Shown: positions 1 to 64,000 of the stretch, one piece after another
How the letters are laid out: each line of letters begins with the position of its first letter
How positions within the stretch are numbered: position 1 is the stretch's first letter
Virus record (IMG/VR): IMGVR_UViG_3300042895_001344
Span: 62,001 to 126,000 of that record
DNA length: 64,000 bases
Direction: 5' to 3' (one strand)
Program-made: the position numbers and the translations under genes
Notes under the pieces: generated by a model
What the model was told of the DNA's origin: nothing
The model's input: the letters and a program-made list of their open reading frames with translations, nothing else
Database searches by the model: none

Positions 1-510
1 TAGATCCTGATGTACCTGCTGTTCCTGAAGATCCTGAAGATCCTGAAGTACCACTAGATCCGTTAGAACCTGAAGAACCACTTGTTCCTGCTGTTCCTGA
101 TGAACCACTAGATCCTGATGTTCCTGATGAACCACTAGATCCTGATGTTCCTGTTGATCCTGAAGAACCATCACTACCACTAGATCCTGATGTACCTGCT
201 GTTCCTGAAGATCCTGAAGATCCTGAAGTACCACTAGATCCGTTAGACCCACTAGAACCTGATGAACCATCACTACCACTTGTTCCTGATGTACCTGCAG
301 TTCCTGAAGATCCTGAAGATCCTGAAGTTCCTGATGAACCGTTAGACCCACTAGAACCTGATGAACCTGAAGTTCCCGCAGTTCCTGAAGAACCACTAGA
401 TCCTGATGTACCCGCAGATCCTGATGAACCTGAAGAACCACTAGATCCTGAAGTACCAGCTGTTCCTGATGAACCACTAGATCCTGATGAACCTGAAGTT
501 CCTGAACTAT
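1..510 (-). repeat. 9-nt-period degenerate repeat encoding (GSS/GTS/GSD/GSN)n
   Basis: Recurring gatcctgaa/gaaccacta/gttcctgat units. Confidence 0.9.
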
Positions 511-982
511 TTGATGTATATTCAGAACCGTTTATAAATAAACTTCCTGTAACATTAATTGAACCACTAACGTTAACTTGACTACCAAACGTTGCTGTTG
601 TACCTGTTAAATTAGTAATTGTAACACCACTGATAGTATTACCTTCAATGTTACCAACCAAATTCATGGTTGTATTACCAGCAATACCGGTGTCTAATAT
701 ATATAATTTCTTTTCGGCAGTAGCGTAGAATGGTACACCATCTAAACCTGAACCATATGTACCAGCAGCAATTGATGGTGCGTTTGCTCCTTGATAAATC
801 TTGGATGCTGCCCTAAATGCTCCTGCAACTCCTTCATCCGATAATTCCGGAGAACCAATAAATATAAAAGGTCCTTGTAAATTACCAATCGAACCGGTTG
901 CGATGATTAATTCACCGTTTCTTGCCGTTGTGTTTTTGAGGGTTGATATCGAACCCCTCCTGTGTTTAATGATTTGTGCCAT
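1..982 (-). CDS. Partial (runs off window start) fibre-like virion protein with G-S/T-S repeats
   Basis: Not in the ORF track. ATG at 982-980 gives MAQIIKHRRGSISTLKNTTARNGELIIATGS..., an N-terminus typical of phage fibre proteins. The frame stays open into SGTSGSSG repeats to position 1. TATTTATA motif upstream. Confidence 0.85.
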   Translation of the reverse strand, partial: MAQIIKHRRGSISTLKNTTARNGELIIATGSIGNLQGPFIFIGSPELSDEGVAGAFRAASKIYQGANAPSIAAGTYGSGLDGVPFYATAEKKLYILDTGIAGNTTMNLVGNIEGNTISGVTITNLTGTTATFGSQVNVSGSINVTGSLFINGSEYTSNSSGTSGSSGSSGSSGTAGTSGSSGSSGSSGSAGTSGSSGSSGTAGTSGSSGSSGSNGSSGTSGSSGSSGTAGTSGTSGSDGSSGSSGSNGSSGTSGSSGSSGTAGTSGSSGSDGSSGSTGTSGSSGSSGTSGSSGSSGTAGTSGSSGSNGSSGTSGSSGSSGTAGTSGS

Positions 983-1003
983 CTACTTTGTGTTTGTTTA
1001 GTT

Positions 1004-1011
1004 TATAAATA
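1004..1011 (-). promoter_or_regulatory. TATTTATA candidate late promoter
   Basis: 21 nt upstream of ATG 982; the motif recurs before many structural genes. Confidence 0.55.
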
Positions 1012-1080
1012 CTTAATTTTTACCAATCTTCGAGTTATTTCTATCTATTTGTAATATATTTTTATTATTAATTTGTTTTT

Positions 1081-4000
1081 TTAAAAACCACCTAAATCCA
1101 ATACAATATTATTTTGTTCTTGTGTTATTACGTTTTGTCCTCCCATTGATATTGAAGCAGAGATAATTTGTGATTGAATTTGAGCTTGCATCATTGCCAT
1201 TGCACCTGATATAATAAGTGATTCTCTTAATGGATCAGTTGATGTTAATGTTGTTGTTCCACGTACTGTTAAATCTCCATCAATAATAACTGAACCTGTT
1301 GTACGTAATGAACCTGTAAAATCATGTTTATCATCTAATGTATCACCGAACTTTGTTGACCCTGATTGATAAAGTATTGAAGATGTTACATAATCAATAC
1401 GTAATTCTTTTGCTGTGATTGTACCATCAATTACTACATCTGTATTAACTTTTAATTTTCCATCAGCTAATGATGCACTTACACTACCACTAACAATTCT
1501 ATCTAAGTTAAGTCCTGTAATTCCTGATGATGGGATATTATATAATCCTGCACCATCACCTGTAAATGAACCGCTAATTGTTCCGTTATTTACAGTTAAA
1601 TCACCTGTGTTAATTTCTAAATCACTATTTGTTAAATCAACAAGACCATTGAAAACATGTAAATTAGATCCACTTGTTAAATACAATGATGAACTGTCGG
1701 TCATTATTGTATTACTATCGGTAATTCCTAATTGAGATGTAATATTTAACGATCCCGTTATTTCTACATCATTTGTTGTCGTCCATGTGCCAGGTGTTGT
1801 TTCGGCAAATAAACTATCTCCGCTAGATCCTGATGTTCCACTTGTTCCCGATGTTCCACTTGTTCCTGATGTACCTGCAGTTCCTGATGAACCTGAAGTT
1901 CCGCTTGTTCCAGCCGAACCCGATGAACCACTAGTACCTGATGAACCATTACCACCGACAGTAGCAATTACTGTACCTGTTTGAGCCTCGTTAAAATATA
2001 CTTTTAAGTTATTACTATCAATAACTTCAATCTCTGTTGGGATTACTACTTTATCACTTGCATCAAATACGTTAATTGCAGGATATTTGTATCCTAAATT
2101 GTGATTGAATGACCATGTTGTTGAAGCTGAGGATACATTTAATGTTTTAGTTTGACCTGAAACAATAACTGCGTTTTCTGCATATATCGCGTATGATGAT
2201 GTTCCTGCAAATTGTGATGTATTTGAACCTGTATATGTGTTAAACGCCGATTCATCTAATTTACCGGTACCAATTGCTTGTCCGTTTAATGTTATTGAAC
2301 CTGTTATATTAACTGAACCCGTAAAATTATGTGTATCGTCTAAAGTATCTCCGAATTTGGTGGAACCTGATGTATATAAAACTGAAGAGGTTACATAATC
2401 AATGTGTAATTCTTTCGCGGTCAAAATACCATCAACATATAATGATCCTGTAATTGATGTATTGGTGTTAATATGTAAACCATCTAAATCAATAGATGCT
2501 GTATTACTACCACTACTAATTAAATTTAATTGTAAACCTGTAACTCCTGATGCTGGTATGTTAATTAAATTACTACCATCACCATAAATGTAAGCTCCAC
2601 TTATTATTCCACCGTCAACATATATGTTTGAACCACTCGTCATGTATAATGACGAACTATCTGTCATTATAATATTAGCATCAACAACTCCTAATTGGGA
2701 AGTTATTGATAATGATCCAGTAATTTCTACGTCATTTGTTGTTGCCCAAACGCTACCCGTTAGAGCAAATAAACTATCCCCTGAAGTACCATCCGAACCT
2801 GAAGAACCCGATGTACCTGAAGTACCACTTGTACCTGAAGTTCCGTCTGAACCACTAGTTCCTGAAGTACCACTTGTACCATCAGAACCACTAGATCCTG
2901 AAGTACCACTTGTACCATCGCTACCTGAAGAACCTGATGTACCCGCACTACCACTTGTACCTGACGTACCATCACTACCTGAAGTACCCGCAGTTCCTGA
3001 AGAACCATCTGAACCCGATGTACCCGCAGTTCCTGAAGAACCACTAGTTCCTGATGAACCGTCTGAACCTGAAGTACCACTAGATCCGTTTGATCCTGAT
3101 GAACCACTAGTTCCTGATGAACCATCTGTACCGTCAACACCTGATATACCCGAAGTACCATCACTACCTGAAGAACCGCTAGTACCACTAGATCCGTTCG
3201 AACCTGAAGAACCACTAGTTCCTGATGTACCATCAGAACCACTAGATCCTGAAGTACCTGAAGATCCTGATGTACCATCACTACCACTAGAACCTGAAGA
3301 TCCATCTGAACCACTTGAACCTGAAGATCCTGAAGAACCTGAAGAACCATCCGATCCACTAGATCCTGAAGAACCTGAAGATCCTGATGTACCATCACTA
3401 CCACTAGATCCTGATGAACCTGATGTACCATCACTACCACTTGTTCCGGATGTCATTGCTGAGAAAGAAACTCCGTCTATTGAAAGACTACCACTTACAA
3501 TATTAACTGATCCTGATATAAAAACCGAACCCGTAAACTCGTGTGTGTCGTCCGATGTATTACCAAATTTATTTGAACCTGATGTGTAAAGAACTGATGA
3601 CGTTACATAATTAATATTTAATTGTTTTGCGGTTAATATACCATCAATATACGTGTCTCCATTAACCCTGAATGTTCCATCGGATTGAATAGACGCACTT
3701 ACCGAACCACTTACTATTTGATTTAGTGCTAAATTTGTTACACCACTTGCCGGTATATTATATAATCCCGCACCATCACCAAAGAAAGCTGCAGTAACAA
3801 AACCACCATTTTCAACAATGATATTACTACCACTTGTTAATATAAGTGATGAACTGTCAGTTAAAAATAAACTTGAATCAAATACACCTGAACCGTTGGA
3901 TACTATTAATGAACCCGTAATAGATGTGTTGGTGTTAATATTAAATCCATCTAAACTAACCGAAGCCGTATTACTACCACTTGTAATTTTATTTAATTCT

Positions 4001-6309
4001 AATCCTGTTACACCTGAAGCTGGAATATTATATAATCCCGCACCATCACCAAAGAAGGCGGCAGTAATGTAACCACCATTTTCTATAATGATATTACTAC
4101 CACTATTTAAAACCATTGAACTACTATCAGTCAAATACAAGAAAGAATTAACCGCATTAGTACCTTGACTAACAGTTAATGAACCTGTAATAGATGTATC
4201 AGTATTAATATTAAATCCATCTAAATTAATTGAAGCAGTATTACTACCACTTGTGATTTGATTTAACTGTAAACCTGTTACTCCTGATGCTGGAATATTA
4301 ATTAAGTTTGAACCGTCTCCGTAGATATAGGCTCCACTTATTATTCCTCCATCTACATATATGTTTGAACCACTAGTAAGATAAAGCGATGAACTATCCG
4401 TCATTATGATATTACTATCTGTAATACCTAATTGAGAAGTTATACTTAAACTACCTGTAATTTCAATATCATTTGTTGTTGCCCATACTGAACCAGTAAG
4501 TGCAAATAAACTATCCCCTGAAGAACCATCTGATCCACTTGAACCTGAAGATCCTGATGTACCATCACTACCACTAGAACCTGAAGAACCATCCGATCCA
4601 CTAGAACCTGAAGATCCTGAAGAACCTGAAGAACCATCTGAACCAGAAGAACCTGATGTACCATCACTACCACTAGAACCTGAAGAACCATCTGATCCAC
4701 TTGAACCTGAAGATCCTGATGTACCATCACTACCACTTGAACCTGAAGAACCATCTGTTCCGTCAATTCCTGATATTCCTGAAGAACCTGAAGAACCATC
4801 TGAACCACTTGTACCGCTAGATCCGTTAGAACCTGATGTACCATCTGAACCACTTGTTCCTGAACTACCATTACTACCACTTGTACCATCGGAACCTGAT
4901 GTTCCTGAAGTCATCGCTGAGAATGAAACTCCGTCTATTATTAAACTACCACTTGAAATATTAACTGAACCACTGATAAACAATGAACCCGTAAACTCGT
5001 GCGTATCATCCGATGTATTACCAAATTTATTTGAACCTGATGTATAAAGAATTGAGGAACTTACATAATCAATATTTAATTGTTTTGCGGTAATAATACC
5101 ATCAACATTTAACGAACCTGTAATCTGTACGTCATTTGTTGTTGCCCAAAAAGATCCTGTTTGTGCAAATAAACTATCTCCTGATGTACCATCAGAACCA
5201 CTTGTACCGCTAGATCCGTTAGAACCTGATGTACCATCAGAACCACTTGTACCTGATGTACCATCTGTTCCGTCAACTCCACTTATACCACTAGAACCTG
5301 AAGAACCGTCTGATCCGTTAGAACCTGATGTACCATCTGAACCACTTGTACCATCAGAACCTGATGTACCATCTGAACCACTAGTTCCACTTGTTCCTGC
5401 GGTTCCCGCTGAACCTGAACCTCCACCACTTGTTTGACCACCAATTAATGAACCTGTGGTATCACTAATCTTAATGTAAATTGGTAGTGGATTTGTTGCC
5501 GGTTTTACATTCGTTACATAAGATGTATTTGATGCAGTTGCATCGTAATATAATATATCACCAATTGAAAATCCTGTTAATGTTAATCCCCCTTTGATTT
5601 CACCAAATGGTTTAACTGCCATGTTTCCATCTTCAGGTTCATTTACTGACGTAACAATACCAAAAGATTTTTCAACTTGAGTTGCGTTTGTTGTGTCAAC
5701 TAATTGAAATGTTCCTGTTGAATCTAAATAAACTATTTGATTAACACTATAACCTGTATTATAAACTAAATTAGTATCGTTATTGTTGTAATATGTTGTT
5801 GTTAAATTTCTATATTGAAATTTTGCATACATGTCATTAACAAAATAGTTAATGTCAGGTAAATAAGGTTGTAACAATTGTAATCCACTTAATATTGGAT
5901 CTCCGTCATCGGATAAATAAAATAATAATCCGTTATTACCTTCGCTAGGGGTATTAAAACCACTAAATGAAGTGTCGGATAATATATTATATAAACCAAC
6001 ATCTTTTAAAACAACATCAATTTCCGTTGCACTTGTTGGTGTTGATGTACTTATAATTTTATAAGATGCGCCGTTACTACTTTGACCAAACCACATTCCT
6101 TCATTTACAAAATATGCATCATACATAAATTGATTTGGTGTAATTCTATCGTCAGAAGTGAGTGTTGCGGTTACTTGTAATGTACAATTAAATGTATATC
6201 CATATCCATGGTAAGTACTTCCAGTATTATTATAAAATGTACTAGTAGTAATACTACCAGGTTTTATATTAGCAACTAATGTAATTGGTAATGATTCTAA
6301 TCTTGCCAT
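1081..6309 (-). CDS. 1742-aa modular fibre protein (Gly-X-Y Ser/Thr tracts, duplicated shaft modules, HNLG domain)
   Basis: Four GSS/GTS tracts; four copies of AK(Q/E)LxIxYVxSSxLYxSGSxKFGxTxDDxHxFTGS; five GDGxxLxNIPxSGxTxL modules; C-terminal DLGGF. Confidence 0.8.
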   Translation of the reverse strand: MARLESLPITLVANIKPGSITTSTFYNNTGSTYHGYGYTFNCTLQVTATLTSDDRITPNQFMYDAYFVNEGMWFGQSSNGASYKIISTSTPTSATEIDVVLKDVGLYNILSDTSFSGFNTPSEGNNGLLFYLSDDGDPILSGLQLLQPYLPDINYFVNDMYAKFQYRNLTTTYYNNNDTNLVYNTGYSVNQIVYLDSTGTFQLVDTTNATQVEKSFGIVTSVNEPEDGNMAVKPFGEIKGGLTLTGFSIGDILYYDATASNTSYVTNVKPATNPLPIYIKISDTTGSLIGGQTSGGGSGSAGTAGTSGTSGSDGTSGSDGTSGSDGTSGSNGSDGSSGSSGISGVDGTDGTSGTSGSDGTSGSNGSSGTSGSDGTSGDSLFAQTGSFWATTNDVQITGSLNVDGIITAKQLNIDYVSSSILYTSGSNKFGNTSDDTHEFTGSLFISGSVNISSGSLIIDGVSFSAMTSGTSGSDGTSGSNGSSGTSGSDGTSGSNGSSGTSGSDGSSGSSGISGIDGTDGSSGSSGSDGTSGSSGSSGSDGSSGSSGSDGTSGSSGSDGSSGSSGSSGSSGSDGSSGSSGSDGTSGSSGSSGSDGSSGDSLFALTGSVWATTNDIEITGSLSITSQLGITDSNIIMTDSSSLYLTSGSNIYVDGGIISGAYIYGDGSNLINIPASGVTGLQLNQITSGSNTASINLDGFNINTDTSITGSLTVSQGTNAVNSFLYLTDSSSMVLNSGSNIIIENGGYITAAFFGDGAGLYNIPASGVTGLELNKITSGSNTASVSLDGFNINTNTSITGSLIVSNGSGVFDSSLFLTDSSSLILTSGSNIIVENGGFVTAAFFGDGAGLYNIPASGVTNLALNQIVSGSVSASIQSDGTFRVNGDTYIDGILTAKQLNINYVTSSVLYTSGSNKFGNTSDDTHEFTGSVFISGSVNIVSGSLSIDGVSFSAMTSGTSGSDGTSGSSGSSGSDGTSGSSGSSGSSGSDGSSGSSGSSGSSGSDGSSGSSGSDGTSGSSGTSGSSGSDGTSGTSGSSGSNGSSGTSGSSGSDGTSGISGVDGTDGSSGTSGSSGSNGSSGTSGSDGSSGTSGSSGTAGTSGSDGSSGTAGTSGSDGTSGTSGSAGTSGSSGSDGTSGTSGSSGSDGTSGTSGTSGSDGTSGTSGTSGTSGSSGSDGTSGDSLFALTGSVWATTNDVEITGSLSITSQLGVVDANIIMTDSSSLYMTSGSNIYVDGGIISGAYIYGDGSNLINIPASGVTGLQLNLISSGSNTASIDLDGLHINTNTSITGSLYVDGILTAKELHIDYVTSSVLYTSGSTKFGDTLDDTHNFTGSVNITGSITLNGQAIGTGKLDESAFNTYTGSNTSQFAGTSSYAIYAENAVIVSGQTKTLNVSSASTTWSFNHNLGYKYPAINVFDASDKVVIPTEIEVIDSNNLKVYFNEAQTGTVIATVGGNGSSGTSGSSGSAGTSGTSGSSGTAGTSGTSGTSGTSGTSGSSGDSLFAETTPGTWTTTNDVEITGSLNITSQLGITDSNTIMTDSSSLYLTSGSNLHVFNGLVDLTNSDLEINTGDLTVNNGTISGSFTGDGAGLYNIPSSGITGLNLDRIVSGSVSASLADGKLKVNTDVVIDGTITAKELRIDYVTSSILYQSGSTKFGDTLDDKHDFTGSLRTTGSVIIDGDLTVRGTTTLTSTDPLRESLIISGAMAMMQAQIQSQIISASISMGGQNVITQEQNNIVLDLGGF
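2780..3450 (-). repeat. Longest Gly-X-Y (GSS/GTS/GSD) coding repeat tract, ~220 aa
   Basis: Glycine at every third residue; similar tracts at ~1820-1950, 4518-4910, 5180-5430, 6715-7150, 7560-7860. Confidence 0.9.
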
Positions 6310-6311
6310 TT

Positions 6312-8012
6312 TTATATATAAATATTATTTGTAGGTACTTGCCATGTTATGTATTGTACTACCGCACCCGTACCATATATACCAGTAAATCCTGTTCCTA
6401 ATGCCTTAAATGTCATTAAGGTTTTTGCTGCGTTTTGTACACAGACTGATTGGCCAGTTGATGTTCCTCCCATATTTCTACTTAAGAAATCTCCACCAAT
6501 AAGTTGTGAATGTGTCATAAAATTTATTCCCCATAGTCCTAATGGATGTGTTACACTTATTTCAGTTGCACTAACTCTTGTAAATGTCCAACCACCAGTA
6601 CCTGATGTTATAGTATTACCTAGTGGGTCGGTTGCCGCAGCAAAAGGACTCGCATCTAAACTACCTGCCGAATATGTTAATTTTAAAACATACACACCTC
6701 CACCACCCGCCGCCGATGTACCTGAAGAACCTGATGTACCCGATGTTCCCGTTGCACCACTTGTACCTGATGAACCCGCAGCACCTGAAGTACCACTAGA
6801 ACCATCAACACCTGATGTTCCCGATGATCCAGCAATACCTGAAGATCCACTAGATCCTGAAGTTCCCGAAGAACCTGTCGTTCCTGAACTACCATCTGAA
6901 CCACTTGTTCCTGAGGTACCCGATGAAAAACCTAAAGGTGATGTACCCGATGAACCTGAAGTTCCCGCACTACCTGATGTACCGTGTGAACCAGTTGCAC
7001 CCGTTGTACCCGATGTTCCACTTGAACCTGACGTTCCTGAAGTACCACTAGTTCCTGAAGTTCCGTCTGAACCTGATGTTCCACCACTTCCCGCAATACC
7101 TGATGTTCCACTTGATCCTGAAGAACCTGATGTACCACTTGTACCATTTGTACCTCCACCACCGCCACCAACTATAGTCACTCTAACATTACCCGCACCA
7201 ATATCTGTAACGGTTGCACCACTAAATATGATTTTATCTACTCCATTAATTAATGTTGATCCGTCACCGACTTTAAGTGTTGATGTTCCTCCTCCTTCTC
7301 CTCCACTTATTGAACTATATAAATTAATGGACCAACTATTGTGATCACTACCTCCTACATGTTCTAAAATTCTTATTATTAATTGTGTACCTGAATAACT
7401 TACAACACGTCCTATTAAATAATTTAATATATTACTTGCAGCAATTACAAGTTGACCCGTGGTATAAGATAAATTACTATCAACTGTGAAAGTAAGGTCT
7501 TCCCCATCGTGTTCGTCAATATCTGTAATGTATGTTGTTGATGATGTTTGATAAACATTTCCTGAAGTGCCTGATGTACCTGAAGTACCTCTTGCTCCCG
7601 ATGTACCCGAAGAACCACTTGTACCGTGATTACCCGCAATACCGCTTGTTCCTGAAGAACCACTAGATCCGTTTGATCCTGACGTTCCACTTATACCTGA
7701 AGATCCTGATGTTCCCGAAGTTCCTGAAGAACCTGTTAAACCTGAAGAACCACTTGTACCAGATGTACCACTAGTACCTCTTGCACCTGAAGATCCTGAA
7801 GATCCTGAAGATCCTGAAGTACCTGACAAACCTGAAGAACCTGATGTACCTGAAGATCCTGTGGTTAAATCAGTTAAACTTGTTCCTGAAACATATAAAT
7901 TATCTGCGTAGACCGCATTTAATGGAGTTGTGGATGAACCGAGATCAATTGTGGTACCTGGTGTGACGTTTTCCGTCTCAATCTGTGTCCAATTTATTCT
8001 TTGTAGTGCCAT
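6312..8012 (-). CDS. 566-aa fibre-like protein with two Gly-X-Y Ser/Thr tracts and a C-terminal globular (putative receptor-binding) domain
   Basis: GTSGSS tracts; beta-rich, Thr-rich flanks; adjacent to other fibre genes. Confidence 0.75.
   Translation of the reverse strand: MALQRINWTQIETENVTPGTTIDLGSSTTPLNAVYADNLYVSGTSLTDLTTGSSGTSGSSGLSGTSGSSGSSGSSGARGTSGTSGTSGSSGLTGSSGTSGTSGSSGISGTSGSNGSSGSSGTSGIAGNHGTSGSSGTSGARGTSGTSGTSGNVYQTSSTTYITDIDEHDGEDLTFTVDSNLSYTTGQLVIAASNILNYLIGRVVSYSGTQLIIRILEHVGGSDHNSWSINLYSSISGGEGGGTSTLKVGDGSTLINGVDKIIFSGATVTDIGAGNVRVTIVGGGGGGTNGTSGTSGSSGSSGTSGIAGSGGTSGSDGTSGTSGTSGTSGSSGTSGTTGATGSHGTSGSAGTSGSSGTSPLGFSSGTSGTSGSDGSSGTTGSSGTSGSSGSSGIAGSSGTSGVDGSSGTSGAAGSSGTSGATGTSGTSGSSGTSAAGGGGVYVLKLTYSAGSLDASPFAAATDPLGNTITSGTGGWTFTRVSATEISVTHPLGLWGINFMTHSQLIGGDFLSRNMGGTSTGQSVCVQNAAKTLMTFKALGTGFTGIYGTGAVVQYITWQVPTNNIYI
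6317..6324 (-). promoter_or_regulatory. TATTTATA candidate late promoter embedded in the last codons of the upstream gene
   Basis: 7 nt before ATG 6309. Confidence 0.5.
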
Positions 8013-8061
8013 GTAAAAGTAAAGTCTTTTACATAAATACTTTTATTCCACTAATAGGCAT

Positions 8062-8091
8062 AAAAAAAAGGGTTTCAAACCCTTTTTTTTT
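8062..8091. terminator. Intrinsic (bidirectional-looking) terminator
   Basis: AAAAAAAAGGGTTTCAAACCCTTTTTTTT inverted repeat right after the glutaredoxin stop. Confidence 0.8.
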
Positions 8092-8365
8092 ATAATGTGT
8101 ATTTTTTTATGATTTCAATACCTTCATCTCGATTATTAAAATCTTTTCCAGGTATAAAAACTAACCCTTCATCTGTGTTTTCTTTAGTAATATAGATAGT
8201 TGGAATTACATTTTGTTTTGTTTGTTCAACAACTTGGTTCCACACTTTTTTATTTTGACTTATCTCTATTTCATTAAATGATATTTGTAACTCATTTAAT
8301 TCTTTTTTAAGATCATGACAATGTCCACATCCGTTCATAGTAAACAATACTATATTGTTAGACAT
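8090..8365 (-). CDS. Glutaredoxin/NrdH-like redoxin
   Basis: CGHC active site, VIPTIYI cis-Pro motif. Confidence 0.85.
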   Translation of the reverse strand: MSNNIVLFTMNGCGHCHDLKKELNELQISFNEIEISQNKKVWNQVVEQTKQNVIPTIYITKENTDEGLVFIPGKDFNNRDEGIEIIKKYTL

Positions 8366-8368
8366 ATA

Positions 8369-8674
8369 TTATAATGTATCTAAAATTTTACTATATACAC
8401 TGTCAACGTTAGCCCCAACTGATCTGTTTATTAATGTATCCCCCTCGTAAATCATAATGGTAGGTACAGTATTAATACCTAACTCCATTACAGCGTCTTG
8501 GTTTTCATCAACATTTACTTTAACAAATGTAATATCTGAATATTTGTTAGATAAGTTAGATAATCTTGGTGTTAGTGCTCTACATGGTGAACACCAATCG
8601 GCTGTGTACTGAACTAATAATTTTTTTCCTTCTAATTGTAATTGTGCAACTTGTGCGGATGTTACGTATTCCAT
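8369..8674 (-). CDS. trxA: Thioredoxin
   Basis: ADWCSPC, FVKVNVDE, TVPT motifs. Confidence 0.9.
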   Translation of the reverse strand: MEYVTSAQVAQLQLEGKKLLVQYTADWCSPCRALTPRLSNLSNKYSDITFVKVNVDENQDAVMELGINTVPTIMIYEGDTLINRSVGANVDSVYSKILDTL

Positions 8675-8683
8675 TTTATAATT

Positions 8684-9766
8684 TTAAAATCCTATTTTAT
8701 TTCCTTTTGGGGATGTTTTATAGACTTCTGTGTCTATGTTATAAATATCAGCTAAAACCATACCTTCCTCAACTACTTGATTTTTTTCTAAATGTTTTAA
8801 TAATTTATTGGTTTCCTCCACCGATAACTTCTCAAACTTATGTTCGGCAATTAAACGACCCTTACGAAGTAGTGCTTGATCAATTTTCTCTCTCTTCATG
8901 TTGAAGGTTGCAATAACTTGAATATTTAAACAATCCCCCAAAATACCGTCAGTTAGATTAAGGATATTAGATACACCTGCCGGTGACCCGTTACCTTCAC
9001 GATCACTAATAACTCGTTCAGCATCCTCAATTATTAAAACTGAGTTTTTGTGGTCCATCAAGAATGGTATAATAGTTGGTTCAGATAACATCTCCGCCAT
9101 CGATGGTGGAATGAATAAAATATCTTTATCTTTAACCAAAGTAGTCAAATGTTTAATATAAGATGTCTTACCAGTACCAGGATCTCCGTGAAGTAAAATT
9201 ATCCCCTTATCGTTATTTTTATTCAATCTTTCAACAATAACCTCATGAATCTTATTAAAATCACTTCCATAATTTAATTCTAAATCTGTAGGTGGAACAT
9301 ATAAATCGTATTCTTCAGTATCTAAATGACCCATATCACTTTTAACAAGTTGAATATTCGCTTTCTTTTTTGCAACCTCATACTTTTTGAATACACTAAA
9401 ATCAATTTGTTCTTTAATACCTCCCTTTGTTCCATCGTAAGCAAATTCAATATGGACATGATTTTCTTTTGGTTCTTTATGTCCTCTACTTGACTTATAT
9501 GTTCTTACAAAAATTCCCGCAACATCATTCACAAATAAAGATTGTGTTGATGATTCATAAGTTTTAGATTTGATATTAATTTTTATAACTTCGGTGAACC
9601 CGTTCTTTTTTATTTCTTCAATAATATCAGGTTCATACAACAAACTTATATCCGTAAACTTTGATGGTAATTTGTCATACTTAATAACATAGTATTGTTC
9701 TGTTGGTATTTCATTTCCATAAACGGTATCGTAAATGGAATAATTAATTGGTAAATTCTTATTCAT
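8684..9766 (-). CDS. AAA+ ATPase
   Basis: Walker A GDPGTGKT, Walker B LIIEDAE, LNLTDG, SRH IDQALLRKGR. Confidence 0.9.
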   Translation of the reverse strand: MNKNLPINYSIYDTVYGNEIPTEQYYVIKYDKLPSKFTDISLLYEPDIIEEIKKNGFTEVIKINIKSKTYESSTQSLFVNDVAGIFVRTYKSSRGHKEPKENHVHIEFAYDGTKGGIKEQIDFSVFKKYEVAKKKANIQLVKSDMGHLDTEEYDLYVPPTDLELNYGSDFNKIHEVIVERLNKNNDKGIILLHGDPGTGKTSYIKHLTTLVKDKDILFIPPSMAEMLSEPTIIPFLMDHKNSVLIIEDAERVISDREGNGSPAGVSNILNLTDGILGDCLNIQVIATFNMKREKIDQALLRKGRLIAEHKFEKLSVEETNKLLKHLEKNQVVEEGMVLADIYNIDTEVYKTSPKGNKIGF

Positions 9767-9774
9767 ATAATATT

Positions 9775-10110
9775 TTAATTAAGACAAATTGAACCGAAAT
9801 TGGAGAATTCAATAAACACCCCATTATCGTAATCAAAGTCTTCTTTTTTAAATTGTATTCCGTTTTTAAATTTTGTTTTATTAATGACACTAATCGCCGC
9901 AATTGTTTTTCTTAATAATTCAAATTGTTCTCTGTCCAATGTTGCTGTTCCATTTTTTTCATAGTTCTTCTGTGCAATCTCAGTCATATGTTTGTAAAAC
10001 AATTCTTCATCTGAATTACTTAAAAAAAATTCTTTTGCTTCTAAATTGGTTTCAAAGTAATTTTTAACCGATTGAAGATATATTAAAACTTCAGGCGATA
10101 ATTTATCCAT
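9775..10110 (-). CDS. Hypothetical protein
   Basis: 111-aa ORF coupled to nusG. Confidence 0.7.
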   Translation of the reverse strand: MDKLSPEVLIYLQSVKNYFETNLEAKEFFLSNSDEELFYKHMTEIAQKNYEKNGTATLDREQFELLRKTIAAISVINKTKFKNGIQFKKEDFDYDNGVFIEFSNFGSICLN

Positions 10111-10634
10111 TAAGGTTTCTGTATTTGGTCCAAAGTTAACGAAACTGCAGTATTTCTTCCAAATATTTTTATTTCTACGTCAACACGATCACCTTTTACT
10201 TCTTTAATAATACCACTAAATTCTTTGAATGGTCCTTCACATACTATAATAGATTCTCCAGTATCAAATTTTAATTTTTTACTTTCAATATGTTCTTCTA
10301 ACGTATCATCTTTCAATATACGTCTAACGTCAGTATCTTTTAATAACATTGGCATCCTATCACCCATCATACCCATAATATTAGGTATTAAAGATATTAC
10401 CTTCAAATCATCATTTTCTAATTGTTTAAGAGATTCAAAATAAAGATATCCACTATATAATACTTTTTCTCTAATAACTTTTTTATTTTTAACTACAACG
10501 AATTCTTTCTCAGTAGGACAAACAAATCTTACAATTTTATTTATTCTACCTAAACCAATATCTTTATTGAATTGTTCAGTTAATGATCTTTCTTTACCGG
10601 GTAAAACTTTTACCACGTACCATGCTGTATTCAT
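10110..10634 (-). CDS. nusG: Transcription elongation/antitermination factor NusG
   Basis: NGN domain WYVVKVLPGKE...LYSGYLY; KOW domain GPFKEFSGIIKEV...IKIFGRNTAV. Confidence 0.92.
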   Translation of the reverse strand: MNTAWYVVKVLPGKERSLTEQFNKDIGLGRINKIVRFVCPTEKEFVVVKNKKVIREKVLYSGYLYFESLKQLENDDLKVISLIPNIMGMMGDRMPMLLKDTDVRRILKDDTLEEHIESKKLKFDTGESIIVCEGPFKEFSGIIKEVKGDRVDVEIKIFGRNTAVSLTLDQIQKP

Positions 10635-10639
10635 GTCCT

Positions 10640-11653
10640 TTATTTTATATCCTTTAATTTATTCTTTAGTTCCGTTTCTAATTTTTTTAATCTTTTTTCT
10701 TCTTCTTTTCTTTCTTTTTCTACTTGTCTTGCCTTTTTTAAAATATCTCTTATTTTTCTTTCTTCTATCAATCTGTGTTTTTTCTCTTCTTTACCTTCAA
10801 CTTGTGGAGCCTTATAATTCATAATCAATAATTCCGTTCCTTCATTTTGTGTTCCGTCTTTCTTAGCTGCGGCCGCTTTCTTAAAATTCTCGGTTCTCCA
10901 TTCAAATTGATCTTTTGGAAACCATTCAACTAATTGAGGGAAATTGTAATATGATAAACTAAATTTACCTTCAATACTTTTCATACACTCCGCTAATCTA
11001 ATATGATCGTTAACATCAAAATCGTGATTAGAATAATAGTTCTCAGTTTTCCAATATGGTGGATCCATATAGAAATATGTTGTCGGTGAATCATATTGTT
11101 TTACAACATCACAAAAATCTTTGTTCTCAACAAAACTAATACGATCAATGTGTTCTCTATATTTTGGGTTCTTTAACTTATCCATAAAAATTAAAACCTT
11201 ACAACGATAGGCACCTTTATAATCTGTATATGAAGATGTTTCAGGTTTTGACCCTGAGAATACTTGTGTCAACACATACACATACTTACAAGTTATTTCT
11301 AAACTATTCTCTTCTGTTATAACTAATTCAGGATTAAATACTTCTTTCTGATATTGATTAAACATTTGTTCATATTCAGGTGGTGTGTCTTCAACTCCAA
11401 CCGTTTGACATGGGTACGTCGATAACGCCTGATGTAAAACATCATATTGTTTCGTCCACTTCATTAAGTTTGCATTAAGACGATTAAAGTCATTATAAAC
11501 GACCGTTTTTAGATTTGGGAACTTGTCCAAATCCATATTAAAGAATACCCAAAACATACCACTAAAACCTTCTACGTATGTTTCAATATCTGTGGGTATA
11601 TGTGGAACAATCCATTTACCTATTCGTGCCTTTCCTCCAATGTAACTAATCAT
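10640..11653 (-). CDS. dam: DNA adenine methyltransferase (Dam/D12 class) with K/E-rich C-terminal tail
   Basis: ISYIGGK, YVEGFSG, VYND, YMDPPY, FSLSY, TELLIMNY motifs. Confidence 0.88.
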   Translation of the reverse strand: MISYIGGKARIGKWIVPHIPTDIETYVEGFSGMFWVFFNMDLDKFPNLKTVVYNDFNRLNANLMKWTKQYDVLHQALSTYPCQTVGVEDTPPEYEQMFNQYQKEVFNPELVITEENSLEITCKYVYVLTQVFSGSKPETSSYTDYKGAYRCKVLIFMDKLKNPKYREHIDRISFVENKDFCDVVKQYDSPTTYFYMDPPYWKTENYYSNHDFDVNDHIRLAECMKSIEGKFSLSYYNFPQLVEWFPKDQFEWRTENFKKAAAAKKDGTQNEGTELLIMNYKAPQVEGKEEKKHRLIEERKIRDILKKARQVEKERKEEEKRLKKLETELKNKLKDIK

Positions 11654-11725
11654 TAATCATTTATTTATATCAAAAAATATAACCAAAATATTTGATAAAG
11701 AGAAATTTAAAGTATATATTTTATT

Positions 11726-11866
11726 ATGGCTTGTAAAACATGTAAAGAAAAGGGTGACATCAAAGATGCTGGTAGTTTTGTACCTACAGGAGTTATCGTA
11801 TTTGCGATAATTTGGACCTGTTTTGGTATCTATGGTGTTTATTCTTTAATTCATAAATTTCTATGA
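11726..11866 (+). CDS. 46-aa membrane peptide with N-terminal CxxC
   Basis: MACKTCKEKGDIKDAGSFVPTGVIVFAIIWTCFGIYGVYSLIHKFL; ATGA overlap with the next gene; below the ORF-track cutoff. Confidence 0.7.
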   Translation: MACKTCKEKGDIKDAGSFVPTGVIVFAIIWTCFGIYGVYSLIHKFL

Positions 11867-12501
11867 AAAAGGGAAAATATTTTATAGTTCTTTTTTGTAA
11901 TAAAAAAAGAGTCAAAGTATTATACCGTTGTATGAAAAGAACCACCGTATATGAATATTGGAGGGAATTTAAAACACAGCGTGTACCTCCATTTCTAAAA
12001 GTACAGGGTAGTAAACGCAAACAGGAGTTAGTATATGAGATTGCTTTAATCTTCCCAAATAACCGTTGGGCAACTGCAACATACGTTAAAGATAGTTTGG
12101 GTAGGAATACAAAAGCTAAGATTGAAGACGATAAATTTCGTATCAAAGAAATCTTACCATATTGGCAAGAAGAGTTAATCTATGATCTTCAAACAAAGAA
12201 AAGAATCAGATATCATGAGATGGTGGATAAAATTCTACCGATAACTGAAATTACTCAAATATTCACTTTAAATAAAAATCTATTTGTTCAGATTGAGGAT
12301 GACGTTAAAATGTATGGAAATAAAAACCTTAATGACTCTGACAGATTATTTGAATTACTAAAACAGGATCTACTTAAAAAGAAAAAGACGAACTTTATGT
12401 TCGTCAAAGACATTACAACCTATCAAAGAAAACAATTATATAAATTGTTAGAGTCTAAAGGATTCAATAGACGTGAATTATTTAGACATTACTCATATTA
12501 A
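11863..12501 (+). CDS. Basic hypothetical protein
   Basis: 212-aa ORF; fills a gap between minus-strand genes. Confidence 0.75.
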   Translation: MKKGKYFIVLFCNKKRVKVLYRCMKRTTVYEYWREFKTQRVPPFLKVQGSKRKQELVYEIALIFPNNRWATATYVKDSLGRNTKAKIEDDKFRIKEILPYWQEELIYDLQTKKRIRYHEMVDKILPITEITQIFTLNKNLFVQIEDDVKMYGNKNLNDSDRLFELLKQDLLKKKKTNFMFVKDITTYQRKQLYKLLESKGFNRRELFRHYSY

Positions 12502-12715
12502 AGATAATATCTACTTCACCTATACTAATTGTAAATGTTTCTTCTGGTTTTTCAATTCTTCTTCCGTATTTTTTTTGTATAACATTAAACGCAATTAAAA
12601 ATTCTTCCTCTTTTAAGTTTAATACAATAGTTTTTGATTCTGTATTTGTGTTTAACTTTTCTAATAAGTCACTTATAATAGCCAATTGATTTAATAACTC
12701 ACCTTTTTTTTCCAT
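12482..12715 (-). CDS. Hypothetical protein
   Basis: 77-aa ORF in a tightly packed minus-strand run. Confidence 0.65.
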   Translation of the reverse strand: MEKKGELLNQLAIISDLLEKLNTNTESKTIVLNLKEEEFLIAFNVIQKKYGRRIEKPEETFTISIGEVDIIFNMSNV

Positions 12716-12896
12716 AACCTAATATCTTTAATAATTTATCTATTATAGATACTTTCTTTTTTGGTTTAAACAACTCTTCCTTATTAATTTTTTTTATTTC
12801 ATCAATCATCCTCGTCTTCTGTATCTCCACTTCCTTCTGATCCTTCTTCATTTCCTTGTCCAGCCAATTCAATCCCTGTTGTAATTTCTTGTCCAT
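12699..12896 (-). CDS. Small Lys-rich hypothetical protein
   Basis: 65 aa; overlaps neighbours on both sides. Confidence 0.55.
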   Translation of the reverse strand: MDKKLQQGLNWLDKEMKKDQKEVEIQKTRMIDEIKKINKEELFKPKKKVSIIDKLLKILGYGKKR

Positions 12897-13257
12897 AATT
12901 ATCAGTTAGATTTATCTCTTTTAATTTATCTAAAGTTTCTGTTTTAAATAATTCTTGTAATTCTTTTACTTTTTGGTGGAATAACTTTTGTTTTTCTTCT
13001 TCCTCCTTATTATATTTAAATATTTCATCCGCACACGCAAATACAACGTCGTAACCTTCTTGAGTTGCTTGTGAGATAAACGATACTAAATTAAATTTAT
13101 CGTTTTTATCCTGTACTTTTAAAGTAACAGTTCTATATGGTTTTACTATATCTTCATACTTCCAAGATAAAGGTACTTTAATGTCTAAACTAACATTATT
13201 TTGTATCTCTCTTAAAGAATGAAAGTGTGGTCTTAATGATTTTATTTCTTCAAACAC
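12802..13257 (-). CDS. Hypothetical protein with acidic tail
   Basis: 151 aa, GTG start. Confidence 0.7.
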   Translation of the reverse strand: MFEEIKSLRPHFHSLREIQNNVSLDIKVPLSWKYEDIVKPYRTVTLKVQDKNDKFNLVSFISQATQEGYDVVFACADEIFKYNKEEEEKQKLFHQKVKELQELFKTETLDKLKEINLTDNYGQEITTGIELAGQGNEEGSEGSGDTEDEDD

Positions 13258-13261
13258 GGTA

Positions 13262-13444
13262 TTAAATTAAAATGTAGGTTATTATATATGAAGATGCCAC
13301 TAATAGGATTATTTGTTCCACATTAGATAATTTCATAGGTTCAGGGTTTTCTTGAAATAATTTTACAATAAATTCAAGTAAAAATTTTGTAAGATATAAT
13401 ATACTTAATACAAAAAAGAAAAGTTTAATTTGTTGCATCATCAT
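13262..13444 (-). CDS. Small two-TM membrane protein
   Basis: Two hydrophobic segments. Confidence 0.6.
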   Translation of the reverse strand: MMMQQIKLFFFVLSILYLTKFLLEFIVKLFQENPEPMKLSNVEQIILLVASSYIITYILI

Positions 13445-13616
13445 GTTGTTTCATTTCATCAAGGATCTCTTTTCTGTAGACTCCAATTAATTGTTTTATT
13501 TCTTGGGCGTATTTTCTTGCTCTAATAGAAGCACTTCTGTTACCCTTTCCATAAACCTTCTCCGTGTCAACTTTCATCTTCATGAAAAGTTCGTCAATTT
13601 TTTTTAAGGTTTCCAT
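13425..13616 (-). CDS. Histone H1-like (Hc1-family) small DNA-binding protein
   Basis: GNRSASIRARK resembles the GNKAAGxRARK signature of Hc1/Bacteroidota histone-H1-like proteins. Confidence 0.7.
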   Translation of the reverse strand: METLKKIDELFMKMKVDTEKVYGKGNRSASIRARKYAQEIKQLIGVYRKEILDEMKQHDDATN

Positions 13617-13655
13617 ATTTTATTACGATTTTAATATCAATATATGGAAAAAAAT

Positions 13656-14111
13656 TCACTTTTTCAAGTTTTGTTCTAACAATTTGTATAATTCCGTTAA
13701 CATATCCAGTTCAGATCTGGTTTTTCGGTGAACAAAGTCAAAAAGTACATAAAAATATTCTGGTATTCTTATTGTATTTTCTAAATTCTTAGGGTAATAA
13801 TAAGCCTCTAAATAGAAATTCCACATATATTCATATGCGTTACCCCTTTCTTTAAAATAAATTTTTTCTTTACTAAAACTATCCACCGCTTTATCCCAAC
13901 ACCATGTAAAATGGTTCATTTGATCATCGGTTGTTTTAACCGCATCGGGACCTAAATAAGTTTCTTCGATTAAATTATATAGTGAAATAAGAAAATCATA
14001 GAAAAGTTCAGTTTTTTCTCTACTAATATTGTATGCCCTATACCATACATCAATTTGTTGTTTGTAATTTTCCGAGCCAATAAACTCTAAATAATTCTCT
14101 TTATTTTCCAT
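13656..14111 (-). CDS. Hypothetical protein (aromatic-rich, helical)
   Basis: ATG at 14111 (MENKENY) preferred over the TTG at 14129, which lies inside the promoter. Confidence 0.75.
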   Translation of the reverse strand: MENKENYLEFIGSENYKQQIDVWYRAYNISREKTELFYDFLISLYNLIEETYLGPDAVKTTDDQMNHFTWCWDKAVDSFSKEKIYFKERGNAYEYMWNFYLEAYYYPKNLENTIRIPEYFYVLFDFVHRKTRSELDMLTELYKLLEQNLKK

Positions 14112-14126
14112 AACTTTATTATAATA

Positions 14127-14134
14127 CAAATATA
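14127..14134 (-). promoter_or_regulatory. Bacteroidota-type -7 promoter box TATATTTG (TAnnTTTG)
   Basis: Matches the Bacteroidota primary-sigma -7 consensus, 15 nt upstream of ATG 14111. Confidence 0.55.
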
Positions 14135-14161
14135 AAGATTAATGAAAAGATTTAAAAGGTA

Positions 14162-15409
14162 TTATTGAGTTTTTTCGTTGTATTTAAACATTTTCTTCAT
14201 CTTCTCAACTTCTTCGTTGATTGATTTAGATTTAACCGGAACGGCTTGTTTGGTATATAACTCTCTACTATCCTTATCCTTTTGTCTGTCTTTAACTTGT
14301 TTTTCAATTCCTTTAGCCGTTTCAGGTGTTGGTATTACATTACCATCTTTATCTTTAGGTTCTTCTCCAAGTTTAGATCCATTAGATGGTTTAACATCTG
14401 TCTTTTCTGTTGTTGGGGCATTACCAGTTGTTGAATGTCCCTCAATTGATTTCTTTAATCTATCTTTAAATTGTTGAGATGGTTCAATATCGTAATCTAA
14501 GTTTTCTAAACCTGCGAAGTTTTTCTTAATTTCATCTTCTTGTGCTGGTGTGTTCTTTCTTGCAACCTTTTCACCTTTACCAATTGCCTTAGGAAATTCA
14601 GGGTTATCGTTACCATCAAATTTCATTGTTGCCGCTATTTTCTTTTCAACTGCAGCAATATTAGCCTTGTTTTCTTTACCACTTTCAGTGTGTGATTTTT
14701 TAGCCGCATCTAAACCAGGTATTGATTCACTAACCATTTTAGCAATCATATTAGTTAATTCAGTTTCAGTTAAACGTATTGTCTTCTTTTTTGATTCATA
14801 CATACCACCACCACATTCACACATTTCTTTACCACATTTTTCACAACTTTTCTTTTCTTCACCCATTTCATTAGGTGTTTCTTCACCTTTATCTACATAA
14901 CTATGTTTTTTTCTTCTACCTCTTAACATTTCTTCAAAATCATCTCCACCTTCTTCCTCTTCTTCCATATAAGAACCACCACACTCTTCACAGTCTTCTT
15001 CCTCTTTTACGTCATATTCTTTATCACCAACTTTAAATTCTTTATCACCTTTTAATTTAGCGGCAGCTAATGCTCCACCAAACGCATTTCCTTCTTCCGG
15101 TTGCATTTCTGTATTTTCCATATTGTCTGTTTCTTCTAATTGATCATTCATTTCGTCTAATTTATCTAACATGTCGTGATGTGATTCATAAACACCTTTC
15201 TCAATGATAAGTTCTTTACCTGGATGCATTTCTTTAAATTTATCCATATCATTTTCAGCCTCTTCTTGACTATTATAAGTACCTAAAGGAATTCCCTCAC
15301 ATTTGATGTGATACACTTCTTTATTACCTTCAGACTCTTCAATTATAGTTTTTCTAACTTCGTCAGTAACTATACTTTCTATTAGTTGTTTTATTTCACT
15401 TACTTTCAT
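14162..15409 (-). CDS. Acidic low-complexity protein, putative internal head/scaffold protein
   Basis: Glu-rich; motifs LTETELTNMIAKMVSE and INEEVEKMKKM; TATTTATA upstream. Confidence 0.6.
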   Translation of the reverse strand: MKVSEIKQLIESIVTDEVRKTIIEESEGNKEVYHIKCEGIPLGTYNSQEEAENDMDKFKEMHPGKELIIEKGVYESHHDMLDKLDEMNDQLEETDNMENTEMQPEEGNAFGGALAAAKLKGDKEFKVGDKEYDVKEEEDCEECGGSYMEEEEEGGDDFEEMLRGRRKKHSYVDKGEETPNEMGEEKKSCEKCGKEMCECGGGMYESKKKTIRLTETELTNMIAKMVSESIPGLDAAKKSHTESGKENKANIAAVEKKIAATMKFDGNDNPEFPKAIGKGEKVARKNTPAQEDEIKKNFAGLENLDYDIEPSQQFKDRLKKSIEGHSTTGNAPTTEKTDVKPSNGSKLGEEPKDKDGNVIPTPETAKGIEKQVKDRQKDKDSRELYTKQAVPVKSKSINEEVEKMKKMFKYNEKTQ

Positions 15410-15411
15410 AT

Positions 15412-16257
15412 CTATATAAATATATCTTTAATCTCATTTAATACGATATTTTCCACTTGTTTACGTGGTAAACCGTATGTTTTTGAGATTTCGTTTATTA
15501 TTTGTTGTATTTCTTTGTCTTCATTAACGTATTCAATTGCTCCCGTATTACCTTGATTACAATAAGGAAACTTCTTACATTTCTCTTTTACCTTAACAAA
15601 AACACTATCTGGTCCTCCCCATTTAGGGAAATTCTTATCCTTGACCGCTCTACCTTTATAGATACTGTCAGGTCCGTCAATCTTCAATGGGTCTTTACGA
15701 CCACCAGAGGTTGATTTACCGAACGCAGGGACATCAAATGCACCTGAAGAACTTGAATCTGTTACTTCCCCTAATTCTTGTTCGTTTGGTTCAAAATTAG
15801 GTATTTTAGATATTTTTCTTTTAATCACATCTCCATCTCCACCAAACGCCGATCCTTCAAAAGAACCTGACGAATCTGCACCTGTTTCTTTTACTTCTTC
15901 TTTCTTTTTTGTCATATCCACGACCCACAATTTGGGGTTAATACCTTTACCAATTAAACCAGCAAGTCTTGTATTACCACCTAAAAGGTCATAATCGTTC
16001 TCACCAAATTTAACTACCATTGGTATTTCAACTTCACCCTCTTTAAAATGCTTTTCAAATCTTTTTTTCTTTTCATCCTCAAGTGTATCATAATCTAAAT
16101 CCACATTATTCAATACTTCTTTAATTGAATTAAAATTAGAAATTTCAAAATCTTTAGATGCTTTCTCTAACCACTTGTCCTTACCCATCTTTTCAAATTC
16201 ACGGTAACGAAGAGCCTCACTCCACTCATGTTCAAAGTTTGGTTTAGAATACTTCAT
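15412..16257 (-). CDS. Hypothetical protein with N-terminal ParB/Srx-like domain
   Basis: IPMVVK...YDLLGGNTRLAG resembles the ParB-N GxxR motif; C-terminal KKFPYCNQG. Confidence 0.55.
   Translation of the reverse strand: MKYSKPNFEHEWSEALRYREFEKMGKDKWLEKASKDFEISNFNSIKEVLNNVDLDYDTLEDEKKKRFEKHFKEGEVEIPMVVKFGENDYDLLGGNTRLAGLIGKGINPKLWVVDMTKKKEEVKETGADSSGSFEGSAFGGDGDVIKRKISKIPNFEPNEQELGEVTDSSSSGAFDVPAFGKSTSGGRKDPLKIDGPDSIYKGRAVKDKNFPKWGGPDSVFVKVKEKCKKFPYCNQGNTGAIEYVNEDKEIQQIINEISKTYGLPRKQVENIVLNEIKDIFI
15415..15422 (-). promoter_or_regulatory. TATTTATA candidate late promoter
   Basis: 5 nt before ATG 15409, inside the last codons of the upstream gene. Confidence 0.5.
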
Positions 16258-16496
16258 TATTTAACAGATTTTAAAGCAGTTTCCCAAAATGATTTTCTCT
16301 GCCATAGGGTCTTGAATAATTCAACTACTACTTTGGTTGATAAATCAATTATTTTATCGTCTATCTTTTTTGTTCCTAACTCGTCTTGAATCATCTTCAC
16401 AACAATCTTATGGGCCTGTGTTGTGTCCATAAAAGATTTAATCTCTTTCTTTGTGATATTCTCAATCTCTCTCTTGTCTTGATCTGTTAGTGCCAT
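16257..16496 (-). CDS. Hypothetical protein
   Basis: 79-aa ORF, TAATG coupling. Confidence 0.7.
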   Translation of the reverse strand: MALTDQDKREIENITKKEIKSFMDTTQAHKIVVKMIQDELGTKKIDDKIIDLSTKVVVELFKTLWQRKSFWETALKSVK

Positions 16497-16499
16497 TTA

Positions 16500-17024
16500 T
16501 TAGTTAGTTTTTCTCTCTTGTATTAATGGATTCATTGCAGTTTCAAATGTTTCTTGAAACTTAGCTAATTTTTCTAATTCATTTGCAACGTCTTGTTCCA
16601 ATTTTAACATATCAGCATTGATATATGCTCCTGACTCTTTACCCGCAATAAAAACAAAACTAATGTCTTGATCAGTTAATGAACCATCTAATCTAACTTG
16701 ATCGGGAGCAATTGTAATACCAGGAGTAAAGTCGGCAATTTGTGAAACTTGTTGTTTAAAATTATCAATTAACTGAGATATAGCTGTTTTTTCACTATCT
16801 TGTAATGTTAAGTCCGCCTCATCTGAAGAATTCATTTTAATTTCAACATCATTTACTACCATGACGTCATTCTTAAGATTTTCTTCGGATTTATCCACCT
16901 CAGGTGATTGGAATCCAACTGCCTCGTTTAATGTTCTATTTGATGCCTTTGATTCTGTTATAGTCCTAATGGTCTTTAACATACCTTTCATTACATCGTA
17001 ATCATTTTTAGTTTTCATTTGCAT
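16500..17024 (-). CDS. Hypothetical protein
   Basis: Likely start MQMKTK at 17024 (or 17018); TATTTATA at 17067-17074. Confidence 0.7.
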   Translation of the reverse strand: MQMKTKNDYDVMKGMLKTIRTITESKASNRTLNEAVGFQSPEVDKSEENLKNDVMVVNDVEIKMNSSDEADLTLQDSEKTAISQLIDNFKQQVSQIADFTPGITIAPDQVRLDGSLTDQDISFVFIAGKESGAYINADMLKLEQDVANELEKLAKFQETFETAMNPLIQERKTN

Positions 17025-17610
17025 TGTTAAAAAAAACCCCAAAGTTAAAGGAAGGGTTTATATCTGTATAAATACTTGAAAAATTGGATTTACATACTAT
17101 CCCTGTGAAATTTGAAGCATTTTCCAAGTATCCGTGGGATGGTACCACTTGTTTAGTTATTTTATGTTTATCACACAACTCATTACAAAGTTCAGAAAGG
17201 GATTTTAATTGGGTTTCGGAGTATACGTCCCAAAAATAATAGTTCCTCCAATTACGGATATGTGGTTCACCTCTGTATGGGTCTCCAATCCAATTATAAA
17301 GGACACCAGTGATGGTATCTTTGTTCAACCATCCTAAGTTCTCGACGGCTATTTTGATCTGTTTTTTGTCTATCTGAGGGTCATTAAATGTATTGGAACT
17401 ATGGTCGGTATCAAACAGTTGATAAACTACACCTAATTTAGATATAACATAATGAGGGACATCTTCATATTTCCCATTTAGACGATATTTCATTTTACTT
17501 AAAAAATCATCTAATCTTCTTTGGGTGTCGTATAGGAATATTTGCGTCTTCTTAGACTTTCTACGAGTAATATTTAAATTATCTAAAATTTCTACGTCTT
17601 GAACTAACAT
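17008..17610 (-). CDS. N-acetylmuramoyl-L-alanine amidase (Amidase_2)-like protein, Zn ligands degenerate
   Basis: PHYVISKLGVVYQL, IAVENLG, YSETQLKSLSELCNELC, TDINP; HxT replaced by YDT and GH by CK. Confidence 0.65.
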   Translation of the reverse strand: MLVQDVEILDNLNITRRKSKKTQIFLYDTQRRLDDFLSKMKYRLNGKYEDVPHYVISKLGVVYQLFDTDHSSNTFNDPQIDKKQIKIAVENLGWLNKDTITGVLYNWIGDPYRGEPHIRNWRNYYFWDVYSETQLKSLSELCNELCDKHKITKQVVPSHGYLENASNFTGIVCKSNFSSIYTDINPSFNFGVFFNNANEN

Positions 17611-17866
17611 TTCTCGATATAACTTTTTCTCCTTGTGGTAGTGTGTTTATTTCTTCTTCGGACGTTGGTATGATTGTTTTATTATTTTCCAAATCATATA
17701 TTACTTGATTTGGGTTAGTATCATCAGATTCCCAATATAAAGTCTCCTCTTTAGAATCTGTTAATTCTAACGTTTGGATTTGCTCTTGGGGGAGTGTATT
17801 TTCTATTGTTAACGAAACCAAGTCCACCTTCAATTCCTCCAATGTCGGAGTTAGGGACTCTTCTAA
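17579..17866 (-). CDS. Acidic ORF lacking an ATG start, probably the -1 frameshift extension of 17863-19011
   Basis: Open from the A10 run (LEESLTPTLEELKVD...) to the stop at 17579. Confidence 0.55.
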   Translation of the reverse strand, partial: LEESLTPTLEELKVDLVSLTIENTLPQEQIQTLELTDSKEETLYWESDDTNPNQVIYDLENNKTIIPTSEEEINTLPQGEKVISRNVSSRRRNFR

Positions 17867-17876
17867 TTTTTTTTTT
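17820..17876 (-). promoter_or_regulatory. Candidate -1 frameshift signal (A10 slippery run plus downstream stem-loop)
   Basis: GAT GAA AAA AAA AAT TAG AA GAGTCC...CTCCG-ACAT-TGGAG...GGACTT. Confidence 0.6.
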
Positions 17877-19011
17877 CATCATCTTGTTCGGATGATGTGG
17901 TTTCTTTGTTTTCGTAATGTAATCCTTCGTTCCCGTTCTGACCTATAATATCCATTCGTTCATTGTCCTCATCTATTTTTAACTCCACGACTTCCTCAGG
18001 TGTTGCAAATGGTTCAGGAACAAAACCATCAAATTCTTGTTCGGAAACTTCCAAATCCTCTTGAACTAAAATATCAAATTCAAGTGTTTCGTTATCTTGG
18101 AAAATATTCTCCGTTTCGGGTTCTATAGTGGAAAAATTTCTTTGAACTTCTTCTTCAGTGGGTTCTTCTTGTAAAATATTCTCAATTTCTTCTTCCGTAA
18201 AGAAAGGTTCTTCGTCTTCTAAACCATCCATTAATGTTTCATCCCAATCAGATACTTCATCATCCAAATCTTCTTTAATCATTGGGTTATCAAGTGGTTC
18301 ATCATATAAACCCATCTCTTCGTCGTTCTTCATTATCTCTGCCAATAATTCTCCTCTTCTTTTATATTCTTCCTCCGCTTTCTTTAATTCTTCATTTGGT
18401 GGAGGTGGATTTAATAATACCTCTTCCAATTTTTTTAAATCATCTTCACTTAAATTTAATCTTACAGACTCATCAATAAAGTTTTTTAAATCTTCGGGGT
18501 TAGATTCCGATTCTTTAATTGGTGGTGTTTCATTTTCTTTTAATCTATCTTCTTCCGTAAATTTAACTAACATATGAAGAAAGGATAATGAAATGATTGG
18601 TAACATACCTCCAGCAAAAAACGCTAAGAATCTTTTATTACCTACTAAGTCAGTTGAATCTACTCCCATTAATTCTGTTAATGGTAATACTAAATCAACC
18701 CAATCCCTAAACGACTGTCCATTGATATCGATATATGTATACGCAAAAAATACATTACCTATAAACTGTATTAACGTCACAACCGCAAATGGGAAATAAA
18801 CTTTCTTACCCATGTTTGCCGAAATGGCCGCTAATGCCGATAATGCCGCAATCTCAATTCCAATTGATAAATAAACAGCCCAACTTACTGGATTGGATAT
18901 ACCATACCATTTTGTTACGTGTGAAATAGAAACAATTGCAACAGTAATGATTGGAATCAAAAATGCCGCAATAATTAATGTTTTAAAATTTTGGTTTAAC
19001 CAATGTTTCAT
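17863..19011 (-). CDS. Multi-pass membrane protein with long acidic tail
   Basis: About four hydrophobic helices in the first 150 aa, then E/D-rich. Confidence 0.8.
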   Translation of the reverse strand: MKHWLNQNFKTLIIAAFLIPIITVAIVSISHVTKWYGISNPVSWAVYLSIGIEIAALSALAAISANMGKKVYFPFAVVTLIQFIGNVFFAYTYIDINGQSFRDWVDLVLPLTELMGVDSTDLVGNKRFLAFFAGGMLPIISLSFLHMLVKFTEEDRLKENETPPIKESESNPEDLKNFIDESVRLNLSEDDLKKLEEVLLNPPPPNEELKKAEEEYKRRGELLAEIMKNDEEMGLYDEPLDNPMIKEDLDDEVSDWDETLMDGLEDEEPFFTEEEIENILQEEPTEEEVQRNFSTIEPETENIFQDNETLEFDILVQEDLEVSEQEFDGFVPEPFATPEEVVELKIDEDNERMDIIGQNGNEGLHYENKETTSSEQDDEKKN

Positions 19012-19301
19012 TTAGATTCTTGTTCTTTTTTTAAGTTTTCTTTAACAATAAAATGTAGTTCCATTAACTGTGGCCCTCTATCTTTTTGTGTGATCCAATT
19101 ATCATAAAAACCGTGAATTGCTATTTTTTCATTTTTATGTGTTGTTTTAAGACTATCAATCGTAGATACGTTTTGTTTTTGAATTTTTTCTAATTTAGTC
19201 ACTCTACTTGAATTGCTACAAGACTTAAAAAAGAAGATGACTGTTAAAAAAATCAGTACCTGTAATTTATATGTTTTTATTAATTCGATTAACTTTTTCA
19301 T
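19008..19301 (-). CDS. Membrane-anchored/lipoprotein-like protein
   Basis: N-terminal TM followed by FKSCSN; TATTTATA at 19315-19322. Confidence 0.65.
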   Translation of the reverse strand: MKKLIELIKTYKLQVLIFLTVIFFFKSCSNSSRVTKLEKIQKQNVSTIDSLKTTHKNEKIAIHGFYDNWITQKDRGPQLMELHFIVKENLKKEQESK

Positions 19302-19313
19302 AATATTATATTT

Positions 19314-20123
19314 TTATAAATAGTTTAATAGACCAAAACTCTCGTTTCTAAGCTTTTTAATGGCCTTATCACGTAATTGTCTAATACGTTCTTTTGTACA
19401 ACCGTATTCCTCCCCCAAGTCCTCTAAGTTTGATTCAACACCTGTTAGACCATAATATCTCTCAATAATAACTCTTTCTCTTTCATCTAAGACACTTAAC
19501 ATTGCTGAAACTTTTTTCTTTATTTCTTCAGGTGAGTTCATAATAGCATCAGGTCTTTCCGCTTCTTTGTTTGGAATAATATCAATTAGTTGATCTCCGT
19601 CTTCGTTTATTTCTCTATATAGACCAACACAGTATGGTAGACCACTTGACACCGGTTCTTCACTATTATTAATAAAGAAATTATCTTCTTGACTTAATTC
19701 TTCTTTTTTAGATTTCTGTGATTCTTGAACCAAATTTGACGGAAGACGTATAGTTCTTGCGTTTTCATTTAATGATGCCATTATTGATTGTCTAACCCAC
19801 CACACAGCGTATGATATAAATTTTAATCCACTTGTTGGATCAAATCTTTCCGCCGCCTTCATTAAACCAATATTACCTTCGGATATGATGTCCATAATAT
19901 CCATCCCTTGATTTTGAAACATTTTTGCAACTGATATAACAAATCTTAAATTACCTACAACCAACTCATCGTATAAAAATTTCTTTTCATGTTTAGTAAT
20001 TGTCTTATCATTAAGTCTTTCAAAAATAACCTCTTGTCTTTCATGTGATATAACAGGTATTCTACGAATGTCCTTTATGTACTGTTGTATTTCCTCGGTG
20101 TTGTTTAAGATGGATTTTTTCAT
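19314..20123 (-). CDS. RNA polymerase sigma-70 family factor (Bacteroidota RpoD-like)
   Basis: NLRFVISVAK, EGNIGLMKAAERFD, KFISYAVWWVRQ, region-4 HTH TKERIRQLRDKAIKKLR. Confidence 0.93.
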   Translation of the reverse strand: MKKSILNNTEEIQQYIKDIRRIPVISHERQEVIFERLNDKTITKHEKKFLYDELVVGNLRFVISVAKMFQNQGMDIMDIISEGNIGLMKAAERFDPTSGLKFISYAVWWVRQSIMASLNENARTIRLPSNLVQESQKSKKEELSQEDNFFINNSEEPVSSGLPYCVGLYREINEDGDQLIDIIPNKEAERPDAIMNSPEEIKKKVSAMLSVLDERERVIIERYYGLTGVESNLEDLGEEYGCTKERIRQLRDKAIKKLRNESFGLLNYL

Positions 20124-20168
20124 GTGGTTGGTGTTTAATTGTGTATATATAAAAATAAGTAAAAAATA

Positions 20169-20624
20169 TTACTTTTCAAAATTGTCTAAGAACTTTTTTT
20201 CCTCTTCAGTTAGACTTTCAATCCCATATAGGTCAATTTTATCTAATACGTCGTCTAATTCTAATCTTTCTCGTTGTACCTCAGTATGTTTTTCGTATTC
20301 AACTTTAATCATTAATGGATCAGAGGTTGCTGGTTTAAAAATAAAATCATTAATTGTTTCAGGTAGATAAACACTAACTATAGAAGTTTTTTCAATTAGA
20401 AAATAAAATTTAACACTATCGTTTTTTGATAACAAATGTATTTCATCGGATAATACCCCGTGGTCTTCATTAGAATCAAACATAACAATTATGTTTTGAT
20501 TATTTTCAATAACATATCTAACAGTCCAAACAAATGGTGATTTACCTAATATTTCTAAACAAAAAAATTCTATATCTTGGTGGTCATCAAAAACACCATA
20601 TATGAATAACAAATATGATCTCAT
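20169..20624 (-). CDS. Hypothetical protein with C-terminal LDxxLDKIxxxGxxSLTxEE motif
   Basis: C-terminal motif resembles the tail of Bacteroidota rhomboid proteins (DUF6576-like). Confidence 0.65.
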   Translation of the reverse strand: MRSYLLFIYGVFDDHQDIEFFCLEILGKSPFVWTVRYVIENNQNIIVMFDSNEDHGVLSDEIHLLSKNDSVKFYFLIEKTSIVSVYLPETINDFIFKPATSDPLMIKVEYEKHTEVQRERLELDDVLDKIDLYGIESLTEEEKKFLDNFEK

Positions 20625-20630
20625 ATTAGT

Positions 20631-21278
20631 TTATTTCTTACGATTTACGTTCCAATAAACACCTCCACCAATAAACGGAACTAATTGACCACTAGTTCCA
20701 TCAGGCCCTACTTTATTTGATACTCCAATACCAATCTTATATAAATGTTTAGCATCTTTATCTTTTATAATAAAACCTAAACCAATAAGATTGATAACAT
20801 TTGGTTTATCTAACTTAGCATCAATACCAAAATAATATAAATTTTTTCTTGCGTCCCCTAAGAATGTTGTATCTCTAACTACTTTTTGTTTGATATCGCT
20901 TTTAAATGAACGACCTAACACCCTACCATTTGATATGGTATCAAACACAGTTACGGTTCCAACGTTGTTTGGTAATTTAAGAATGTCTTTCTTAAACATT
21001 TTCATTCCGATTGAATTTAAAATTGCATTGGTATCAATTGGGTTAGTTACTGTAAAAGTATCATGAACCGCATATGGAATTTGTACTTCCACAGGTATTT
21101 CTACTTCAATGGGAACTTCAATACCAACTGTATCATGAACGGGAACTTCATATCCCACCGTATCATGTATAGTAATCGTTCTATGTGGCATAATACCTTT
21201 TGGGTTTACGAATTCCACAATAGCCACACCAATCAATAATACAATTATTATATTTCTAATGTCTAAGATGTGTTTCAT
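20631..21278 (-). CDS. Membrane-anchored exported protein with HDT/EVP repeats and beta-rich C-terminus
   Basis: N-terminal TM; C-terminal FIGGGVYW beta strand. Confidence 0.7.
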   Translation of the reverse strand: MKHILDIRNIIIVLLIGVAIVEFVNPKGIMPHRTITIHDTVGYEVPVHDTVGIEVPIEVEIPVEVQIPYAVHDTFTVTNPIDTNAILNSIGMKMFKKDILKLPNNVGTVTVFDTISNGRVLGRSFKSDIKQKVVRDTTFLGDARKNLYYFGIDAKLDKPNVINLIGLGFIIKDKDAKHLYKIGIGVSNKVGPDGTSGQLVPFIGGGVYWNVNRKK

Positions 21279-21280
21279 AT

Positions 21281-21706
21281 TTATTTAAGAAGATATAAAG
21301 ATGTCATAATTATTCCAGCAAAAGATCCAACCTTATAAAGGAATGTTTTTCTTCTTTGTCCTTTTAATTCTTTTAATAGACTTTCAGATTTTTGTCTTTC
21401 TAATCCAAATTGTTCATCTTTCTTATTGATAATCACCTCTAAATTAGAAATTTTTTGGTCTTTTAATGTATCTTTTTGTTTAAATAAATTAATTTGTTGG
21501 TCTTTTAAACCAATGACATTATTTAATTCAACAATCTCTAATTTTGTACCATCATAACGAATTAAGTCTTGGTAAACTAATCTAGCGACTTTTGTTGATA
21601 TGGTAACTTTAGTAGTGTCTAATACAATAACTTTAGTTGTATCTGTTTGTGAATAACTGCTCAAGCTCAAGATTACCAATAGTAGTAATAGCGTTAACTT
21701 TTTCAT
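21281..21706 (-). CDS. Secreted coiled-coil protein with C-terminal TM (spanin-like candidate)
   Basis: Signal peptide MKKLTLLLLLVILSLSSYS/Q; heptad repeats. Confidence 0.65.
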   Translation of the reverse strand: MKKLTLLLLLVILSLSSYSQTDTTKVIVLDTTKVTISTKVARLVYQDLIRYDGTKLEIVELNNVIGLKDQQINLFKQKDTLKDQKISNLEVIINKKDEQFGLERQKSESLLKELKGQRRKTFLYKVGSFAGIIMTSLYLLK

Positions 21707-21968
21707 CTGTGTTGTTTTTAATAATAGTTATGTTTTTTGTAACGTTATCGATTTCTTTATCGACATTAACAATGTGATTATCAACCTTTTCAATTTGATT
21801 GTCAATTTCTTTATTTGCAGTGTAAACTGAATCGATCTCCTTTTGTAAGGATTCAATTTTAGCATTATACCCTGCAACGTCGGTTTTTATACCTTGATTT
21901 TGGAATATGGTATAAGCGGCTAAACAAGCAATCAAAACTAATAGGATATTTGTTTTATCAATCTTCAT
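21633..21968 (-). CDS. TM-anchored coiled-coil protein (i-spanin-like candidate)
   Basis: N-terminal TM then KEID heptads; TATTTATA at 21983-21990. Confidence 0.65.
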   Translation of the reverse strand: MKIDKTNILLVLIACLAAYTIFQNQGIKTDVAGYNAKIESLQKEIDSVYTANKEIDNQIEKVDNHIVNVDKEIDNVTKNITIIKNNTDEKVNAITTIGNLELEQLFTNRYN

Positions 21969-21995
21969 ATTATATGTTTTATTATAAATATGAAG

Positions 21996-22017
21996 AAAGG
22001 GGGTTTTATCCCCCTTT
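21996..22017 (-). terminator. Hairpin terminator after clpP
   Basis: AAAGGGGG-TTTTAT-CCCCCTTT. Confidence 0.7.
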
Positions 22018-22021
22018 GACT

Positions 22022-22699
22022 TTATTTCTTCTTTTTACCCACAATTTCATCGATGATACCGTAGGAAAGTGCTTGTTCCGCATCTAACCATAGGTCACGA
22101 CTTGCATCGTTTTTAACTTGTTCTGCTGATTTTCCACAGTACCCACCCAATAATTCAAATAGGATGTTGTTCACTTTTCTCCACTCAATCATACTGATTT
22201 CAGCGTCTTGGATATTTCCAACCGCTCCACCTGAAGATTGGTGTAACATTGTTTGAGAGAACCTCAACGAACCTCTTTTACCTTTGGTACCTGCACCTAA
22301 TAGGACTGAACCCATTGAAGCTGCCATACCTGTATTAATAGTTCTAATGTCTGATTTGATATAATCCATTACATCTACCATAGAAAGACCTGACTTAACA
22401 GATCCACCGGGACTGTCGATGTGCATTGTAATATCGTTACTGTCGATACTGTCTAAGAACATTAACTGAGCCTGAACAATGGTGGACATATGATCGTCCA
22501 CACCACCTGCAACCCAAATGATACGTTCCATCATCAAACGTGAGAACACGTCCATAACGGTTACATTTAAGGTTCGTTCCTCTAAGATGTAAGGAGTTAA
22601 ACTGTTTTCTACTTTTTGGTTATAATAGTCCAATTTCAACGAACTAATACCCTTGTCTTTTGCGTAAAGACCAAACTGTTGGTAATCTTTTGGTGTCAT
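22022..22699 (-). CDS. clpP: ATP-dependent Clp protease proteolytic subunit
   Basis: DVFSRLMMERII, IDSPGG, AASMG (Ser), MLHQ (His), RDLWL (Asp). Confidence 0.95.
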   Translation of the reverse strand: MTPKDYQQFGLYAKDKGISSLKLDYYNQKVENSLTPYILEERTLNVTVMDVFSRLMMERIIWVAGGVDDHMSTIVQAQLMFLDSIDSNDITMHIDSPGGSVKSGLSMVDVMDYIKSDIRTINTGMAASMGSVLLGAGTKGKRGSLRFSQTMLHQSSGGAVGNIQDAEISMIEWRKVNNILFELLGGYCGKSAEQVKNDASRDLWLDAEQALSYGIIDEIVGKKKK

Positions 22700-22716
22700 A
22701 AATTTAGTTTATAGGA

Positions 22717-22724
22717 CAAATATA
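22717..22724 (-). promoter_or_regulatory. Bacteroidota-type -7 promoter box TATATTTG
   Basis: 17 nt upstream of the clpP ATG. Confidence 0.55.
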
Positions 22725-22740
22725 ATTAAGATATTCGAAA

Positions 22741-25077
22741 CTAAGAAATTTTTGTTGTAATAAAATCCACGGAAGAGACATTCTCCTCTTTTTTAATCAT
22801 AATGATATTATCCGACCAGTTACGTATTAAAGAATTATGTGATATAACAAGAATATGGTCAAAATAATTTTTAATCTTTTTAAAGAACTCACCCACCATT
22901 TCAAGGTTCTCATCTGCAATCTTACCGAATACTTCATCCATTACAACTATATTGGGCTTAGGTAATGATGATATCTTGGTCAATACACTACGAAGTGCTA
23001 ATGAGGATATGGTTCTTTCATAACCAGAACCCGCATTAAGGGGTTTAACGATTCGGGTCTCAGTATCTATCATAATAAATTCAACCTCATTCTTATCGTT
23101 TATATTCATCTCTAAAATGAAATGACAACTATCAACTAACAAACGATATAACTCCTGATTAATTAATGGAATCATATTTTTAAGAATAATTTTGGATATA
23201 CCGTTTTTACCATATACAGTTAAGTATATTTTAAACACAGCGGATAATTCTTCCTCAGCTGTAATCTTTTTAATTAACTCCTCATTAATACCAATCTTCT
23301 CATTCATGTTTGTAATGTTGTTGGTATGTTTTTCTATATTCGTATTTGTTTGTCTAATGTCTCCGTTAGCGGTTTCTATTTTAGTTTTAAGTGCAATTAC
23401 TTCCGCATCAATTTTTTGATTCTCCTCAAGTTTATTTTTATTACTTTCGTAATTGTCTAATCTTTTTTGTTTACTATCAATTTCCAATTGTTTTTGTTCA
23501 ACCTCTAACTCATATCTTTCTTTACGAAGTTTATTTCTTTCGTAATTTTCAAATTCAGTTTTTAATTTATCAAACCCTTCAGATTGTTCCTTTAATAAAT
23601 CAAATTGATTTTGATTTAATTCCATCTCTTTAATGATGTCTTCAATTTCCTTTTTAATCTTTTCAATTTCATCAGTATGATCTACTTCATCTAATGCTCT
23701 ATTACAAGTAGGACAAACTGTTCCTTCTTCAAATTGTTTAATTAGTTTTTCTCTTTGAGTCTTTTCATGTTTGGATACAACATCAATTCCTTGGAGATTT
23801 GCCATTTCACCTTTTAACTCTTTGTGTTGGTCTTCGTTATAAAATTGTGACGGTTCAACAACACTAACTCCGTCGGCGTTTATTTGACTTACATTTTTTT
23901 GAGTTAATAAAAAAATAACTTCTCTTTGTAATAAAACTAGATTGGTATTAATAAGTTCCCTATCTACGTCGTTGTTTCTTTTTAAAAATACTTCGTCTCT
24001 TTTCTTTTCTAACTTTGTTAATTCTTTTTCAAACTTACCTAATTCTTTTGTCAATCTAACAATCTCACTTTCAGAATTAGTAATACTTTCTTTGTGTGTT
24101 TCATTATCAGATTCTAAACTAACTTTGTTATATGTGTTAGATACTAATTTCTTAGACCAATCATTATACATCTCTTTAGCAATTTCTTCTTTTGCTTTAA
24201 GACTTTCTAATCCCATGAACTTTGTTAATATCTGTCCACGAGCTGTGGGTTTAGATTCAATAAGTTCTTCTAAGTTATAACCTGTTGTTAATATAGTTGA
24301 TAAGAAATCTTCTTGTGTTCCAATTGCAGACGATATAAATGCTTCCGTCTCTCTTCTTTGTTCACCGGATAAATTTACAATGGATCCATCTTCAGCTTTC
24401 TTAAAAAATTCTAAGTCATTCTTAACCGTGTATTCACCTGACTTACTCATCTTACGAGATGTCTTTCTCTCAATTACATAATCATCTCCATCAATTGTAA
24501 TCTCACCACGAACACTCACATCATTCTTATCGGTAAATCTATTAAAGATTTCTCCGTTAGTTTTAGTTTTAGTTGTTGTGTTGAAGAATAAGAACATTAA
24601 AAGATCTACTGATGATGTAGACTTACCACCAAAGTTCTTTGGTGTGGATTCAATTACCGTAATACCGTCCAACCCAGTAAAATCAATAACGTTATTATCT
24701 CCGAATGATAGAAAATTAGAAAACTCCACTTTCCTAATATACCATTTATTATATCTAACTTTGTTTTCATTTAATTTATCTATTTGGGAATTTACTTTAT
24801 TATCTAATCTTTCCATTAACTCCTCCTTAATGATTATTTCATTATCGGAAAGAAAATCTTTCATCAATTTCTTTTGATATTGATGATCTAAAATATTGTC
24901 CGACGCTTCTAAAGACTCTAAACGTGTTTGATTAACATTAGTTAAAGTTTTTGTTATTACCTGAACGGTCTTTGCATTATACTTTTTCTCAAAATAAGAT
25001 TTTACCCTTCTGATTTTCTCAGGGGTGAAATTCTCAGGTACATCTTCCCAAGTTACTTTTATAAAAGGATTACTCAT
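22741..25077 (-). CDS. Rad50/SbcC (T4 gp46-like) recombination ATPase
   Basis: FSNFLSFG, NFGGKST Walker A, coiled coils, CPTC zinc hook, GSGYE signature, VMDE Walker B, ISH. Confidence 0.92.
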   Translation of the reverse strand: MSNPFIKVTWEDVPENFTPEKIRRVKSYFEKKYNAKTVQVITKTLTNVNQTRLESLEASDNILDHQYQKKLMKDFLSDNEIIIKEELMERLDNKVNSQIDKLNENKVRYNKWYIRKVEFSNFLSFGDNNVIDFTGLDGITVIESTPKNFGGKSTSSVDLLMFLFFNTTTKTKTNGEIFNRFTDKNDVSVRGEITIDGDDYVIERKTSRKMSKSGEYTVKNDLEFFKKAEDGSIVNLSGEQRRETEAFISSAIGTQEDFLSTILTTGYNLEELIESKPTARGQILTKFMGLESLKAKEEIAKEMYNDWSKKLVSNTYNKVSLESDNETHKESITNSESEIVRLTKELGKFEKELTKLEKKRDEVFLKRNNDVDRELINTNLVLLQREVIFLLTQKNVSQINADGVSVVEPSQFYNEDQHKELKGEMANLQGIDVVSKHEKTQREKLIKQFEEGTVCPTCNRALDEVDHTDEIEKIKKEIEDIIKEMELNQNQFDLLKEQSEGFDKLKTEFENYERNKLRKERYELEVEQKQLEIDSKQKRLDNYESNKNKLEENQKIDAEVIALKTKIETANGDIRQTNTNIEKHTNNITNMNEKIGINEELIKKITAEEELSAVFKIYLTVYGKNGISKIILKNMIPLINQELYRLLVDSCHFILEMNINDKNEVEFIMIDTETRIVKPLNAGSGYERTISSLALRSVLTKISSLPKPNIVVMDEVFGKIADENLEMVGEFFKKIKNYFDHILVISHNSLIRNWSDNIIMIKKEENVSSVDFITTKIS

Positions 25078-26182
25078 TAGTTTTTATTTCATCAATGAAA
25101 CCATTATTAATTAATACACCTTGTATTAAATCTGATCTTAAATTAAACGCTCCGTTTGTTGATTTAAAAGATACTTTAGACCAATCGGTATTAGTAAGTA
25201 AATTAAAAATATTTTCTTTATTTTTTAATATGACAATACCATATCCAGTTTTTTTAGGTAATGATAAAAAATTATCATGTATCCTCATATTATCCTGACC
25301 AAAACAAGTCAATGGAAGATATATATCACATTTATCTAACATATTTTTATTTCTGGTTGTTGCAATTGTTCCTCCATTAGACAACGAATATAATTTTATA
25401 TAATCATTACATGTTCTACTATCTTTTTCAATTTTAAAACTCTTAGACCATATTTGAAATATGACATTAACCTTAACTTCTTTTCCATCGGGAAAATAAA
25501 AATGAGGATTAATGTTTGAACTATATATTAAATTCAACCCTTCTACTCTTGATTTAGTTGATCCCTTACCGTCGCTATCAAATAGTTGTGGCAATATAAA
25601 ACCAACAAAATCTGCGTAATTTGAATGATTTAAAAATCTTAAAGCCAAATTTGATCTTAATCCGAATGGTGGGTTACCTAAAACCAAATATTTCTTATCC
25701 GTATCGGGTGACCATTTCAAATAATCTTTAATAACAATATTTTCTAAATTACTTTCAATGTCAATACCAACTCTTCTATCTTCAGGAAATAAATTATAAA
25801 AACTACCGTCCCCAACGGATGGTTCTACATATGTGTATTCTAATTCATCTACATCATGTTCTTTTAAAACCGTTTGGAAAAGATCAAAACATAATTTGGC
25901 AGTTTCTTTTGATGTAAAGAATTGATCTTTTTCTTTTGGAGTTAATGTTGATAGATCAACAGGTATACCCAACATTTCCGATAAATCAAATTTATAATAA
26001 TTGGGTACATTATCAAGATCAATCCATCTTTTTATTGTACCGTTATTAACATTGATATATTTTGATATATGTTTTATACCCTCAATCCCTAAACTAATTT
26101 TTTCTTTTTTTGTTTGTTCTTTAGTAAAAGTAATGTTAGAGTATTTTTCAATACATTTAAATAAAATATCTAAATTATCCAT
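25070..26182 (-). CDS. N6-adenine DNA methyltransferase with N-terminal HTH
   Basis: DQFFT, EPSVGDGSF, GIDIE, GNPPFG, FILP motifs; HTH-like IKHISKYINVNNGTIKRW. Confidence 0.85.
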   Translation of the reverse strand: MDNLDILFKCIEKYSNITFTKEQTKKEKISLGIEGIKHISKYINVNNGTIKRWIDLDNVPNYYKFDLSEMLGIPVDLSTLTPKEKDQFFTSKETAKLCFDLFQTVLKEHDVDELEYTYVEPSVGDGSFYNLFPEDRRVGIDIESNLENIVIKDYLKWSPDTDKKYLVLGNPPFGLRSNLALRFLNHSNYADFVGFILPQLFDSDGKGSTKSRVEGLNLIYSSNINPHFYFPDGKEVKVNVIFQIWSKSFKIEKDSRTCNDYIKLYSLSNGGTIATTRNKNMLDKCDIYLPLTCFGQDNMRIHDNFLSLPKKTGYGIVILKNKENIFNLLTNTDWSKVSFKSTNGAFNLRSDLIQGVLINNGFIDEIKTNE

Positions 26183-26870
26183 TAATAATTAAATGTTTTT
26201 CTAAAAATCTTTTTATTTGTTCATCTGTAGAATTATATATTTCTATTGTGTTTCCAAATCGAACTCCTTTATATAATGAACTAAGACTTAATGTTAATTT
26301 ACCAACATCAGTTCTTTTTCTTATACATAATTTAACATTAAAAACTTCGTGTGTTTCAATTGGATATAATTCTGAAGGATTAATAGATGTCATAAATATT
26401 TCATTTGGGGTGATAGACATTAATATATACTTATCACATACGTTTTCTTTAAACGTCTCATATTGAAATGTATTATTGTTTGTTCCAACTGTTGCAGTTT
26501 TAATTTCAGTCCTAACCGTTGTATTAGATTGTAATGGGTATATTTTCATATCGTAAATACCATCACCTTTATTTGTGTTTCTATCTCCATCGTATTCAAC
26601 AGTAAACGTTTTGGGGTAATTTTTAACGATTGATTCAACCATTAATTCCCCTACTTTTCCTACTGCATCTGAATTACCTAAACTTTTTATTTTTTCGTTT
26701 TTAGACCCTACCCATTTATTGCTGGTTTTAATTTTTTCAATTGATTCTAATAAAACATTACTACAACTATTATTTTTCGATGGTGTGTCTTGTTCAATTA
26801 TTTTTATTTGTTTTTCAATTTTTTGATTGTAAATCATTATATCCTCATCAGTTATTGTAATATTTGCCAT
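26175..26870 (-). CDS. Putative PD-(D/E)xK restriction endonuclease
   Basis: GKVGE...YDMKI...EIKTA...FQYE; overlaps the MTase gene. Confidence 0.6.
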   Translation of the reverse strand: MANITITDEDIMIYNQKIEKQIKIIEQDTPSKNNSCSNVLLESIEKIKTSNKWVGSKNEKIKSLGNSDAVGKVGELMVESIVKNYPKTFTVEYDGDRNTNKGDGIYDMKIYPLQSNTTVRTEIKTATVGTNNNTFQYETFKENVCDKYILMSITPNEIFMTSINPSELYPIETHEVFNVKLCIRKRTDVGKLTLSLSSLYKGVRFGNTIEIYNSTDEQIKRFLEKHLIING

Positions 26871-26877
26871 TTTATTT

Positions 26878-27192
26878 TTATTTTATTCTATTTTCTTCAA
26901 AAAACTCAATTATTGAATTTAGGCACCACACCGCTCCCGATGTAAAAACAGCATCAGCAAAAAGATTCCAAAATAAATTTGTTTGGAAATAGTGATTACA
27001 TAAACCACCTAACGCAAGTGACATTACCCAACCTAAGTGAAAACCCAAACATAGGGGACATGTCATAAGTTTATAAAAGAAAGAAGATTTAGTTTTTACC
27101 CATTCTCTCAAGTCTTCAAAGATTGTCGACCAAGAAATTATACACATACATCCGTAAGCGGCAAGGACCCAAAATAACATTATCATAATCAT
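26878..27192 (-). CDS. Small membrane protein with CxxC (DUF1360-like)
   Basis: IFEDLREW...LMTCPLCLGFHLG; hydrophobic. Confidence 0.65.
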   Translation of the reverse strand: MIMIMLFWVLAAYGCMCIISWSTIFEDLREWVKTKSSFFYKLMTCPLCLGFHLGWVMSLALGGLCNHYFQTNLFWNLFADAVFTSGAVWCLNSIIEFFEENRIK

Positions 27193-27217
27193 TAAATTTT
27201 TTATTATTATAAATTAA

Positions 27218-27253
27218 AATAACCCCCATATTAATTAAAATACAGGGGTTATT
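27218..27253 (-). terminator. Hairpin terminator
   Basis: AATAACCCC...GGGGTTATT inverted repeat after the 27259 stop. Confidence 0.55.
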
Positions 27254-27258
27254 CTATA

Positions 27259-27810
27259 TTAAAAGTTTGTATCTAAAATGTACACACCATCAATTAGGTT
27301 GTACACTTCAACATCTTCTCTTTTAAATGATCTCCATTCTTCAGGTTCACCTGTGGTAATCCATTTGGTTTGGAAATTTGCAACATGACATTTAGCGGGA
27401 TTTGCAAATGTTTCAGGTCTAATTAAAATAACCTGAGAAAAATCCACATTAGTTCTAATGTAAATATTTTTATCCCATCCTTGGTTTTTTTCGGGATTCC
27501 AATATTTGGATTTCCTCCACCAAGGGATGTTTACGGTTTTAAAACCTAAACCGCTTTTGTTATTGAGGCCCTTGTTTTCATCTGAGAAGAAATCACCAGT
27601 CCAATTTTTGGAATGTTCGATTTCTATTCCCCAAATAGGGTCTTCTTTGTACAATAAATCAATACCGTACTTATTTGGATTTGCAATCATTTCAAGTTCT
27701 AATGTTTCCATTGAGAATTTAATTATTGCATTTCTTGATGAGGAATCATCGAAACCTCCCGTGTTGTAGACTCTTGGTCTACCTGTAGCCATTGTTGACA
27801 TAAGATTCAT
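27259..27810 (-). CDS. Putative PD-(D/E)xK-fold nuclease
   Basis: NPNKYGIDLL...GIEIEH pattern. Confidence 0.5.
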   Translation of the reverse strand: MNLMSTMATGRPRVYNTGGFDDSSSRNAIIKFSMETLELEMIANPNKYGIDLLYKEDPIWGIEIEHSKNWTGDFFSDENKGLNNKSGLGFKTVNIPWWRKSKYWNPEKNQGWDKNIYIRTNVDFSQVILIRPETFANPAKCHVANFQTKWITTGEPEEWRSFKREDVEVYNLIDGVYILDTNF

Positions 27811-27897
27811 TTTTTTATATCATTTATTTATCATTTCTGATTATAATAAAGTATAAAGAAATTATCTCGTAAAAAAAAGTAAGTTGCCGGAAATATT

Positions 27898-28431
27898 TTA
27901 TTCATCATACAGTGATCCTAAGTCACTATTTTTAAGGTATCTACCTTTACCTAATCCACTTAAAGATTTAGTTATTTTTTCCAAATCAGATTTTAATTTA
28001 TCGTTTTCTTTCATCAACTTTTCTATCTCTTCGTTGTTGGTTATCTCTTTAATAACTTCCACAATTTTTTCAACAGGAACCTCTTTAATAACTTCTTTAG
28101 TTACGGTCTTGGTCTTACCCTTCTTTTCGACTACAACCTCTCTAATGACCTCTATTGGTACTTCTATTCTTACTTCCTTGATTACCTCTTTAATAACTTC
28201 AATAGGTACCTCTACAATTTTTTCAACTTCAACAATCACTTCCTTTATTACCTCTTTTGTGACTTCGACTATTTCTTTAGTTCTATTACCATTTGGTGTC
28301 TCACCATACTTTAACAAAGAAAACCCTCTATTGAAGGTTTCTTGTGCTAACTTATCTACATTATCTATTTTATTTAATTCACAATATTGAATAAACTCAT
28401 TATCCAAGATTAACGTGCTCTTCGGTTTCAT
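27898..28431 (-). CDS. Protein with EVIKEV/EKIVEVP charged repeats
   Basis: About 80 aa of V/I/E/K repeats then a coiled coil. Confidence 0.75.
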   Translation of the reverse strand: MKPKSTLILDNEFIQYCELNKIDNVDKLAQETFNRGFSLLKYGETPNGNRTKEIVEVTKEVIKEVIVEVEKIVEVPIEVIKEVIKEVRIEVPIEVIREVVVEKKGKTKTVTKEVIKEVPVEKIVEVIKEITNNEEIEKLMKENDKLKSDLEKITKSLSGLGKGRYLKNSDLGSLYDE

Positions 28432-29224
28432 TTTCTATGTCTTTGATATCGTTTATTCTAAAGTGTAGGAACGGTTGTGTATTTTCTAAATCGTGAAATT
28501 CATATTCATTAGATTCTACATCATATACTCCATACCCATGATGTTTAACTGTCTCTCCAAAATTTTGTTGTATAAGACTACCAACCATTATTGCATGACC
28601 TCCATTTGGTAATGTGAACTGTTGTCTCTTGTGAATATCACCACATAACAATAAATCTAAATCAACAAAGTTTAATTGATCATACGCATCTTCAAACTCA
28701 TAACCTAAGTCTGTCGATAACCCCATAATCGGTCCATGGAACAGTCCAACCGTTAATAAACCTTCTTGTTTTGTAAATTCAGGTCTTACGTTGTGTTGAT
28801 ATAATGAATAAACAACCCATTGAACGCTACCATCGGTATCAACATAATCACCACTATCTTTTAGGTATGTGATGTGTTGATTGTCTAATAATTGAACGAC
28901 TGGTGTTATACTATCCATACGTTGTGTATTATTCTCCAAGAAGTCGTGATTACCTGGTATTATTACAACCTTACCAAAACGAGTTAACTCTTTTAAAAAC
29001 CAACTCGTTAATAATAATTGTTCATTTGAAATATTAATTTTTTGATGTGCGATATCACCCGCAACAACAATTCTAATTTCGTTATGTGATATATTTTCAT
29101 CTGCCCATTCTAAAAATTTTACACTTAATTCATTTAATAATATTTCGAATTGTTCTCTATACAAATCATGCATTTGAATTGTACGAATATGTAAATCAGC
29201 AATATGAATTATCTTTTTGACCAT
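28400..29224 (-). CDS. Mre11/SbcD (T4 gp47-like) metallophosphoesterase nuclease
   Basis: HIADLH, AGD, PGNHD, FHG, GDIHK, GSLIQQNFGE. Confidence 0.92.
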   Translation of the reverse strand: MVKKIIHIADLHIRTIQMHDLYREQFEILLNELSVKFLEWADENISHNEIRIVVAGDIAHQKINISNEQLLLTSWFLKELTRFGKVVIIPGNHDFLENNTQRMDSITPVVQLLDNQHITYLKDSGDYVDTDGSVQWVVYSLYQHNVRPEFTKQEGLLTVGLFHGPIMGLSTDLGYEFEDAYDQLNFVDLDLLLCGDIHKRQQFTLPNGGHAIMVGSLIQQNFGETVKHHGYGVYDVESNEYEFHDLENTQPFLHFRINDIKDIENETEEHVNLG

Positions 29225-30078
29225 CTTGAAATATATTTTGATAAATCCATTTGTAGGATTGCGTTGTTAATTTGATGTGGAACTTTATATTCAACAAATG
29301 TTGCGTCGTCTTTTAATAATACAACTACATTACCTAATAATTTAGTATCGTTATATTTTGTTCCTTCCAACATCTTACGCAACAATCGACCATATAATGG
29401 TAATTGTAAATAATAATGACCTAAAGCATTATCATGATAATTGTTAAATGGTGGATATAATCTACCCGTGTAATGATGAACTTCAAAGTTCTTTGGTTGG
29501 TTTGTTTTCCAATCTGTAATAACAAATCCAAATCCATCCTTCTCTTTGTTTTGCATTAACCATACTTTATCTGGTTGTCCTGTGTATTGTTCAATTGGGT
29601 CTCCTAATACAATTTCTGTATCCAACAAGACTCCACCACGTTCTAACATTAAATCAAGAAATTGTTTTCCTGCAATAATCATGTTATCACTCTTACGTTG
29701 TTGTTCTTCATTAATTTCAAATATTGGTTGTCTAACTTCTTTGTAGTTATCGAAACGACCAATTAATTCAGATTCTAATTCAAAGTGAACACGGCTACCC
29801 ATATTAGTTGATAAATCACCAGCTTGTTTCCATTCGGCAAGTAATTGTGCTTGACCTTCAGGATCTCCTTTAGACATCTTAAGTGCCATACCGTCAGCAT
29901 CAAATGGTTTATGAAATTTCTTTACAATTTTTGATACTGACGGGAAGTTCTTTTTAATTTCACCATCAACATCTTTCATATAGTAGATGTGTTCTTCTTC
30001 TATAAATGTTAATTCTAATTCTTGTCTTCTTTTTTCTAATAAGTCATTTATCTCTAATGAGATGTCTTTTAAATTCAT
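29209..30078 (-). CDS. PD-(D/E)xK exonuclease (RecB/Cas4-like)
   Basis: PSVS, GSRVH, GQPDKV, DWKT, YYLQLPLY. Confidence 0.85.
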   Translation of the reverse strand: MNLKDISLEINDLLEKRRQELELTFIEEEHIYYMKDVDGEIKKNFPSVSKIVKKFHKPFDADGMALKMSKGDPEGQAQLLAEWKQAGDLSTNMGSRVHFELESELIGRFDNYKEVRQPIFEINEEQQRKSDNMIIAGKQFLDLMLERGGVLLDTEIVLGDPIEQYTGQPDKVWLMQNKEKDGFGFVITDWKTNQPKNFEVHHYTGRLYPPFNNYHDNALGHYYLQLPLYGRLLRKMLEGTKYNDTKLLGNVVVLLKDDATFVEYKVPHQINNAILQMDLSKYISRWSKR

Positions 30079-30079
30079 T

Positions 30080-31021
30080 CTAATCTATTTGTTTCATTTT
30101 ATATTCACTTAAGTTTCCCTGTAAATCGGCAATATCTTTATCCCCTTCTAATCTTATACTCCACACTTTCCCCATTAGTTTTCCACAATTCAATCTATGG
30201 TATAATCTTTCTTGATCATTCCACGCATCAGGATCTAGTACTATAACTATTTTTTTTGCATTATTGTAGAGTTTCATAAATAAATGTTCACTCATAAACT
30301 TTCCCAACATTGGAATTGCATTGGGAATAAAGATGCTATCAAACGCACCTTCCACAATGTATATTGGTTCATCCCAATTAATTAAATGCTCATTGAAAAT
30401 AATAATCTCCTTTTGTGCTTCGGGGTTCATGTATTTTCTCTTTGTCTTTTGTAAATAAGAACGAGCAATGAAATACGTTAATCTTTTATTCTCATCATAG
30501 GATGGAATTATAATTCTACTCTCATATGGTCCACTATAACAAAATCCAATATTATAAATTTGTAACATCAAATCAGTGATGTTTCTTTTTTTAATGTAAT
30601 TGTATGCCTGCTTGTATTGTGGGGTCATCTTTAAACCCATACTAGCATCTTTAAATGGAATAAACTCTTTAGGTAATTTTACAGGTTTGTATGTTCTTGC
30701 AGCAATCTCCTCATCATCTTCAGGTTTTAATAAAAGATATTTCTTTAATTGTTTTGGATTACCAAACTTCTTAATTAACTTATAGATTGATCCGTGGGTA
30801 TTATGTGTCTCAGCACATACCCAACATTTATAAACACCATATTTGTAATTGATTTCAAGGTTTCCCTTACCGTCTCCTTTATCTAATCCTTTAATTTCAT
30901 GTGAACACACAGGACAATCAAAGGACACTTGGTACCTATAATCATTATGATTTTTATAGTCACCAAATATATCTTCTAAAATATCAAATACGGCAGAATA
31001 GTCTACTTCTTGGGTGTTCAT
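30080..31021 (-). CDS. DNA primase (zinc finger plus TOPRIM)
   Basis: CPVC/CWVC, RIIIPSYD, IVEGAFD, LDPD, DIAD; start MNTQEV at 31021. Confidence 0.88.
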   Translation of the reverse strand: MNTQEVDYSAVFDILEDIFGDYKNHNDYRYQVSFDCPVCSHEIKGLDKGDGKGNLEINYKYGVYKCWVCAETHNTHGSIYKLIKKFGNPKQLKKYLLLKPEDDEEIAARTYKPVKLPKEFIPFKDASMGLKMTPQYKQAYNYIKKRNITDLMLQIYNIGFCYSGPYESRIIIPSYDENKRLTYFIARSYLQKTKRKYMNPEAQKEIIIFNEHLINWDEPIYIVEGAFDSIFIPNAIPMLGKFMSEHLFMKLYNNAKKIVIVLDPDAWNDQERLYHRLNCGKLMGKVWSIRLEGDKDIADLQGNLSEYKMKQID

Positions 31022-31048
31022 GATTATAATATAATAAAAAAGTATGAT

Positions 31049-31084
31049 AAAAAAAAATGGGAGCCGGACACCACGCCGACTCCC
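31049..31084 (-). terminator. Strong intrinsic terminator
   Basis: 9-bp GC stem with one G-U pair on the minus strand, followed by A and T9. Confidence 0.8.
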
Positions 31085-31120
31085 TCCAACCAAACTTGTA
31101 TTTCTACAAGTCCCGTCCTA
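31049..31120 (-). ncRNA. Candidate ~75-nt structured small RNA (GAAA-tetraloop hairpin plus terminator hairpin)
   Basis: GC-rich island: ACUUGUA-GAAA-UACAAGU and GGGAGUCGG-N8-CCGGCUCCC-A-U9; preceded by TATTTATA at 31122-31129. Confidence 0.5.
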
Positions 31121-31173
31121 ATATAAATATATCTTTTACAGCTCGTAAAGTAAAACTTTAGTTGCCGAATATT

Positions 31174-31782
31174 TTAAGATGTTTGTTTGTTCATGTTAAC
31201 ATAACCAATAACGCAACATGCCGCATCGGCCATGTCATAATTTTCTTTTTTAAGATTACCCGTTTTACCGTATAACCAATTGATATCAGGACATACATTA
31301 TTAACGTGTTCCCAAATGACGTGTTTCTTATCAATATCTCTTGGGTATCCACCAAATAAAACGTTACGTCCTTTATCATTTGGACCAACCAAATCAGGGA
31401 AAGCAAATTTTCTTGAGTTATACGTGGAAATAAATGTTGGTAATACTCCTAGCACATCATAACAGTTCTTAAGTATCAATGTATTATAACGTAATAATGT
31501 TCCTATAGTATAAATGTTATTTGACTGCAACAATGGTTCTTCAATAATAACACGAAGAATTCCCATGTCTTTATAACTTTCCAAATGTTTTTTAAATGCG
31601 TCGGCCTTTTTAATTAATTCCTCAATCTTATCTTCTGGTTGTGGTTTAATTTTTGGTGAAAAATGTGTTAGTTCTAATAATTTAGAACCCGTCATATCAA
31701 ATAAAGCAAAGCCGATCGTCTTCGTGGAAATATCAAGACCGAGAATCTTTGGTTTGTTTTTGAAATTAATATCTATACTCAT
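31174..31782 (-). CDS. RuvC-like Holliday junction resolvase
   Basis: ILGLDIST, IEEP, DMADA acidic residues of the RNase H fold. Confidence 0.8.
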   Translation of the reverse strand: MSIDINFKNKPKILGLDISTKTIGFALFDMTGSKLLELTHFSPKIKPQPEDKIEELIKKADAFKKHLESYKDMGILRVIIEEPLLQSNNIYTIGTLLRYNTLILKNCYDVLGVLPTFISTYNSRKFAFPDLVGPNDKGRNVLFGGYPRDIDKKHVIWEHVNNVCPDINWLYGKTGNLKKENYDMADAACCVIGYVNMNKQTS

Positions 31783-31821
31783 AGAGTAAAAATTAAATCA
31801 AATTAACTGAATAGTAAAGCT

Positions 31822-33936
31822 TTAGAAATCTAATTTAATTGCGAAAACTTGAGTTCCTGTTCTTTTAATTGGTGTAGATGTTTTAGCAATCACTAACGGT
31901 TCTTTTAATGAATCTAATAATGCGACTTCGGTAATATATGTGGGAGTTGTTCCGGTTGTTGGATATGTTGGGTTTTGTGATGTTAAGAATTGAGTAGATG
32001 GTAAGTTTATTAACATATTCATTTCTTCAATATCGGTTGCTCTTACTAATCTAATACTGCCAGGGAACGGTTGTTCGTCACCAAATTGTGGTTGTGTTGT
32101 TGATCCCGTTGTATTCCACAAATAATCAGTTGTTACATCTGACATATGGTCTTCTAAATCAAAAGACGTTCCACCAGTGTAATCACTTTTTGTAATTGTA
32201 AACGTATAGTTAACCAAATTTGTTGGATCAATATATCCACTAGTATATCCTGATATCTTTGATGTTATATCAATTTTTATCCATTTGGAAGTAGTTGGTG
32301 TTGTTCCTGTTTGTACTAAGGCGTAAAATTTATTAGCAATAAATCCGTCTTTAATACCGCTTGGGGTAGTGTACATATTTGGAAATGCTCCTGTATTAAA
32401 TTTAAATGTTAATTGTGAAGGGGTTCCGTTCCCTGTTATTTTATTAAAATAATTGCATGGTAATGCATTTAATGTAGATCCACTAGTACTTGTATCTCCA
32501 AACATATATGTAAACCAAACAGTATCTCCTGTGGTTGGTAGTAAGGAATTAATTGCCGTTCCGTCACTTGGTACCGATCCCAATTTAGGTGATGGTAATG
32601 TATATCGTCTATTAGATCTATAATCTAACATCGCCACCAACTCTTGATCGTCGAATACAACTATTTTGTTATTAATAAAAACTTTACCTACTTTATTAGT
32701 TTGTTCGTCTAACAAATATCTAAATTTTAATTCAAATCTAGACCCTGTTGTTCCTGAAAATGGTTTAATGTAATAATCAACAGTGTCCATTGTAAATAAC
32801 GCACCTAATGTTATTCCTGTATTTCTATGATAATTAATAAATGGTATGTAAATTTCAAAATAGTCACTATCAGTTTTATTATAGTCTCTATCATCTGTAT
32901 CTAAATCACCAAATAATGTAATACTTTCACCTGTAGTTCCCGTTAATGAACTTATATAATCATCATATTTAAAAAATCTTTCAGGATCATTTGTAACATC
33001 TCCAAGTTCAGAATAATGTATAATTGCAATACACCTTTGTTCTGACGGTAAAACTTCAACTAATTCATCGAATGAATTTTTAAATGTAGTTCCTGTTATA
33101 GTTGTTCCTACAAAATTTGTAAATGTTTGTCCTGATTTTGTATATCCTAATAATTGTTTTGTTGAAACATATTGATTACTATTATAACCACTTAAACTTT
33201 CATCTAAATCATTTGTTGGGTAATCTGCCCCGATTGGTTTGTCCGACCATACTGTATTTAATCTCCATGAATTAAGTTGTTGTGTATAATCAATTGGGTT
33301 AAATATGTCAGTTGTTGGTGATTCGTCGAAATATTCATTTAATACTACTTGTACATTACCTGTTAGTCCTGTTAAATTAGGGAGTTTACGATCTAGTGTT
33401 AATGTATTATCTGTTTTTGATACTACCTTATAGATCATACTATTTGTTTGTCCCGTAATTGTTGTACTTGAAAAACCATCTAAAACTACTGTTATAAAAT
33501 CATTTGGTTTAAAATTCGTACCATCCACCACAACCAGACTTGTTGTTCCACTTAGTTTACTATATGTTAATGGTTGTGGTGTTGTTTTTACTGTTGGTGC
33601 GGTTGAATACATAGATACAAATCCAGCACTACCCATTTCATTTCTTAAAGTTGTAGTTGAACTATTACTAATTGGTGTTCCGTATGTTGTTGAAGTTAGG
33701 GTATCACTACCTAAAGAATACGGATATTTAACACCTGATTCATTATCAAATGGAGCAAAAACTTTTTGTTGTCCTGTTGTTCCTGTTAAACCACTAAAAA
33801 TTGTATCGTAATCAAATTCAGAATCTCCTATTTGAAAGAATTCAATATTGAAAGTACCTTTGGCAATAGCCTTTCTACCCTCGTTTGTTATTCGGGCCGT
33901 TAAATATTCCGCGTGATTACTGTTTAAAAAACTCAT
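31822..33936 (-). CDS. Virion tail/baseplate structural protein
   Basis: ITNEGRKAIA...FQIGD N-terminus and ITEVALLD...IAK...PIKR C-terminus typical of tail-collar/baseplate proteins; TATTTATA at 33941-33948. Confidence 0.7.
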   Translation of the reverse strand: MSFLNSNHAEYLTARITNEGRKAIAKGTFNIEFFQIGDSEFDYDTIFSGLTGTTGQQKVFAPFDNESGVKYPYSLGSDTLTSTTYGTPISNSSTTTLRNEMGSAGFVSMYSTAPTVKTTPQPLTYSKLSGTTSLVVVDGTNFKPNDFITVVLDGFSSTTITGQTNSMIYKVVSKTDNTLTLDRKLPNLTGLTGNVQVVLNEYFDESPTTDIFNPIDYTQQLNSWRLNTVWSDKPIGADYPTNDLDESLSGYNSNQYVSTKQLLGYTKSGQTFTNFVGTTITGTTFKNSFDELVEVLPSEQRCIAIIHYSELGDVTNDPERFFKYDDYISSLTGTTGESITLFGDLDTDDRDYNKTDSDYFEIYIPFINYHRNTGITLGALFTMDTVDYYIKPFSGTTGSRFELKFRYLLDEQTNKVGKVFINNKIVVFDDQELVAMLDYRSNRRYTLPSPKLGSVPSDGTAINSLLPTTGDTVWFTYMFGDTSTSGSTLNALPCNYFNKITGNGTPSQLTFKFNTGAFPNMYTTPSGIKDGFIANKFYALVQTGTTPTTSKWIKIDITSKISGYTSGYIDPTNLVNYTFTITKSDYTGGTSFDLEDHMSDVTTDYLWNTTGSTTQPQFGDEQPFPGSIRLVRATDIEEMNMLINLPSTQFLTSQNPTYPTTGTTPTYITEVALLDSLKEPLVIAKTSTPIKRTGTQVFAIKLDF

Positions 33937-33961
33937 ATGTTATAAATATCTTTATTTTATT

Positions 33962-35281
33962 TTAATCACAAGGACAAGTTACGTTTGTAAATGATGAGAA
34001 GTATATTGCTGATGGATAGTTTGTTGCCATATAAGCACTATCTTTATTCGTGTCTATTCTTGAACAACATTCACTATTTATCGTCACAAAACTTAAATTA
34101 CCCGCACTATAATCTACATAATATATTGCTGTTAAATCACATCTCTCATACACATCATATGTTTGCGGTGTAGGAGTTGGTGGTAAAGGGGTTGAAGTTG
34201 GTGGTGCTCCTGAACAAGCTGTACAAGCTGTTTGTGCTGTTCCTGTTTGTGCCGAACCATCTCTCATAAATTCTCTTTCATCCGTACCATCAGAAACCCA
34301 AAACGTGTCATTAACTATCATATCACCATATACGTTACCATACATTGTGGAAGATAAACCTTTTACTTTTGTTAAATTACATAAAGACGTACCTACAACC
34401 GTAATATTAACATTACTATATTCACCACCAGTACATGCTGTTGGTCCGTTAACTAAACTAACATAACCACTAAACGTAGTTTCAAATGGAGTTGGTTGTG
34501 GTGTTGCAGTTGCCGGTAAAGGAGTTGGTGTTGTAGGACAACTACAAGATGTTGCACTATAATTTATAAATGAAATAGTTGCACCAACTTGGGATAATGA
34601 ACCATATTGCAAACAATCGTTTATTACTTGTGGTCCAATACCAAATGTTAAATAAATTGTCTCACCGCAACAATCAATATATCTAATATCACCAGCACTA
34701 TCAACTTCAAATCCTACAGATATTACACACTCAGGTGTTGGGGTTGGGGTTACAGTTGCCGGTAATGGGGTTACAGTTGCCGGTAATGGGGTTACAGTTG
34801 CTGGTAATGGGGTTACAGTTGCTGGTAATGGGGTTACAGTTGCTGGTAATGGGGTTACTGTTGCCGGTAATGGTGTTACTGTTGGTGTATTTGTGGGAGT
34901 TGCCGTTGGTACAACTGTTGGTGTGGGAGTTGGTGTGGGAGTTGGTGTAGTCGGCATTCTTATTGTTAAATTATTATAATCAACACATTCAACACATATA
35001 ACAGGGTCACCATCTTTTCCATTAAATTCTGATGGTACCACTCTAATTGTTTTTATTCCCTCCGGAACAACTACATATGTACCATTTAAACTTGATCTTG
35101 GAATATTGGAATATCCAACTAAAGGAAAATATTTTGACGAGTCAGATCCTGAAAGGGATCCTGTACATAAAGATCCTGAATTATTAGTACAATCATCTAA
35201 ACTACCTGTACAAGCATATAAATCAACATTTAATATTGATACACCTAAAGTAAATCCTGTTAATCGTATTGTATATGACAT
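33962..35281 (-). CDS. Cys-rich modular surface protein with Pro/Thr linkers
   Basis: Cys-rich modules separated by TPTP/PLPATVT repeats; TATTTATA at 35287-35294. Confidence 0.75.
   Translation of the reverse strand: MSYTIRLTGFTLGVSILNVDLYACTGSLDDCTNNSGSLCTGSLSGSDSSKYFPLVGYSNIPRSSLNGTYVVVPEGIKTIRVVPSEFNGKDGDPVICVECVDYNNLTIRMPTTPTPTPTPTPTVVPTATPTNTPTVTPLPATVTPLPATVTPLPATVTPLPATVTPLPATVTPLPATVTPTPTPECVISVGFEVDSAGDIRYIDCCGETIYLTFGIGPQVINDCLQYGSLSQVGATISFINYSATSCSCPTTPTPLPATATPQPTPFETTFSGYVSLVNGPTACTGGEYSNVNITVVGTSLCNLTKVKGLSSTMYGNVYGDMIVNDTFWVSDGTDEREFMRDGSAQTGTAQTACTACSGAPPTSTPLPPTPTPQTYDVYERCDLTAIYYVDYSAGNLSFVTINSECCSRIDTNKDSAYMATNYPSAIYFSSFTNVTCPCD
34746..34875 (-). repeat. 21-nt tandem repeat encoding (PLPATVT) x6
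   Basis: ggggttacagttgc(c/t)ggtaat units. Confidence 0.9.
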
Positions 35282-35314
35282 ATTTCTATAAATAGTATTA
35301 TATACAATTTAAAC

Positions 35315-35342
35315 AAAAAACCCCTTAAAATAAAGGGGTTTT
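35315..35342 (-). terminator. Intrinsic terminator
   Basis: AAAAAACCCCTT-AAAATA-AAGGGGTTTT. Confidence 0.75.
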
Positions 35343-35364
35343 AATATTGTTTTGTTTTTAAATT

Positions 35365-35922
35365 TTATGTTGAGCAAACATTAATGTTCGTTACAAATCC
35401 ACTTGCTGAAATTTGTCCTGTATATGTTGCAAATCCACCGGTTCTATAATAAGCGTGATATTCATCCTCTCCACCATAACCACTTGTTAAACCAGCATCA
35501 GTAAAGAATTGTTCTACATTGGCTGCATTATTTGTTGCTGCAAATACTTCAGTTAAGGGACTTTGAGGTTCTCCACCACTACCAGTAATAGCAGCACAAG
35601 CCTGTCCAATATTCGATTGTGTAACTGATGTTCCTAATTGATATGAATATGATGTTACTACAGGTGTTGGACTCGGAGTAGGTGTTGGGGTTGCGGTTTC
35701 CGGCGGCCACGGGATTGTATTAGTACAAGTACCTGTACTTGCAATTGTTCCCCCTGTTATAGCATCATTAATACCGGTAATTGTATGACCTGTTGTTAAT
35801 TGGGCTTTTGTAATACCAGAGGCTAATTCTGATACAACGTTAGCATTTGTTGTTCCTGAAATATTAAACGGACCCGCCGAAGTTCCTGACGATCCCGATG
35901 TTAATGTAAATGTTACTGTCAT
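35365..35922 (-). CDS. Small two-domain virion protein with PT linker
   Basis: Thr/Gly-rich N-domain, TPTP linker, Cys-bounded C-module; TATTTATA at 35939-35946. Confidence 0.7.
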   Translation of the reverse strand: MTVTFTLTSGSSGTSAGPFNISGTTNANVVSELASGITKAQLTTGHTITGINDAITGGTIASTGTCTNTIPWPPETATPTPTPSPTPVVTSYSYQLGTSVTQSNIGQACAAITGSGGEPQSPLTEVFAATNNAANVEQFFTDAGLTSGYGGEDEYHAYYRTGGFATYTGQISASGFVTNINVCST

Positions 35923-35969
35923 ATTATTTGTTTCTTTTTATAAATATCTGTTTATTTTGTTTTATTTTA

Positions 35970-38900
35970 TTAAGGTGCTTCTGCACAGAATGATTTATTG
36001 GATACTATTCCGGTATACGAAATGTTTCCTGAATATGGTGTGGCTCCTACACTATTTAAAGAAAACGCATGTGTTTCGTTCTCACCAGTATAAGTAGTTA
36101 CTAAATTAGGATCTAAAAAGAATTGTTCTACATTAAATGGTTGATCTGCTGTTGCATATACTGTAGTGTAGAAATCCATACCGAAATTATCACAAGCCAT
36201 ACTCGATGATGTATAAGATGGTCCTAATTGATAAGCATATGATGTTGCAGGTGGTGGTGTATTAGTTGGTGTTGGTGTTGCCTCCTCCGGTACAGGTGTT
36301 GCTGTTGCTGGTAATGGTGTTGCGGGTATTGGTGTTGCTGTTGCTGGTAATGGTGTCGCCGTTGCCGGTACAGGTGTTGCCGTTGCAGGTAATGGCGTTG
36401 GTGTTGGACAACTTACACAACCCTCTTGTGGATAAGCTCTATTTGTTGATCCCGATTTTTGATAATATCTTGATTGTCCGAATCCTTCACTTAACCAAAA
36501 ATACCCGTTTGGATCGATTTCTGCTTGAATAATACCACCTTCTATATAACTATTTGCGTCACACATTGTTCCATAAAATCCATTAAATTGGTATGCAAAA
36601 TATGGTGTAAAACTTCCACCATTACATGCATCATAACCACTATCTAAACTAATATAAGCGGTAAACGATGTTGCAGGTATTGGTGTTGCTGTTGCTGGTA
36701 ATGGTGTCACAGTTGCTGGTAATGGTGTCACAGTTGCTGGTAATGGTGTCACAGTTGCTGGTAATGGTGTTGGTGTATTAGTTGCAGGTTGAGCACATAA
36801 TGAACTACAACTTGTAACACCTAATGCAAACATAGTTGTTAATAAAGCAATCTGTGGAGTTGTTGAATTAACGACCTGAAATATATAACCTGTTTCAGGG
36901 TCTAATCTAAACCTTGCGTTTAACACTAATTCTATATCATTAGCAATAACAATAGTTTCAACATATTCACAACTACCATTTTGTAAACATTGATATCTAT
37001 CCGCCTCATAATAGAAATTAGGGTCAGGTGTTGGTGTTACTGTTGGTACATTAGTTGGTATATTGGTTGGTATATTGGTTGGTATATTGGTTGGTACGTT
37101 AGTTGGTATATTGGTTGGTTCTGGTGTATTAGTTGGAACCGCCGTTGGTATTGCCGTTGGTACGTTAGTTGGTACATTAGTTGGTATATTGGTTGGTATA
37201 TTGGTTGGTACTGCTGTTGGTACGTTAGTTGGTAATGGTGTTGGTGTGCTGTAGATAACATCAACATCAACATTAAAGTTACAATCTGGCGTTGGAGTTG
37301 GAGTTGGTGTTGTAGTGTTAGTAGGTGTTGGGGTTGGTGTATTTGTTGCTGGTAATGGTGTAGGGGTTGGTGTATTTGTTGCGGATTCCGGTAATGGTGT
37401 TGGAGTATTTGTATTTGTTGGTGTAGGAGTTGGTGTACTATAGATAACATCAACATCAACATTAAAATTACAATCTGGTGTTGGAGTTGCGGTATTTGTT
37501 GGTGTTGGAGTTGCGGTATTTGTTGGTGTTGGAGTTGGGGTACTATAGATAACATCAACATCAACATTAAAATTACAATCTGGTGTTGGTGTAGGTGTTG
37601 CAGTGTTAGTAGGTGTAGGAGTTGGTGTACTATATACGACTAAGACATCAACATTAAAGTTACAATCTGGTGTTGGGGTTGGTGTTGCAGTGGATGTTGG
37701 GGTTGGTGTTGGGGTACTATAAAATATTTCTACGTCAACAGCAAACTCACAATTTGGTGTGGCTGTTGGGGTTGGTGTTGGAGTTGGAGTGCTAGTAACA
37801 ACTAAAACATCGACTAAGAAATTACAATTTGGTGTTGGGGTTGGAGTAGGTGTTGGGGTGCTAGTAACAACTAAAACATCGACTAAGAAATTACAATTTG
37901 GTGTTGGGGTTGGAGTAGGTGTATTTGTTGCAGGTGATGCAGTTACTGTTGGTGTTGGGGTGGAAGGTAATGGTGTTGCAGTTGCAGGTAATGGTGTTGG
38001 TGTTGGTGAAGGAGTTGTGGTAGGTGTTGCGGTTGGTGTTGGTGTGTTTGTTGGAGTTGGTGTTGGTCCTGGCTCATATATCGCTAATCCTCCACTAAAT
38101 CTACAATCTTTTACATCATTTTGACCAATTGACACATATCCATAATCTAAATAATTTTTTACTGTACAATCATTTGGGCCATATTTGTAAGACGTAAATT
38201 TAATTTTTTCACGTCCTTCATTATCTATGAAAATTTCATATGATAGTATTTTTTGTTTTGTTGTTCCCGTAATTGATGAATTACCAATTTCAGTTCCATA
38301 TTGTGTATTTTTACCTTCTCCATCTATAGTTGATCCAGAATAGGTGTTAATATATGTAATTGTATTTTGTATCGCCCTTTTCCACAATATTTTTAATTGT
38401 GTGTCGTATGATAAATCATTATAATCTACAAGATCATTAGTGGTACCTCCACTATATAAATTAATACTAACACCATCCGTTGTTATAGTATTGTCATTAT
38501 TAATTATTGTTGTTCCAGTTAATGAGGTGGCACCACTTATTAAAACATATGTACATCCCGTTACATTTGTATTCCAAGTATCTGTCTTCCAAGTACCTGT
38601 AGTTTCATAAAGACGAGTATATATTGTACCTGATGTTGGATTACTTGTATTATTGTTTGAACTTTTTAATACTCTAAAATTAATACTTTCTGAATCGTAA
38701 ATAGTATGGGTTGAACCAGATGATATAATTTCATCAAACGAATCTTTATTTAATGCAGATATATTACCTGGATCTGTCATACCAGAATAAACTTTACCGT
38801 CAATTTCAAATACCGGATAAAGTTTAACATAACCGTCAAATTTCGTTTCTCCAGATTCATCATTTTCAATACTAAATCCAAGCTCATTGTCCGCCTGTTT

Positions 38901-41333
38901 TATTAAATAACCAAAATAACTTGTATATCCTGTTGGTATTTCTAAATCAAAATTAATATGGTCTTCCGTTTCTGTAGGTTGGCATCCATATCTATATTGA
39001 TATTTTGATCTACCAAAAATATTATTTGAAATTAAATTACCTCCAGTCCATAAAGTTGTTGCAGGAATAATTTGATCAATAACACTTGTCCAATAAGGAC
39101 TCATTTTTTCAATAAACAAATTAACATCGGGAAAACTATATGGTGTGAAATCTGTATGTGATATGTAATCTTGATAGATGTCCTCTAATGTAATATAATT
39201 CTTCTTATATTTTATTAAATTAGAATTTTTAATTTGTTGATGTATCATTAAATCAACATACTCAGCAAATGTTACTCCTGTTTGTGGTGTTAAACTATTT
39301 GTACCGAATGTTGTACCTGTTGTACCAAAGTCTCTTGATTTACGATATATGTCATAATCAACCGCTTGTGCTGACGATAAATAAACTTCAATATTTTTTC
39401 TATTTAATAATAAACCAGAATTATCATTAAGATTTTCTGTTTGATTGTTATCGATAATATTTTTTAATTTATATCCTGAGTCTAATCCTGGCAATTTTCT
39501 ATAAACGTCAAAATAATCTTCACCATATGTGTATGCACTATTTTTAGTAACAATATTTTTAGTTCTTCCTGTTACCGTTGAATTATCGATATCAATCACT
39601 AATGGTGATTTATGATCTGTAGTATTATCATACCAACCAGATCCTTTTTGGAAAAAATATTCTGTTGATCCCGTAATTCCTTTAGGTAATAACGTATCTC
39701 CATTAACGGGATAATTTTCAGAATTAAATGTTGTTGTACCTGTAGTTATACCAGTATAATATCTATATGGAAGATATGTTACACCATTAATAGTTCCACC
39801 TGTTGGTAAGAATATTCCTGTTTTGTAAATTTTAGTTCCCGATATAACATCATAAATGTCACCTTTTAAATCAAATGATTTAGGTAAAGATATTACCTTG
39901 TAAACGTATTGATTAATTTTAATCATTGGTTCGGGTGCACCTAAAAATCTTAAAAAGAATTCTAAAGATTGTCTTGTACCTTTTGATTTATAAATGTAAG
40001 CCAAGTTAACTAACAACCTTCTATAAAATTCATATTCGGCATCTATTAAAGACGTTCCCGATACTAATCCAGAATATTGTTGTGATGTCTTAGTGTATAA
40101 TAATTCATCTAAACCTTTCTCATCAATTAAGTTAATTGTATCTAATCCTAAAGTATTCGCTAAATTCTTTAACAATACATCGGGTACGTTATTAATACCG
40201 TCATAACTTACATTTCTCATGTAAGCAATATTATCAATATATTTTTTTACACTATCAAAACTTTGTCCATATAATTGAAATAATGATTCGGCCTTTTTAT
40301 CGGGACTATCAAATTCAAACAATTGAGGTGATGTTAAAAACCTAACAAATAAGTTAGATTTATAATCATCAATTTCATCTGCTATGTTACTTAAATTTGT
40401 TAAATAACTATCATATTCTAAACCTGTAATTTTAATGTTCCAATCTTCCTTATCGGATAACGGCCAACTATAATTTACTGAAATTAATTCGGTTTTTGTT
40501 TCATCAAAACTATCTCTTGGAACTTTGAAACTTGAGGTGTACTTTGGAAAACTATCTCTATTTAATAAACTTTCCTCTAAATCATCTAAACCTTTAAAGA
40601 ACTCTTCAATAACACCATCATTTGGTTTAATTAATATATTTTCAGAAAACCCCGTTAAGTTACCAAATGGTTTACCACTTACCTTTAATGAAATTATATT
40701 ATCACTATTAGGTTCAATATATGAAATTACATCATAGGTTTTTCCACTTATTGAAATTAAATAATTTTTAAAAGAAGTGTAAAAATCTCTGTTTTTATTA
40801 ATTGAAGGTAATATGGTATTACTTTTCGGTGTGACCATAACAATCGAAAATGGATTGTATAGTTTACTATATTCAACTTGAAACTGAGTGGTATTACTTA
40901 TATTATCGTATGTAATATTATTAGCGGTAAAATTCGTTACTTTAATTAAACTATTAGAATCAATCAAAATAGCCGCCGGAAAATTATTAATTATATTAGT
41001 TGTCGCAACACCTAGTCTACTTTTTAATGATCCAAATAAAGATTTAGCGGCATCATTTTTAGAACCTTTAAATTTTATTTCTTTATTTTTACTTGCGGTA
41101 CCACTCGTAGTTGTACTTGAAGTTTGTCCTTTTAAATCATCTAATGTTAAAAAATTAGAAAACGGATTTGTTTTAAAATTCTTTGTATCTCTTTGTATTA
41201 CCTCACTATCTAACGCAAAGTTCGTATTAGTCAACTGACCGGTACCCGTGGTAATTTGATTACCAACTAGGTTGTCACTGAATGTATCGGCACCACTTGC
41301 AGCTTGACTTGGAATTTTACGTAATTTTGCCAT
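35970..41333 (-). CDS. 1787-aa baseplate/tail protein with mucin-like C-terminal region
   Basis: [25 protein letters not shown] resembles baseplate wedge/tail protein I motifs; C-terminal ~700 aa of PT repeats and Cys modules. Confidence 0.75.
36240..38070 (-). repeat. Pro/Thr-rich coding repeats including seven CxFxVDVxVxxS units, PTNI/V units and PLPATVT units
   Basis: Identical ~63-nt copies at 37791 and 37860; 12-nt units at 37040-37232. Confidence 0.9.
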
Positions 41334-42244
41334 TAGATATTAGTGATTGTATCAAAGTTTAAAGTTTCATCAATATCATTACGGTTTTCTCTAACCTCAT
41401 ATAGAGTTTCGTTAAAGTCGTCTTTAATTTCAAATAAGTTATATTGTTTATAGATGTTATTATCTTTATCGTAAATTGTGTAAATACCTGGAGTAACCGC
41501 CTTAGTTTGATTACCGTAAAGGGCATTTGCAAGTGTTGACGCATCATGTTCAACCATATCAATTTCGATAGTTGTTGGGTTCATATATGTATTTGATAAA
41601 ATAACCATTTGACCTGGACTACCGATAAATGGAACCGTGTTTGGTTTATTCGATGGTGCTGACGATGGTGTAATTGTTAAAAACATAAAGTTTGTTGCAC
41701 CTTCACTATATTGATATCTTACCGACTTTTGTGTTGAACTATTTAGATTCGCAGTAACAGGTGTACAATAAAAAGAAGATGTAACAATTTTATAGAAATT
41801 TGGTGTTTTTTGTTTGTTATTAGAATTTATATATTCAATCCTATATCCCACTAAACCTTGTGGTGTAAATTTATTTCTATCTTCAGACTTAACATTTGAT
41901 AAATCCAAGATTAGTCCTCTTACTGATGGTAATGATGCTAAAACACCACAATCCATAATTGTTGTTCTAATTTGTTTTGGTCTGATATGAAGTGTGTATA
42001 TTCCTAAATCGGGAAAATCTACCGCATTTAATTTAAGGTTATATAAACCTCCTAAAATTTCCACACCGCTTTCTCCACCGGTATTTCCGTTGTGTAAAAT
42101 TGGTGTTAAAACCTGATTTGGTGTTAACTTTTTTAAGGTTGTTATTGACGTCGAGATTCTATTTGGTGCATAATGATATAGAATTTCTACATCATCAGGT
42201 GATATATCCGCCGGTCTAACTATTCCATATGATCCTACTGCCAT
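41333..42244 (-). CDS. Putative virion structural protein
   Basis: 303 aa within the structural block; TATTTATA at 42255-42262. Confidence 0.65.
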
Positions 42245-42268
42245 ATTCTTTTATTATAAATATAAATC

Positions 42269-43696
42269 TTATTGTTTTTTAACTTTAAAAAATCCATTTC
42301 CATAAACATCTAACTCACTCATGTTGTCAATTTCACCCAATCTTAGGTTAACCTCCATGACACCTTGACGTCCTCTTTCCACAAAAATGTCAGAATATAC
42401 TGTTGGGTCATCTATAAAACCTAAAAAATGTTCGTTTCTTGTTAACATATGATTTATTACGTATTCTGTGTCATATTGAGTTGTGTTTCCGATTGTTGTA
42501 AGGTATGGAACGGTGTTTATTGTATTTCCCGTTATTTCATATGTGTAACCACTAGTTGGTCCAAATCTATAGTTTGGAACACTACCCGTGATCATTGTAT
42601 ATCCATCTGCTAAGTCCATATAATATAAACTTCCGCTGTCATTAGGTAAAGTGTAACCAGAGTATAGTGAACCTGAAAATAAACCTGTTGTGTAAGATGA
42701 TGTACTCACGGTACTTTCACCATATTTTCGTAATTCACCTATTCTACTAATACCTATTGCCATAAATTTAAATGGCTTGGTGGGTGTTGCAGTATATCCT
42801 GTGTTAGAATAATCATAATCATTTAAATAATTTTGATAGTTACTTCCTGTGTAATAAATGTTACCAGGTAGGGTAAAACCGGTGGAGGTTCCTAATACAT
42901 TATCTATTGTAACACCTGTTGATATTGTTATATTTTTTATTATTTTTTCTTTATTCCAAGGAGAATCTAATGATAATGTTAATGTATAACTACCCGTTGT
43001 ATTTCCCGTTACCGTTGGATATGTGTGTCCCGAATTTGGGAAATTAGAATATAATACTCCACTATTAACAGTTAACCCTGATGTATATCCATCTCCCCAA
43101 TCAATTGTAAATTCTTGATCAACAATTTTTCTTAATTTATTTGGGTTTACCGTATTATAAACCGTAACAACTGAACCTGATTGTTTATAAGTAAAATTTA
43201 TTAATTGTTCGACCTGTTCAATATTACCATCAAAGGATGACATTACACCCATTTCATCCGCACTTGCTTCAAGTGCAATTGGTACTACATATTCATAACC
43301 CGTAAATCCCGTATATAAATTCCAATTATCTCCATCCCATTTATAATATTTCCCCTTTGTATTATTAATTGCAGTTTGTTCAACTTCTTTCCAATATACA
43401 CTACCAGATGGTATGTTATTTAAATTACTACCTGTTAATGATTGATACGTTTTACCACTATAAAATAAAACAACGCTTCCTGTGTATGTAATATCGGGAT
43501 ACCATTTTATGTCACGTACCAAATGTAAACTACCTGTCTCATTTGAAGATGGTACCATACCATCTATTGGGACTGATGCGCTATACCAAGATTTCCAATC
43601 ATTTATTTCTGTATCAAACCAAAAAGTACCAGTTTCTGAATGTAAATTAACATCAGGTATTTGTCTTTTTAATATGGTATATTCGTTCTTTTTCAT
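42269..43696 (-). CDS. Virion protein with CBM5/12-like and PKD-like domains
   Basis: WYPDITY...FYSGKTYQSL...PSGSVYW; TIDWGDG...HTY...GSYTLTL. Confidence 0.65.
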   Translation of the reverse strand: MKKNEYTILKRQIPDVNLHSETGTFWFDTEINDWKSWYSASVPIDGMVPSSNETGSLHLVRDIKWYPDITYTGSVVLFYSGKTYQSLTGSNLNNIPSGSVYWKEVEQTAINNTKGKYYKWDGDNWNLYTGFTGYEYVVPIALEASADEMGVMSSFDGNIEQVEQLINFTYKQSGSVVTVYNTVNPNKLRKIVDQEFTIDWGDGYTSGLTVNSGVLYSNFPNSGHTYPTVTGNTTGSYTLTLSLDSPWNKEKIIKNITISTGVTIDNVLGTSTGFTLPGNIYYTGSNYQNYLNDYDYSNTGYTATPTKPFKFMAIGISRIGELRKYGESTVSTSSYTTGLFSGSLYSGYTLPNDSGSLYYMDLADGYTMITGSVPNYRFGPTSGYTYEITGNTINTVPYLTTIGNTTQYDTEYVINHMLTRNEHFLGFIDDPTVYSDIFVERGRQGVMEVNLRLGEIDNMSELDVYGNGFFKVKKQ

Positions 43697-43700
43697 TTTA

Positions 43701-45506
43701 TTATATTACATCAAATGTTATACTTGCATATTTTCCATTATCATATGAACTTGTTATTGTGAAATTATAAACTCCTTCACCCAATGTTACATATTGTGTA
43801 CTGTCAGGTGCTGTTAAAGCTGGCGATGTGGCATTTAAAAATATATCACCAGCAACAAAACCACTATTCGAACCACCACTTGTTGTTCCACCAAAAACAT
43901 TTAAAGTAACTTTTACACTATAACTAGCATATACTGTTAACGTTCCTACCGCATAACCATTATTAGAATATCCTGCATTTGTTGATCCTGTCACACTATA
44001 TGGTAAAGGAGTTGGTGTATTTGTTGGTGGTAAAGGAGTTGGTGTTGCGGTTATTGGTCCTGCTGTTGGGGTTTCTGTTGGTGGTAAAGGAGTTGGTGTA
44101 TTTGTTGGTGGTAAAGGAGTTGGGGTTGGGGTTGGTGCACATGATATTTCACCATAAAACACGGATGAAATTGATGCAATTACTCCTGATAATGAATTAT
44201 TTTGAATACAATCATTAATTACTTGTGGTCCAATACCAAATGTCTCGATAACTTCGGTACCCTCACAATTAAAATATCTAACAGTTCCACCAAAATCAAC
44301 ATCAAAACTTACTGACGTTACACAAGGACTTTCTGTAGGTGTTGGGGTTATTGTAGGAATTACTGTGGCCACAGGTGTAGGTGTTGAAGTTGGGAAAGGT
44401 GTTGACGTTGGTCTAGGTGTCGCCGTAACTCCACCGATAGGTGTTGGAGTTGGGGTTGATACTGGTAATAATACTCCACCTCCTTTTTCGTAGAATGTTA
44501 TACTATCAGTCGTTGTATAACCTGTGCCTATTCTACCTAACTTTGTTGTTCCCGTATATCTATATATTTGATACGTTCTTTCATAATGATCAAAATCAAT
44601 TTGATAATACATATCTTTTTCTTCTGTTATATTATAACTTGTTGTTTGACCTGAATTTATAAAATCTAATATCTCACCTCTATCCGCATTGAAAAATTTT
44701 GCCGTCATGAAAAATGTATTCATTCCATGATAAAAATTTCTATTATAGGTTATTTGATTTGGTATTGTAAATGTTTGACCTGTCCAACCAATTAACGTTG
44801 TTCCTGTTGTTGGTATATTAACTTGTGTTATTTCATTATTTTCATTTGTAAATAATATAGTTTGTATTGTAGTTCCAGTTCCAAAAACATATTGATCTAA
44901 TGTTGTTGTTCCGCTTAAATTTGTGTCGGTTAAAACACTCTCATTATCAAACCAAAACAAATACATGTTTTCTTTGTTTCGATAATTTGAACCCGTAAAA
45001 ACAGGTACATATATGTTATACCCATAGTTACTACCTGTATGAAAATATTTTTCACCTAAGGGTAATGCTAAATTTTTAGAATTTATTAATCTTCTATTTT
45101 GTCTTGTCGGTGGCTCACATGTTAAAACATAATTTGTTATACTACCAGGTGTTTTATAAAACTCTAACCTAAAAAAACTTTCAATTGACTGTTTTGTCAT
45201 CAACTGATTTTCTTGTGTTGATATACCTACAGGATTATAATCTAAAACATAATTTGGTGTATCTCCACTTGAAAAATAAAATTGAAACCATATATCTGTT
45301 TGTGACATTGTAATACCACTGGTTGTTTTATCATATGGTTTATGAATGTATCTAACTGTTTCATAATTTTTAGATGGATTAATAATATCTTTTAAAATCT
45401 CATCTTCAAAATCGGCAAGATTATCCTGCCAACCTAAATCTGTTCTAAAATTTTGTTCACTATTAACTACAATATTTAAATTGTTACTATTTTTTAAAAT
45501 TTCCAT
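43701..45506 (-). CDS. Virion structural protein with PT linkers and a Cys module
   Basis: Shares the FGIGPQVINDC module with 33962-35281. Confidence 0.7.
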   Translation of the reverse strand: MEILKNSNNLNIVVNSEQNFRTDLGWQDNLADFEDEILKDIINPSKNYETVRYIHKPYDKTTSGITMSQTDIWFQFYFSSGDTPNYVLDYNPVGISTQENQLMTKQSIESFFRLEFYKTPGSITNYVLTCEPPTRQNRRLINSKNLALPLGEKYFHTGSNYGYNIYVPVFTGSNYRNKENMYLFWFDNESVLTDTNLSGTTTLDQYVFGTGTTIQTILFTNENNEITQVNIPTTGTTLIGWTGQTFTIPNQITYNRNFYHGMNTFFMTAKFFNADRGEILDFINSGQTTSYNITEEKDMYYQIDFDHYERTYQIYRYTGTTKLGRIGTGYTTTDSITFYEKGGGVLLPVSTPTPTPIGGVTATPRPTSTPFPTSTPTPVATVIPTITPTPTESPCVTSVSFDVDFGGTVRYFNCEGTEVIETFGIGPQVINDCIQNNSLSGVIASISSVFYGEISCAPTPTPTPLPPTNTPTPLPPTETPTAGPITATPTPLPPTNTPTPLPYSVTGSTNAGYSNNGYAVGTLTVYASYSVKVTLNVFGGTTSGGSNSGFVAGDIFLNATSPALTAPDSTQYVTLGEGVYNFTITSSYDNGKYASITFDVI

Positions 45507-47380
45507 TAACAGTTAGTTTTATTTTTATAATTATTAAAACTATTAAATTCATCAGATTTATTTGTGTATGATTTTTCATTTCTTAAATAGAAATTAATAT
45601 CACTTACAACATAGTGTGTATTATTCATATATGGAAATCTTGTTCCATTACCATCTTGATCCACAAATCCATGATCATATAAATCTCTCCATTTCCATAA
45701 TTTATCATCATTATCATAAATTGCATTTTCAGGTAAATTGATTAAATCATTTGTTTTTGAATTTTCAATATATGGTGATAACTCTCTTAGTTTAACTCTG
45801 TAGTGAGGTTGGTAATAATACCCAACAGTATTTCCTGTTGTTGCTCCCAAATAAAAACTATCTTGATCTTGTCTGTGATAAAATAATCTATTACTTTCAC
45901 CTACTGTTGTTCCAGAAAAAATTGTTTTGTGTGAAAATTTATGAAACGCCTCACTAATAATTCTTTCTTTTAATTCTTTTCTATTGTATTCAACGAAAGC
46001 ACCTGTAAGACCTGTGGTTCCTACCGGTATAGTTGTTCCACCAGTAAATGTTACACCCGTATAATTGTAGGTACTACCTAATATTGTATTTGTTTTACCA
46101 CTGAACGTTTGTGTTAATCCTGTCATTGCCTTTTCAACCGATGTTGTTCCACTAAATTGATTATCCAACCAATTATCATGAAAATTAAATTTAAATCCTA
46201 CTTTTGGTGGATAATCAAATAATCCGTTACCGTTTTTTAAAATTATACTTATATAAACTTCTGTTGGTGTGTAACCCAAATTATTAGTTATTCCCGTTAA
46301 TGAGAATGTTTCTTTAAAATCAAATAATACAGATTCTTGTCGATTTCTTTCTACTAATATATCATTTTCTTGTAGTGGATTTTCAAATAATATTTTTCTT
46401 TCATCTTCAAAAATTGATGATTCAAAACCAACTTTATCCATAATATATTGTTGGTCTCCTGTTAATGTTTTATGTTTATGAACATAATATTGTGACGTTG
46501 TTCCTGAAATATTTTTAATGTCTAAACATCTTTTACCTAAAACAAATGTTACTCCACTCAAAGTGTGTTCCGTTGTAAATTCACTTTTAAATAAATTAAC
46601 AACATAATTTTCGGAATTGTAAATTTCATTACCAACACTATCAATATAAAAAATTTTACTATTAACTGATAATCCACTTAACATCGTTGATCCGGATAAT
46701 ATGATATACTCCCCTTGTGACATTCCGTGTTCAATAGGTGATGTTAATGTATAATAATTTCCATTATCTTCAACTCTAAATGGTATTCCATCTTTCGCCT
46801 CAAAAGAATATGTCATATTTCCATTGGTGTCTCCAGATAGTGTATACTTTATTGGGAATGTTGAATCTTGTCCGTTCACATAACTTAAATATAAATTCCA
46901 ATTTTTATAAGGAGCGTCGATTGATGTTGTGATGGTATGACCGGTGTATCTTCCAAATGGTGTTCCGTCAAATAAATCAATTTTTGGTATTACATTTGTT
47001 GTTCCTAATGTGGATCCAGATGAAGGGGTTGTCCTTTCTCGTAAAACATCATTTCTTAAAAACGCAAATTCGTTATATGGTACAAATCCTAAATCATTTC
47101 CTGTTCCGTCACCACATAAATAAAAGTTTCTTAATAATGGAATATAATCAGTAAAACCATTATACATGTTTCTAAAAACCATTTTTAATTTACCATATAT
47201 TTTATAGTTAAAACTTTGGTTTCTTTCGTCATCAAATAATTCGGTTAGATTTAACATTATATTTCTATCACCTTCTCTCATCAATGTCTCATCATTATCT
47301 AATTTAACATTAAGATTAAGATCCTGTTCATCGGCCTTAAAATATCTTTTACTCGGTAATAAAATTTCTTTCTTTTTCAT
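45506..47380 (-). CDS. Putative tail/baseplate structural protein
   Basis: 624 aa, coupled to 43701-45506; rich in [ST]GxT. Confidence 0.65.
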   Translation of the reverse strand: MKKKEILLPSKRYFKADEQDLNLNVKLDNDETLMREGDRNIMLNLTELFDDERNQSFNYKIYGKLKMVFRNMYNGFTDYIPLLRNFYLCGDGTGNDLGFVPYNEFAFLRNDVLRERTTPSSGSTLGTTNVIPKIDLFDGTPFGRYTGHTITTSIDAPYKNWNLYLSYVNGQDSTFPIKYTLSGDTNGNMTYSFEAKDGIPFRVEDNGNYYTLTSPIEHGMSQGEYIILSGSTMLSGLSVNSKIFYIDSVGNEIYNSENYVVNLFKSEFTTEHTLSGVTFVLGKRCLDIKNISGTTSQYYVHKHKTLTGDQQYIMDKVGFESSIFEDERKILFENPLQENDILVERNRQESVLFDFKETFSLTGITNNLGYTPTEVYISIILKNGNGLFDYPPKVGFKFNFHDNWLDNQFSGTTSVEKAMTGLTQTFSGKTNTILGSTYNYTGVTFTGGTTIPVGTTGLTGAFVEYNRKELKERIISEAFHKFSHKTIFSGTTVGESNRLFYHRQDQDSFYLGATTGNTVGYYYQPHYRVKLRELSPYIENSKTNDLINLPENAIYDNDDKLWKWRDLYDHGFVDQDGNGTRFPYMNNTHYVVSDINFYLRNEKSYTNKSDEFNSFNNYKNKTNC

Positions 47381-47393
47381 TTTTTAGTTTTTA

Positions 47394-50300
47394 TTAAGGA
47401 ACTTGGTTTTCACATTCAAGTAAATTAAATGCCCCTTTAGGACCAAATAAATCTACAAACTTATCCATTCCCGTTTTACCCGCCATCAGTCCAAAATAAA
47501 AATGAAATGGTGTCGAAAGGATTTGTCTATTTCCACTGTAATAATCAATTGTTGGTCTTATGATATAATCAATTGAACTACTCCAAAATTGTGAGTGCCA
47601 ACCATTTGTTATTGTAATACCTTGATATGTTGAGTTACCAGATACTGGACCAACTCTAGTATATAATGTTCCACCTGTTGGTGCCTTAGTATATTGTCCC
47701 GACCCTCCAGATAATAATTGATTTGTAAACCCTGTTACGTGTAAATAAGTAAAACCAGGATATTCTAAACCATAGTCCTCGCTACTATCAAAAGGATTTT
47801 CATCAAGATCAACAATATCAAAATCAATTTGATCTGTACCATCTCCATTTATTGTTAAACCACTAAAAGTATAAGTCATTGGTAATAACAAATATTTGTC
47901 TGACGAATCATTTGGTGCTCCATTAATATTATAAGCGTATGTCATTCCTTGTAAAGGTTGTAATTCAACAGAACTATAATCCCAAGATTGACTATCTTTA
48001 TATTCATTGTATGGACCAAATCCCGTACCTCCCTTATCCCACAAATAAAACGGTACTTTTTGTGAAGATCCATAAGTATCTGAATCCCAACCCAATCTTC
48101 CCGGCTCATTTAAACATGCTCTAATTCTTTCACCATCTTCTTTGAGATCGAAAGTAACCGGTAATGGTCCATATTGTGAGTTTCCGTTTTTAAAAACTTC
48201 AGGATAAATCTCAGGATCTAACTTATTGAATTGATATGCAAGATATTTTGAATTTTCTAAATCAAATCCTTCTATACCGGCTTCATTATTAATAGATAAT
48301 AATTGTAGAATATCTCCATCTAAAATTTGTCTTAGACCTATTTTATTTTGAAATCCTTTGTTGGTAAAAAACATATCTAAATTTCCGAGAGCTCCTCCGA
48401 CATCCATTCTATAATTAATTGCTAATCCAAGTAAATCTCCAATGTCTTGATATGAGGTAGGTCCAATACTTCTTGATACAGAACAATTTGGATCTAATCT
48501 TTTATCAATACATATTTCTTTAATAAATTCATCTCTTGGTCCTAAATCTACAAATGTCGTAGGGTGATTTAATTCATTAGGTATAAAATTACCATTTTTA
48601 AATTTAGCTGATCTATAATAAAATTTATTAATTCCGTTACCTACGAATCTTACTAATGTCCTACAATATCTTATTAATTTTTCATTATTACTACTTATAG
48701 CTCTAGTAACTCCTTTAGCTTTAAATTGTAAAAAATATAGTGATCCAGATAACCAGTTATCAATAAAACCATAATTAACGACTCCACCACAAAACATTTT
48801 ACCCACTCGTTTTCTTCTATAATATTCCCTCAATATACCTGATAATCTTGCTGGAGTTTGAGTACCTGGAATGATATAAAAAACTCCGTTTGCAAACTCA
48901 CTTCTTGCACTTGGGGTTGCATATCCTCCATTATAATTCCAATCTTCACAACTGAAATCTCTAATACCTGATACGAATGGATTACCTGATTGATATGGAT
49001 AATATGATTCAGGTACATTTTTTTCTCCACCATAAATTGCTGTAGAGATTAATATATTACCTGCACTTAATTCTGTTTTTAATTGTGCATTAGTTTGAAC
49101 ATATTTTCTTCCTATATTTTCTGGTAAAAGTGTAGCATTATAACCGCAACCCTTAAATTCACTCGTATTACTATTATTCGTAACAAAATACCCTGTCACC
49201 AAATTATCATCATATAATGTATCGTAATAACCACAACTACTATTTCCACTATAAGATATACCAGAACCATTTCCACCGCCAATAGTGGAACTTTCATCTG
49301 AACATTCGACGCATTCAGGATAATTAATTAAACTTAATTTTGTTTGATTATTAATAACAAATTCTGTAAGTCTTGACCTTAAACCTCTATTCCTTTTTGC
49401 CGAAATAGTAATTAATGCTTCAACTATGGTATTTAAAATAAAAATTGTAAAATTTAAAAATTGTAATGTTAAAAATTTAATAACAAAATCCAACACTAAT
49501 AAAAAATCGGCAATTAATAATGGAAATGTATAATTCTTTATACCAAAATTTGATGGTGGTGTTAGTTTATCTCCACAATCTTCTTCTTCACTTGGAATTG
49601 TGTCATTTATATTAGCGAAACCGACTTGTCCAATTAAATTTGTACCGTTATATCTCTGTTGAAATGACGATACTGTATAGACTTTATTATATGTGAATCT
49701 GTAAAAATAATCTTGTGGATAATATTCGCCTCCATCATTATTTAAAATTAATGGTAAAGCCTCAGATGGATAATCACTTAGACTTGTTGAGAACGCGTAT
49801 GATTTATCATTTGGAACATCATAAGAAAATCCACCTAACGTTTCGGTTAATTGATACTCTCTTATGTTTGGTAACAAATAATCAGCATTAAATCTAACTC
49901 TCGTTAAATCATTATCATTCATGTTAATTCTAAATCTATAACATCCTGATGTTGGAATACCTCTATTAATATCATTAGTTATTTCATTCTCACCAAATTC
50001 ATTTGTAATTACATAGTCCATGTTCATGATAACCGGTAATACAAATCCACCGTCATCGGGTATGTCCTCATTTATATTAACAACTTCTAAACGTGGGTAA
50101 TTGTTATCATCTTTTTGAGGTGTAAATCTAATAGCCTCAATCTTACCTGACTTAGCAACTAAATCACATTTTCTTCCCATTTTTCTTCTTGGGGTACAAG
50201 CTTTATTAATTGCATTTTTACTACTGTCAGTAAAAATACCACCAATTACATATGCTTTAGGTTGAATATTAACTCCGTTTTCTGTTAAGTCAAAATCTGT

Positions 50301-51011
50301 TCTTGTAATACCAATCTCACATAAAGATTCATTTCCCCAAAAAGGATAAACTTGGATGATTTTATTTATACTAACAATTTGTGGTAAAGAGTCTAAATCT
50401 TCAGATTCTTTAAATGAGAATTTGTTTTTAAATCCATCGACATTTATTCCTTGTCTAATAAAATCATATGGTCTTAAAGAGAAACAACCGACATCAGATA
50501 AGTCAGCATCCATATGTATTGTTTGTGCACCAATAGGTACACCCCAAATCATAAAATCACCCGCACTATTTGTTTTAACTGTGTATTTGTAATATTTCTC
50601 ATATACCTCTAAAACTTCTTCTCTCTCTAAAATATTAGTTTGATCGGGAAACGTCCCCGTTTTTGCATGTCCACTATGTTGTTGTCTTGATGGTAATAAG
50701 TTATAACGATAATTATTTTCGTCTCTGTCAGTAACTTCCTTATATGGGTAAAGAGTAGAAATTACAGGATCCTTTTCATCTTCTATTGTTAATGGTACAA
50801 ATATTGATACTCTTACATTACCAAGTCCAAAACCATTGTTTGCAGTAACTCTACCACAGACAACTCCGTAATCAGAGCACATCGAAGTGTAAATCTCTTT
50901 TTGACTGAATTTTAAAGATAAAATCTCTAAAACGTCAAAATCTTGTTTTAACTCAACTGTAATTTTTTGGTCAACCCCAATATTGGTCGAAATTCTATGC
51001 TTTTGTATCAT
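47394..51011 (-). CDS. 1205-aa putative baseplate-associated protein with an N-terminal carboxypeptidase-regulatory/CnaB-like domain
   Basis: VCGRV...NVRVSIF...TNSAGDFMIWGVPIG; Cys-rich; internal hydrophobic segment. Confidence 0.65.
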   Translation of the reverse strand: MIQKHRISTNIGVDQKITVELKQDFDVLEILSLKFSQKEIYTSMCSDYGVVCGRVTANNGFGLGNVRVSIFVPLTIEDEKDPVISTLYPYKEVTDRDENNYRYNLLPSRQQHSGHAKTGTFPDQTNILEREEVLEVYEKYYKYTVKTNSAGDFMIWGVPIGAQTIHMDADLSDVGCFSLRPYDFIRQGINVDGFKNKFSFKESEDLDSLPQIVSINKIIQVYPFWGNESLCEIGITRTDFDLTENGVNIQPKAYVIGGIFTDSSKNAINKACTPRRKMGRKCDLVAKSGKIEAIRFTPQKDDNNYPRLEVVNINEDIPDDGGFVLPVIMNMDYVITNEFGENEITNDINRGIPTSGCYRFRINMNDNDLTRVRFNADYLLPNIREYQLTETLGGFSYDVPNDKSYAFSTSLSDYPSEALPLILNNDGGEYYPQDYFYRFTYNKVYTVSSFQQRYNGTNLIGQVGFANINDTIPSEEEDCGDKLTPPSNFGIKNYTFPLLIADFLLVLDFVIKFLTLQFLNFTIFILNTIVEALITISAKRNRGLRSRLTEFVINNQTKLSLINYPECVECSDESSTIGGGNGSGISYSGNSSCGYYDTLYDDNLVTGYFVTNNSNTSEFKGCGYNATLLPENIGRKYVQTNAQLKTELSAGNILISTAIYGGEKNVPESYYPYQSGNPFVSGIRDFSCEDWNYNGGYATPSARSEFANGVFYIIPGTQTPARLSGILREYYRRKRVGKMFCGGVVNYGFIDNWLSGSLYFLQFKAKGVTRAISSNNEKLIRYCRTLVRFVGNGINKFYYRSAKFKNGNFIPNELNHPTTFVDLGPRDEFIKEICIDKRLDPNCSVSRSIGPTSYQDIGDLLGLAINYRMDVGGALGNLDMFFTNKGFQNKIGLRQILDGDILQLLSINNEAGIEGFDLENSKYLAYQFNKLDPEIYPEVFKNGNSQYGPLPVTFDLKEDGERIRACLNEPGRLGWDSDTYGSSQKVPFYLWDKGGTGFGPYNEYKDSQSWDYSSVELQPLQGMTYAYNINGAPNDSSDKYLLLPMTYTFSGLTINGDGTDQIDFDIVDLDENPFDSSEDYGLEYPGFTYLHVTGFTNQLLSGGSGQYTKAPTGGTLYTRVGPVSGNSTYQGITITNGWHSQFWSSSIDYIIRPTIDYYSGNRQILSTPFHFYFGLMAGKTGMDKFVDLFGPKGAFNLLECENQVP

Positions 51012-51066
51012 TCTTATAATAAATAGAAACTATGTGATTTTCTATATATTATAACGAAAAAACATT

Positions 51067-52896
51067 TTAAAATGTAGCCGTTCCTAATGTTTTAACCCTA
51101 ACTTTAATATCTTTATTTGGGAATCTAATTTGGAAGATTTGATTTGACTTCATAAAGATCATATTATCGGACTGATTTATCAATCTAGTGTTTTGATCTG
51201 TTGTTTGTGATGGTTCTGCGGATGAATATTCACCACCTATTTTACTGTAAACTCTGGTCTCAATTACATTTATCACACCTGATACACTACCTACGATTTT
51301 GTTTAAAGCACCGATAAACAAAGGATCACCCATTTTACGTTTTTCTATTGCAAAATGTTCAATTGTATCCTGAATTACCGTTTGTATAATATCTGTTTGA
51401 TTTGCGTTTTTATCTATGTTTAAATCAATTTCTAACCCCATATCGATGACTTCACCACTTACAATATCCAAATAGTCATTAATCATTTTATATTCCGTAA
51501 GATAGGTTAAAATGTTTGATTTTAATGTATATGAAACAGTATCGGTTAAATTACCTTGGTCATCGTATGATAATAATTTAATTCTAATCTTATTATCTTC
51601 CTCCATAACATTAACCTTCGCAGGTGCTCCATATGTTGATGGCATCGTTTCAATTAATGATTTATAATCATTTAATGTTACCGCTCTATTTTGTGCTGCA
51701 AAGTTATATGAAACCATATTACGAATTTCTTCGATTGTTGGTTGATCTGCACCACCTACTGCAGGTGTTATATTATTAACTCTAAGTGATTGTACCACAC
51801 CAGTATTCTTTGCTGGTACAGGTCCTGAAACTATAAATTCAACATCATCTACGTTTGTAATTACATTCACCCCTAAGTTACTATCTTTACCACCACCCAC
51901 ACGATATTGTACAAATAATGTTGTATTAATTTTTGGTGTAGTTCCTAATGATAGATTATTTAAATAACTCGCCAAATTAACTTTCAATTGTCCTGTCATA
52001 TAGTTATCCAAATTGTCTAATGGATTAACTGTACCCGAACCAAATGTTAATGAAAAATAACCTTCAGGTGTATATTCTGTTATGAATTTATTATTTACAG
52101 GTAAAAATGTTCCTGCAGTAAAATTATTTGTATCTGATACAGATGTTGGGTCTGGTACAAATACTTTGTCTTGAATTAATGATTTAACCTCATACCACTT
52201 ATTTGTGATATTAGAAAATTCATTTGATGTTGGATTACTTGTAAAAGTTGTACCGTCCTTATGAATAACAGATGTTACTCCTAATACGTTTTGTTCAGGT
52301 AAGTATAATTTTAAGAAAGGTTTTTGATCCGCTTGGTTTATAACTCTTCTATAAATTTTTGTTATACCATTTACAACTGGTTCTCTTTTTGTAATTGTAT
52401 AAGATATTAATCTATTATTTACATCAAAATTTGGTATTTTTAATCTATTAGGTTCTCCTTTTTTATTAAATGGAACCGAAAAATCAATATCATCAATTGT
52501 TTCAAAAACTTGACCTCCACCTGAAACTTGTGCTCCACTTTTTAATATACCCAAATATCTAACATCTTCTTTATCTCCTCTTACATCTACAGTAATTGAG
52601 AAATCACATAACGCTACTGATGGTCTAACACCTGGTAATCTAATACCATATGTTTTTGCGATATGATATAATGATTGTCTTTGTTGTGCAAAATCCAACA
52701 TAGTTTCCTGCCAAACTCTATCAATATGAAAATGTAAATTATCCGCAACCGCGGCATTAATATCTAATAATACCGAATAAATCGATGCGTCGTTAAAATT
52801 TTTAACTAAATCAGGATAGTAATTTTTAGTTAATGTTACTAATTCATTTCTTAATCCCTGAAAATCTCTTGTTGCGTATGATATCTGTTTACTCAT
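51067..52896 (-). CDS. Baseplate wedge subunit (T4 gp6/Baseplate-J-like)
   Basis: YATRDFQGLR, ETMLDFAQQRQS, FGSG, YRVGGG, GGAD, QNRAVTLNDY. Confidence 0.88.
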   Translation of the reverse strand: MSKQISYATRDFQGLRNELVTLTKNYYPDLVKNFNDASIYSVLLDINAAVADNLHFHIDRVWQETMLDFAQQRQSLYHIAKTYGIRLPGVRPSVALCDFSITVDVRGDKEDVRYLGILKSGAQVSGGGQVFETIDDIDFSVPFNKKGEPNRLKIPNFDVNNRLISYTITKREPVVNGITKIYRRVINQADQKPFLKLYLPEQNVLGVTSVIHKDGTTFTSNPTSNEFSNITNKWYEVKSLIQDKVFVPDPTSVSDTNNFTAGTFLPVNNKFITEYTPEGYFSLTFGSGTVNPLDNLDNYMTGQLKVNLASYLNNLSLGTTPKINTTLFVQYRVGGGKDSNLGVNVITNVDDVEFIVSGPVPAKNTGVVQSLRVNNITPAVGGADQPTIEEIRNMVSYNFAAQNRAVTLNDYKSLIETMPSTYGAPAKVNVMEEDNKIRIKLLSYDDQGNLTDTVSYTLKSNILTYLTEYKMINDYLDIVSGEVIDMGLEIDLNIDKNANQTDIIQTVIQDTIEHFAIEKRKMGDPLFIGALNKIVGSVSGVINVIETRVYSKIGGEYSSAEPSQTTDQNTRLINQSDNMIFMKSNQIFQIRFPNKDIKVRVKTLGTATF

Positions 52897-52897
52897 C

Positions 52898-53350
52898 TTA
52901 TATGTTTAAAATTATAAAGTCGGAAGTTGAAAATGACCCGTTATTAACTGTATATTCTATTTTAACTACCGCCGTATATGGTTTTGTCGATTCATCAGAA
53001 ACCCTAAATAATCTTTCATCTTCATCTTGTGCGATACTTCTTTGTCGATTTGGATCGTCTTCCGCTGATGTTATAGATATATTTGTAATATCTAAGTTTG
53101 GTATGAATTTTTTAACTCCTTCTCTGATTTCTTCTTCAATTAAATTATATGTAATTGCGTCATTTTGATCGAAAATGTATTGATATATTCTTGTTCCAAA
53201 ATCAGGTAAGTAATATCTACTACCTTTTCTTGTTAAAATAAGGTGTATAAGATTGGCTCTAATCTCCTTTTCAGGGATTTCAGTCATATTAAGATAATCT
53301 CCTTTGGGGCTATCTCTAAATGGATAATCAATACCGTACGTTACTGCCAT
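52898..53350 (-). CDS. Baseplate wedge subunit (gp25/GPW-like)
   Basis: IRANLIHLILTRKGSRYYLPDFGTRI; start MAVTY at 53350. Confidence 0.88.
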   Translation of the reverse strand: MAVTYGIDYPFRDSPKGDYLNMTEIPEKEIRANLIHLILTRKGSRYYLPDFGTRIYQYIFDQNDAITYNLIEEEIREGVKKFIPNLDITNISITSAEDDPNRQRSIAQDEDERLFRVSDESTKPYTAVVKIEYTVNNGSFSTSDFIILNI

Positions 53351-53380
53351 ATTCAATAAATATAGATAAACCTAAAATGG

Positions 53381-53548
53381 TTATGTATCCTCTTTTATTT
53401 TTGAGTTCCCTTTTATAATATGTGGGGGGTCATAAGGACAATTTGCACATCCATTGGAACAACAATACCCTCGTTTCTGTAAAAACAAAGAAGTCAGGAC
53501 CATAAGCCCCGACTTCTCATCTATGTAATAATCTACTCCTTCTACCAT
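53381..53548 (-). CDS. 55-aa Cys-rich protein (DUF5522-like)
   Basis: MVEGVDYYIDEKSGLMVLTSLFLQKRGYCCSNGCANCPY...; TAATG-coupled to nrdJ; below the ORF-track cutoff. Confidence 0.8.
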   Translation of the reverse strand: MVEGVDYYIDEKSGLMVLTSLFLQKRGYCCSNGCANCPYDPPHIIKGNSKIKEDT

Positions 53549-55809
53549 TAGATACTTGTTACGTCACATTGTGCTCCACTACAAGCCTGAGCAGCATAGT
53601 CAGAAATACTCTTGTATTCTGGTTTATTCAAAATTTCACCGAAGTTTACTTCTTTGAATTGACGAGTAATAGTTTCCCACTTATAGAATAAATGAACGTC
53701 TTTTAAACAATAAACCATTTTCTTCATATCTCCTTTAAAGTAATTCTTAGCAAACTTTTTGGCTCTTGATAACCAATATTCTTTTAATAAAACTTGTTCT
53801 CTTGTTCCTGTTAATAAAATACTTCTATCGAGTAATGTGTCACAAGCCAACCATAAGTTTTGATTAAAGTAATGTAAACCATCAATAATTAAACCTGACG
53901 CTAATAATGATCCTTTACCATATGTTTCAATAACTTCATTTAAATTCAATACTGATGTAAATGGTGCTTGATTGAAATCTTTGTCTCCGTAATCTGACAT
54001 GAAACTAACAGCGGTAAATAAATCTCTTTGTTCCCAAATATAATCAACAATTGCATCTTTATCATCAATAATAACTGTACAAGATGTATTATGATTTACC
54101 GGCATGTAAGCACATAACTCAGGATTAGTTCCCGCATTTACCCAATGTTTTTGAACCAACTTAATTAACTCAAGGTGTTTAATACCTTTCATATCCTTTT
54201 TGAATAAACCAACTTTTGGATTTTCAACTGGAACAAATACAACGTAATCTGATTTAGTTGAAGACCATACACTTTCTTCTAATAAGAATCCCATGTTTTC
54301 TTCCAACCATTTTGCAGTATTACTTTCTTTATTCAACTGCATGATACGGAAATACTTCTCAGAGTGTTCAGGATGAATACCTGACGCAGTTCCTAACACA
54401 ACTGATGCATTACCTGAAGGTTTTACACACGTAGTTCTTGCCGCTTGGTTAATTCCAATTACCGCCGCTAATTCTTTATTAGCATCTTTTACAGCTTGTG
54501 CTCCTTCTTCTAATAATTCAGCATTAAATAATTTAGGATTATTCATCCAACCTGTAATACTAACACCTAACAAAGCTTCTCTTTCAAAGATCGCTTTACT
54601 TGTTTCACCTAAATAAGGGAAATTAGTATATCCCGCTTGTAATGTTCCTAAGAAAGAAGCATCTTTACAAGCCTTTAAAAACTTTTCTTTTGTTGTTGCC
54701 TTCTCAGCATTGATCTCGGTTAAATTACAACCTTGAATACCGAACTTAGATTTGTTGTCTTTAACATATTGTTCAACTTCATCATATTTGATTTTACCAA
54801 AATCAATTGTATCTAATACAGGGATTTTCATAATCTCAAAACATGGATTAAACATATCAAACCAACTGTTCGCAAAAACAAAACCAATATCATTTGCTCC
54901 GTCATTTAATTGTACCAAGTAATTGAATTGTTCTTTAACAACTTCACTTCTCAATAAAATAACTGAGTTATTACTACGACCTCTTTGTGGGTTTTCAATT
55001 CTCCAATTACCTGTCTTAGCGTGGATCATCTCATCATCATTAGGATCAACAATCATATTCAAAGCTGAACGTCTAACTCCTCCCGATAATACAGCATCCG
55101 CTGAATGACAAATAATATCAAACGCTAAAATAGGACGAATTTTTTCTCCTTCATTAGTTAACCACTTTTCAATTAAAGATTCTATTTTTTCTAAAGATTG
55201 TTTTAAACCTTCAGGACCAGGTGCTTTAAAACCACCGCTGATGAATGAACCTTTCTCACGAATTAAAGAATAATCTAATTTAACTTCATAACCTGCATAT
55301 TCAGGGAATGGTTGTTCGTCAACAAAGTAAGATGATAACAATACACCCAATGCGTTTGCCCAACCTTCAATTGAATCTTCAATATAAAAAGTTTTAGTTC
55401 CTAAAGTTCTTTTTTGTATTCTACTTAAATTATTTACAAAAGGAGTTAATAATCCTCCACCAAATCCACAACCAGATAATGCCAAGTAAAAAATCTCTTG
55501 AAATACTCTATTACGAGCAATGTGTCCTGATGTACAGTTAAACATTCTCGTGTTATGTTTCATAATTTGTTCGTGTCTGTATTGTAAGTTTCTTTGTGAA
55601 GCTAATACAGCTTGATCTTTCATACTCTCAACGGCAGATTGTAAATATGGTTCAATTGCCTCAGCATAATCTACATATTTTTTTCTGTGTCCGTCAATTA
55701 TGTTCTCACATGCGTCTTCCCACGTTTCATATCTTTTTTCATCTTCCTTCCATTTGAAATAATCTGAGTGTAACTTTAAGTCACTCAGAAATTTTTTACC
55801 TTTCTGCAT
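53548..55809 (-). CDS. nrdJ: Class II (adenosylcobalamin-dependent) ribonucleotide reductase
   Basis: FNC, GGVRRSA, NPCFEI (thiyl Cys), CNLTEIN, TCVKPSGNAS, C-terminal CSGAQC; no beta subunit adjacent. Confidence 0.85.
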   Translation of the reverse strand: MQKGKKFLSDLKLHSDYFKWKEDEKRYETWEDACENIIDGHRKKYVDYAEAIEPYLQSAVESMKDQAVLASQRNLQYRHEQIMKHNTRMFNCTSGHIARNRVFQEIFYLALSGCGFGGGLLTPFVNNLSRIQKRTLGTKTFYIEDSIEGWANALGVLLSSYFVDEQPFPEYAGYEVKLDYSLIREKGSFISGGFKAPGPEGLKQSLEKIESLIEKWLTNEGEKIRPILAFDIICHSADAVLSGGVRRSALNMIVDPNDDEMIHAKTGNWRIENPQRGRSNNSVILLRSEVVKEQFNYLVQLNDGANDIGFVFANSWFDMFNPCFEIMKIPVLDTIDFGKIKYDEVEQYVKDNKSKFGIQGCNLTEINAEKATTKEKFLKACKDASFLGTLQAGYTNFPYLGETSKAIFEREALLGVSITGWMNNPKLFNAELLEEGAQAVKDANKELAAVIGINQAARTTCVKPSGNASVVLGTASGIHPEHSEKYFRIMQLNKESNTAKWLEENMGFLLEESVWSSTKSDYVVFVPVENPKVGLFKKDMKGIKHLELIKLVQKHWVNAGTNPELCAYMPVNHNTSCTVIIDDKDAIVDYIWEQRDLFTAVSFMSDYGDKDFNQAPFTSVLNLNEVIETYGKGSLLASGLIIDGLHYFNQNLWLACDTLLDRSILLTGTREQVLLKEYWLSRAKKFAKNYFKGDMKKMVYCLKDVHLFYKWETITRQFKEVNFGEILNKPEYKSISDYAAQACSGAQCDVTSI

Positions 55810-55842
55810 TTGTTCTTTTTTCTTTTATGTTTGTTTTATTAA

Positions 55843-57219
55843 TTACTTTCCGGCCACTTGTTGTCTCCTTTTAAATGCTTCCGCCGCTCTATTAGCATTT
55901 ATCTGAACTTTTTGTTCTTCGTGTCCCAATAATGTATTTTGAGACTCTGTATCAATAAGAAGAAACTCGTTATTGAATTTACAGTTTTGGAATACAACAC
56001 CATCTCGACCAATACGAGATTTTAATAATGTAAGAGTTGCCAAGTTATGATCTTTTTGTTCTAATGTTTTACCAATAGATAATATAACGTGTGCAATTTG
56101 TGCTTTCTTAATTGACCCACCCATTTGATCTCCAGTTACTACTTCACTTGAAATTGACTCACGGTTACCTTGTGTTGCCGTCCATATTGCCATTTCAAAT
56201 TCTCCTGTCATTGATTCTAAACTTCTCATAATAGAACCTTCACCTTTCCATTCTTCACCATTTGTAGATTTATCAGTTGATATACAATCAACATAATCTA
56301 TAACTAATAAGTCTACTTTTTTAGTTCCGTCAGAATTCATCTTTCTGATTTTATTTTTAATCTCAGAAACTGTAACATTATCACTTGCTAATTTCAATAA
56401 CTTCAAACTACCTTTAGATTTAGCTTGAGCCTCTTCTACTTTAGCCTTTACTTCTTCTTTAAATTCAGGTTGACTATCAGGTGCAATCTCAGTCCAAATC
56501 GTATAGTGTTTTCTTTTAATATTACCTGGATTGTCCTCAAAGAAAATCTGAACAACGTTATAACCTAAGTTATATGCGGTATTAGCGAACTTAGTAAGTA
56601 AGGTAGTCTTACCAGTACCTGTAGGAGCTAATACAACCCCCAATTCTCCGATCCCTAACCCACCCTTAAGTAAGTTGTCAATCCCCACAATACCTGTCGG
56701 TAATGGGTGTCTAAAGTCCTTTTCTAACGCACCGTCAATATCATGAAATACATCCGTTGCTTCATCATTTGAAATACCAACTTGTAATGCCTTTTGAATA
56801 ATTTCCTCAATTTTATTATAAGCCTCAAACTCTCCACTCTCAATAATACTCTGTACACTTTTTAACTCTCTTTTTAAGTTTTGTTGTTTACAGAAGTTAA
56901 GTGCCGTGTCTTTAACATATTCAATTTGGGAATCATTATTTTTAATTGCTTCTAATGTGTCTACGTGAATTTTAGAGGAATCTTTGTTACCGCCTTCAGC
57001 CATGATTTTCTGTGCCAATGTATTATAATCAGGGATTTTGTTGTAATTCTTATACAACTCCTTTGTATTTTCCATAATAAATCTAAAAGAGTTATTATCA
57101 AAAAACTTACTATCTAATACATCAATAATTGTTTCTCCGTACTTCTTATCTTCAATGATCGCTTTAATAAGGGATTGTTGAAACGAAAACCCCAAATACC
57201 CAAAATTCCTTTCTTCCAT
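55843..57219 (-). CDS. Replicative DNA helicase (DnaB/gp41-like)
   Basis: APTGTGKT, VIDYVD, TATQGNR, LLKSRIG. Confidence 0.92.
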   Translation of the reverse strand: MEERNFGYLGFSFQQSLIKAIIEDKKYGETIIDVLDSKFFDNNSFRFIMENTKELYKNYNKIPDYNTLAQKIMAEGGNKDSSKIHVDTLEAIKNNDSQIEYVKDTALNFCKQQNLKRELKSVQSIIESGEFEAYNKIEEIIQKALQVGISNDEATDVFHDIDGALEKDFRHPLPTGIVGIDNLLKGGLGIGELGVVLAPTGTGKTTLLTKFANTAYNLGYNVVQIFFEDNPGNIKRKHYTIWTEIAPDSQPEFKEEVKAKVEEAQAKSKGSLKLLKLASDNVTVSEIKNKIRKMNSDGTKKVDLLVIDYVDCISTDKSTNGEEWKGEGSIMRSLESMTGEFEMAIWTATQGNRESISSEVVTGDQMGGSIKKAQIAHVILSIGKTLEQKDHNLATLTLLKSRIGRDGVVFQNCKFNNEFLLIDTESQNTLLGHEEQKVQINANRAAEAFKRRQQVAGK

Positions 57220-57244
57220 AGTGTTTATTATATATTGTTTTTTC

Positions 57245-57703
57245 TTATAATTCGTATCCTAAATAACTTGTCTCCAATTCTTCTGAAGACAAAATGTCTG
57301 TCAAATCTGACAAAATTCTCTTCAATCTTGGACGAATATCCACCGTGTATCTTGCCTTTGGATGATAAAGATATGCGGGATATAGTCTTTGAATAAATAC
57401 ATCCTCACCCAACTTAATTTCCATTAAAAAATGTTCTTTTTCTGGAATTGCCGACTCATCCACAACCTCCGAATGAAGGATATAGTTTTGATTCTCACAT
57501 AGGTAGTTGGAACTTTTTATTTTCAAATCTTCCATAAAATCCTCACAAATATTTTTTATATAATAGTGAAGATCCATTGAACGTCTGGATTGATCAACAT
57601 GATCTCTAACGTTAAAAAATCTTTGACATACGATATGTCCTTCTAATGACAACAAGAACTCAAATTTGGTTATGTTGTCTTGGTTTTGGTAATCTCTACT
57701 CAT
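57245..57703 (-). CDS. Hypothetical protein
   Basis: 152 aa in the replication operon. Confidence 0.7.
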   Translation of the reverse strand: MSRDYQNQDNITKFEFLLSLEGHIVCQRFFNVRDHVDQSRRSMDLHYYIKNICEDFMEDLKIKSSNYLCENQNYILHSEVVDESAIPEKEHFLMEIKLGEDVFIQRLYPAYLYHPKARYTVDIRPRLKRILSDLTDILSSEELETSYLGYEL

Positions 57704-58730
57704 AGGGTCTTACTTTAATTGTTTTTGTTTTATTATTATTTATGTTTTTTTCTTTTCTTGTTAATCTAAGAAAAGGATTTATAAAATTTATCCAAGCGTC
57801 TTCCGCTTTTGGTAAGATGTTGAAGATTCCGTCTTCTTGCATCATCTTCATTGCATTTTTATATGATCTACCTTCTTGGTCTAACGGTTCATTTATTAAT
57901 AGATCTATGGTTTCTTTTGCGTCGTCCGTTAAAAACGGTTCGTCCAAACTTACTATCCTATTGTTTACGTCGAAGAATTCCTCACCGAGTACACCGTGTT
58001 TTGTTACACCTGTCAATAAATTAGCAATTAACTTATTATGTTTGTCTTGTTCAAATAATTGGTTACATCTATCTCTAACCTGATCGACCGTAATTGGTTG
58101 ATTTCTTAGTTCAGGAACCAAAGACAATAATCTTTTAAGTCCCATTCCTCTTATTCCTGCAATGTTGTCTGATGAGTCCCCACAAATCATTTTAACTAAA
58201 CGAACATTTTCGATGAGAATTTCTTCGTGTTCGTAAACGATTATATCATTAGGTGAATATAATTTCCTATGTGATGGATTGTAAACTTGTGTGTTTTCTG
58301 AAACGAGTTGAGTTAAGTCCCCGTCTGATGAATAAATAATTTTCCTTTCGTTGGGTGAGTTTTGAGTATAGTAAGCGATGTTGTCATCAGTCTCACAATA
58401 CTCAAATTCCCCTTGTCTTACATAAACCTCTTCAAGATATTGTTTGATTCTATCTCTCTGATATAAGTAAGATTGTAAATCTTCTTCTGTTCTTACTCTT
58501 TGTCTTCTGTTTTCTTTGTAGTGTGAGTAAATCTTTCTTCTACATTGTGAACCTTCTAATCCGTCCCAAAAGACAACAATCTTATCTAATTGGTATTGTT
58601 CAAAAGATCTTCTTAAAGTGTTTAGAAAGTGGTAGATACCACCGATATGTGTTCCTTTATAAAACACGTTCTTTGCACCGTAATAACCAATAGTTAATAG
58701 ATTGTCTCCATCAACAAGTAAAACCGACAT
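57696..58730 (-). CDS. 5'-3' exonuclease (PolA N-terminal/T4 RNase H-like)
   Basis: LLVDG, VFWDG, YKENR, ETDD, SSDGDLTQL, GDSSDNIAGIRGMG. Confidence 0.92.
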   Translation of the reverse strand: MSVLLVDGDNLLTIGYYGAKNVFYKGTHIGGIYHFLNTLRRSFEQYQLDKIVVFWDGLEGSQCRRKIYSHYKENRRQRVRTEEDLQSYLYQRDRIKQYLEEVYVRQGEFEYCETDDNIAYYTQNSPNERKIIYSSDGDLTQLVSENTQVYNPSHRKLYSPNDIIVYEHEEILIENVRLVKMICGDSSDNIAGIRGMGLKRLLSLVPELRNQPITVDQVRDRCNQLFEQDKHNKLIANLLTGVTKHGVLGEEFFDVNNRIVSLDEPFLTDDAKETIDLLINEPLDQEGRSYKNAMKMMQEDGIFNILPKAEDAWINFINPFLRLTRKEKNINNNKTKTIKVRPYE

Positions 58731-58739
58731 TTGTTAAAT

Positions 58740-59720
58740 TTAAAGATCACTTTCTTCTGTTACAACTTCTACGTCTGCGATGTCTGTAACATTAACACCT
58801 AACATCTTACTGATGTAATCACCACTTTCTTTTTTATACTCCTCGATAGATTTCTTCTCTTCAGTGTCTTCTCTACCTGGCATAAATCCGTGTGATGTAA
58901 CCAAGATACGTCCATCCTCATATCCTAAACCATTGATGTGGTTTTTCATAATTGAGATTTTTGTTCTTGTTGCTATTTTAACTTTTCTCTTATCTTTTGT
59001 GATTGAGATTTTCGTTGTTCCTGCTCCTTTTTGATTACCAAATAAGAATACGATACTTGAGTTTAACCAAATTGCTTCTCCACCTTTTGCTTTAATCTTC
59101 GGTTGTCCGAAAGGATTATCAGGTAATTCTACCCAAGGTTGGTTAACAATGATTAATGTGTTCGTATAAGGTTTATCTGTCCTTCTTGAACCTGATATAC
59201 GTTGGTTGATACCCATTCCAATTTTGTCAGCCAAAACCGACGCGTTGTGTTGTTTACCACCTTTACCATCGTAAGTCATTTTACAAGGAACCGAACCTAC
59301 CGAATCCCAAAGGATTAATAAATCGTGAGGTAAATCTCCTTTCTCTTGTGCATCTAATAGTTCATTGATATATTCTGTGATTTGTTCGATATATTCAAAA
59401 TCACTATTGAAAAGATAATCTCCGTCTTTATTAAATCCCATTAATTCCGCATGATCCCAACTCCATTTTTGTTCGGTAATAACAAACACAGGAACGACTC
59501 CTTTCTTCTGTGCATCAACCGCAGCTTTTACGAGTGCCGTAGTTTTACCCGTATCACTATGTCCTAATAACATATTGATATGTCCCATTGCAGGACCTGG
59601 AATACCACAAGCGTCTAAGAAAGCGTCACCCAAATCAAAGAAACGATCTGGTTTATATTCTGCCTCTTTCGAGAACTTCTTTTTAATTGCTGAGAAATCA
59701 GTCTTTTTTATACCTGCCAT
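58740..59720 (-). CDS. uvsX: RecA/UvsX-like recombinase
   Basis: GHSDTGKT, WDSVG, IIVNQ, KGGEA, KNH. Confidence 0.88.
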   Translation of the reverse strand: MAGIKKTDFSAIKKKFSKEAEYKPDRFFDLGDAFLDACGIPGPAMGHINMLLGHSDTGKTTALVKAAVDAQKKGVVPVFVITEQKWSWDHAELMGFNKDGDYLFNSDFEYIEQITEYINELLDAQEKGDLPHDLLILWDSVGSVPCKMTYDGKGGKQHNASVLADKIGMGINQRISGSRRTDKPYTNTLIIVNQPWVELPDNPFGQPKIKAKGGEAIWLNSSIVFLFGNQKGAGTTKISITKDKRKVKIATRTKISIMKNHINGLGYEDGRILVTSHGFMPGREDTEEKKSIEEYKKESGDYISKMLGVNVTDIADVEVVTEESDL

Positions 59721-59731
59721 AATATTGTTTT

Positions 59732-59766
59732 AAAAATGGGGCTTCTGACGTTATCTCCACCCCTCC
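59732..59766 (-). terminator. GC-rich imperfect hairpin plus T run between ssb and uvsX
   Basis: GGGGT-GGAGATAACGTCAGAA-GCCCC-ATTTTT. Confidence 0.45.
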
Positions 59767-59774
59767 GTTAATAA

Positions 59775-60617
59775 TTAGAACGGTAAGTCACCGTCTACTT
59801 CTGCGTCATCTTGTGGATCAACAACAGGAGTTGAAGACTTCGGTGCTCCGATAGTTTCTTCTGTTGTTAAATTAGAAACCCATTTGCTACTTGCAGTGTC
59901 CCAACGTGGAACCTCACCTCTTGCAACCATTTCCAAATAATCTTCACTCTTTCTAGAATAAACATCTGACCAAGTTAATTCATCGTCCAACCATGTTTTC
60001 GCAACATCAGCATCAGTATGTAATGCACTTGGATCGTCGTTTAATACTGAATTGATAACAGTATATTCTTTACCTGTTCCTGCTTTAGTTAATGTTAATG
60101 ACAAGATTAAGTCACGACCATTATCAGGATTGGTAACATCTCCTTTGTTACGGAAGATTGGGAAGATTTTATCAATTACACCGTCACCTTTGTGATTGTG
60201 TTTAAATCTCCAAAATTTAACTCCATCCGCTTCATGATCACGATCGATCACTTTAACGATATAAAACTTACGAGAACGATAGTTACGTGCTAATTCTTTA
60301 TCAGAATCTACACCACTCATCATTAATCCTTCACAAACCTCGTTTAATGGAGAACGTTTTCCTTCTTGTGCTGGGTCATATAATTTTACCCATTTACCGT
60401 CCACTTGAACTTCGTGGAATTTAACCTCTACAAATGGTGAAGAACCATCTTTTGTAGGTAAAATACGGATACGTCTTTCTTCACCTTTAGAACCTTTAGG
60501 TAATACGGTTGTGAAATAACGTTTTAATCTGTCTTCTGAAGACATCTTGTTTGAATTGCCACTTGTGGCGTTTTTGTTTTGTTCGTACTGTTTTAGTACT
60601 GCGTCAAATGTAGACAT
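59775..60617 (-). CDS. Single-stranded DNA-binding protein (T4 gp32-like)
   Basis: IRILP, YIVKVIDRD, GVKFWRF, DVTNPDNGRDL, acidic tail ending DLPF. Confidence 0.88.
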   Translation of the reverse strand: MSTFDAVLKQYEQNKNATSGNSNKMSSEDRLKRYFTTVLPKGSKGEERRIRILPTKDGSSPFVEVKFHEVQVDGKWVKLYDPAQEGKRSPLNEVCEGLMMSGVDSDKELARNYRSRKFYIVKVIDRDHEADGVKFWRFKHNHKGDGVIDKIFPIFRNKGDVTNPDNGRDLILSLTLTKAGTGKEYTVINSVLNDDPSALHTDADVAKTWLDDELTWSDVYSRKSEDYLEMVARGEVPRWDTASSKWVSNLTTEETIGAPKSSTPVVDPQDDAEVDGDLPF

Positions 60618-60664
60618 GTGATTTTGATTTAAATTTTAATAATCATTTATGTTATAATATACAT

Positions 60665-60693
60665 AAAAAAACCCAGACTATAAAATCTGGGTT
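60665..60693 (-). terminator. Intrinsic terminator
   Basis: AACCCAGA-N8-TCTGGGTT followed by a T run on the minus strand. Confidence 0.75.
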
Positions 60694-60718
60694 GAATTAT
60701 TTTTAAAGTATTTTTTTG

Positions 60719-60946
60719 TTACCAACTAATCACATAATCGTTATTGGTACCCATGAAATTGTTCTTAGTCTGAATTTTATAACCATAATTTCTTAATGTG
60801 GTTACTATTGCGTCATTCACATATCTTGGGTCTAAAGTAATTTGATATTGTCCTTGAGCTGTTGCTCCTGATATTAAACCATCGATATATGTTAATGAAC
60901 CTGTTGCTGTATTTGAAGCTGTTCTTGCTGCTGATCCTGATTGCAT
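60719..60946 (-). CDS. Hypothetical protein
   Basis: 75-aa ORF. Confidence 0.65.
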   Translation of the reverse strand: MQSGSAARTASNTATGSLTYIDGLISGATAQGQYQITLDPRYVNDAIVTTLRNYGYKIQTKNNFMGTNNDYVISW

Positions 60947-60967
60947 CTTAAATATTTTTTTTTATTT

Positions 60968-61339
60968 TTATTCTAATGTTAATAGATATGTTATTTTATT
61001 TAATAGTCCTAAAATCTCATCACGGATATTCAATAAATCCGTATCTGTTGAATCAAACTCACTACTCCATTGGATTAACGCCTCTTTAGATGTTTGTAAC
61101 ATGTTCTTTAAATCCAATTCAGATAAATTTACAACGTTTAATGTTTTATCTTCATTTTCTAATTTAAATCTACCGTACTTACCCATCGCGGCCTCAGCAA
61201 ACGTGTCTGTCAAATCAACTAATCCTTCATATAACTTGTCAAAGGCTTTATGTCTTGCGTAACCTTTGGTTTGCCAATGGTTAATTTTAACTTGAGCCTG
61301 AAGTTCCATTAAGAACTTTATTTTAGAAGCTATATTCAT
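60968..61339 (-). CDS. Ferritin/Dps-like four-helix protein (DUF5856-like)
   Basis: HWQTKGYARHKAFDKLYE...DTFAE di-iron-type motif. Confidence 0.75.
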   Translation of the reverse strand: MNIASKIKFLMELQAQVKINHWQTKGYARHKAFDKLYEGLVDLTDTFAEAAMGKYGRFKLENEDKTLNVVNLSELDLKNMLQTSKEALIQWSSEFDSTDTDLLNIRDEILGLLNKITYLLTLE

Positions 61340-62000
61340 CTTTTTGTTCTTCGTTTGGGTTAAATGAACTTCTTAACGCATCGGGCGCATAGTTCTCAAC
61401 ATCATCCTTAGTTAATACATATTCGTTTTTACCACTAGCTCTCATTTCACCTTGTTTGTGTGCGAAGAACTCTTGTGGTTTTTCATTGAATGGGTATGAA
61501 TCTAAAGACCTCATTTCAAGTTTTTCAACTTCACTTTTAGGTTTGTTAGCTTCGACTGTTGCACCTAATTGGTCAATCTTAGCCATAACTTGATCCATTT
61601 GAGCCAATTTACTTTCTAAGTCATTCAGTTTGGTGAATACGTCATCCATTTTATTTATAACTGCAGAATTGTCTTGTTTATTATTTTCAAGATCGTTTTT
61701 GATATTCTTAGTCATATTAACTAAATCTGTAATATCCATTTCTTCAGTATCACCACCCATACCTGCTTCATCCATTGGAGGGGTTCCCATATCATCTGCC
61801 GGTGGAGGTGGAACATCACCACCCATGTCACCTGCTGGAGGTGGAGGAGGTACATCACCTGTTGGTGGAGGAGGTACGTCACCTAATGGATCTTCTGCTG
61901 GTGCTGGTGGGGGAGCGTCTTGCTCCATGATCATTTTCTTACCATACTTATTGATGGAATTGAAACGTTTTACTTCTTCTAATAATTTTTTCTCTAACAT
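61323..62000 (-). CDS. Pro-rich coiled-coil protein, putative head-internal protein
   Basis: LLEEVKRFNSI motif, DVPPPP repeats, coiled coil. Confidence 0.7.
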   Translation of the reverse strand: MLEKKLLEEVKRFNSINKYGKKMIMEQDAPPPAPAEDPLGDVPPPPTGDVPPPPPAGDMGGDVPPPPADDMGTPPMDEAGMGGDTEEMDITDLVNMTKNIKNDLENNKQDNSAVINKMDDVFTKLNDLESKLAQMDQVMAKIDQLGATVEANKPKSEVEKLEMRSLDSYPFNEKPQEFFAHKQGEMRASGKNEYVLTKDDVENYAPDALRSSFNPNEEQKDEYSF

Positions 62001-62003
62001 GGC

Positions 62004-62207
62004 TTAATCTTGTAATAATTGTCTACCGTCATTGGTAATATATCTTTTGTTTATTCTTTCAACGATACCGTCTTTTTCTCTGATTGTATAACATTCTCCT
62101 GTTACTAAATCACATTCTTCTCTTTCCATACCATCATTAGATACGTTTTTAACCTTTTTAGGGTTTAAAAACTGATCCATGGTATTATTTAATCTATTAT
62201 TTTCCAT
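62004..62207 (-). CDS. Small hypothetical protein
   Basis: Start MENNRL at 62207, after TATTTATA at 62225-62232; ECDLVTGEC. Confidence 0.7.
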   Translation of the reverse strand: MENNRLNNTMDQFLNPKKVKNVSNDGMEREECDLVTGECYTIREKDGIVERINKRYITNDGRQLLQD

Positions 62208-62250
62208 AATATTTGTTTTATTACTATAAATATCCCAAGTTTTATTAATA

Positions 62251-64000
62251 TTACACTTTCTCCAATTTAAAATAAACAATATCACCATCTTGTAAATCTA
62301 AATCTTTCATCAATTTAGGTGATAGAGCAATTCCATATTCTTTTTCATCCCTAATATTGTCAATTGGACCTATAGCTATTGGTTTAGTTTTATCTGAACT
62401 ATCTTGATGATTTACTGTTATATTTTTATTTTTATTTGGATTTAGGAAAAGTGTTTTATAATCTGTTAATGTTTCATTAACATCCATTTTATCTAAAATA
62501 AATCTGGTTGAATAGAAATAATTTTTATCACTAAATTGTCTAATATTACCCCAAGTAAACGCTGGATCTTGTTTAAAATTAGATTTAGTTATTAAAGACA
62601 TACTGTCCGTATCGTTCATCGAATAATTTGATTCTCCCATTCTAACCACCTGTGCTCTTAACCATTTATCACCTTTATATTCAACTTGAACAATATATCT
62701 AAATTCATTAAATCCATTATATGGTATTCCATTTACGGTTACTCCCACATCGTCTAAAGTAACCTTTTCTCCCGGTACTTTCTTTTTATCAGGACCCATA
62801 TCATATGTGTATTGACTACCGTCGGCAGTTACAATTGATGCACTTGTTTCCGTAACTTTATCTGAACCATTAACCCTATTGATCGCCTTTTGTTGTAGTT
62901 TATCAAATAATGTTCTATAACTTGACATAAATGAATCTGTCAAATCAGGTAATGCTGTATATGGCATTCTCGATCCTTTAAATTTGGTTACAATATTATT
63001 ATTCCTAATTTCATGACCAACTTCAGTTATCCAATATGTTCCTTTAAACATAGGGATATTTTTCAAATAGAAAAACATCGTAGGTTGTATCATAACATTA
63101 CCCATACAAGTTATTTCACATGTGTATGCCGCTTGTCTATAATACTCATATAAACCAATATCAACATTATGTGATGATGAACCCGATTCACTTCTAGCTA
63201 AGTTTTCTAATACGTAAAATGACTCTGTTGTATTTTTAATTGATGCCTGATCTAAACTAATACCTTTAAAAATACTTTGATTTTGATCTCCAAAACTTAC
63301 TTCAAATGCAACTACTTTATTTGTTTTAGATAAATCTCCCGTTTGAAATACTTTAGGTAAAGTAATCATAACTGGGTTATTATTAGTATTACCAATATTA
63401 AAACTATCGTCAGTAAATCTATATTTTTTATTATCTGACATGTCAGGTCTTGTCGAATTTTTACCTACATATTGTACTATAATTTTAGGTGATGATTCTT
63501 GATAATCAACTTCTAAGAATGTTCCAAATATATTTTGTGCTATTTTTTTGGATGGTGTTAATTTAGGTGTGTTTGAAAAATTTGTTCCATAGAAATTAAT
63601 ATAAGCTGGTAATGCTCTTAGATCAAAACCTGTATCTTGTAATAATATTGATATTGAACTGAATAAATTTTGTTTAATGTTTTCGGGTTCTCCTAAATTG
63701 AGTAATCGTGATATGTCTATAAAATATTCATTGCCTATGTCTTTATTAGCCTTATCTAAAAATAAAAACTCTTCTAAAAGTGACCTTTGACCTATAGAAT
63801 TTCCTGCAATCCATTTATCGTTCATAGATTTAAAGAAATTATATAACTCAACCTTTAATGGTTTATTATTATAACCATCAAAAAAATCTATTTTACTTTT
63901 AGATTCTTCAATATTAAAAGATGAAAATTGAGGTATCAAAGTACTAAAGAATAATGACATTCTATTATTTAGACCTGTATTATTTTCACTATTAAAAATA
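62251..64000 (-). CDS. Partial large virion protein with a baseplate-hub-like C-terminal region
   Basis: Frame open to the window end; EITCMGNVMIQP...GTYWITEVGHEI resembles gp27/gpD hub motifs. Confidence 0.65.
   Translation of the reverse strand, partial: IFNSENNTGLNNRMSLFFSTLIPQFSSFNIEESKSKIDFFDGYNNKPLKVELYNFFKSMNDKWIAGNSIGQRSLLEEFLFLDKANKDIGNEYFIDISRLLNLGEPENIKQNLFSSISILLQDTGFDLRALPAYINFYGTNFSNTPKLTPSKKIAQNIFGTFLEVDYQESSPKIIVQYVGKNSTRPDMSDNKKYRFTDDSFNIGNTNNNPVMITLPKVFQTGDLSKTNKVVAFEVSFGDQNQSIFKGISLDQASIKNTTESFYVLENLARSESGSSSHNVDIGLYEYYRQAAYTCEITCMGNVMIQPTMFFYLKNIPMFKGTYWITEVGHEIRNNNIVTKFKGSRMPYTALPDLTDSFMSSYRTLFDKLQQKAINRVNGSDKVTETSASIVTADGSQYTYDMGPDKKKVPGEKVTLDDVGVTVNGIPYNGFNEFRYIVQVEYKGDKWLRAQVVRMGESNYSMNDTDSMSLITKSNFKQDPAFTWGNIRQFSDKNYFYSTRFILDKMDVNETLTDYKTLFLNPNKNKNITVNHQDSSDKTKPIAIGPIDNIRDEKEYGIALSPKLMKDLDLQDGDIVYFKLEKV

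What the first reader, a model, noticed from the sequence alone, without database searches (positions are those of the whole stretch)
1004..62232. TATTTATA box before structural genes: the exact reverse complement of the T4 late promoter
Seen: coding-strand TATTTAT(A) lies 4-21 nt upstream of start codons at 1004, 6317, 8033, 15415, 19315, 21983, 33941, 35287, 35939, 42255, 51019, 53356 and 62225. It also occurs at 17067 (42 nt upstream) and before the candidate sRNA (31122). It appears on the + strand (11662) ahead of the only + strand genes. It is absent immediately upstream of ssb, uvsX, helicase, nrdJ, clpP, sigma and ruvC. In three cases it is embedded in the last codons of the previous gene (NIYI, DIFI, NYL). 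Known: the T4 gp55 late promoter is TATAAATA on the non-template strand. Inference: a distinct late-promoter class with very short leaders, read by a phage sigma-like factor.
Basis: partly seen in the sequence, partly recalled or inferred. Interest (0 to 1): 0.6.

Follow-up and report, generated by a model that had tools for sequence, protein, structure and literature searches.

The report
Phage late-gene promoter box TATTTATA
A short DNA word, TATTTATA, sits just in front of the virus-particle genes of a giant freshwater phage and most likely acts as their late on-switch, read by a phage protein distantly related to the T4 late sigma factor gp55, so it is a new variant of a known control system.

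Summary
TATTTAT(A) lies on the coding strand 4-21 nt before 13 start codons, at the stated coordinates. The octamer is not over-represented overall (17 found, 16.4 expected). The signal is in its position and strand.

The window is part of a phage contig of at least 217 kb from lake water. In that contig, 31 of 63 copies lie sense-oriented within 40 nt upstream of a gene, a zone covering 2% of positions (p about 1e-35). A composition-matched model expects 3.5.

Every box-bearing gene with a recognisable function is a virion or packaging gene. No replication gene carries the box. There is no -35 element. Boxes often follow terminators, and one drives a small hairpin-terminator RNA.

The box is also enriched in the cultured Flavobacterium phage immuto and in Microcystis phage Mel-JY01. 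All three phages share a 233-aa sigma-like protein, encoded outside the window. Its closest solved structure is T4 gp55.

Best reading: a single-box late promoter of the T4 type with altered specificity. "Reverse complement of T4" is true but mostly reflects the near-palindromy of the T4 box. In the same orientation the two boxes differ at 2 of 8 bases. No transcript data exist.

The parts
1004..1011 (-). TATTTATA box, 21 nt before the ATG of a tail-fibre gene (2-982; 1203 aa in the full record)
6317..6324 (-). TATTTATA box, 7 nt before the ATG of the 1742-aa tail-fibre gene (1081-6309). It overlaps the last codons (NIYI*) of the previous gene.
8032..8039 (-). TATTTATG variant, 19 nt before the ATG of the 566-aa tail-fibre gene (6312-8012). 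A hairpin (8082-8070) and T-run lie upstream.
15415..15422 (-). TATTTATA box, 5 nt before the ATG of a 415-aa gene (14162-15409). It is embedded in the DIFI* end of the previous gene.
17067..17074 (-). TATTTATA, 42 nt before the ATG at 17024, with a hairpin and T-run between. Function doubtful.
19315..19322 (-). TATTTATA box, 13 nt before the ATG of a 97-aa gene (19008-19301). It overlaps NYL* and the stop codon of the sigma70-family gene.
21983..21990 (-). TATTTATA box, 14 nt before the ATG of a 111-aa gene (21633-21968). It lies directly after the hairpin 22014-21999 and a T-rich tail.
31122..31129 (-). TATTTATA box with no ORF behind it. It precedes the small-RNA candidate.
31050..31121 (-). 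Small-RNA candidate of about 66 nt. It has a 7-bp hairpin with a GAAA loop, then an intrinsic terminator (31084-31059) and T9. Two base pairs show compensatory changes in relatives. The true ATG of the primase gene is at 31021.
   Evidence: no Rfam match
33941..33948 (-). TATTTATA box, 4 nt before the ATG of a 704-aa gene (31822-33936). Predicted leaderless.
   Evidence: conserved in L029 and L031
35287..35294 (-). TATTTATA box, 5 nt before the ATG of the 439-aa Cys-rich gene (33962-35281). It lies 16 nt after the terminator 35342-35317.
   Evidence: conserved in L031
35939..35946 (-). TATTTATA box, 16 nt before the ATG of a 185-aa gene (35365-35922)
   Evidence: conserved in L031
42255..42262 (-). 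TATTTATA box, 10 nt before the ATG of a 303-aa gene (41333-42244), which heads an operon with the 1787-aa gene
51018..51025 (-). TATTTATT variant, 6 nt before the ATG of the 1205-aa gene (47394-51011), which heads a four-gene block
53355..53362 (-). TATTTATT variant, 4 nt before the ATG of the gp25-like baseplate gene (52898-53350). The gp6-like wedge gene follows.
62225..62232 (-). TATTTATA box, 17 nt before the ATG of a 67-aa gene (62004-62207)
11662..11669 (+). TATTTATA on the plus strand in the divergent intergenic region. It is 56 nt before a 46-aa ORF and 193 nt before the 212-aa ORF. Possible promoter of the only plus-strand genes; weak.
19314..20123 (-). Sigma70-family sigma gene (regions 2 and 4). 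It is the alternative, less likely reader of the box and has no box upstream.

Best explanation
TATTTAT(A) is the -10-like core of the phage's late promoters. It is a single A/T box without a -35 element. It directs the host RNA polymerase core, loaded with a phage-encoded sigma, to the virion and packaging genes. The most likely sigma is a 233-aa two-domain protein encoded outside the window (G001:169460-170161). Its N-terminal domain is closest to T4 gp55. Where the box lies 3-7 nt from the ATG, the transcripts should be leaderless or nearly so, which suits a Shine-Dalgarno-poor, probably Bacteroidota, host. Elsewhere the leaders are short, A-rich and 10-40 nt long.

Shown here: the position, strand, gene-class, terminator and conservation statistics, and the sequence and fold similarity of the sigma-like protein. 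Inferred: that transcription starts there, that it is late, and which sigma reads the box.
For: Position and strand:
- 31 of 63 copies lie in the 2% upstream zone (p 2.5e-35). The reverse orientation gives 6 of 63.
- A Markov model matched to the upstream zones expects 3.5; 31 were observed.

Architecture:
- There is no information upstream of the box except non-T at -1. There is no -35 element.

Gene class:
- In the window, 4 of 6 recognisable structural genes carry the box and 0 of 18 DNA or transcription genes do (Fisher p 0.0014).
- Outside the window the box precedes the large terminase, portal and adaptor genes, and the tail sheath and tube genes.

Promoter context:
- A terminator lies 0-21 nt upstream of 8 of 45 box sites, against 5 of 173 other genes (p 0.001). 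In phage immuto the figures are 5 of 29 against 8 of 201 (p 0.014).
- 7 of 12 divergent intergenic regions carry a correctly oriented box.
- The box at 31122 precedes a hairpin-terminator unit with no ORF and two compensatory pair changes.

Conservation:
- Flavobacterium phage immuto (baseplate protein 27.6% identical) has 23 of 45 copies in the upstream zone (p 1e-23). There the box precedes the annotated terminase, portal, tail sheath, tube, baseplate hub, tape measure and tail spike genes.
- Microcystis phage Mel-JY01 has 9 of 63 copies there (p 5e-5). Its boxes sit 20-45 nt from the ATG with GGAG/GAGG in between. That is what a promoter would show, and not what a translation signal would show.

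- The 233-aa ORF matches the T4 gp55 family (phrog_234, E 5e-6). BLASTP against gp55 gives E 2e-6. Its best PDB sequence hit is gp55 7d7c_F (E 9e-4).
- The AlphaFold2 model has pLDDT 92.9. Its best match among 48,161 chains is gp55 7d7d_F (Z 10.7, 118 residues), followed by 30 sigma factors.
- Homologues occur in immuto (E 5e-20) and Mel-JY01. Both lack any Sigma70_r2 or Sigma70_r4 gene.
- In 7 of 9 divergent contigs encoding this family, the next gene downstream carries TATTTAT 3-21 nt upstream. One is a 52.5%-GC contig where that is the only copy in 9.9 kb.
Against: - No RNA data exist. All 24 sequencing runs that hold the phage are DNA.
- Ten of 45 spacers are only 3-4 nt. The T4 box is separated from +1 by 5 nt (PMC2988020).
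- No gp33 or gp45 homologue was detected.
- The similarity to gp55 is remote (19-22% identity). A family profile hits SigA region 2 (E 0.003) slightly better than gp55 (E 0.045).
- The C-terminal half looks like sigma region 4, yet no -35 element is seen.
- LR756508, L070 and L075 carry distant family members without the exact box.
- The closest relative (95% identical) is too similar to show selective conservation: 0 of 189 box positions changed against 18 of 1063 flanking positions (p 0.09).
Confidence: 0.75

Rival explanations
1. The box is a promoter, but it is read by another factor. Candidates are the sigma70-family sigma encoded in the window (19314-20123), a modified host primary sigma, or an unrecognised phage protein. 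On this view the gp55-like protein does something else.
For: - The window encodes a bona fide sigma with regions 2 and 4.
- The box overlaps that gene's stop codon.
- The link between the gp55-like protein and the box rests only on co-occurrence.
Against: - Immuto and Mel-JY01 have the box but no Sigma70_r2 or Sigma70_r4 gene.
- The box is shared by phages whose hosts belong to different phyla (Bacteroidota and Cyanobacteria). That argues against a host sigma.
- The box does not match the Bacteroidota TAnnTTTG element, and there is no -35 element.
Confidence: 0.13
2. The word acts at the RNA level. It would be an endonuclease processing site that frees downstream cistrons, or an AU-rich translation enhancer in front of highly expressed genes.
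For: - It is orientation-specific and lies just upstream of start codons, sometimes inside the preceding gene.
- Spacers of 3-4 nt are awkward for a promoter.
- The small RNA could be cut out of the ruvC 3' UTR.
- Primer-extension-type data on T4 late promoters have the same ambiguity between initiation and processing (PMC2988020).
Against: - The spacing to the ATG varies from 3 to 40 nt, and is 20-45 nt with a separate Shine-Dalgarno sequence in Mel-JY01. That does not fit a ribosome-positioning element.
- Boxes are enriched right after intrinsic terminators and in divergent regions, where no upstream co-oriented transcript is expected.
- One copy precedes a non-coding unit.
- The box co-occurs with a sigma-like protein family.
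Confidence: 0.1
3. The pattern is a compositional artefact of AT-rich gene junctions.
For: The genome is 68% AT and the upstream zones are 78% AT. The total count of the octamer equals the shuffle expectation.
Against: - The box occurs nine times more often than a Markov model of the upstream zones predicts.
- It is the top-ranked of all 8-mers in the upstream zone.
- The other 55 octamers of the same composition fall in the zone at 4.9%, against 49% for the box.
- Its reverse complement sits at expectation.
- The box is conserved in a 52.5%-GC contig.
Confidence: 0.02

Closest known systems
Phage T4 late promoters (TATAAATA at -13 to -6) read by gp55, with gp33 and the gp45 sliding clamp
   Same: - A single 8-bp A/T box at the -10 position with no -35 element.
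- AT-rich sequence downstream of the box.
- Placement in front of virion genes on either strand, often inside the end of the preceding gene.
- A phage sigma whose N-terminal domain is the best structural match to gp55 (Z 10.7).
- The positions that gp55 flips into deep pockets, A(-12) and A(-8) (PMC7892883), are A in both boxes. The stacking residue Y97 is nearly invariant in the new family.
   Different: - The two central bases are T-T instead of A-A (positions -10 and -9). TATAAATA itself is not enriched here (6 observed, 5.3 expected).
- The residues of the gp55 -9 pocket (N13, H95) are replaced in the alignments. This rests on low-identity alignments and is only suggestive.
- The sigma is 233 aa with an extra sigma4-like C-terminal domain, against 185 aa for gp55.
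- No gp33 or gp45 homologue was found.
- Many boxes lie 3-7 nt from the ATG.
In-silico late-promoter consensus of other T4-related phages (KVP40, 44RR, S-PM2, Aeh1; reviewed in PMC2988020)
   Same: These are also variant boxes inferred from positional enrichment upstream of structural genes in phages that carry gp55 homologues.
   Different: Those consensus sequences keep the central AAA. Aeh1 varies only at -13 and -12. Here the centre changes, and the phages lie outside the recognised T4 family: the structural proteins have no PHROG match and gp55 similarity is only just detectable.
Bacteroidota primary-sigma promoters (TTTG at -33, TAnnTTTG at -7; from my own knowledge of the literature)
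   Same: Probably the same host group. A few TATATTTG boxes occur before non-structural genes and before the tRNA cluster.
   Different: TATTTATA lacks the TTTG core and has no -33 partner. TAnnTTTG is only weakly enriched (p 0.004) and marks different genes.

Membership tests
T4-type late transcription system | Promoter is a single -10-like A/T box with no conserved -35 element | tested here: met
   Position-by-position counts of 45 aligned sites show no information upstream except non-T at -1.
T4-type late transcription system | Box sequence TATAAATA on the non-template strand | tested here: not met
   The box is TATTTATA, which shares 6 of 8 positions in the same orientation. TATAAATA occurs upstream of genes at the background rate (6 observed, 5.3 expected; 6 of 63).
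T4-type late transcription system | Phage encodes a gp55 homologue (a late factor with a sigma region 2) | tested here: met
   A 233-aa ORF outside the window matches phrog_234 (E 5e-6). BLASTP against gp55 gives E 2e-6. The top PDB sequence hit is 7d7c_F and the top structural hit is 7d7d_F (Z 10.7). The similarity is remote, and the profile search also hits SigA region 2.
T4-type late transcription system | gp33 co-activator present | tested here: inconclusive
   phrog_254 found nothing in G001, G002, immuto or Mel-JY01. It also rang in none of the control genomes, so the search has little power. A conserved ~120-aa gene next to the sigma-like gene shows no similarity to gp33.
T4-type late transcription system | gp45-type sliding clamp that activates late transcription | tested here: inconclusive
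   phrog_223 found nothing. G001 is only about 65% complete. The immuto and Mel-JY01 records are complete and are also negative.
T4-type late transcription system | Transcripts start about 6 nt downstream of the box, late in infection and dependent on replication | not testable with these tools
   No RNA runs hold this phage.
Canonical sigma70 promoters (-35 and -10) | Two hexamers 16-18 bp apart | tested here: not met
   There is no -35 signal. Sigma70-type consensus matches are at the shuffle level: 80 found, 84 expected.
Bacteroidota primary-sigma promoters | TAnnTTTG -7 box with a TTTG -33 box | tested here: not met
   The motif lacks TTTG. TAnnTTTG is weakly enriched (p 0.004) and overlaps only 5 of the 46 genes that carry the TATTTAT box.

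The most novel reading that the evidence does not exclude
A large, unnamed family of two-domain sigma factors directs late transcription from a TATTTATA box without gp33 or a phage clamp. The family has at least 1,284 clusters at 50% identity, an N-terminal domain closest to T4 gp55 and a sigma4-like C-terminal domain. It occurs in a wide clade of myoviruses and megaphages that infect Bacteroidota and cyanobacteria. In the Bacteroidota phages the system gives largely leaderless late mRNAs, and it also drives a small RNA.
Probability: 0.45. Interest if true: 0.65.

Novelty: new variant of a known kind. Interest (0 to 1): 0.5.

Why it matters
- It gives a directly testable promoter-and-sigma pair for a large group of environmental phages. 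This includes a megaphage of roughly 330 kb whose structural genes have no database matches.
- The test system is cultured: phage immuto on Flavobacterium sp. LMO8.
- The box can be used to mark late, and so probably virion, genes among unannotated ORFs in such genomes.
- Comparing gp55 (TATAAATA) with this family (TATTTATA) offers a natural specificity swap at the two central positions. That could help work out how minimal sigma factors read the non-template strand.
- The short spacers suggest leaderless late mRNAs in a host group that hardly uses Shine-Dalgarno sequences.

Tried and rejected
- DNA and protein searches of the phage collection with the window and with the 439-aa protein found nothing.
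- Most box-bearing proteins have no PHROG or Pfam match, so their structural role is inferred from neighbours and from immuto orthologues.
- Public runs: 24 holders, all lake-water or freshwater DNA metagenomes kept as contigs, and no RNA. Read laying was therefore not used, because contigs cannot show transcript starts.
- Rfam found no family in the window.
- The 95%-identical relative G002 is too close to show selective conservation of the box (p 0.09).
- The box is shared by five reciprocal-best-hit orthologue pairs between this phage and immuto: terminase, portal, sheath, tube and PhoH. The overall association is not significant (p 0.10), because operon boundaries differ.
- TAnnTTTG host-type boxes are weakly enriched here (p 0.004) and not at all in immuto.
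- phrog_12791 (another late-sigma family), gp33 and gp45 gave no hits.
- phrog_234 did not detect the Mel-JY01 and LR756508 homologues.
- LR756508 shows no enrichment in its first 240 kb.
- Foldseek against the PDB gave only weak E-values (best 9e-3), although almost all hits were sigma factors. The exhaustive aligner was needed to rank gp55 first.
- The TATTTAT upstream of the tRNA cluster in G001 is better explained by an overlapping host-type TTTG-N19-TATCTTTG promoter, so it was not counted.
- No alternative genetic code was needed.
Full report
WHAT THE WINDOW IS

Almost all genes lie on the minus strand. The window is the reverse strand of a 69,970-bp virus record. That record is a 100%-identical piece of a 217,142-bp IMG/VR contig, G001. 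CheckV rates G001 as 65% complete, so the real genome is roughly 330 kb.

The sequence occurs in many lake-water metagenomes, none of them RNA. GC content is 32%.

Recognisable genes in the window:
- Tail fibres, and gp25-like and gp6-like baseplate proteins.
- A ClpP-like prohead protease.
- Ribonucleotide reductase, DnaB, primase, UvsX, SSB, RuvC, SbcCD, exonucleases and methyltransferases.
- A NusG-like protein, a DksA-like protein, and a sigma70-family sigma with regions 2 and 4.

Most large proteins between 31.8 and 51 kb have no family match.

THE OBSERVATION

The spacers are 4-21 nt. The three boxes embedded in the last codons of the preceding gene are as described.

The octamer is not over-represented as such: 17 copies against 16.4 expected. 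What is non-random is where it lies and which way it points.
- In the 70-kb record, 12 of 15 coding-strand copies end within 30 nt of a start codon. That zone is 3.4% of the sequence, and no other 8-mer occurs there more often.
- In the 217-kb contig, with my own simple ORF calls, 31 of 63 copies (both strands) lie sense-oriented within 40 nt upstream of a start. That zone is 2% of strand positions (binomial p 2.5e-35).
- The other 55 octamers of identical composition lie there in 4.9% of cases. The reverse orientation, which is the T4 word TATAAATA, does so in 6 of 63 cases.
- A first-order Markov model trained on the upstream zones themselves (78% AT) expects 3.5 +/- 1.9 copies; 31 were observed. 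TATAAATA gives 6 observed against 5.3 expected.

ANATOMY

Forty-five genes of the 217-kb contig carry TATTTAT within 48 nt of the start. When these sites are aligned, nothing is conserved upstream except non-T at -1. Position 8 is mostly A. There is no -35-like element.

Nineteen spacers are 3-7 nt and the rest are 10-40 nt.

Genes without the box have only A-rich leaders (AAATAAAA and similar). No Shine-Dalgarno word appears among the enriched words.

WHICH GENES CARRY THE BOX

In the window, 4 of 6 recognisable structural genes carry the box. None of 18 replication, nucleotide or transcription genes does (Fisher p 0.0014).

Elsewhere in the contig the box precedes:
- the large terminase (5 nt, directly after a terminator), the portal (4 nt) and a head-tail adaptor-like gene;
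- the orthologues of the immuto tail sheath and tube.

PROMOTER OR RNA SIGNAL?

Four features favour transcription initiation.
1. A hairpin and T-run lies 0-21 nt upstream of 8 of 45 box sites, against 5 of 173 other genes (p 0.001). The same holds in phage immuto: 5 of 29 against 8 of 201 (p 0.014).
2. Seven of 12 divergent intergenic regions, where a promoter must exist, carry a box pointing at the gene.
3. The box at 31129-31122 is followed by no ORF. Instead there is a 7-bp GAAA hairpin and a strong intrinsic terminator (31084-31059 plus T9). The true primase ATG follows 109 nt after the start of the box. In two diverged relatives one pair in each stem has changed on both sides (U-A to C-G and G-C to A-U), while the box is invariant.
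4. In Microcystis phage Mel-JY01 the box sits 20-45 nt from the ATG with GGAG or GAGG in between. The box therefore keeps no fixed distance to the start codon and coexists with a separate ribosome-binding site.

A processing site cannot be fully excluded without 5'-end chemistry.

RELATIVES

The nearest cultured relative is Flavobacterium phage vB_FspM_immuto (160 kb), whose baseplate wedge protein is 27.6% identical. Next come Microcystis phage Mel-JY01 and the uncultured 484-kb phage LR756508.
- An unbiased 8-mer test on immuto again puts TATTTATA among the top three words (23 of 45 in the upstream zone, p 1e-23).
- The immuto genes behind the box are annotated as terminase, gp20-type portal, tail sheath, tail tube, baseplate hub, tape measure, tail spike, tail fibre and virion structural protein.
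- Mel-JY01 shows a weaker enrichment: TATTTATA 9 of 63 (p 5e-5) and ATATTTAT 14 of 90 (p 2e-7).
- The first 240 kb of LR756508 show none.
- Close relatives in metagenomes keep the boxes at orthologous places. They are too similar for that to count as independent evidence.

WHO READS THE BOX

The sigma70-family gene in the window has no counterpart in immuto or Mel-JY01: neither has a Sigma70_r2 or Sigma70_r4 match.

A second candidate lies outside the 70-kb record at G001:169460-170161. It is a 233-aa ORF.
- It matches the PHROG family of T4 gp55 (E 5e-6; E 1e-4 as the best family in a direct scan).
- It aligns to gp55 by BLASTP (E 2e-6).
- gp55 is its best hit among all PDB sequences (E 9e-4; the next hit is at E 0.1).
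- It is homologous to immuto gp118 (E 5e-20), to a Mel-JY01 protein and to an LR756508 ORF.
- The family is large: 1,284 representatives at 50% identity with E up to 0.001.
- A 66-sequence profile hits only sigma factors in the PDB: SigA region 2 at E 0.003-0.012, gp55 at 0.045 and an ECF sigma at 0.11.
- The AlphaFold2 model is confident (pLDDT 92.9).
- In an exhaustive structural comparison with 48,161 chains the best match is gp55 (7d7d_F, Z 10.7, 118 of 137 residues, 19% identity). Thirty further sigma factors follow. The C-terminal half aligns to sigma region 4 of full-length sigmas.

Nine divergent contigs encode a family member: this phage, immuto and seven metagenomic contigs with 27-52% GC. 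In seven of them the next gene downstream has TATTTAT 3-21 nt before its ATG. That gene is a conserved ~120-aa ORF. In the 52.5%-GC contig this is the only copy of the word in 9.9 kb.

This co-occurrence is the main link between the protein and the box. It is correlative.

COMPARISON WITH T4

T4 late promoters are an 8-bp TATA box at -13 to -6 with no -35 element (PMC2988020). gp55 recognises the non-template strand by flipping A(-12), A(-9) and A(-8) into pockets (PMC7892883).

Read in the same orientation, TATTTATA and TATAAATA differ only at -10 and -9. The word is the exact reverse complement of the T4 box only because the T4 box is nearly self-complementary. A(-12) and A(-8) are kept.

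In the alignments, Y97, which stacks on A(-12), is nearly invariant in the new family. The -9 pocket residues N13 and H95 are replaced. This is suggestive only, given about 20% identity.

No gp33 or gp45 homologue was found in any of the four genomes. Those searches have little power. I therefore file this as working like a T4 late promoter and as a variant of that kind, not as a member of the gp55-gp33-gp45 system.

SHORT LEADERS

With the T4 geometry (5 nt between the box and +1), spacers of 3-7 nt put the start at or next to the A of the ATG. That means leaderless or near-leaderless mRNAs. This is inference.

It fits the absence of Shine-Dalgarno words and the contrast with Mel-JY01. The 3-4-nt spacers remain unexplained.

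VERDICT

I found no paper describing this box or this sigma family in the searchable library. A review notes only that T4-like jumbo phages encode minimal and RpoD-like sigmas (PMC7824862).

Novelty: new variant of a known kind. Interest is moderate.

Noticed in passing
window 31050-31121 (- strand): A small-RNA candidate of about 66 nt lies between ruvC and the primase gene. It has a GAAA hairpin and an intrinsic terminator. One pair in each stem changes compensatorily in relatives L029 and L031. There is no Rfam match. The primase start is the ATG at 31021, not the TTG at 31093.
   Followed up: partly
G001:C1:169460-170161 (L015:9460-10161), outside the window: A 233-aa gp55-like, two-domain sigma belongs to a family with 1,284 representatives at 50% identity. 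It forms a conserved gene triad in divergent contigs: sigma-like gene, then a ~120-aa gene, then a ~600-aa gene.
   Followed up: partly
window 33962-35281 (- strand): This 439-aa Cys-rich protein is 39-91% identical among relatives whose neighbouring genes are about 95% identical. It is a hypervariable, modular virion protein, possibly for host recognition.
   Followed up: no
whole record; G000 3' end (outside the window): The 69,970-bp record is a fragment. It ends inside a 30-nt tandem repeat of a tail-fibre gene. It is contained in a 217-kb contig rated 65% complete, so the phage is a megaphage of about 330 kb.
   Followed up: yes
window about 22700-22740; L017:14767-14797; G1r intergenic regions: A few TATATTTG/TAnnTTTG boxes (the Bacteroidota -7 type) occur before non-structural genes, before the ClpP-like protease gene and before a five-tRNA cluster. 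Enrichment is weak (p 0.004). This hints at a Bacteroidota host and at host-type early promoters.
   Followed up: partly
phage immuto NC_055915 (L034-L041): Two other words are strongly enriched upstream of immuto genes: TATATTTAG(GTA) and TCAATAATTAAAA. They may mark further promoter classes or a conserved leader.
   Followed up: no
window 10110-10634, 60968-61339 and 19314-20123: Besides the sigma70-family sigma, the phage encodes a NusG-like (KOW) protein and a DksA-like protein. This is an unusually rich set of transcription factors that act on the host polymerase.
   Followed up: no
window 17022-17074 (- strand): The box at 17067 is followed by a hairpin and T8 before the next ATG at 17024. 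This may be an attenuator or a second tiny transcript.
   Followed up: no

What the first reader, a model, noticed from the sequence alone, without database searches (positions are those of the whole stretch)
17579..17880. Programmed -1 frameshift (or transcriptional slippage) signal extending a membrane protein next to the amidase
Seen: the 382-aa membrane ORF ends GAT GAA AAA AAA AAT TAG on an A10 run (17867-17876). The -1 frame is open from there (LEESLTPTLEELKVD...) for 95 codons to 17579 and has no ATG start. Five nt after the A-AAA-AAT heptamer, an unusually GC-rich segment folds: outer stem GAGTCC/GGACTT enclosing the hairpin CTCCG-ACAT-TGGAG. Known: heptamer + 5-9 nt spacer + stem-loop is the canonical -1 PRF layout. 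In phages it is best known from tail assembly chaperones, not membrane proteins. Inference: two isoforms (~382 and ~476 aa) of a multi-TM protein with an acidic tail, made at a fixed ratio in a probable lysis/envelope module.
Basis: partly seen in the sequence, partly recalled or inferred. Interest (0 to 1): 0.75.

Follow-up and report, generated by a model that had tools for sequence, protein, structure and literature searches.

The report
Conserved A-run recoding site in phage

Summary
The A10 run (17867-17876), the TAG stop and the 95-codon open -1 frame are all present as described.

**The site is real and conserved.**
- Of 100 usable related loci, 84 have the same interruption, 13 encode the long form in frame, and 3 lack a run.
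- All 61 distinct interrupted contexts need the -1 frame, which equals one extra A.
- The run is A10 in 51 contexts, A11 in 5 and A9 in 5.
- The two frames often overlap by only 10-16 nt, which is the run itself.
- The extension is under purifying selection.
- The in-frame loci still keep an A10 run.
- A complete 335-kb relative has no other A10 inside a gene.

**The downstream stem is not a stimulator.** It is no more stable than shuffled sequence (z +0.19) and is not conserved.

**A hairpin abuts the run on its 5' side.** It lies at window 17877-17897. It recurs in 41 of 61 contexts with unrelated stem sequences, compensatory changes and sense-strand G.U pairs.

**Most likely mechanism.** This layout fits hairpin-assisted transcriptional slippage giving a short 382-aa and a long 477-aa isoform. 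Ribosomal slippage on the A run is not excluded, because no RNA data covered the run.

**Function is unknown.** The extension ends inside the start of the neighbouring amidase gene, which suggests coupled expression.

The parts
17863..19011 (-). Zero-frame ORF encoding the short isoform (382 aa, P0001). It ends DDEKKN followed by TAG.
   Evidence: 118 of the 120 best homologues end at the same K run.
18532..19011 (-). N-terminal membrane domain (aa 1-160) with four predicted transmembrane helices and a DUF2637-like predicted fold.
   Evidence: - Hydropathy segments.
- AlphaFold model with pLDDT 82 and pTM 0.74.
- Foldseek hits to DUF2637 models with TM 0.5-0.59 and weak E-values of 0.06-0.2.
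- 647 representatives at 50% clustering with E <= 1e-3.
18361..18486 (-). TacA1-like motif (aa 176-217). Only the C-terminal half of the Pfam profile matches.
   Evidence: Pfam PF08681, E 3.9e-5, 24 bits against a cut-off of 21. The motif is also found in P0030, L012 and L031.
17877..17897 (-). Hairpin CATCATC-CGAACAA-GATGATG, which abuts the A run on its 5' side with 0 nt between them. It is the proposed stimulator acting in the nascent RNA.
   Evidence: - MFE -6.7 kcal/mol.
- The upstream 24 nt fall in the lowest 5% of own-gene windows in 41 of 61 distinct contexts, with a median percentile of 0.014.
- 13 distinct 3'-arm sequences occur.
- Compensatory changes are seen.
- Allowing sense-strand G.U pairs adds 14 loci, whereas allowing A.C adds 1.
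17867..17876 (-). A10 run, the slippage site. It is T10 on the + strand, which is the template strand.
   Evidence: - Sequence read.
- Run length is A10 in 51, A11 in 5 and A9 in 5 distinct shift-requiring contexts.
- The overlap of the two frames is 10-16 nt in many loci.
17863..17865 (-). TAG stop of the zero frame, 1 nt after the run.
   Evidence: In relatives the stop lies 0-16 nt after the run and can be TAG, TAA or TGA. This rules out stop-codon reassignment.
17579..17869 (-). The -1 frame extension (P0002). It begins K-LEES, contains LYWESDDTNPNQVIYDLENNKTIIP, ends RNVSSRRRNFR, and stops at TAA 17579-17581. It is the C-terminal part of the 477-aa long isoform.
   Evidence: - Translation.
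- The frame is open for 50 or more codons in 77 loci.
- Motifs are conserved.
- dN/dS is 0.10-0.47 in 16 of 18 pairs.
- Natural fused forms exist: P0030, L012, L026, L050, L073 and L095.
17820..17860 (-). It is not supported as a functional element.
   Evidence: z = +0.19 against shuffles. It is not conserved. Downstream windows are not enriched for structure.
17008..17610 (-). Amidase_2 gene (200 aa). Its ATG lies inside the RNV codons of the extension, giving a 32-nt overlap at 17579-17610.
   Evidence: - Pfam 1.8e-7.
- The overlap is 26-35 nt in every locus that carries the RNV tail.
- In two lineages the extension stops about 7 codons before the ATG.
19314..20123 (-). Phage sigma-70 family factor, given as context. 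It suggests that the host RNA polymerase is used.
   Evidence: Pfam Sigma70_r2 and r4, and PHROG 351 at 7.6e-49. No Pfam RNA polymerase domain was found in the complete relative G001.

Best explanation
This is a programmed recoding site in a jumbo-phage membrane-protein gene.

**Proposed mechanism (inferred)**
- While transcribing the T10 template, RNA polymerase holds an RNA:DNA hybrid made only of rA:dT pairs.
- The nascent RNA slips back one position and one extra A is added.
- Unslipped A10 mRNA gives the 382-aa short form, which stops 1 nt after the run.
- A11 mRNA reads through into the -1 frame and gives a 477-aa long form. Its extension ends inside the start of the amidase gene.
- The hairpin directly 5' of the run forms in the nascent transcript as the polymerase reaches the end of the run. 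It tunes the frequency of slippage by shortening or destabilising the hybrid, by pausing the polymerase, or by blocking backtracking.
- The outcome is a fixed ratio of two isoforms. Possibly it also sets a slippage-dependent supply of ribosomes to the overlapping amidase start.

**What is shown**
- The run, the frame relation, the coding extension and the hairpin are all conserved.
- There is no 3' structure.

**What is inferred**
- That the polymerase slips rather than the ribosome.
- What the hairpin does.
- What the two isoforms do.
For: 1. The run is A9-A11, and A10 in 51 of 61 contexts. This matches the 9-10-bp hybrid and the threshold of 9 or more A/T for efficient bacterial slippage (PMC5009743). 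A -1 PRF site needs only 7, and A_AAA_AAA is not the shiftiest heptamer in E. coli.
2. All 61 contexts need +1 nt. Single-nucleotide insertions predominate at A/T runs and rise exponentially with run length (PMC5574713).
3. The frame change is confined to the run, since the overlap is 10-16 nt in many loci.
4. A 5'-adjacent hairpin is present.
   - It occurs in 41 of 61 contexts.
   - Perfect stems of 7 bp or more occur in 18 of 46 contexts against a 3.2% background.
   - Compensatory pairs are present.
   - The stems are specific to the sense strand.
   - This is the layout of the Roseiflexus IS630 slippage stimulator.
   - A stem 4 nt 5' of a -1 site attenuates -1 PRF.
5. There is no excess 3' structure.
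6. The phage does not use Shine-Dalgarno sites, with 1 of 53 starts carrying one. Relatives fall in Bacteroidota bins. SD-like stimulators of PRF are therefore unlikely.
7. In-frame lineages arose at least 3 times. They keep A10, they mostly lack the hairpin (2 of 7; MWU p = 0.028), and a shifted frame stops within 0-4 codons at a run in five of the six in-frame lineages examined, as in Thermus dnaX.
8. The closest proven analogue is C. rodentium tssM1, with A11 plus a stop and two length variants of a membrane protein.
9. A10 is avoided elsewhere in the genome.
Against: - No RNA evidence exists. The four metatranscriptome runs gave no contig across the run, so mRNA heterogeneity is untested.
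- Runs of A10-11 also promote ribosomal -1 slippage or sliding (PMC4363877, listed; review).
- GAG is enriched before the run, which creates GAGGA 2-6 nt upstream in 24 of 61 contexts. In an SD-using host this could act as an SD-like stimulator.
- The one characterised hairpin-dependent case yields a 1-nt deletion on a heteropolymeric motif, not an insertion.
- About a third of contexts have no clear hairpin, so it is not essential.
- The transcribing polymerase is not identified. Divergent phage RNA polymerases would escape Pfam.
- The statistics are not corrected for shared ancestry.
Confidence: 0.55

Rival explanations
1. Ribosomal -1 frameshifting, or ribosome sliding, on the A run (A_AAA_AAA or A_AAA_AAT). 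The adjacent stop codon or an upstream GAGGA element might stimulate it. The mRNA would be a faithful A10 copy.
For: - An in-phase slippery heptamer is present in every context.
- The -1 direction matches.
- GAG/GAGGA is enriched 2-6 nt upstream: 27 of 61 contexts against 6.6 expected, and GAG is used in 29 of 63 codons near the run against 179 of 1003 elsewhere.
- Ribosomes are known to slip on poly(A).
Against: - No 3' stimulator is conserved.
- The conserved structure is 5'-adjacent, a position reported to attenuate -1 PRF.
- The phage genes lack SD motifs and the host is probably Bacteroidota.
- The run is held at 9-11 rather than 7.
- The stop lies anywhere from 0 to 16 nt after the run.
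- The G's of GAGGA mostly lie in the 3' arm of the hairpin.
Confidence: 0.27
2. Phase variation at the DNA level. The run changes length during phage DNA replication, so the population mixes A10 genomes (short form) with A11 genomes (long form).
For: Natural A11 alleles exist in an otherwise A10 clade (P0030, L034/L035). L030 (A10) and L031 (A11) are near-identical. Long homopolymers are hypermutable.
Against: - Consensus sequences are overwhelmingly in the interrupted state: 118 of 120 homologues and 84 of 100 loci.
- Flips among close relatives are rare.
- This rival does not explain a conserved sense-strand RNA hairpin with G.U pairs.
- Read-level data were not available, only contigs.
Confidence: 0.1
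3. An artefact or a dead gene. Either the run is a homopolymer miscall that splits one ORF, or the gene is a pseudogene whose downstream frame is meaningless.
For: Homopolymers are a classic source of error, and one fused variant exists.
Against: - The same interruption appears in more than 100 independent assemblies from different studies.
- A9, A10 and A11 contexts all need the same frame.
- Other clades with the same run length are in frame.
- The extension has dN/dS below 0.5, is open for 50-107 codons in AT-rich DNA, and carries conserved motifs.
Confidence: 0.02

Closest known systems
Citrobacter rodentium tssM1 and Yersinia pseudotuberculosis tssM (Gueguen et al. 2014, PMC4256274)
   Same: A membrane-protein gene is interrupted by a stop right after a poly-A run (A11). 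RNA polymerase adds extra A's, and a short and a full-length variant are both made. The ratio of the two matters for function.
   Different: - That case is a bacterial T6SS gene, not a phage gene.
- No recoding signals (SD-like sequence or mRNA structure) were found near that site, whereas here a 5'-adjacent hairpin is conserved.
- Slippage there was shown by mass spectrometry of cDNA. Here it is inferred.
Thermus thermophilus dnaX (tau/gamma) slippage at a run of nine (review PMC5009743)
   Same: A homopolymer of about hybrid length yields mRNAs with one or more extra A's and two products. The arrangement resembles the in-frame lineages here, where a shifted frame stops within 0-4 codons of a run in five of the six lineages examined.
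   Different: In dnaX the genomic frame encodes the long form. In 61 of 68 contexts here the genomic frame encodes the short form.
Roseiflexus IS630 stem-loop-mediated transcriptional slippage (Penno et al. 2015, as described in PMC5009743)
   Same: A nascent-RNA stem-loop lies immediately 5' of the slippage motif.
   Different: - The motif there is heteropolymeric (T5C5), and slippage is undetectable without the stem.
- The outcome there is a 1-nt deletion.
- Here the motif is a homopolymer that should slip on its own, the required change is +1 nt (or -2), and a third of the contexts lack the stem.
Shigella mxiE transcriptional slippage (review PMC5009743)
   Same: [quoted passage not shown] Here the extension runs into the amidase start.
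   Different: That case is a T3SS regulator. An effect on the downstream gene is only hypothesised here.
Canonical -1 PRF: E. coli dnaX and the phage tail-chaperone G/GT
   Same: Two products share an N-terminus at a fixed ratio, and a slippery A-rich heptamer is present.
   Different: There is no conserved 3' structure, no functional SD context, and the run is much longer than a heptamer. The gene is a membrane protein, not a tail chaperone.

Membership tests
Programmed transcriptional slippage at a homopolymer (dnaX-Thermus / tssM1 type) | An A or T run of about 9 or more at the junction of the two frames | tested here: met
   A10 at 17867-17876. Run lengths of A9-A11 in all 61 distinct interrupted contexts.
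Programmed transcriptional slippage at a homopolymer (dnaX-Thermus / tssM1 type) | The frame transition can occur only within the run | tested here: met
   The overlap of the two open frames is 10-16 nt in many loci. The -1 frame has TGA TGA just before the run in the window, and the zero-frame stop lies 1 nt after it.
Programmed transcriptional slippage at a homopolymer (dnaX-Thermus / tssM1 type) | The trans-frame product is conserved and under purifying selection | tested here: met
   dN/dS of 0.10-0.47 in 16 of 18 pairs. Conserved motifs. In-frame natural versions exist.
Programmed transcriptional slippage at a homopolymer (dnaX-Thermus / tssM1 type) | The mRNA population varies in run length while the DNA is homogeneous | tested here: inconclusive
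   Contigs from four metatranscriptome runs do not cover 17810-17890. No raw reads were available.
Stem-loop-stimulated transcriptional slippage (Roseiflexus IS630 type) | A stable stem-loop immediately 5' of the slippage motif in the nascent RNA | tested here: met
   - Window 17877-17897, with 0 nt spacing.
- 41 of 61 contexts fall in the lowest 5% of own-gene windows.
- Covariation is present.
- The stems are sense-strand specific.
Stem-loop-stimulated transcriptional slippage (Roseiflexus IS630 type) | A heteropolymeric motif that gives a 1-nt deletion, and slippage that depends on the stem | tested here: not met
   The motif is a homopolymer and the frame requires +1 nt or -2 nt. About a third of contexts lack a stem. 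Dependence on the stem cannot be tested here.
Canonical -1 programmed ribosomal frameshift | A slippery heptamer X_XXY_YYZ in the zero-frame phase | tested here: met
   GA[A AAA AAA] AAT. The first A sits at codon position 2 in 40 contexts and position 3 in 21, and both give an in-phase A_AAA_AAA.
Canonical -1 programmed ribosomal frameshift | A 3' stem-loop or pseudoknot 5-9 nt downstream that is more stable than chance and is conserved | tested here: not met
   z = +0.19. Different or absent in relatives. 4 of 61 downstream windows fall in the lowest 5%, p = 0.55.
Canonical -1 programmed ribosomal frameshift | An upstream SD-like stimulator, as in bacterial dnaX or IS elements | tested here: inconclusive
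   GAGGA is enriched 2-6 nt upstream. However, the phage genes lack SD motifs (1 of 53), and the spacing is shorter than the 10 nt of dnaX (that spacing is recalled from memory).
Phase-variable contingency locus (DNA slippage) | Frequent ON/OFF differences in run length among close relatives or within populations | tested here: not met
   Only P0030 (L034/L035) and L030 differ from their clades. Variation within a sample could not be tested.
Holin | A small membrane protein (usually under about 220 aa) with at least one TMD and a charged C-terminus, next to the endolysin gene | tested here: inconclusive
   Four predicted TM helices and an adjacent amidase, but the protein is 382-477 aa with a long acidic region. 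There is no PHROG or Pfam holin match. Hole formation cannot be tested here.
DUF2637 membrane domain | Sequence or fold membership | tested here: inconclusive
   No Pfam hit. Foldseek against AFDB clusters gives TM 0.5-0.59 and E 0.06-0.2 to several DUF2637 models.
TacA (DUF1778) antitoxin | An N-terminal RHH DNA-binding part plus a C-terminal toxin-binding part | tested here: not met
   Only profile positions 38-79 of 80 match. No RHH part is present, and the protein is a membrane protein.

The most novel reading that the evidence does not exclude
RNA polymerase slippage, tuned by a nascent-RNA hairpin, acts as a gate for lysis.
- Only slipped transcripts are translated through the roughly 285-nt extension into the overlapping amidase start.
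- Endolysin synthesis is therefore coupled to slippage frequency, either by termination-reinitiation or by protecting the transcript from polarity.
- The ratio of short to long membrane isoforms would also be coupled, as a possible holin/antiholin-like pair.

This would be the first conserved homopolymer-plus-hairpin slippage signal. It would also be the first programmed transcriptional slippage described as a regulatory device in dsDNA phages of Bacteroidota.
Probability: 0.15. Interest if true: 0.85.

Novelty: new variant of a known kind. Interest (0 to 1): 0.62.

Why it matters
Programmed transcriptional slippage is well established, but the 2016 review states that knowledge of signals that stimulate it is very limited. 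In that review's account of slippage stimulators, the only natural stem-loop-dependent example described is Roseiflexus IS630.

This site adds a large natural data set:
- 61 distinct contexts pair a hybrid-length A run with a covarying 5'-adjacent hairpin.
- Lineages that no longer need the shift tend to lack the hairpin.

That provides a ready-made series of mutants for testing how nascent RNA structure sets slippage rates.

It also has practical consequences. Gene callers split this gene or truncate it in every metagenome examined, so the long isoform is missing from protein databases. It also flags a possible link between recoding and endolysin expression in abundant freshwater jumbo phages.

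Tried and rejected
**Searches that gave nothing useful**
- Megablast and tblastn against isolate phage records gave no match, or only a 32%-identical N-domain hit in an unannotated huge phage.
- Laying contigs from four lake metatranscriptome runs gave no coverage of the run, so the RNA test failed. Only Logan contigs were on offer, so A10 versus A11 could not be counted in reads.
- Rfam had no family in 17400-18100.
- PHROGs and Pfam gave no function for the membrane protein or the extension.
- The protein atlas returned only viral hypothetical proteins.
- Sequence and fold searches of the PDB found nothing.

**Tests with no answer**
- Complex prediction of the amidase with the extension scored 0.00, and the extension had pLDDT of about 31. 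This is no evidence either way.

**Readings rejected**
- Stop-codon reassignment or readthrough. The zero frame hits TAA three codons after the TAG, and relatives use TAG, TAA or TGA.
- A +1-frame product. Its length varies from 1 to 39 codons and it is not conserved.
- The hairpin as a terminator. It is flagged on the + strand, but on the coding strand it is followed by A's, not U's.
- A second recoding site at the other A10 of the relative G001. That run starts in a stop codon, and its alternative frames are short.
Full report
**1. The observation**

On the minus strand, ORF 17863-19011 encodes a 382-aa protein (P0001) that ends GAT GAA AAA AAA AAT TAG. The A10 run is at 17867-17876. The -1 frame reads K-LEESLTPTLEELKVD... 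and stays open to the TAA at 17579-17581 without an ATG. The next gene, 17008-17610, is an Amidase_2 protein. The gene two upstream is a sigma-70 family factor.

The window is part of a 69,970-bp IMG/VR record judged 21% complete, with about 31% G+C and all genes on one strand. It is a jumbo phage from lake water.

It is no more stable than shuffled sequence: -12.3 kcal/mol against a mean of -12.84, z = +0.19.

**2. It is not an error**

Among the 120 best database homologues, 118 end at the K run (DEKKN and similar) and one, P0030 at 477 aa, is fused. P0030 carries A11 in two assemblies.

I fetched 32 viral and 80 metagenome loci.

| Category | Loci |
|---|---|
| Usable loci | 100 |
| Stop 0-16 nt after an A run, -1 frame open 50 or more codons | 77 |
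| Same, but the -1 frame runs to the contig end | 7 |
| Long form encoded in frame, A run kept | 13 |
| No run (two truncated contigs, one distant relative) | 3 |

After removing duplicates there are 61 interrupted contexts: A10 in 51, A11 in 5 and A9 in 5. All 61 need the -1 frame, which means one extra nucleotide. None needs the +1 frame.

The two frames often overlap by only 10-16 nt. In the window the -1 frame reads TGA TGA just before the run, so the shift must occur inside the run.

**3. The extension is coding**

It is open for 53-107 codons in AT-rich DNA. It carries the motif LYWE..NPNQ.IYDL.NN..I.P.SE in most lineages and the tail K....RNV.N[ST][RQ]RR.FR in nearly all. Its dN/dS is 0.10-0.47 in 16 of 18 pairs.

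The in-frame lineages (L012/L013, L026/L073, L050, L095) show that the fused protein is a real product. On a tree of the N-domain DNA, the in-frame state arises at least three times, nested within interrupted clades.

These in-frame genes still keep an A10 run at the same place. In five of the six in-frame lineages examined, a shifted frame stops within 0-4 codons of a run. L095 is the exception among the long-established lineages, where only a one-A deletion gives an early stop. The run itself is therefore the conserved element.

A complete 335,630-bp relative has just two A10 runs on both strands. The other one begins in a stop codon.

**4. Where the signal is**

Downstream sequence shows no excess structure. 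Only 4 of 61 windows fall in the lowest 5% of their own gene's windows (p = 0.55), with a median percentile of 0.66.

Upstream, a hairpin abuts the run. In the window it is CATCATC-CGAACAA-GATGATG at 17877-17897. The evidence for it is as follows.
- The upstream 24 nt fall in the lowest 5% in 41 of 61 contexts, with a median percentile of 0.014.
- Perfect stems of 7 bp or more that end 0-2 nt before the run occur in 18 of 46 contexts, against 3.2% of background positions.
- There are 13 different 3'-arm sequences, for example CAACATTAGT/ACTGATGTTG, CATCTTCT/GGAAGATG and ATCCATTAC/GTAGTGGAT.
- In an ungapped alignment of the window's clade, four of seven pairs show double compensatory changes. 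83.5% of cells pair, against 76.2% in shuffles (0 of 500 shuffles as high) and 12-63% in slid controls.
- Allowing sense-strand G.U pairs adds 14 loci with stems of 6 bp or more. Allowing A.C, which would be G.U on the other strand, adds one. The structure therefore belongs to the sense RNA.
- In-frame contexts mostly lack it (2 of 7; Mann-Whitney p = 0.028).

These statistics are not corrected for shared ancestry.

**5. Mechanism**

The review by Atkins et al. records the following points (PMC5009743).
- Bacterial RNA polymerase slips efficiently in vivo at runs of nine A's or T's.
- The RNA:DNA hybrid is 9-10 bp long.
- Thermus dnaX uses such a run.
- A nascent stem-loop 5'-adjacent to the motif enables slippage in Roseiflexus IS630.
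- A stem 4 nt 5' of a -1 PRF site attenuates -1 frameshifting.
- Knowledge of stimulators of transcriptional realignment is very limited.

Traverse and Ochman found that single-nucleotide insertions predominate at A/T runs and rise exponentially with run length. Gueguen et al. proved slippage at A11 plus a stop in the membrane-protein gene tssM1.

The phage genes lack Shine-Dalgarno motifs: 1 of 53 starts has one, and G is depleted upstream. Relatives sit in MAGs binned as Emticicia, Flavobacteriaceae and Chitinophagaceae. No Pfam RNA polymerase domain was found in the complete relative, and a phage sigma factor lies two genes upstream. Host polymerase is therefore the likely enzyme.

Together these findings favour hairpin-assisted transcriptional slippage.

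The main caveat is an enrichment of GAG before the run, which gives GAGGA 2-6 nt upstream in 24 of 61 contexts. In an SD-using host this could stimulate ribosomal slippage. Here the G's mostly lie in the hairpin's 3' arm. Ribosomal slippage or sliding on A10-11 cannot be excluded without RNA data, which I could not obtain.

**6. Function**

- The N-terminal 160 aa form four predicted membrane helices. The model has pLDDT 82 and resembles DUF2637 models weakly.
- A TacA1-like motif follows, then a hypervariable acidic region, then the run, then the extension.
- ESMFold2 gave the extension pLDDT of about 31, so it is probably disordered. The amidase-extension complex test gave no answer.
- In every locus with the RNV tail, the amidase ATG lies inside the RNV codons (AGA AAT GTT), with a 26-35-nt overlap. 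In two lineages the extension stops about seven codons before the ATG.
- Ribosomes on slipped mRNA are thus delivered to the amidase start, while ribosomes on unslipped mRNA stop about 250 nt upstream.
- Coupling of amidase expression to slippage is a hypothesis, with a precedent in mxiE.
- A holin-like role rests on position only.

**7. Verdict**

This is a genuine, widely conserved recoding site. It is a new variant of programmed transcriptional slippage: a homopolymer with a conserved 5' hairpin, in a dsDNA phage. The mechanism awaits RNA-level proof.

Noticed in passing
window 18361-18486 (-); also L012, L031, P0030: A TacA1-like (PF08681) motif lies in the cytoplasmic part of the membrane protein. 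Only the C-terminal, toxin-binding half of the antitoxin profile matches (E 3.9e-5). This might point to an interaction with a GNAT-type toxin.
   Followed up: partly
L030, L031, L032 (gene from about 2221): These relatives carry a different N-terminal membrane and coiled-coil domain, but the same TacA-like motif, acidic region, A run and extension. This is a domain swap upstream of a conserved recoding cassette. L030 has A10 where its near-identical relatives L031 and L032 have A11.
   Followed up: partly
window 17579-17610 (-) and all related loci: The amidase start codon lies inside the RNV codons of the extension, with a conserved 26-35-nt dual-coding overlap. In L014/L045 and L031/L032 the extension instead stops about 7 codons before the ATG.
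   Followed up: yes
whole window, 53 gene starts: Shine-Dalgarno motifs are virtually absent (1 of 53), and G is depleted at -12 to -5. Relatives of the N-domain occur in MAGs binned as Emticicia, Flavobacteriaceae and Chitinophagaceae. The host is probably in Bacteroidota. One further hit is in a Prochlorococcus single-cell assembly.
   Followed up: partly
7 codons before the run, in 61 contexts: GAG is used instead of GAA for Glu before a GAN codon in 29 of 63 cases, against 179 of 1003 elsewhere (OR 3.9). This gives GAGGA 2-6 nt before the run.
   Followed up: yes
window 1081-6309 and 6312-8012 (-): Two large ORFs of 1742 and 566 aa are full of collagen triple-helix repeats (Pfam 1.4e-62 and 4.5e-30). 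They are probably fibre proteins.
   Followed up: no
L116 (G001:C1:179840-179849): The only other A10 run of the complete 335-kb relative begins in the TAA stop of a 338-codon ORF. It has no hairpin, and its alternative frames are short. It is not a recoding candidate.
   Followed up: yes
window 19008-19301 (-): A 97-aa ORF has a hydrophobic N-terminus ending in Cys that looks like a lipoprotein signal. It overlaps the start of the membrane gene by ATGA. Nearby ORFs have a signal peptide (21281-21706) or an N-terminal TM anchor (20631-21278). This looks like an envelope-related cluster.
   Followed up: no
window 17751-17882 (-): The +1 frame after the run is open for 37 codons in the window's clade. 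It would be read from transcripts lacking one A. Its length is not conserved in other clades (1-39 codons).
   Followed up: partly
window 8068-8091: A G+C-rich hairpin (AAGGGTTTCAAACCCTT) is followed by a T9 run on the + strand, between two minus-strand genes. It looks like a terminator on the non-coding strand or a bidirectional terminator.
   Followed up: no
representatives P0165-P0271: More distant relatives of the N-domain (under about 55% identity) have no K run. They end in other in-frame tails, such as ..KRLSY.K.. or ..ERIG.NK...YKK. The recoding site is therefore a trait of one subfamily.
   Followed up: partly

What the first reader, a model, noticed from the sequence alone, without database searches (positions are those of the whole stretch)
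31049..31149. Self-contained small structured RNA between the RuvC-like gene and primase
Seen: a GC-rich island in an AT-rich genome, minus strand UAGGACGGGACUUGUA-GAAA-UACAAGUUUGGUUGGA-GGGAGUCGG-CGUGGUGU-CCGGCUCCC-AUUUUUUUUU. Hairpin 1 has a GNRA tetraloop and extends through G-U pairs that form only on the minus strand. Hairpin 2 plus U9 is a terminator. Immediately upstream is TATTTATA (31122-31129), which elsewhere precedes genes, but no ORF follows here, and primase has its own promoter-like element after the terminator. Inference: a ~75-nt phage sRNA (regulator, protein sponge with four GGA motifs, or replication-associated RNA) that does not resemble any family I recognise.
Basis: partly seen in the sequence, partly recalled or inferred. 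Interest (0 to 1): 0.65.

Follow-up and report, generated by a model that had tools for sequence, protein, structure and literature searches.

The report
New small RNA gene beside phage primase
An uncultured freshwater jumbo phage and about 75 relatives carry, just upstream of their primase gene, a conserved two-hairpin RNA of about 65 nt with its own promoter-like box and terminator; it matches no known RNA family and its partner is unknown.

Summary
On the minus strand, window 31117-31049 holds a long hairpin with a GAAA loop, a GG linker, then a GC-rich hairpin followed by U9.

It is a real, selected RNA structure:
- A covariance model finds it once in the 64-kb window (90.5 bits; next best 14.8).
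- It occurs in 76 related viral contigs, always directly 5' of primase, and in no bacterial genome.
- Across 48 distinct sequences, 96.6% of base-pair cells are paired. There are 218 double-sided compensatory cells against 59.5 in shuffles.
- Three blocks never change: the wobble-rich base of hairpin 1, the linker GUUGG, and the terminator loop GUGGUG.

A promoter-like unit lies upstream. It is GGCAAC, then TTTTAC, then an 18-nt spacer of fixed length and variable sequence, then TATATTTAT. It stays with the RNA even where a different gene lies upstream.

No alternative antiterminator fold exists. Rfam and ARAGORN find nothing.

Best reading: a stand-alone phage small RNA that acts in trans through its invariant G/U-rich surfaces. 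The partner is unknown. No transcript data exist.

The parts
31150..31166 (-). Upstream conserved box: GGCAAC (31166-31161), then TTTTAC (31155-31150). This is the -35-like or regulator-binding part of the putative promoter.
   Evidence: Conserved across 27 diverse relatives, whether the bases are coding (C-terminus of RuvC-like) or non-coding. It is retained when the upstream gene is a UDP-glucose dehydrogenase instead. A second intergenic copy lies at 27869-27889.
31123..31131 (-). TATATTTAT box, -10/-7-like. It lies 18 nt after TTTTAC and 5-7 nt before the conserved 5' end of the RNA.
   Evidence: T-A-T..T are invariant in alignment A2. The spacer to TTTTAC has fixed length and variable sequence. 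The same TATTTAT motif lies 5-25 nt before 11-13 start codons in the window, 26 on the minus strand against 8 on the plus strand.
31088..31117 (-). Hairpin 1 (P1). The base is invariant and wobble-rich: GAC.GGGA pairs with UUU.R.GUU through three G-U pairs and a G/R mismatch. The upper stem is variable. The loop is GAAA at 31104-31101.
   Evidence: The upper 5-6 pairs all show double-sided compensatory changes. The base is 98.8% paired but almost invariant. The loop is GNRA (GAAA, GCAA or GUAA) in about two thirds of distinct sequences and an A-rich 6-8-nt loop in the rest.
31085..31087 (-). Unpaired linker GG(A/U), the 3' part of the invariant GUUGG block.
   Evidence: GUUGG is invariant or nearly so in 47 of 48 distinct sequences.
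31059..31084 (-). Hairpin 2 (P2), the intrinsic terminator stem. Its 8-nt loop (31075-31068) contains the invariant GUGGUG(U).
   Evidence: All 9 pairs show compensatory changes, including complete strand flips (GGGAG/CUCCC to UCCCU/GGGGA). The loop core never changes. It is the best terminator hit in the region.
31049..31057 (-). U9 tract, the termination point and 3' end of the RNA.
   Evidence: There are 6-9 U in all family members.
31023..31048 (-). Spacer holding the primase gene's own promoter-like box: TATATT at 31033-31028 and TATAAT at 31028-31023. The primase ATG is at 31021.
   Evidence: A TATATT-type box 5-11 nt before the ATG is conserved in the relatives. This implies a very short or absent primase leader, which is an inference.

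Best explanation
This is a stand-alone small-RNA gene specific to one clade of uncultured AT-rich jumbo phages, whose host is probably in the Bacteroidota.

How it is made (inferred): transcription starts a few nucleotides after the TATATTTAT box, near window 31118-31114. It stops at the U9 tract, near 31052. The product is an RNA of about 62-68 nt.

How it folds (shown): two independent hairpins. The variable stems act as scaffolds. They display three invariant G/U-rich surfaces: the wobble-rich base of hairpin 1, the GG linker, and the GUGGUG loop on the terminator hairpin.

How it works (inferred): the invariant surfaces are recognition sites for a trans partner. That partner is either a C/A-rich RNA bound by base pairing or an RNA-binding protein. 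The RNA would then be a riboregulator or decoy made during infection. Hairpin 2 also terminates the upstream operon.

Shown: the structure, strand specificity, invariant blocks, single copy, fixed genomic position and phage-only distribution.
Inferred: the start site, the discrete transcript, action in trans, and the nature of the partner.
For: Structure:
- MFE z = -4.27.
- RNAalifold finds compensatory changes at 13 of 18 pairs.
- On the covariance-model alignment of 85 hits (48 distinct), 96.6% of cells are paired. There are 218 double-sided cells against 59.5 +/- 6.2 in shuffles (0 of 500 reach it). Controls with partners slid by 1-3 columns reach at most 58.6% paired.

Strand:
- Conserved G-U pairs exist only on the minus strand. 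Minus folds to -31.1 and plus to -19 kcal/mol.

Invariant loop and base:
- Both stay fixed while the stems turn over completely.

Promoter-like unit:
- Two conserved blocks are separated by an 18-nt spacer of fixed length and variable sequence.
- The same TATTTAT motif precedes 11-13 genes, with a 26:8 strand bias.
- The unit travels with the RNA when a UDP-glucose dehydrogenase gene lies between RuvC-like and it.

Constitutive terminator:
- No conserved alternative pairing appears when the 3' strand of P2 is withheld.

Primase independence:
- Primase has its own conserved promoter-like box after the terminator.

Distribution:
- 76 of 78 strict-pattern hits in viral contigs are true members, all 5' of primase.
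- There is one copy per 64-kb window.
- None of the 58 pattern hits in 185,579 bacterial and archaeal genomes is a true member.
- The nearest cultured relative, Flavobacterium phage immuto, has only a plain terminator at this position.
Against: - There is no transcript evidence of any kind, so the start site and the RNA's discreteness are inferred.
- No target was found. No conserved complementary site exists within +/-3 kb in 26 relatives.
- No site in the 64-kb window matches both conserved blocks at once.
- Complementarity to the primase 5' end is not conserved.
- The strict adjacency to primase in every genome could point to a cis role instead.
- The invariant blocks could in principle be constrained at the DNA level, for example as a regulator binding site.
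- The upstream operon has no other terminator, so part of the conservation simply serves termination.
Confidence: 0.5

Rival explanations
1. It is a purely cis-acting 3'-end module. Hairpin 2 plus the U-run terminates the upstream operon (the 704-aa gene and RuvC-like, or the UDP-glucose dehydrogenase gene). It also insulates the primase/replication operon. Hairpin 1 and the conserved loop would protect the 3' end or assist termination through a factor such as NusA or a phage protein. No independent RNA would be made.
For: No other terminator lies between the promoter-like box at 33948 and this element. Terminator-then-promoter modules are the rule in this genome, for example at 35342-35317, 27256-27215 and about 8085. 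The related Flavobacterium phage has a plain terminator at the same place.
Against: Other terminators in the window have A/U-rich, unconserved loops and no upstream hairpin. An invariant loop, an invariant wobble-rich helix base, and a conserved promoter-like block with a length-fixed spacer directly upstream are not needed for termination.
Confidence: 0.2
2. It is a conditional attenuator, or leader, of the primase operon. Transcripts from the upstream promoter normally stop at U9. A trans factor that recognises the base of hairpin 1 and the terminator loop would allow read-through into primase and the genes after it.
For: The element is locked to the 5' side of primase in all 76 contigs, 27-60 nt from the ATG, and nothing is ever inserted between them. 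Primase heads a tightly packed operon of primase, exonuclease, SbcD and SbcC.
Against: No conserved antiterminator or alternative fold exists. The U-tract is long and P2 is very stable. Primase keeps its own promoter-like box 5-11 nt before the ATG. Rfam finds no riboswitch or leader family.
Confidence: 0.12
3. It is an anti-defence or host-takeover decoy RNA. It would mimic or sequester a host nucleic acid or protein. Examples are an RNA anti-CRISPR-like repeat mimic, or an RNA that pairs with tRNA 3' ends or with rRNA.
For: The RNA is phage-only, single-copy, has invariant display surfaces, and shows no target within the phage sequence examined. The invariant GACGGG and UGGUGU are complementary to directly adjacent 16S rRNA segments 1402-1407 and 1408-1413 in E. 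coli rrsH.
Against: The 16S match was found after trying several other ideas; I estimate its chance probability at about 0.01. In mature 30S subunits these bases are largely paired (established knowledge). From memory, Bacteroidota 16S differs at positions 1409-1410. No host CRISPR repeats are available for comparison.
Confidence: 0.08
4. It is a replication element. It would be either a primer or R-loop-forming origin transcript, or a single-strand DNA hairpin signal for the adjacent primase.
For: It sits next to primase at the head of the replication/recombination module. The transcript is G-rich, and an AT-rich stretch follows it.
Against: There are no iterons or repeats in 30700-31500. GC skew shows no switch at 31 kb. 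The rU:dA end of a terminated transcript makes a poor primer. Conserved G-U (G-T) pairs and the U-run fit RNA better than a DNA hairpin.
Confidence: 0.05
5. It is a CsrA/RsmA-type protein sponge that uses its four GGA motifs.
For: Four GGA triplets occur in the window's copy.
Against: Only GGGA in the base of hairpin 1 is conserved, and it is paired there. AGGAC becomes AAGAC or UAGAC in about a third of distinct sequences. UGGAG becomes UGGUAG or UGGUU. GGGAG lies in the covarying P2 stem and disappears. From established knowledge, Bacteroidota lack CsrA.
Confidence: 0.02

Closest known systems
Phage- and prophage-encoded trans-acting small RNAs with their own promoter and an intrinsic terminator (for example DicF and IpeX, anti-sRNAs of EHEC prophages, and phage T4 band C/D RNAs). 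These examples come from my own knowledge and were not retrieved here.
   Same: Short size (about 65 nt). A promoter-like box lies directly upstream and a Rho-independent terminator forms the 3' hairpin. The recognition segments are conserved while the stems vary. The RNA is encoded between protein genes on the same strand.
   Different: There is no sequence or structure match to any Rfam family. The conserved surfaces are G/U-rich and include the terminator loop itself. The host lineage is probably Bacteroidota, where Hfq and ProQ are absent (established knowledge). No target has been identified.
3'-UTR-derived sRNAs that have an internal promoter and share the terminator of the upstream mRNA (the type exemplified by DapZ and MicL; from my own knowledge).
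   Same: The element shares its terminator with the upstream operon and has a promoter-like box just after that operon's stop codon. In some relatives the GGCAAC box lies inside the upstream coding sequence.
   Different: The upstream gene is interchangeable: RuvC-like in some relatives, UDP-glucose dehydrogenase in others. The RNA is therefore not tied to one mRNA. It is tied to the downstream primase position.
HK022 put RNA and lambda nut/boxB antitermination RNAs (from my own knowledge).
   Same: They are two-hairpin or GNRA-like-loop RNA elements placed just after a phage promoter and ahead of an operon.
   Different: Here the second hairpin is itself a strong terminator with U9. The GNRA loop is replaceable. 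No boxA-like element or read-through design is present, and no alternative fold exists.
The plain intrinsic terminator at the same position in Flavobacterium phage vB_FspM_immuto (MW353175).
   Same: Same synteny: a terminator directly upstream of a DnaG-type primase that is followed by an exonuclease.
   Different: That phage has no hairpin 1, no GUGGUG loop and no GGCAAC/TATATTTAT unit. The covariance model scores at most 14.9 bits there. The family studied here looks like an elaboration of such a terminator into an RNA gene.

Membership tests
Intrinsic (Rho-independent) terminator | A GC-rich stem-loop immediately followed by a U-tract on the transcribed strand | tested here: met
   A 9-bp stem with 7 GC pairs, followed by A and U9. 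The stem covaries at all 9 pairs and there are 6-9 U in all members.
Stand-alone trans-acting bacterial or phage sRNA | Own promoter and a discrete primary transcript | tested here: inconclusive
   A conserved promoter-like block with a length-fixed 18-nt spacer lies 5-7 nt before the conserved RNA 5' end. No transcript data can be obtained with these tools.
Stand-alone trans-acting bacterial or phage sRNA | A conserved accessible seed with a complementary site in target RNAs | tested here: inconclusive
   Invariant accessible blocks exist. No conserved target was found in the window or in +/-3 kb of 26 relatives. Only 64 kb of a genome of about 217-335 kb was available, and no host genome.
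Riboswitch or transcription attenuator | Mutually exclusive terminator and antiterminator folds, and a match to a known aptamer class | tested here: not met
   When the 3' strand of P2 is withheld, its 5' strand stays unpaired in all 48 sequences and in the alignment fold. No Rfam hit appears at E <= 10.
CsrB/RsmZ-type CsrA sponge | Multiple conserved GGA motifs displayed in loops or single strands | tested here: not met
   Three of the four GGA motifs vary or lie in covarying stems.
Any Rfam 15 family (including T-box, c-di-GMP-I, small ribozymes, 6S and phage motifs) | A covariance-model score at or near the gathering threshold | tested here: not met
   Nothing overlaps hairpin 1 or the core at E <= 10. 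The only overlap is frnS at 16.2 bits against a threshold of 60. The whole window gives 0 hits at gathering scores.
tRNA, tmRNA or tRNA-like gene | A cloverleaf or tRNA-like domain detectable by ARAGORN | tested here: not met
   0 genes in the window.
Origin-of-replication primer RNA (ColE1 RNA II, or T7/T4 origin promoters) | Iterons or an unwinding element, a skew switch, and a persistent RNA-DNA hybrid | tested here: not met
   No repeats and no GC-skew inflection at 31 kb. Hybrid formation cannot be tested here.
RNA anti-CRISPR (solitary repeat mimic) | Sequence and structure similarity to the CRISPR repeat of the host's system | not testable with these tools
   The host and its CRISPR repeats are unknown. 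No match to repeats recalled from memory, which is a lead only.
RNA-guided RuvC nuclease guide (omega RNA or crRNA of TnpB/Cas12-like proteins) | An adjacent large RuvC-domain effector, with the RNA overlapping or abutting its 3' end | tested here: not met
   The RuvC-like ORF is a 202-aa resolvase-type protein with D17, E81/82, D183 and D186. The 704-aa neighbour is beta-rich with only weak phage-tail fold hits. The RNA separates from RuvC-like in some lineages.

The most novel reading that the evidence does not exclude
The RNA is a phage-made antisense decoy aimed at a universal host RNA rather than at an mRNA. Its two invariant blocks, GACGGG and UGGUGU, are exact complements of the directly adjacent 16S rRNA segments 1402-1407 and 1408-1413, the decoding-centre strand at the top of helix 44 (E. 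coli rrsH). The block at the base of hairpin 1 is held in a deliberately weak, all-wobble helix that could open. Such an RNA could bind nascent or immature 16S rRNA, or alternatively tRNA 3' CACCA ends through UGGUG. This would reprogramme or block host ribosome production during infection by a phage whose own mRNAs appear nearly leaderless.
Probability: 0.04. Interest if true: 0.9.

Novelty: new member of a known kind. Interest (0 to 1): 0.5.

Why it matters
Few phage small RNAs are known, and nearly all come from coliphages and Hfq-dependent hosts. As far as I know, none has been described for jumbo phages of Bacteroidota-like hosts.

This family has unusually clean comparative support. There are 48 distinct sequences, every variable pair covaries, and three blocks are invariant. 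The design is also unusual, because the terminator loop itself is the most conserved feature.

The family gives a concrete, testable candidate for RNA-based regulation or host takeover in an abundant but uncultured group of freshwater phages. It also provides anchor points for defining this group's promoters: the TATTTAT box and the GGCAAC box.

The limits are that the function is unknown and that no cultured host exists.

Tried and rejected
1. Near-identical cultured phage: megablast of 2.5 kb against 50,697 phage records found nothing.
2. Known RNA family: Rfam scans at E <= 10 and at gathering thresholds found nothing. ARAGORN found nothing.
Only 4 of the 80 listed were real. A stricter pattern worked.
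4. Bacterial or archaeal copies: all 58 pattern hits were rejected by the covariance model, at 18.5 bits or less.
5. Loop complementarity to the primase 5' end (ACACC at codons 2-4): present in this phage but not conserved.
6. Whole-RNA duplex scan of the window: dominated by C/A-rich proline/threonine-type coding repeats at 34.9 and 36.2-38.1 kb, so uninformative.
7. Seed searches near start codons, and a search for one site matching both conserved blocks: nothing convincing.
8. Antiterminator or alternative fold: none.
9. Origin features: no repeats and no skew switch.
10. RNA-guided nuclease context: the 704-aa neighbour has no family or PDB sequence match. Its AlphaFold model is poor (pLDDT 57) and gives only weak phage-tail fold hits.
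11. Ideas considered from memory and dropped as unsupported: T-box-like UGGN contact, Chi-like GGTGG, T7-primase GTC sites, Cas12a/Cas13b repeat mimicry, ANTAR dual hexaloops, and a two-tier G-quadruplex (incompatible with the covarying P2 stem).
12. Literature search on jumbo phage, Flavobacterium and small RNA: nothing relevant.

Full report
**Observation.**
It folds into two hairpins at -31.1 kcal/mol. The z-score is -4.27 against 200 dinucleotide shuffles, and none of them folds as well. The plus strand reaches only -19 kcal/mol.
- Hairpin 1 (31117-31088) has a 3-bp base, a 1x1 G/G mismatch, nine more pairs and a GAAA loop.
- A GGA linker follows.
- Hairpin 2 (31084-31059) has a 9-bp GC-rich stem and the 8-nt loop CGUGGUGU. 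It is followed by A and U9 (31057-31049).
- It is the top terminator-like site in 22-41.5 kb.
- Local GC is 0.41-0.48 in a 32% GC window.

**Genomic context.**
All long ORFs in the window lie on the minus strand, and none has a Shine-Dalgarno sequence.
- The upstream ORF, 31174-31782, is a 202-aa RuvC/RNase H-fold resolvase-like protein (PHROG 159, E = 3e-6). D17, E81/E82, D183 and D186 are invariant in 17 homologues.
- The downstream ORF is a DnaG-type primase (PHROG 47, E = 1e-39; Pfam DNAG_N). It starts at the ATG at 31021.
- The TTG-extended ORF in the ORF list is an artefact. Relatives conserve the ATG start, and the spacer length varies by non-multiples of three.
- Primase heads a packed operon of primase, exonuclease, SbcD-like and SbcC-like genes.
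- No cultured phage is close at the DNA level. The best protein match for primase is Flavobacterium phage immuto at 35% identity.
- Identical or related primases lie on IMG/VR contigs of up to 335 kb. This is therefore an uncultured jumbo phage. Its host is probably in the Bacteroidota, an inference from the missing Shine-Dalgarno sequences, the promoter-box style and the nearest relative.

**The element is a conserved family.**
- Of 80 loci recovered through primase, the 75 with at least 62% primase identity carry the element at the same place. The five most distant (51-54%) do not.
- A search that did not depend on primase used a strict DNA pattern in viral contigs and gave 78 hits. Of these, 76 are true members by covariance model, and all lie between an upstream gene and primase. 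The other two are GC-rich chance matches.
- The same pattern in 185,579 bacterial and archaeal genomes gave 58 hits. None is a true member; all score 18.5 bits or less, against 54-96 bits for nearly all members (34 for the most divergent).
- The window holds exactly one copy, at 90.5 bits; the next best hit scores 14.8.
- Rfam 15 has no match, and ARAGORN finds no tRNA or tmRNA.

**Structure is under selection.**
- RNAalifold on 35 distinct sequences recovers both hairpins, with compensatory changes at 13 of 18 pairs.
- On the model-based alignment (85 hits, 48 distinct rows), 96.6% of cells are paired, against 70.7% in shuffles.
- There are 218 cells changed on both sides, against 59.5 +/- 6.2 in shuffles. 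None of 500 shuffles reaches the observed value.
- Controls with partners slid by 1-3 columns fall to 34-59% paired.
- Every pair of the upper part of hairpin 1 and all nine pairs of hairpin 2 show compensatory changes. Some lineages have swapped the G-rich and C-rich strands of hairpin 2 entirely.
- Conserved G-U pairs make the fold specific to the transcribed (minus) strand.

**What does not vary is more informative.**
Three blocks are invariant or nearly so across the 48 distinct sequences.
- The base of hairpin 1: GAC.GGGA pairs with UUU.R.GUU through three G-U wobbles and a G/R mismatch.
- The following GG: together with the preceding GUU it forms GUUGG.
- The core of the terminator loop: GUGGUG(U).
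The hairpin 1 loop is replaceable. It is GAAA, GCAA or GUAA in about two thirds of distinct sequences and an A-rich loop of 6-8 nt in the rest. An ordinary terminator needs none of these conserved features. Other terminators in this window have A/U-rich loops and no companion hairpin.

**Promoter-like unit.**
Upstream lie GGCAAC(T), then about 5 nt, then TTTTAC, then an 18-nt spacer, then TATATTTAT. The conserved RNA 5' block starts 5-7 nt further on. In 27 diverse relatives the spacer keeps its length while its sequence diverges freely, which is the signature of a two-box promoter.
- TATTTAT occurs 26 times on the minus strand and 8 times on the plus strand.
- Eleven to thirteen minus-strand copies lie 5-25 nt before a start codon. 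The genes concerned include two collagen-like tail-fibre genes.
- A second intergenic GGCAACT...TTTTTTAC box lies before ORF 27259-27810 and is conserved in relatives.
- In the L032 and L052 lineages a 274-aa UDP-glucose dehydrogenase-like gene sits between RuvC-like and the element. The whole unit, GGCAAC box included, stays next to primase.
The element is therefore not simply the 3' UTR of the RuvC-like mRNA.

**The terminator looks constitutive.**
When the 3' strand of hairpin 2 is withheld, its 5' strand stays unpaired and hairpin 1 is unchanged. This holds in all 48 sequences and in the alignment fold. Primase keeps its own TATATT-type box 5-11 nt before the ATG. A riboswitch or attenuator design is therefore not supported.

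**Interpretation.**
The best-supported reading is a stand-alone small-RNA gene. It produces a transcript of about 62-68 nt, and its covarying stems display invariant G/U-rich surfaces to a trans partner. Hairpin 2 also terminates the upstream operon. I put this at about 0.5.
The rivals are:
- a purely cis 3'-end and insulator module (0.2);
- a factor-dependent attenuator of the primase operon (0.12);
- an anti-defence or host-RNA decoy (0.08);
- a replication element (0.05);

**Search for a partner.**
- Complementarity of the loop to primase codons 2-4 exists in this phage but is not conserved.
- Seed searches, and a search for one site matching both conserved blocks, found nothing convincing in the window or in +/-3 kb of 26 relatives.
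- Whole-RNA duplex scans only pick up C/A-rich coding repeats.
- No origin features are present.
- The 704-aa neighbour is not a recognisable RNA-guided nuclease.
- One curiosity: GACGGG and UGGUGU are exact complements of the adjacent 16S rRNA segments 1402-1407 and 1408-1413 in E. coli rrsH. I found this after testing several other ideas and estimate its chance probability at about 0.01. It is offered only as the most novel reading not excluded (probability about 0.04).

**Comparison and novelty.**
The element works like the known class of phage or prophage small RNAs that have their own promoter and an intrinsic terminator. It also resembles 3'-UTR sRNAs with internal promoters. It belongs to no described family.
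At the same position, Flavobacterium phage immuto has only a plain terminator. The family therefore looks like a terminator that was elaborated into an RNA gene within one jumbo-phage clade.
I rate it a new member of a known kind, interest 0.5. The comparative evidence is very clean and the conserved terminator loop is unusual. However, there is no expression data, no target and no cultured host.

Noticed in passing
window, minus strand: 51025, 42262, 35946, 35294, 33948, 21990, 19322, 17074, 15422, 8039, 6324, 53362 (upper coordinate of each TATTTAT): TATTTAT, often as AAAGA(TA)TATTTAT, lies 5-25 nt before 11-13 start codons, with 26 minus-strand copies against 8 plus-strand copies. Several copies sit only 5-8 nt from the ATG. 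If the motif is a -10/-7 box, many mRNAs would be leaderless or nearly so. The genes concerned include two tail-fibre genes, so it may be a late-type promoter.
   Followed up: partly
window 27869-27897 (-); relatives at about locus position 6115-6134: A second copy of the AATATTYCGGCAACT...TTTTTTAC(G) box lies directly after a TAA stop and ahead of a 183-aa ORF of unknown function (27259-27810). It is conserved in many relatives. Together with the copy upstream of the RNA, these are the only two intergenic copies in 64 kb. It may be a shared regulator or sigma-factor site.
   Followed up: partly
whole window: No Shine-Dalgarno sequence precedes any of 54 ORFs, and all genes lie on one strand. 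The nearest cultured relative of the primase is a Flavobacterium phage at 35% identity. Related contigs reach 335 kb. This points to an uncultured jumbo phage of a Bacteroidota-like host.
   Followed up: partly
L032 2008-2832 and L052 2021-2845; L032 677-1402: Some relatives carry a 274-aa UDP-glucose dehydrogenase-like gene between RuvC-like and the RNA unit. L032 also has a GIY-YIG/NUMOD3 homing endonuclease upstream of RuvC-like.
   Followed up: yes
window 34754-34948 and 36250-38063 (-): There are dense C/A-rich coding repeats. ACACCAAC proline/threonine-type repeats occur in ORF 35970-41333 (1787 aa). A 21-nt periodic CGGCAACT/CAGCAACT repeat occurs in ORF 33962-35281. They produce spurious complementarity to any G/U-rich RNA.
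   Followed up: partly
window 31822-33936 (-): This 704-aa ORF has no Pfam, PHROG, NCBIfam or PDB sequence match. Its AlphaFold model is beta-rich and poor (pLDDT 57, pTM 0.63), and Foldseek gives only weak phage-tail hits. It is probably a virion protein.
   Followed up: partly
window 1081-6309 and 6312-8012 (-): Two adjacent giant collagen-like tail-fibre genes of 1742 and 566 aa.
   Followed up: no
window 30080-31093 (-): The mechanical ORF list extends primase upstream to a TTG at 31093, through the terminator. Comparison with relatives shows that the real start is the ATG at 31021.
   Followed up: yes
window 31112-31117 and 31068-31073 (-), compared with L331 (E. coli rrsH) 16S positions 1402-1413: The invariant GACGGG and UGGUGU are exact complements of the adjacent 16S rRNA hexamers CCCGUC and ACACCA. 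Each of these occurs only once in that 16S. The match was found post hoc and its significance is uncertain.
   Followed up: partly
window 35342-35317, 27256-27215, about 8085-8060, about 22012-21995 (-): Terminator hairpins are followed within 0-25 nt by a TATTTAT or TATAAT-type box and then a gene start. The genome appears to be built from short units, each a terminator followed by a promoter and a gene.
   Followed up: no
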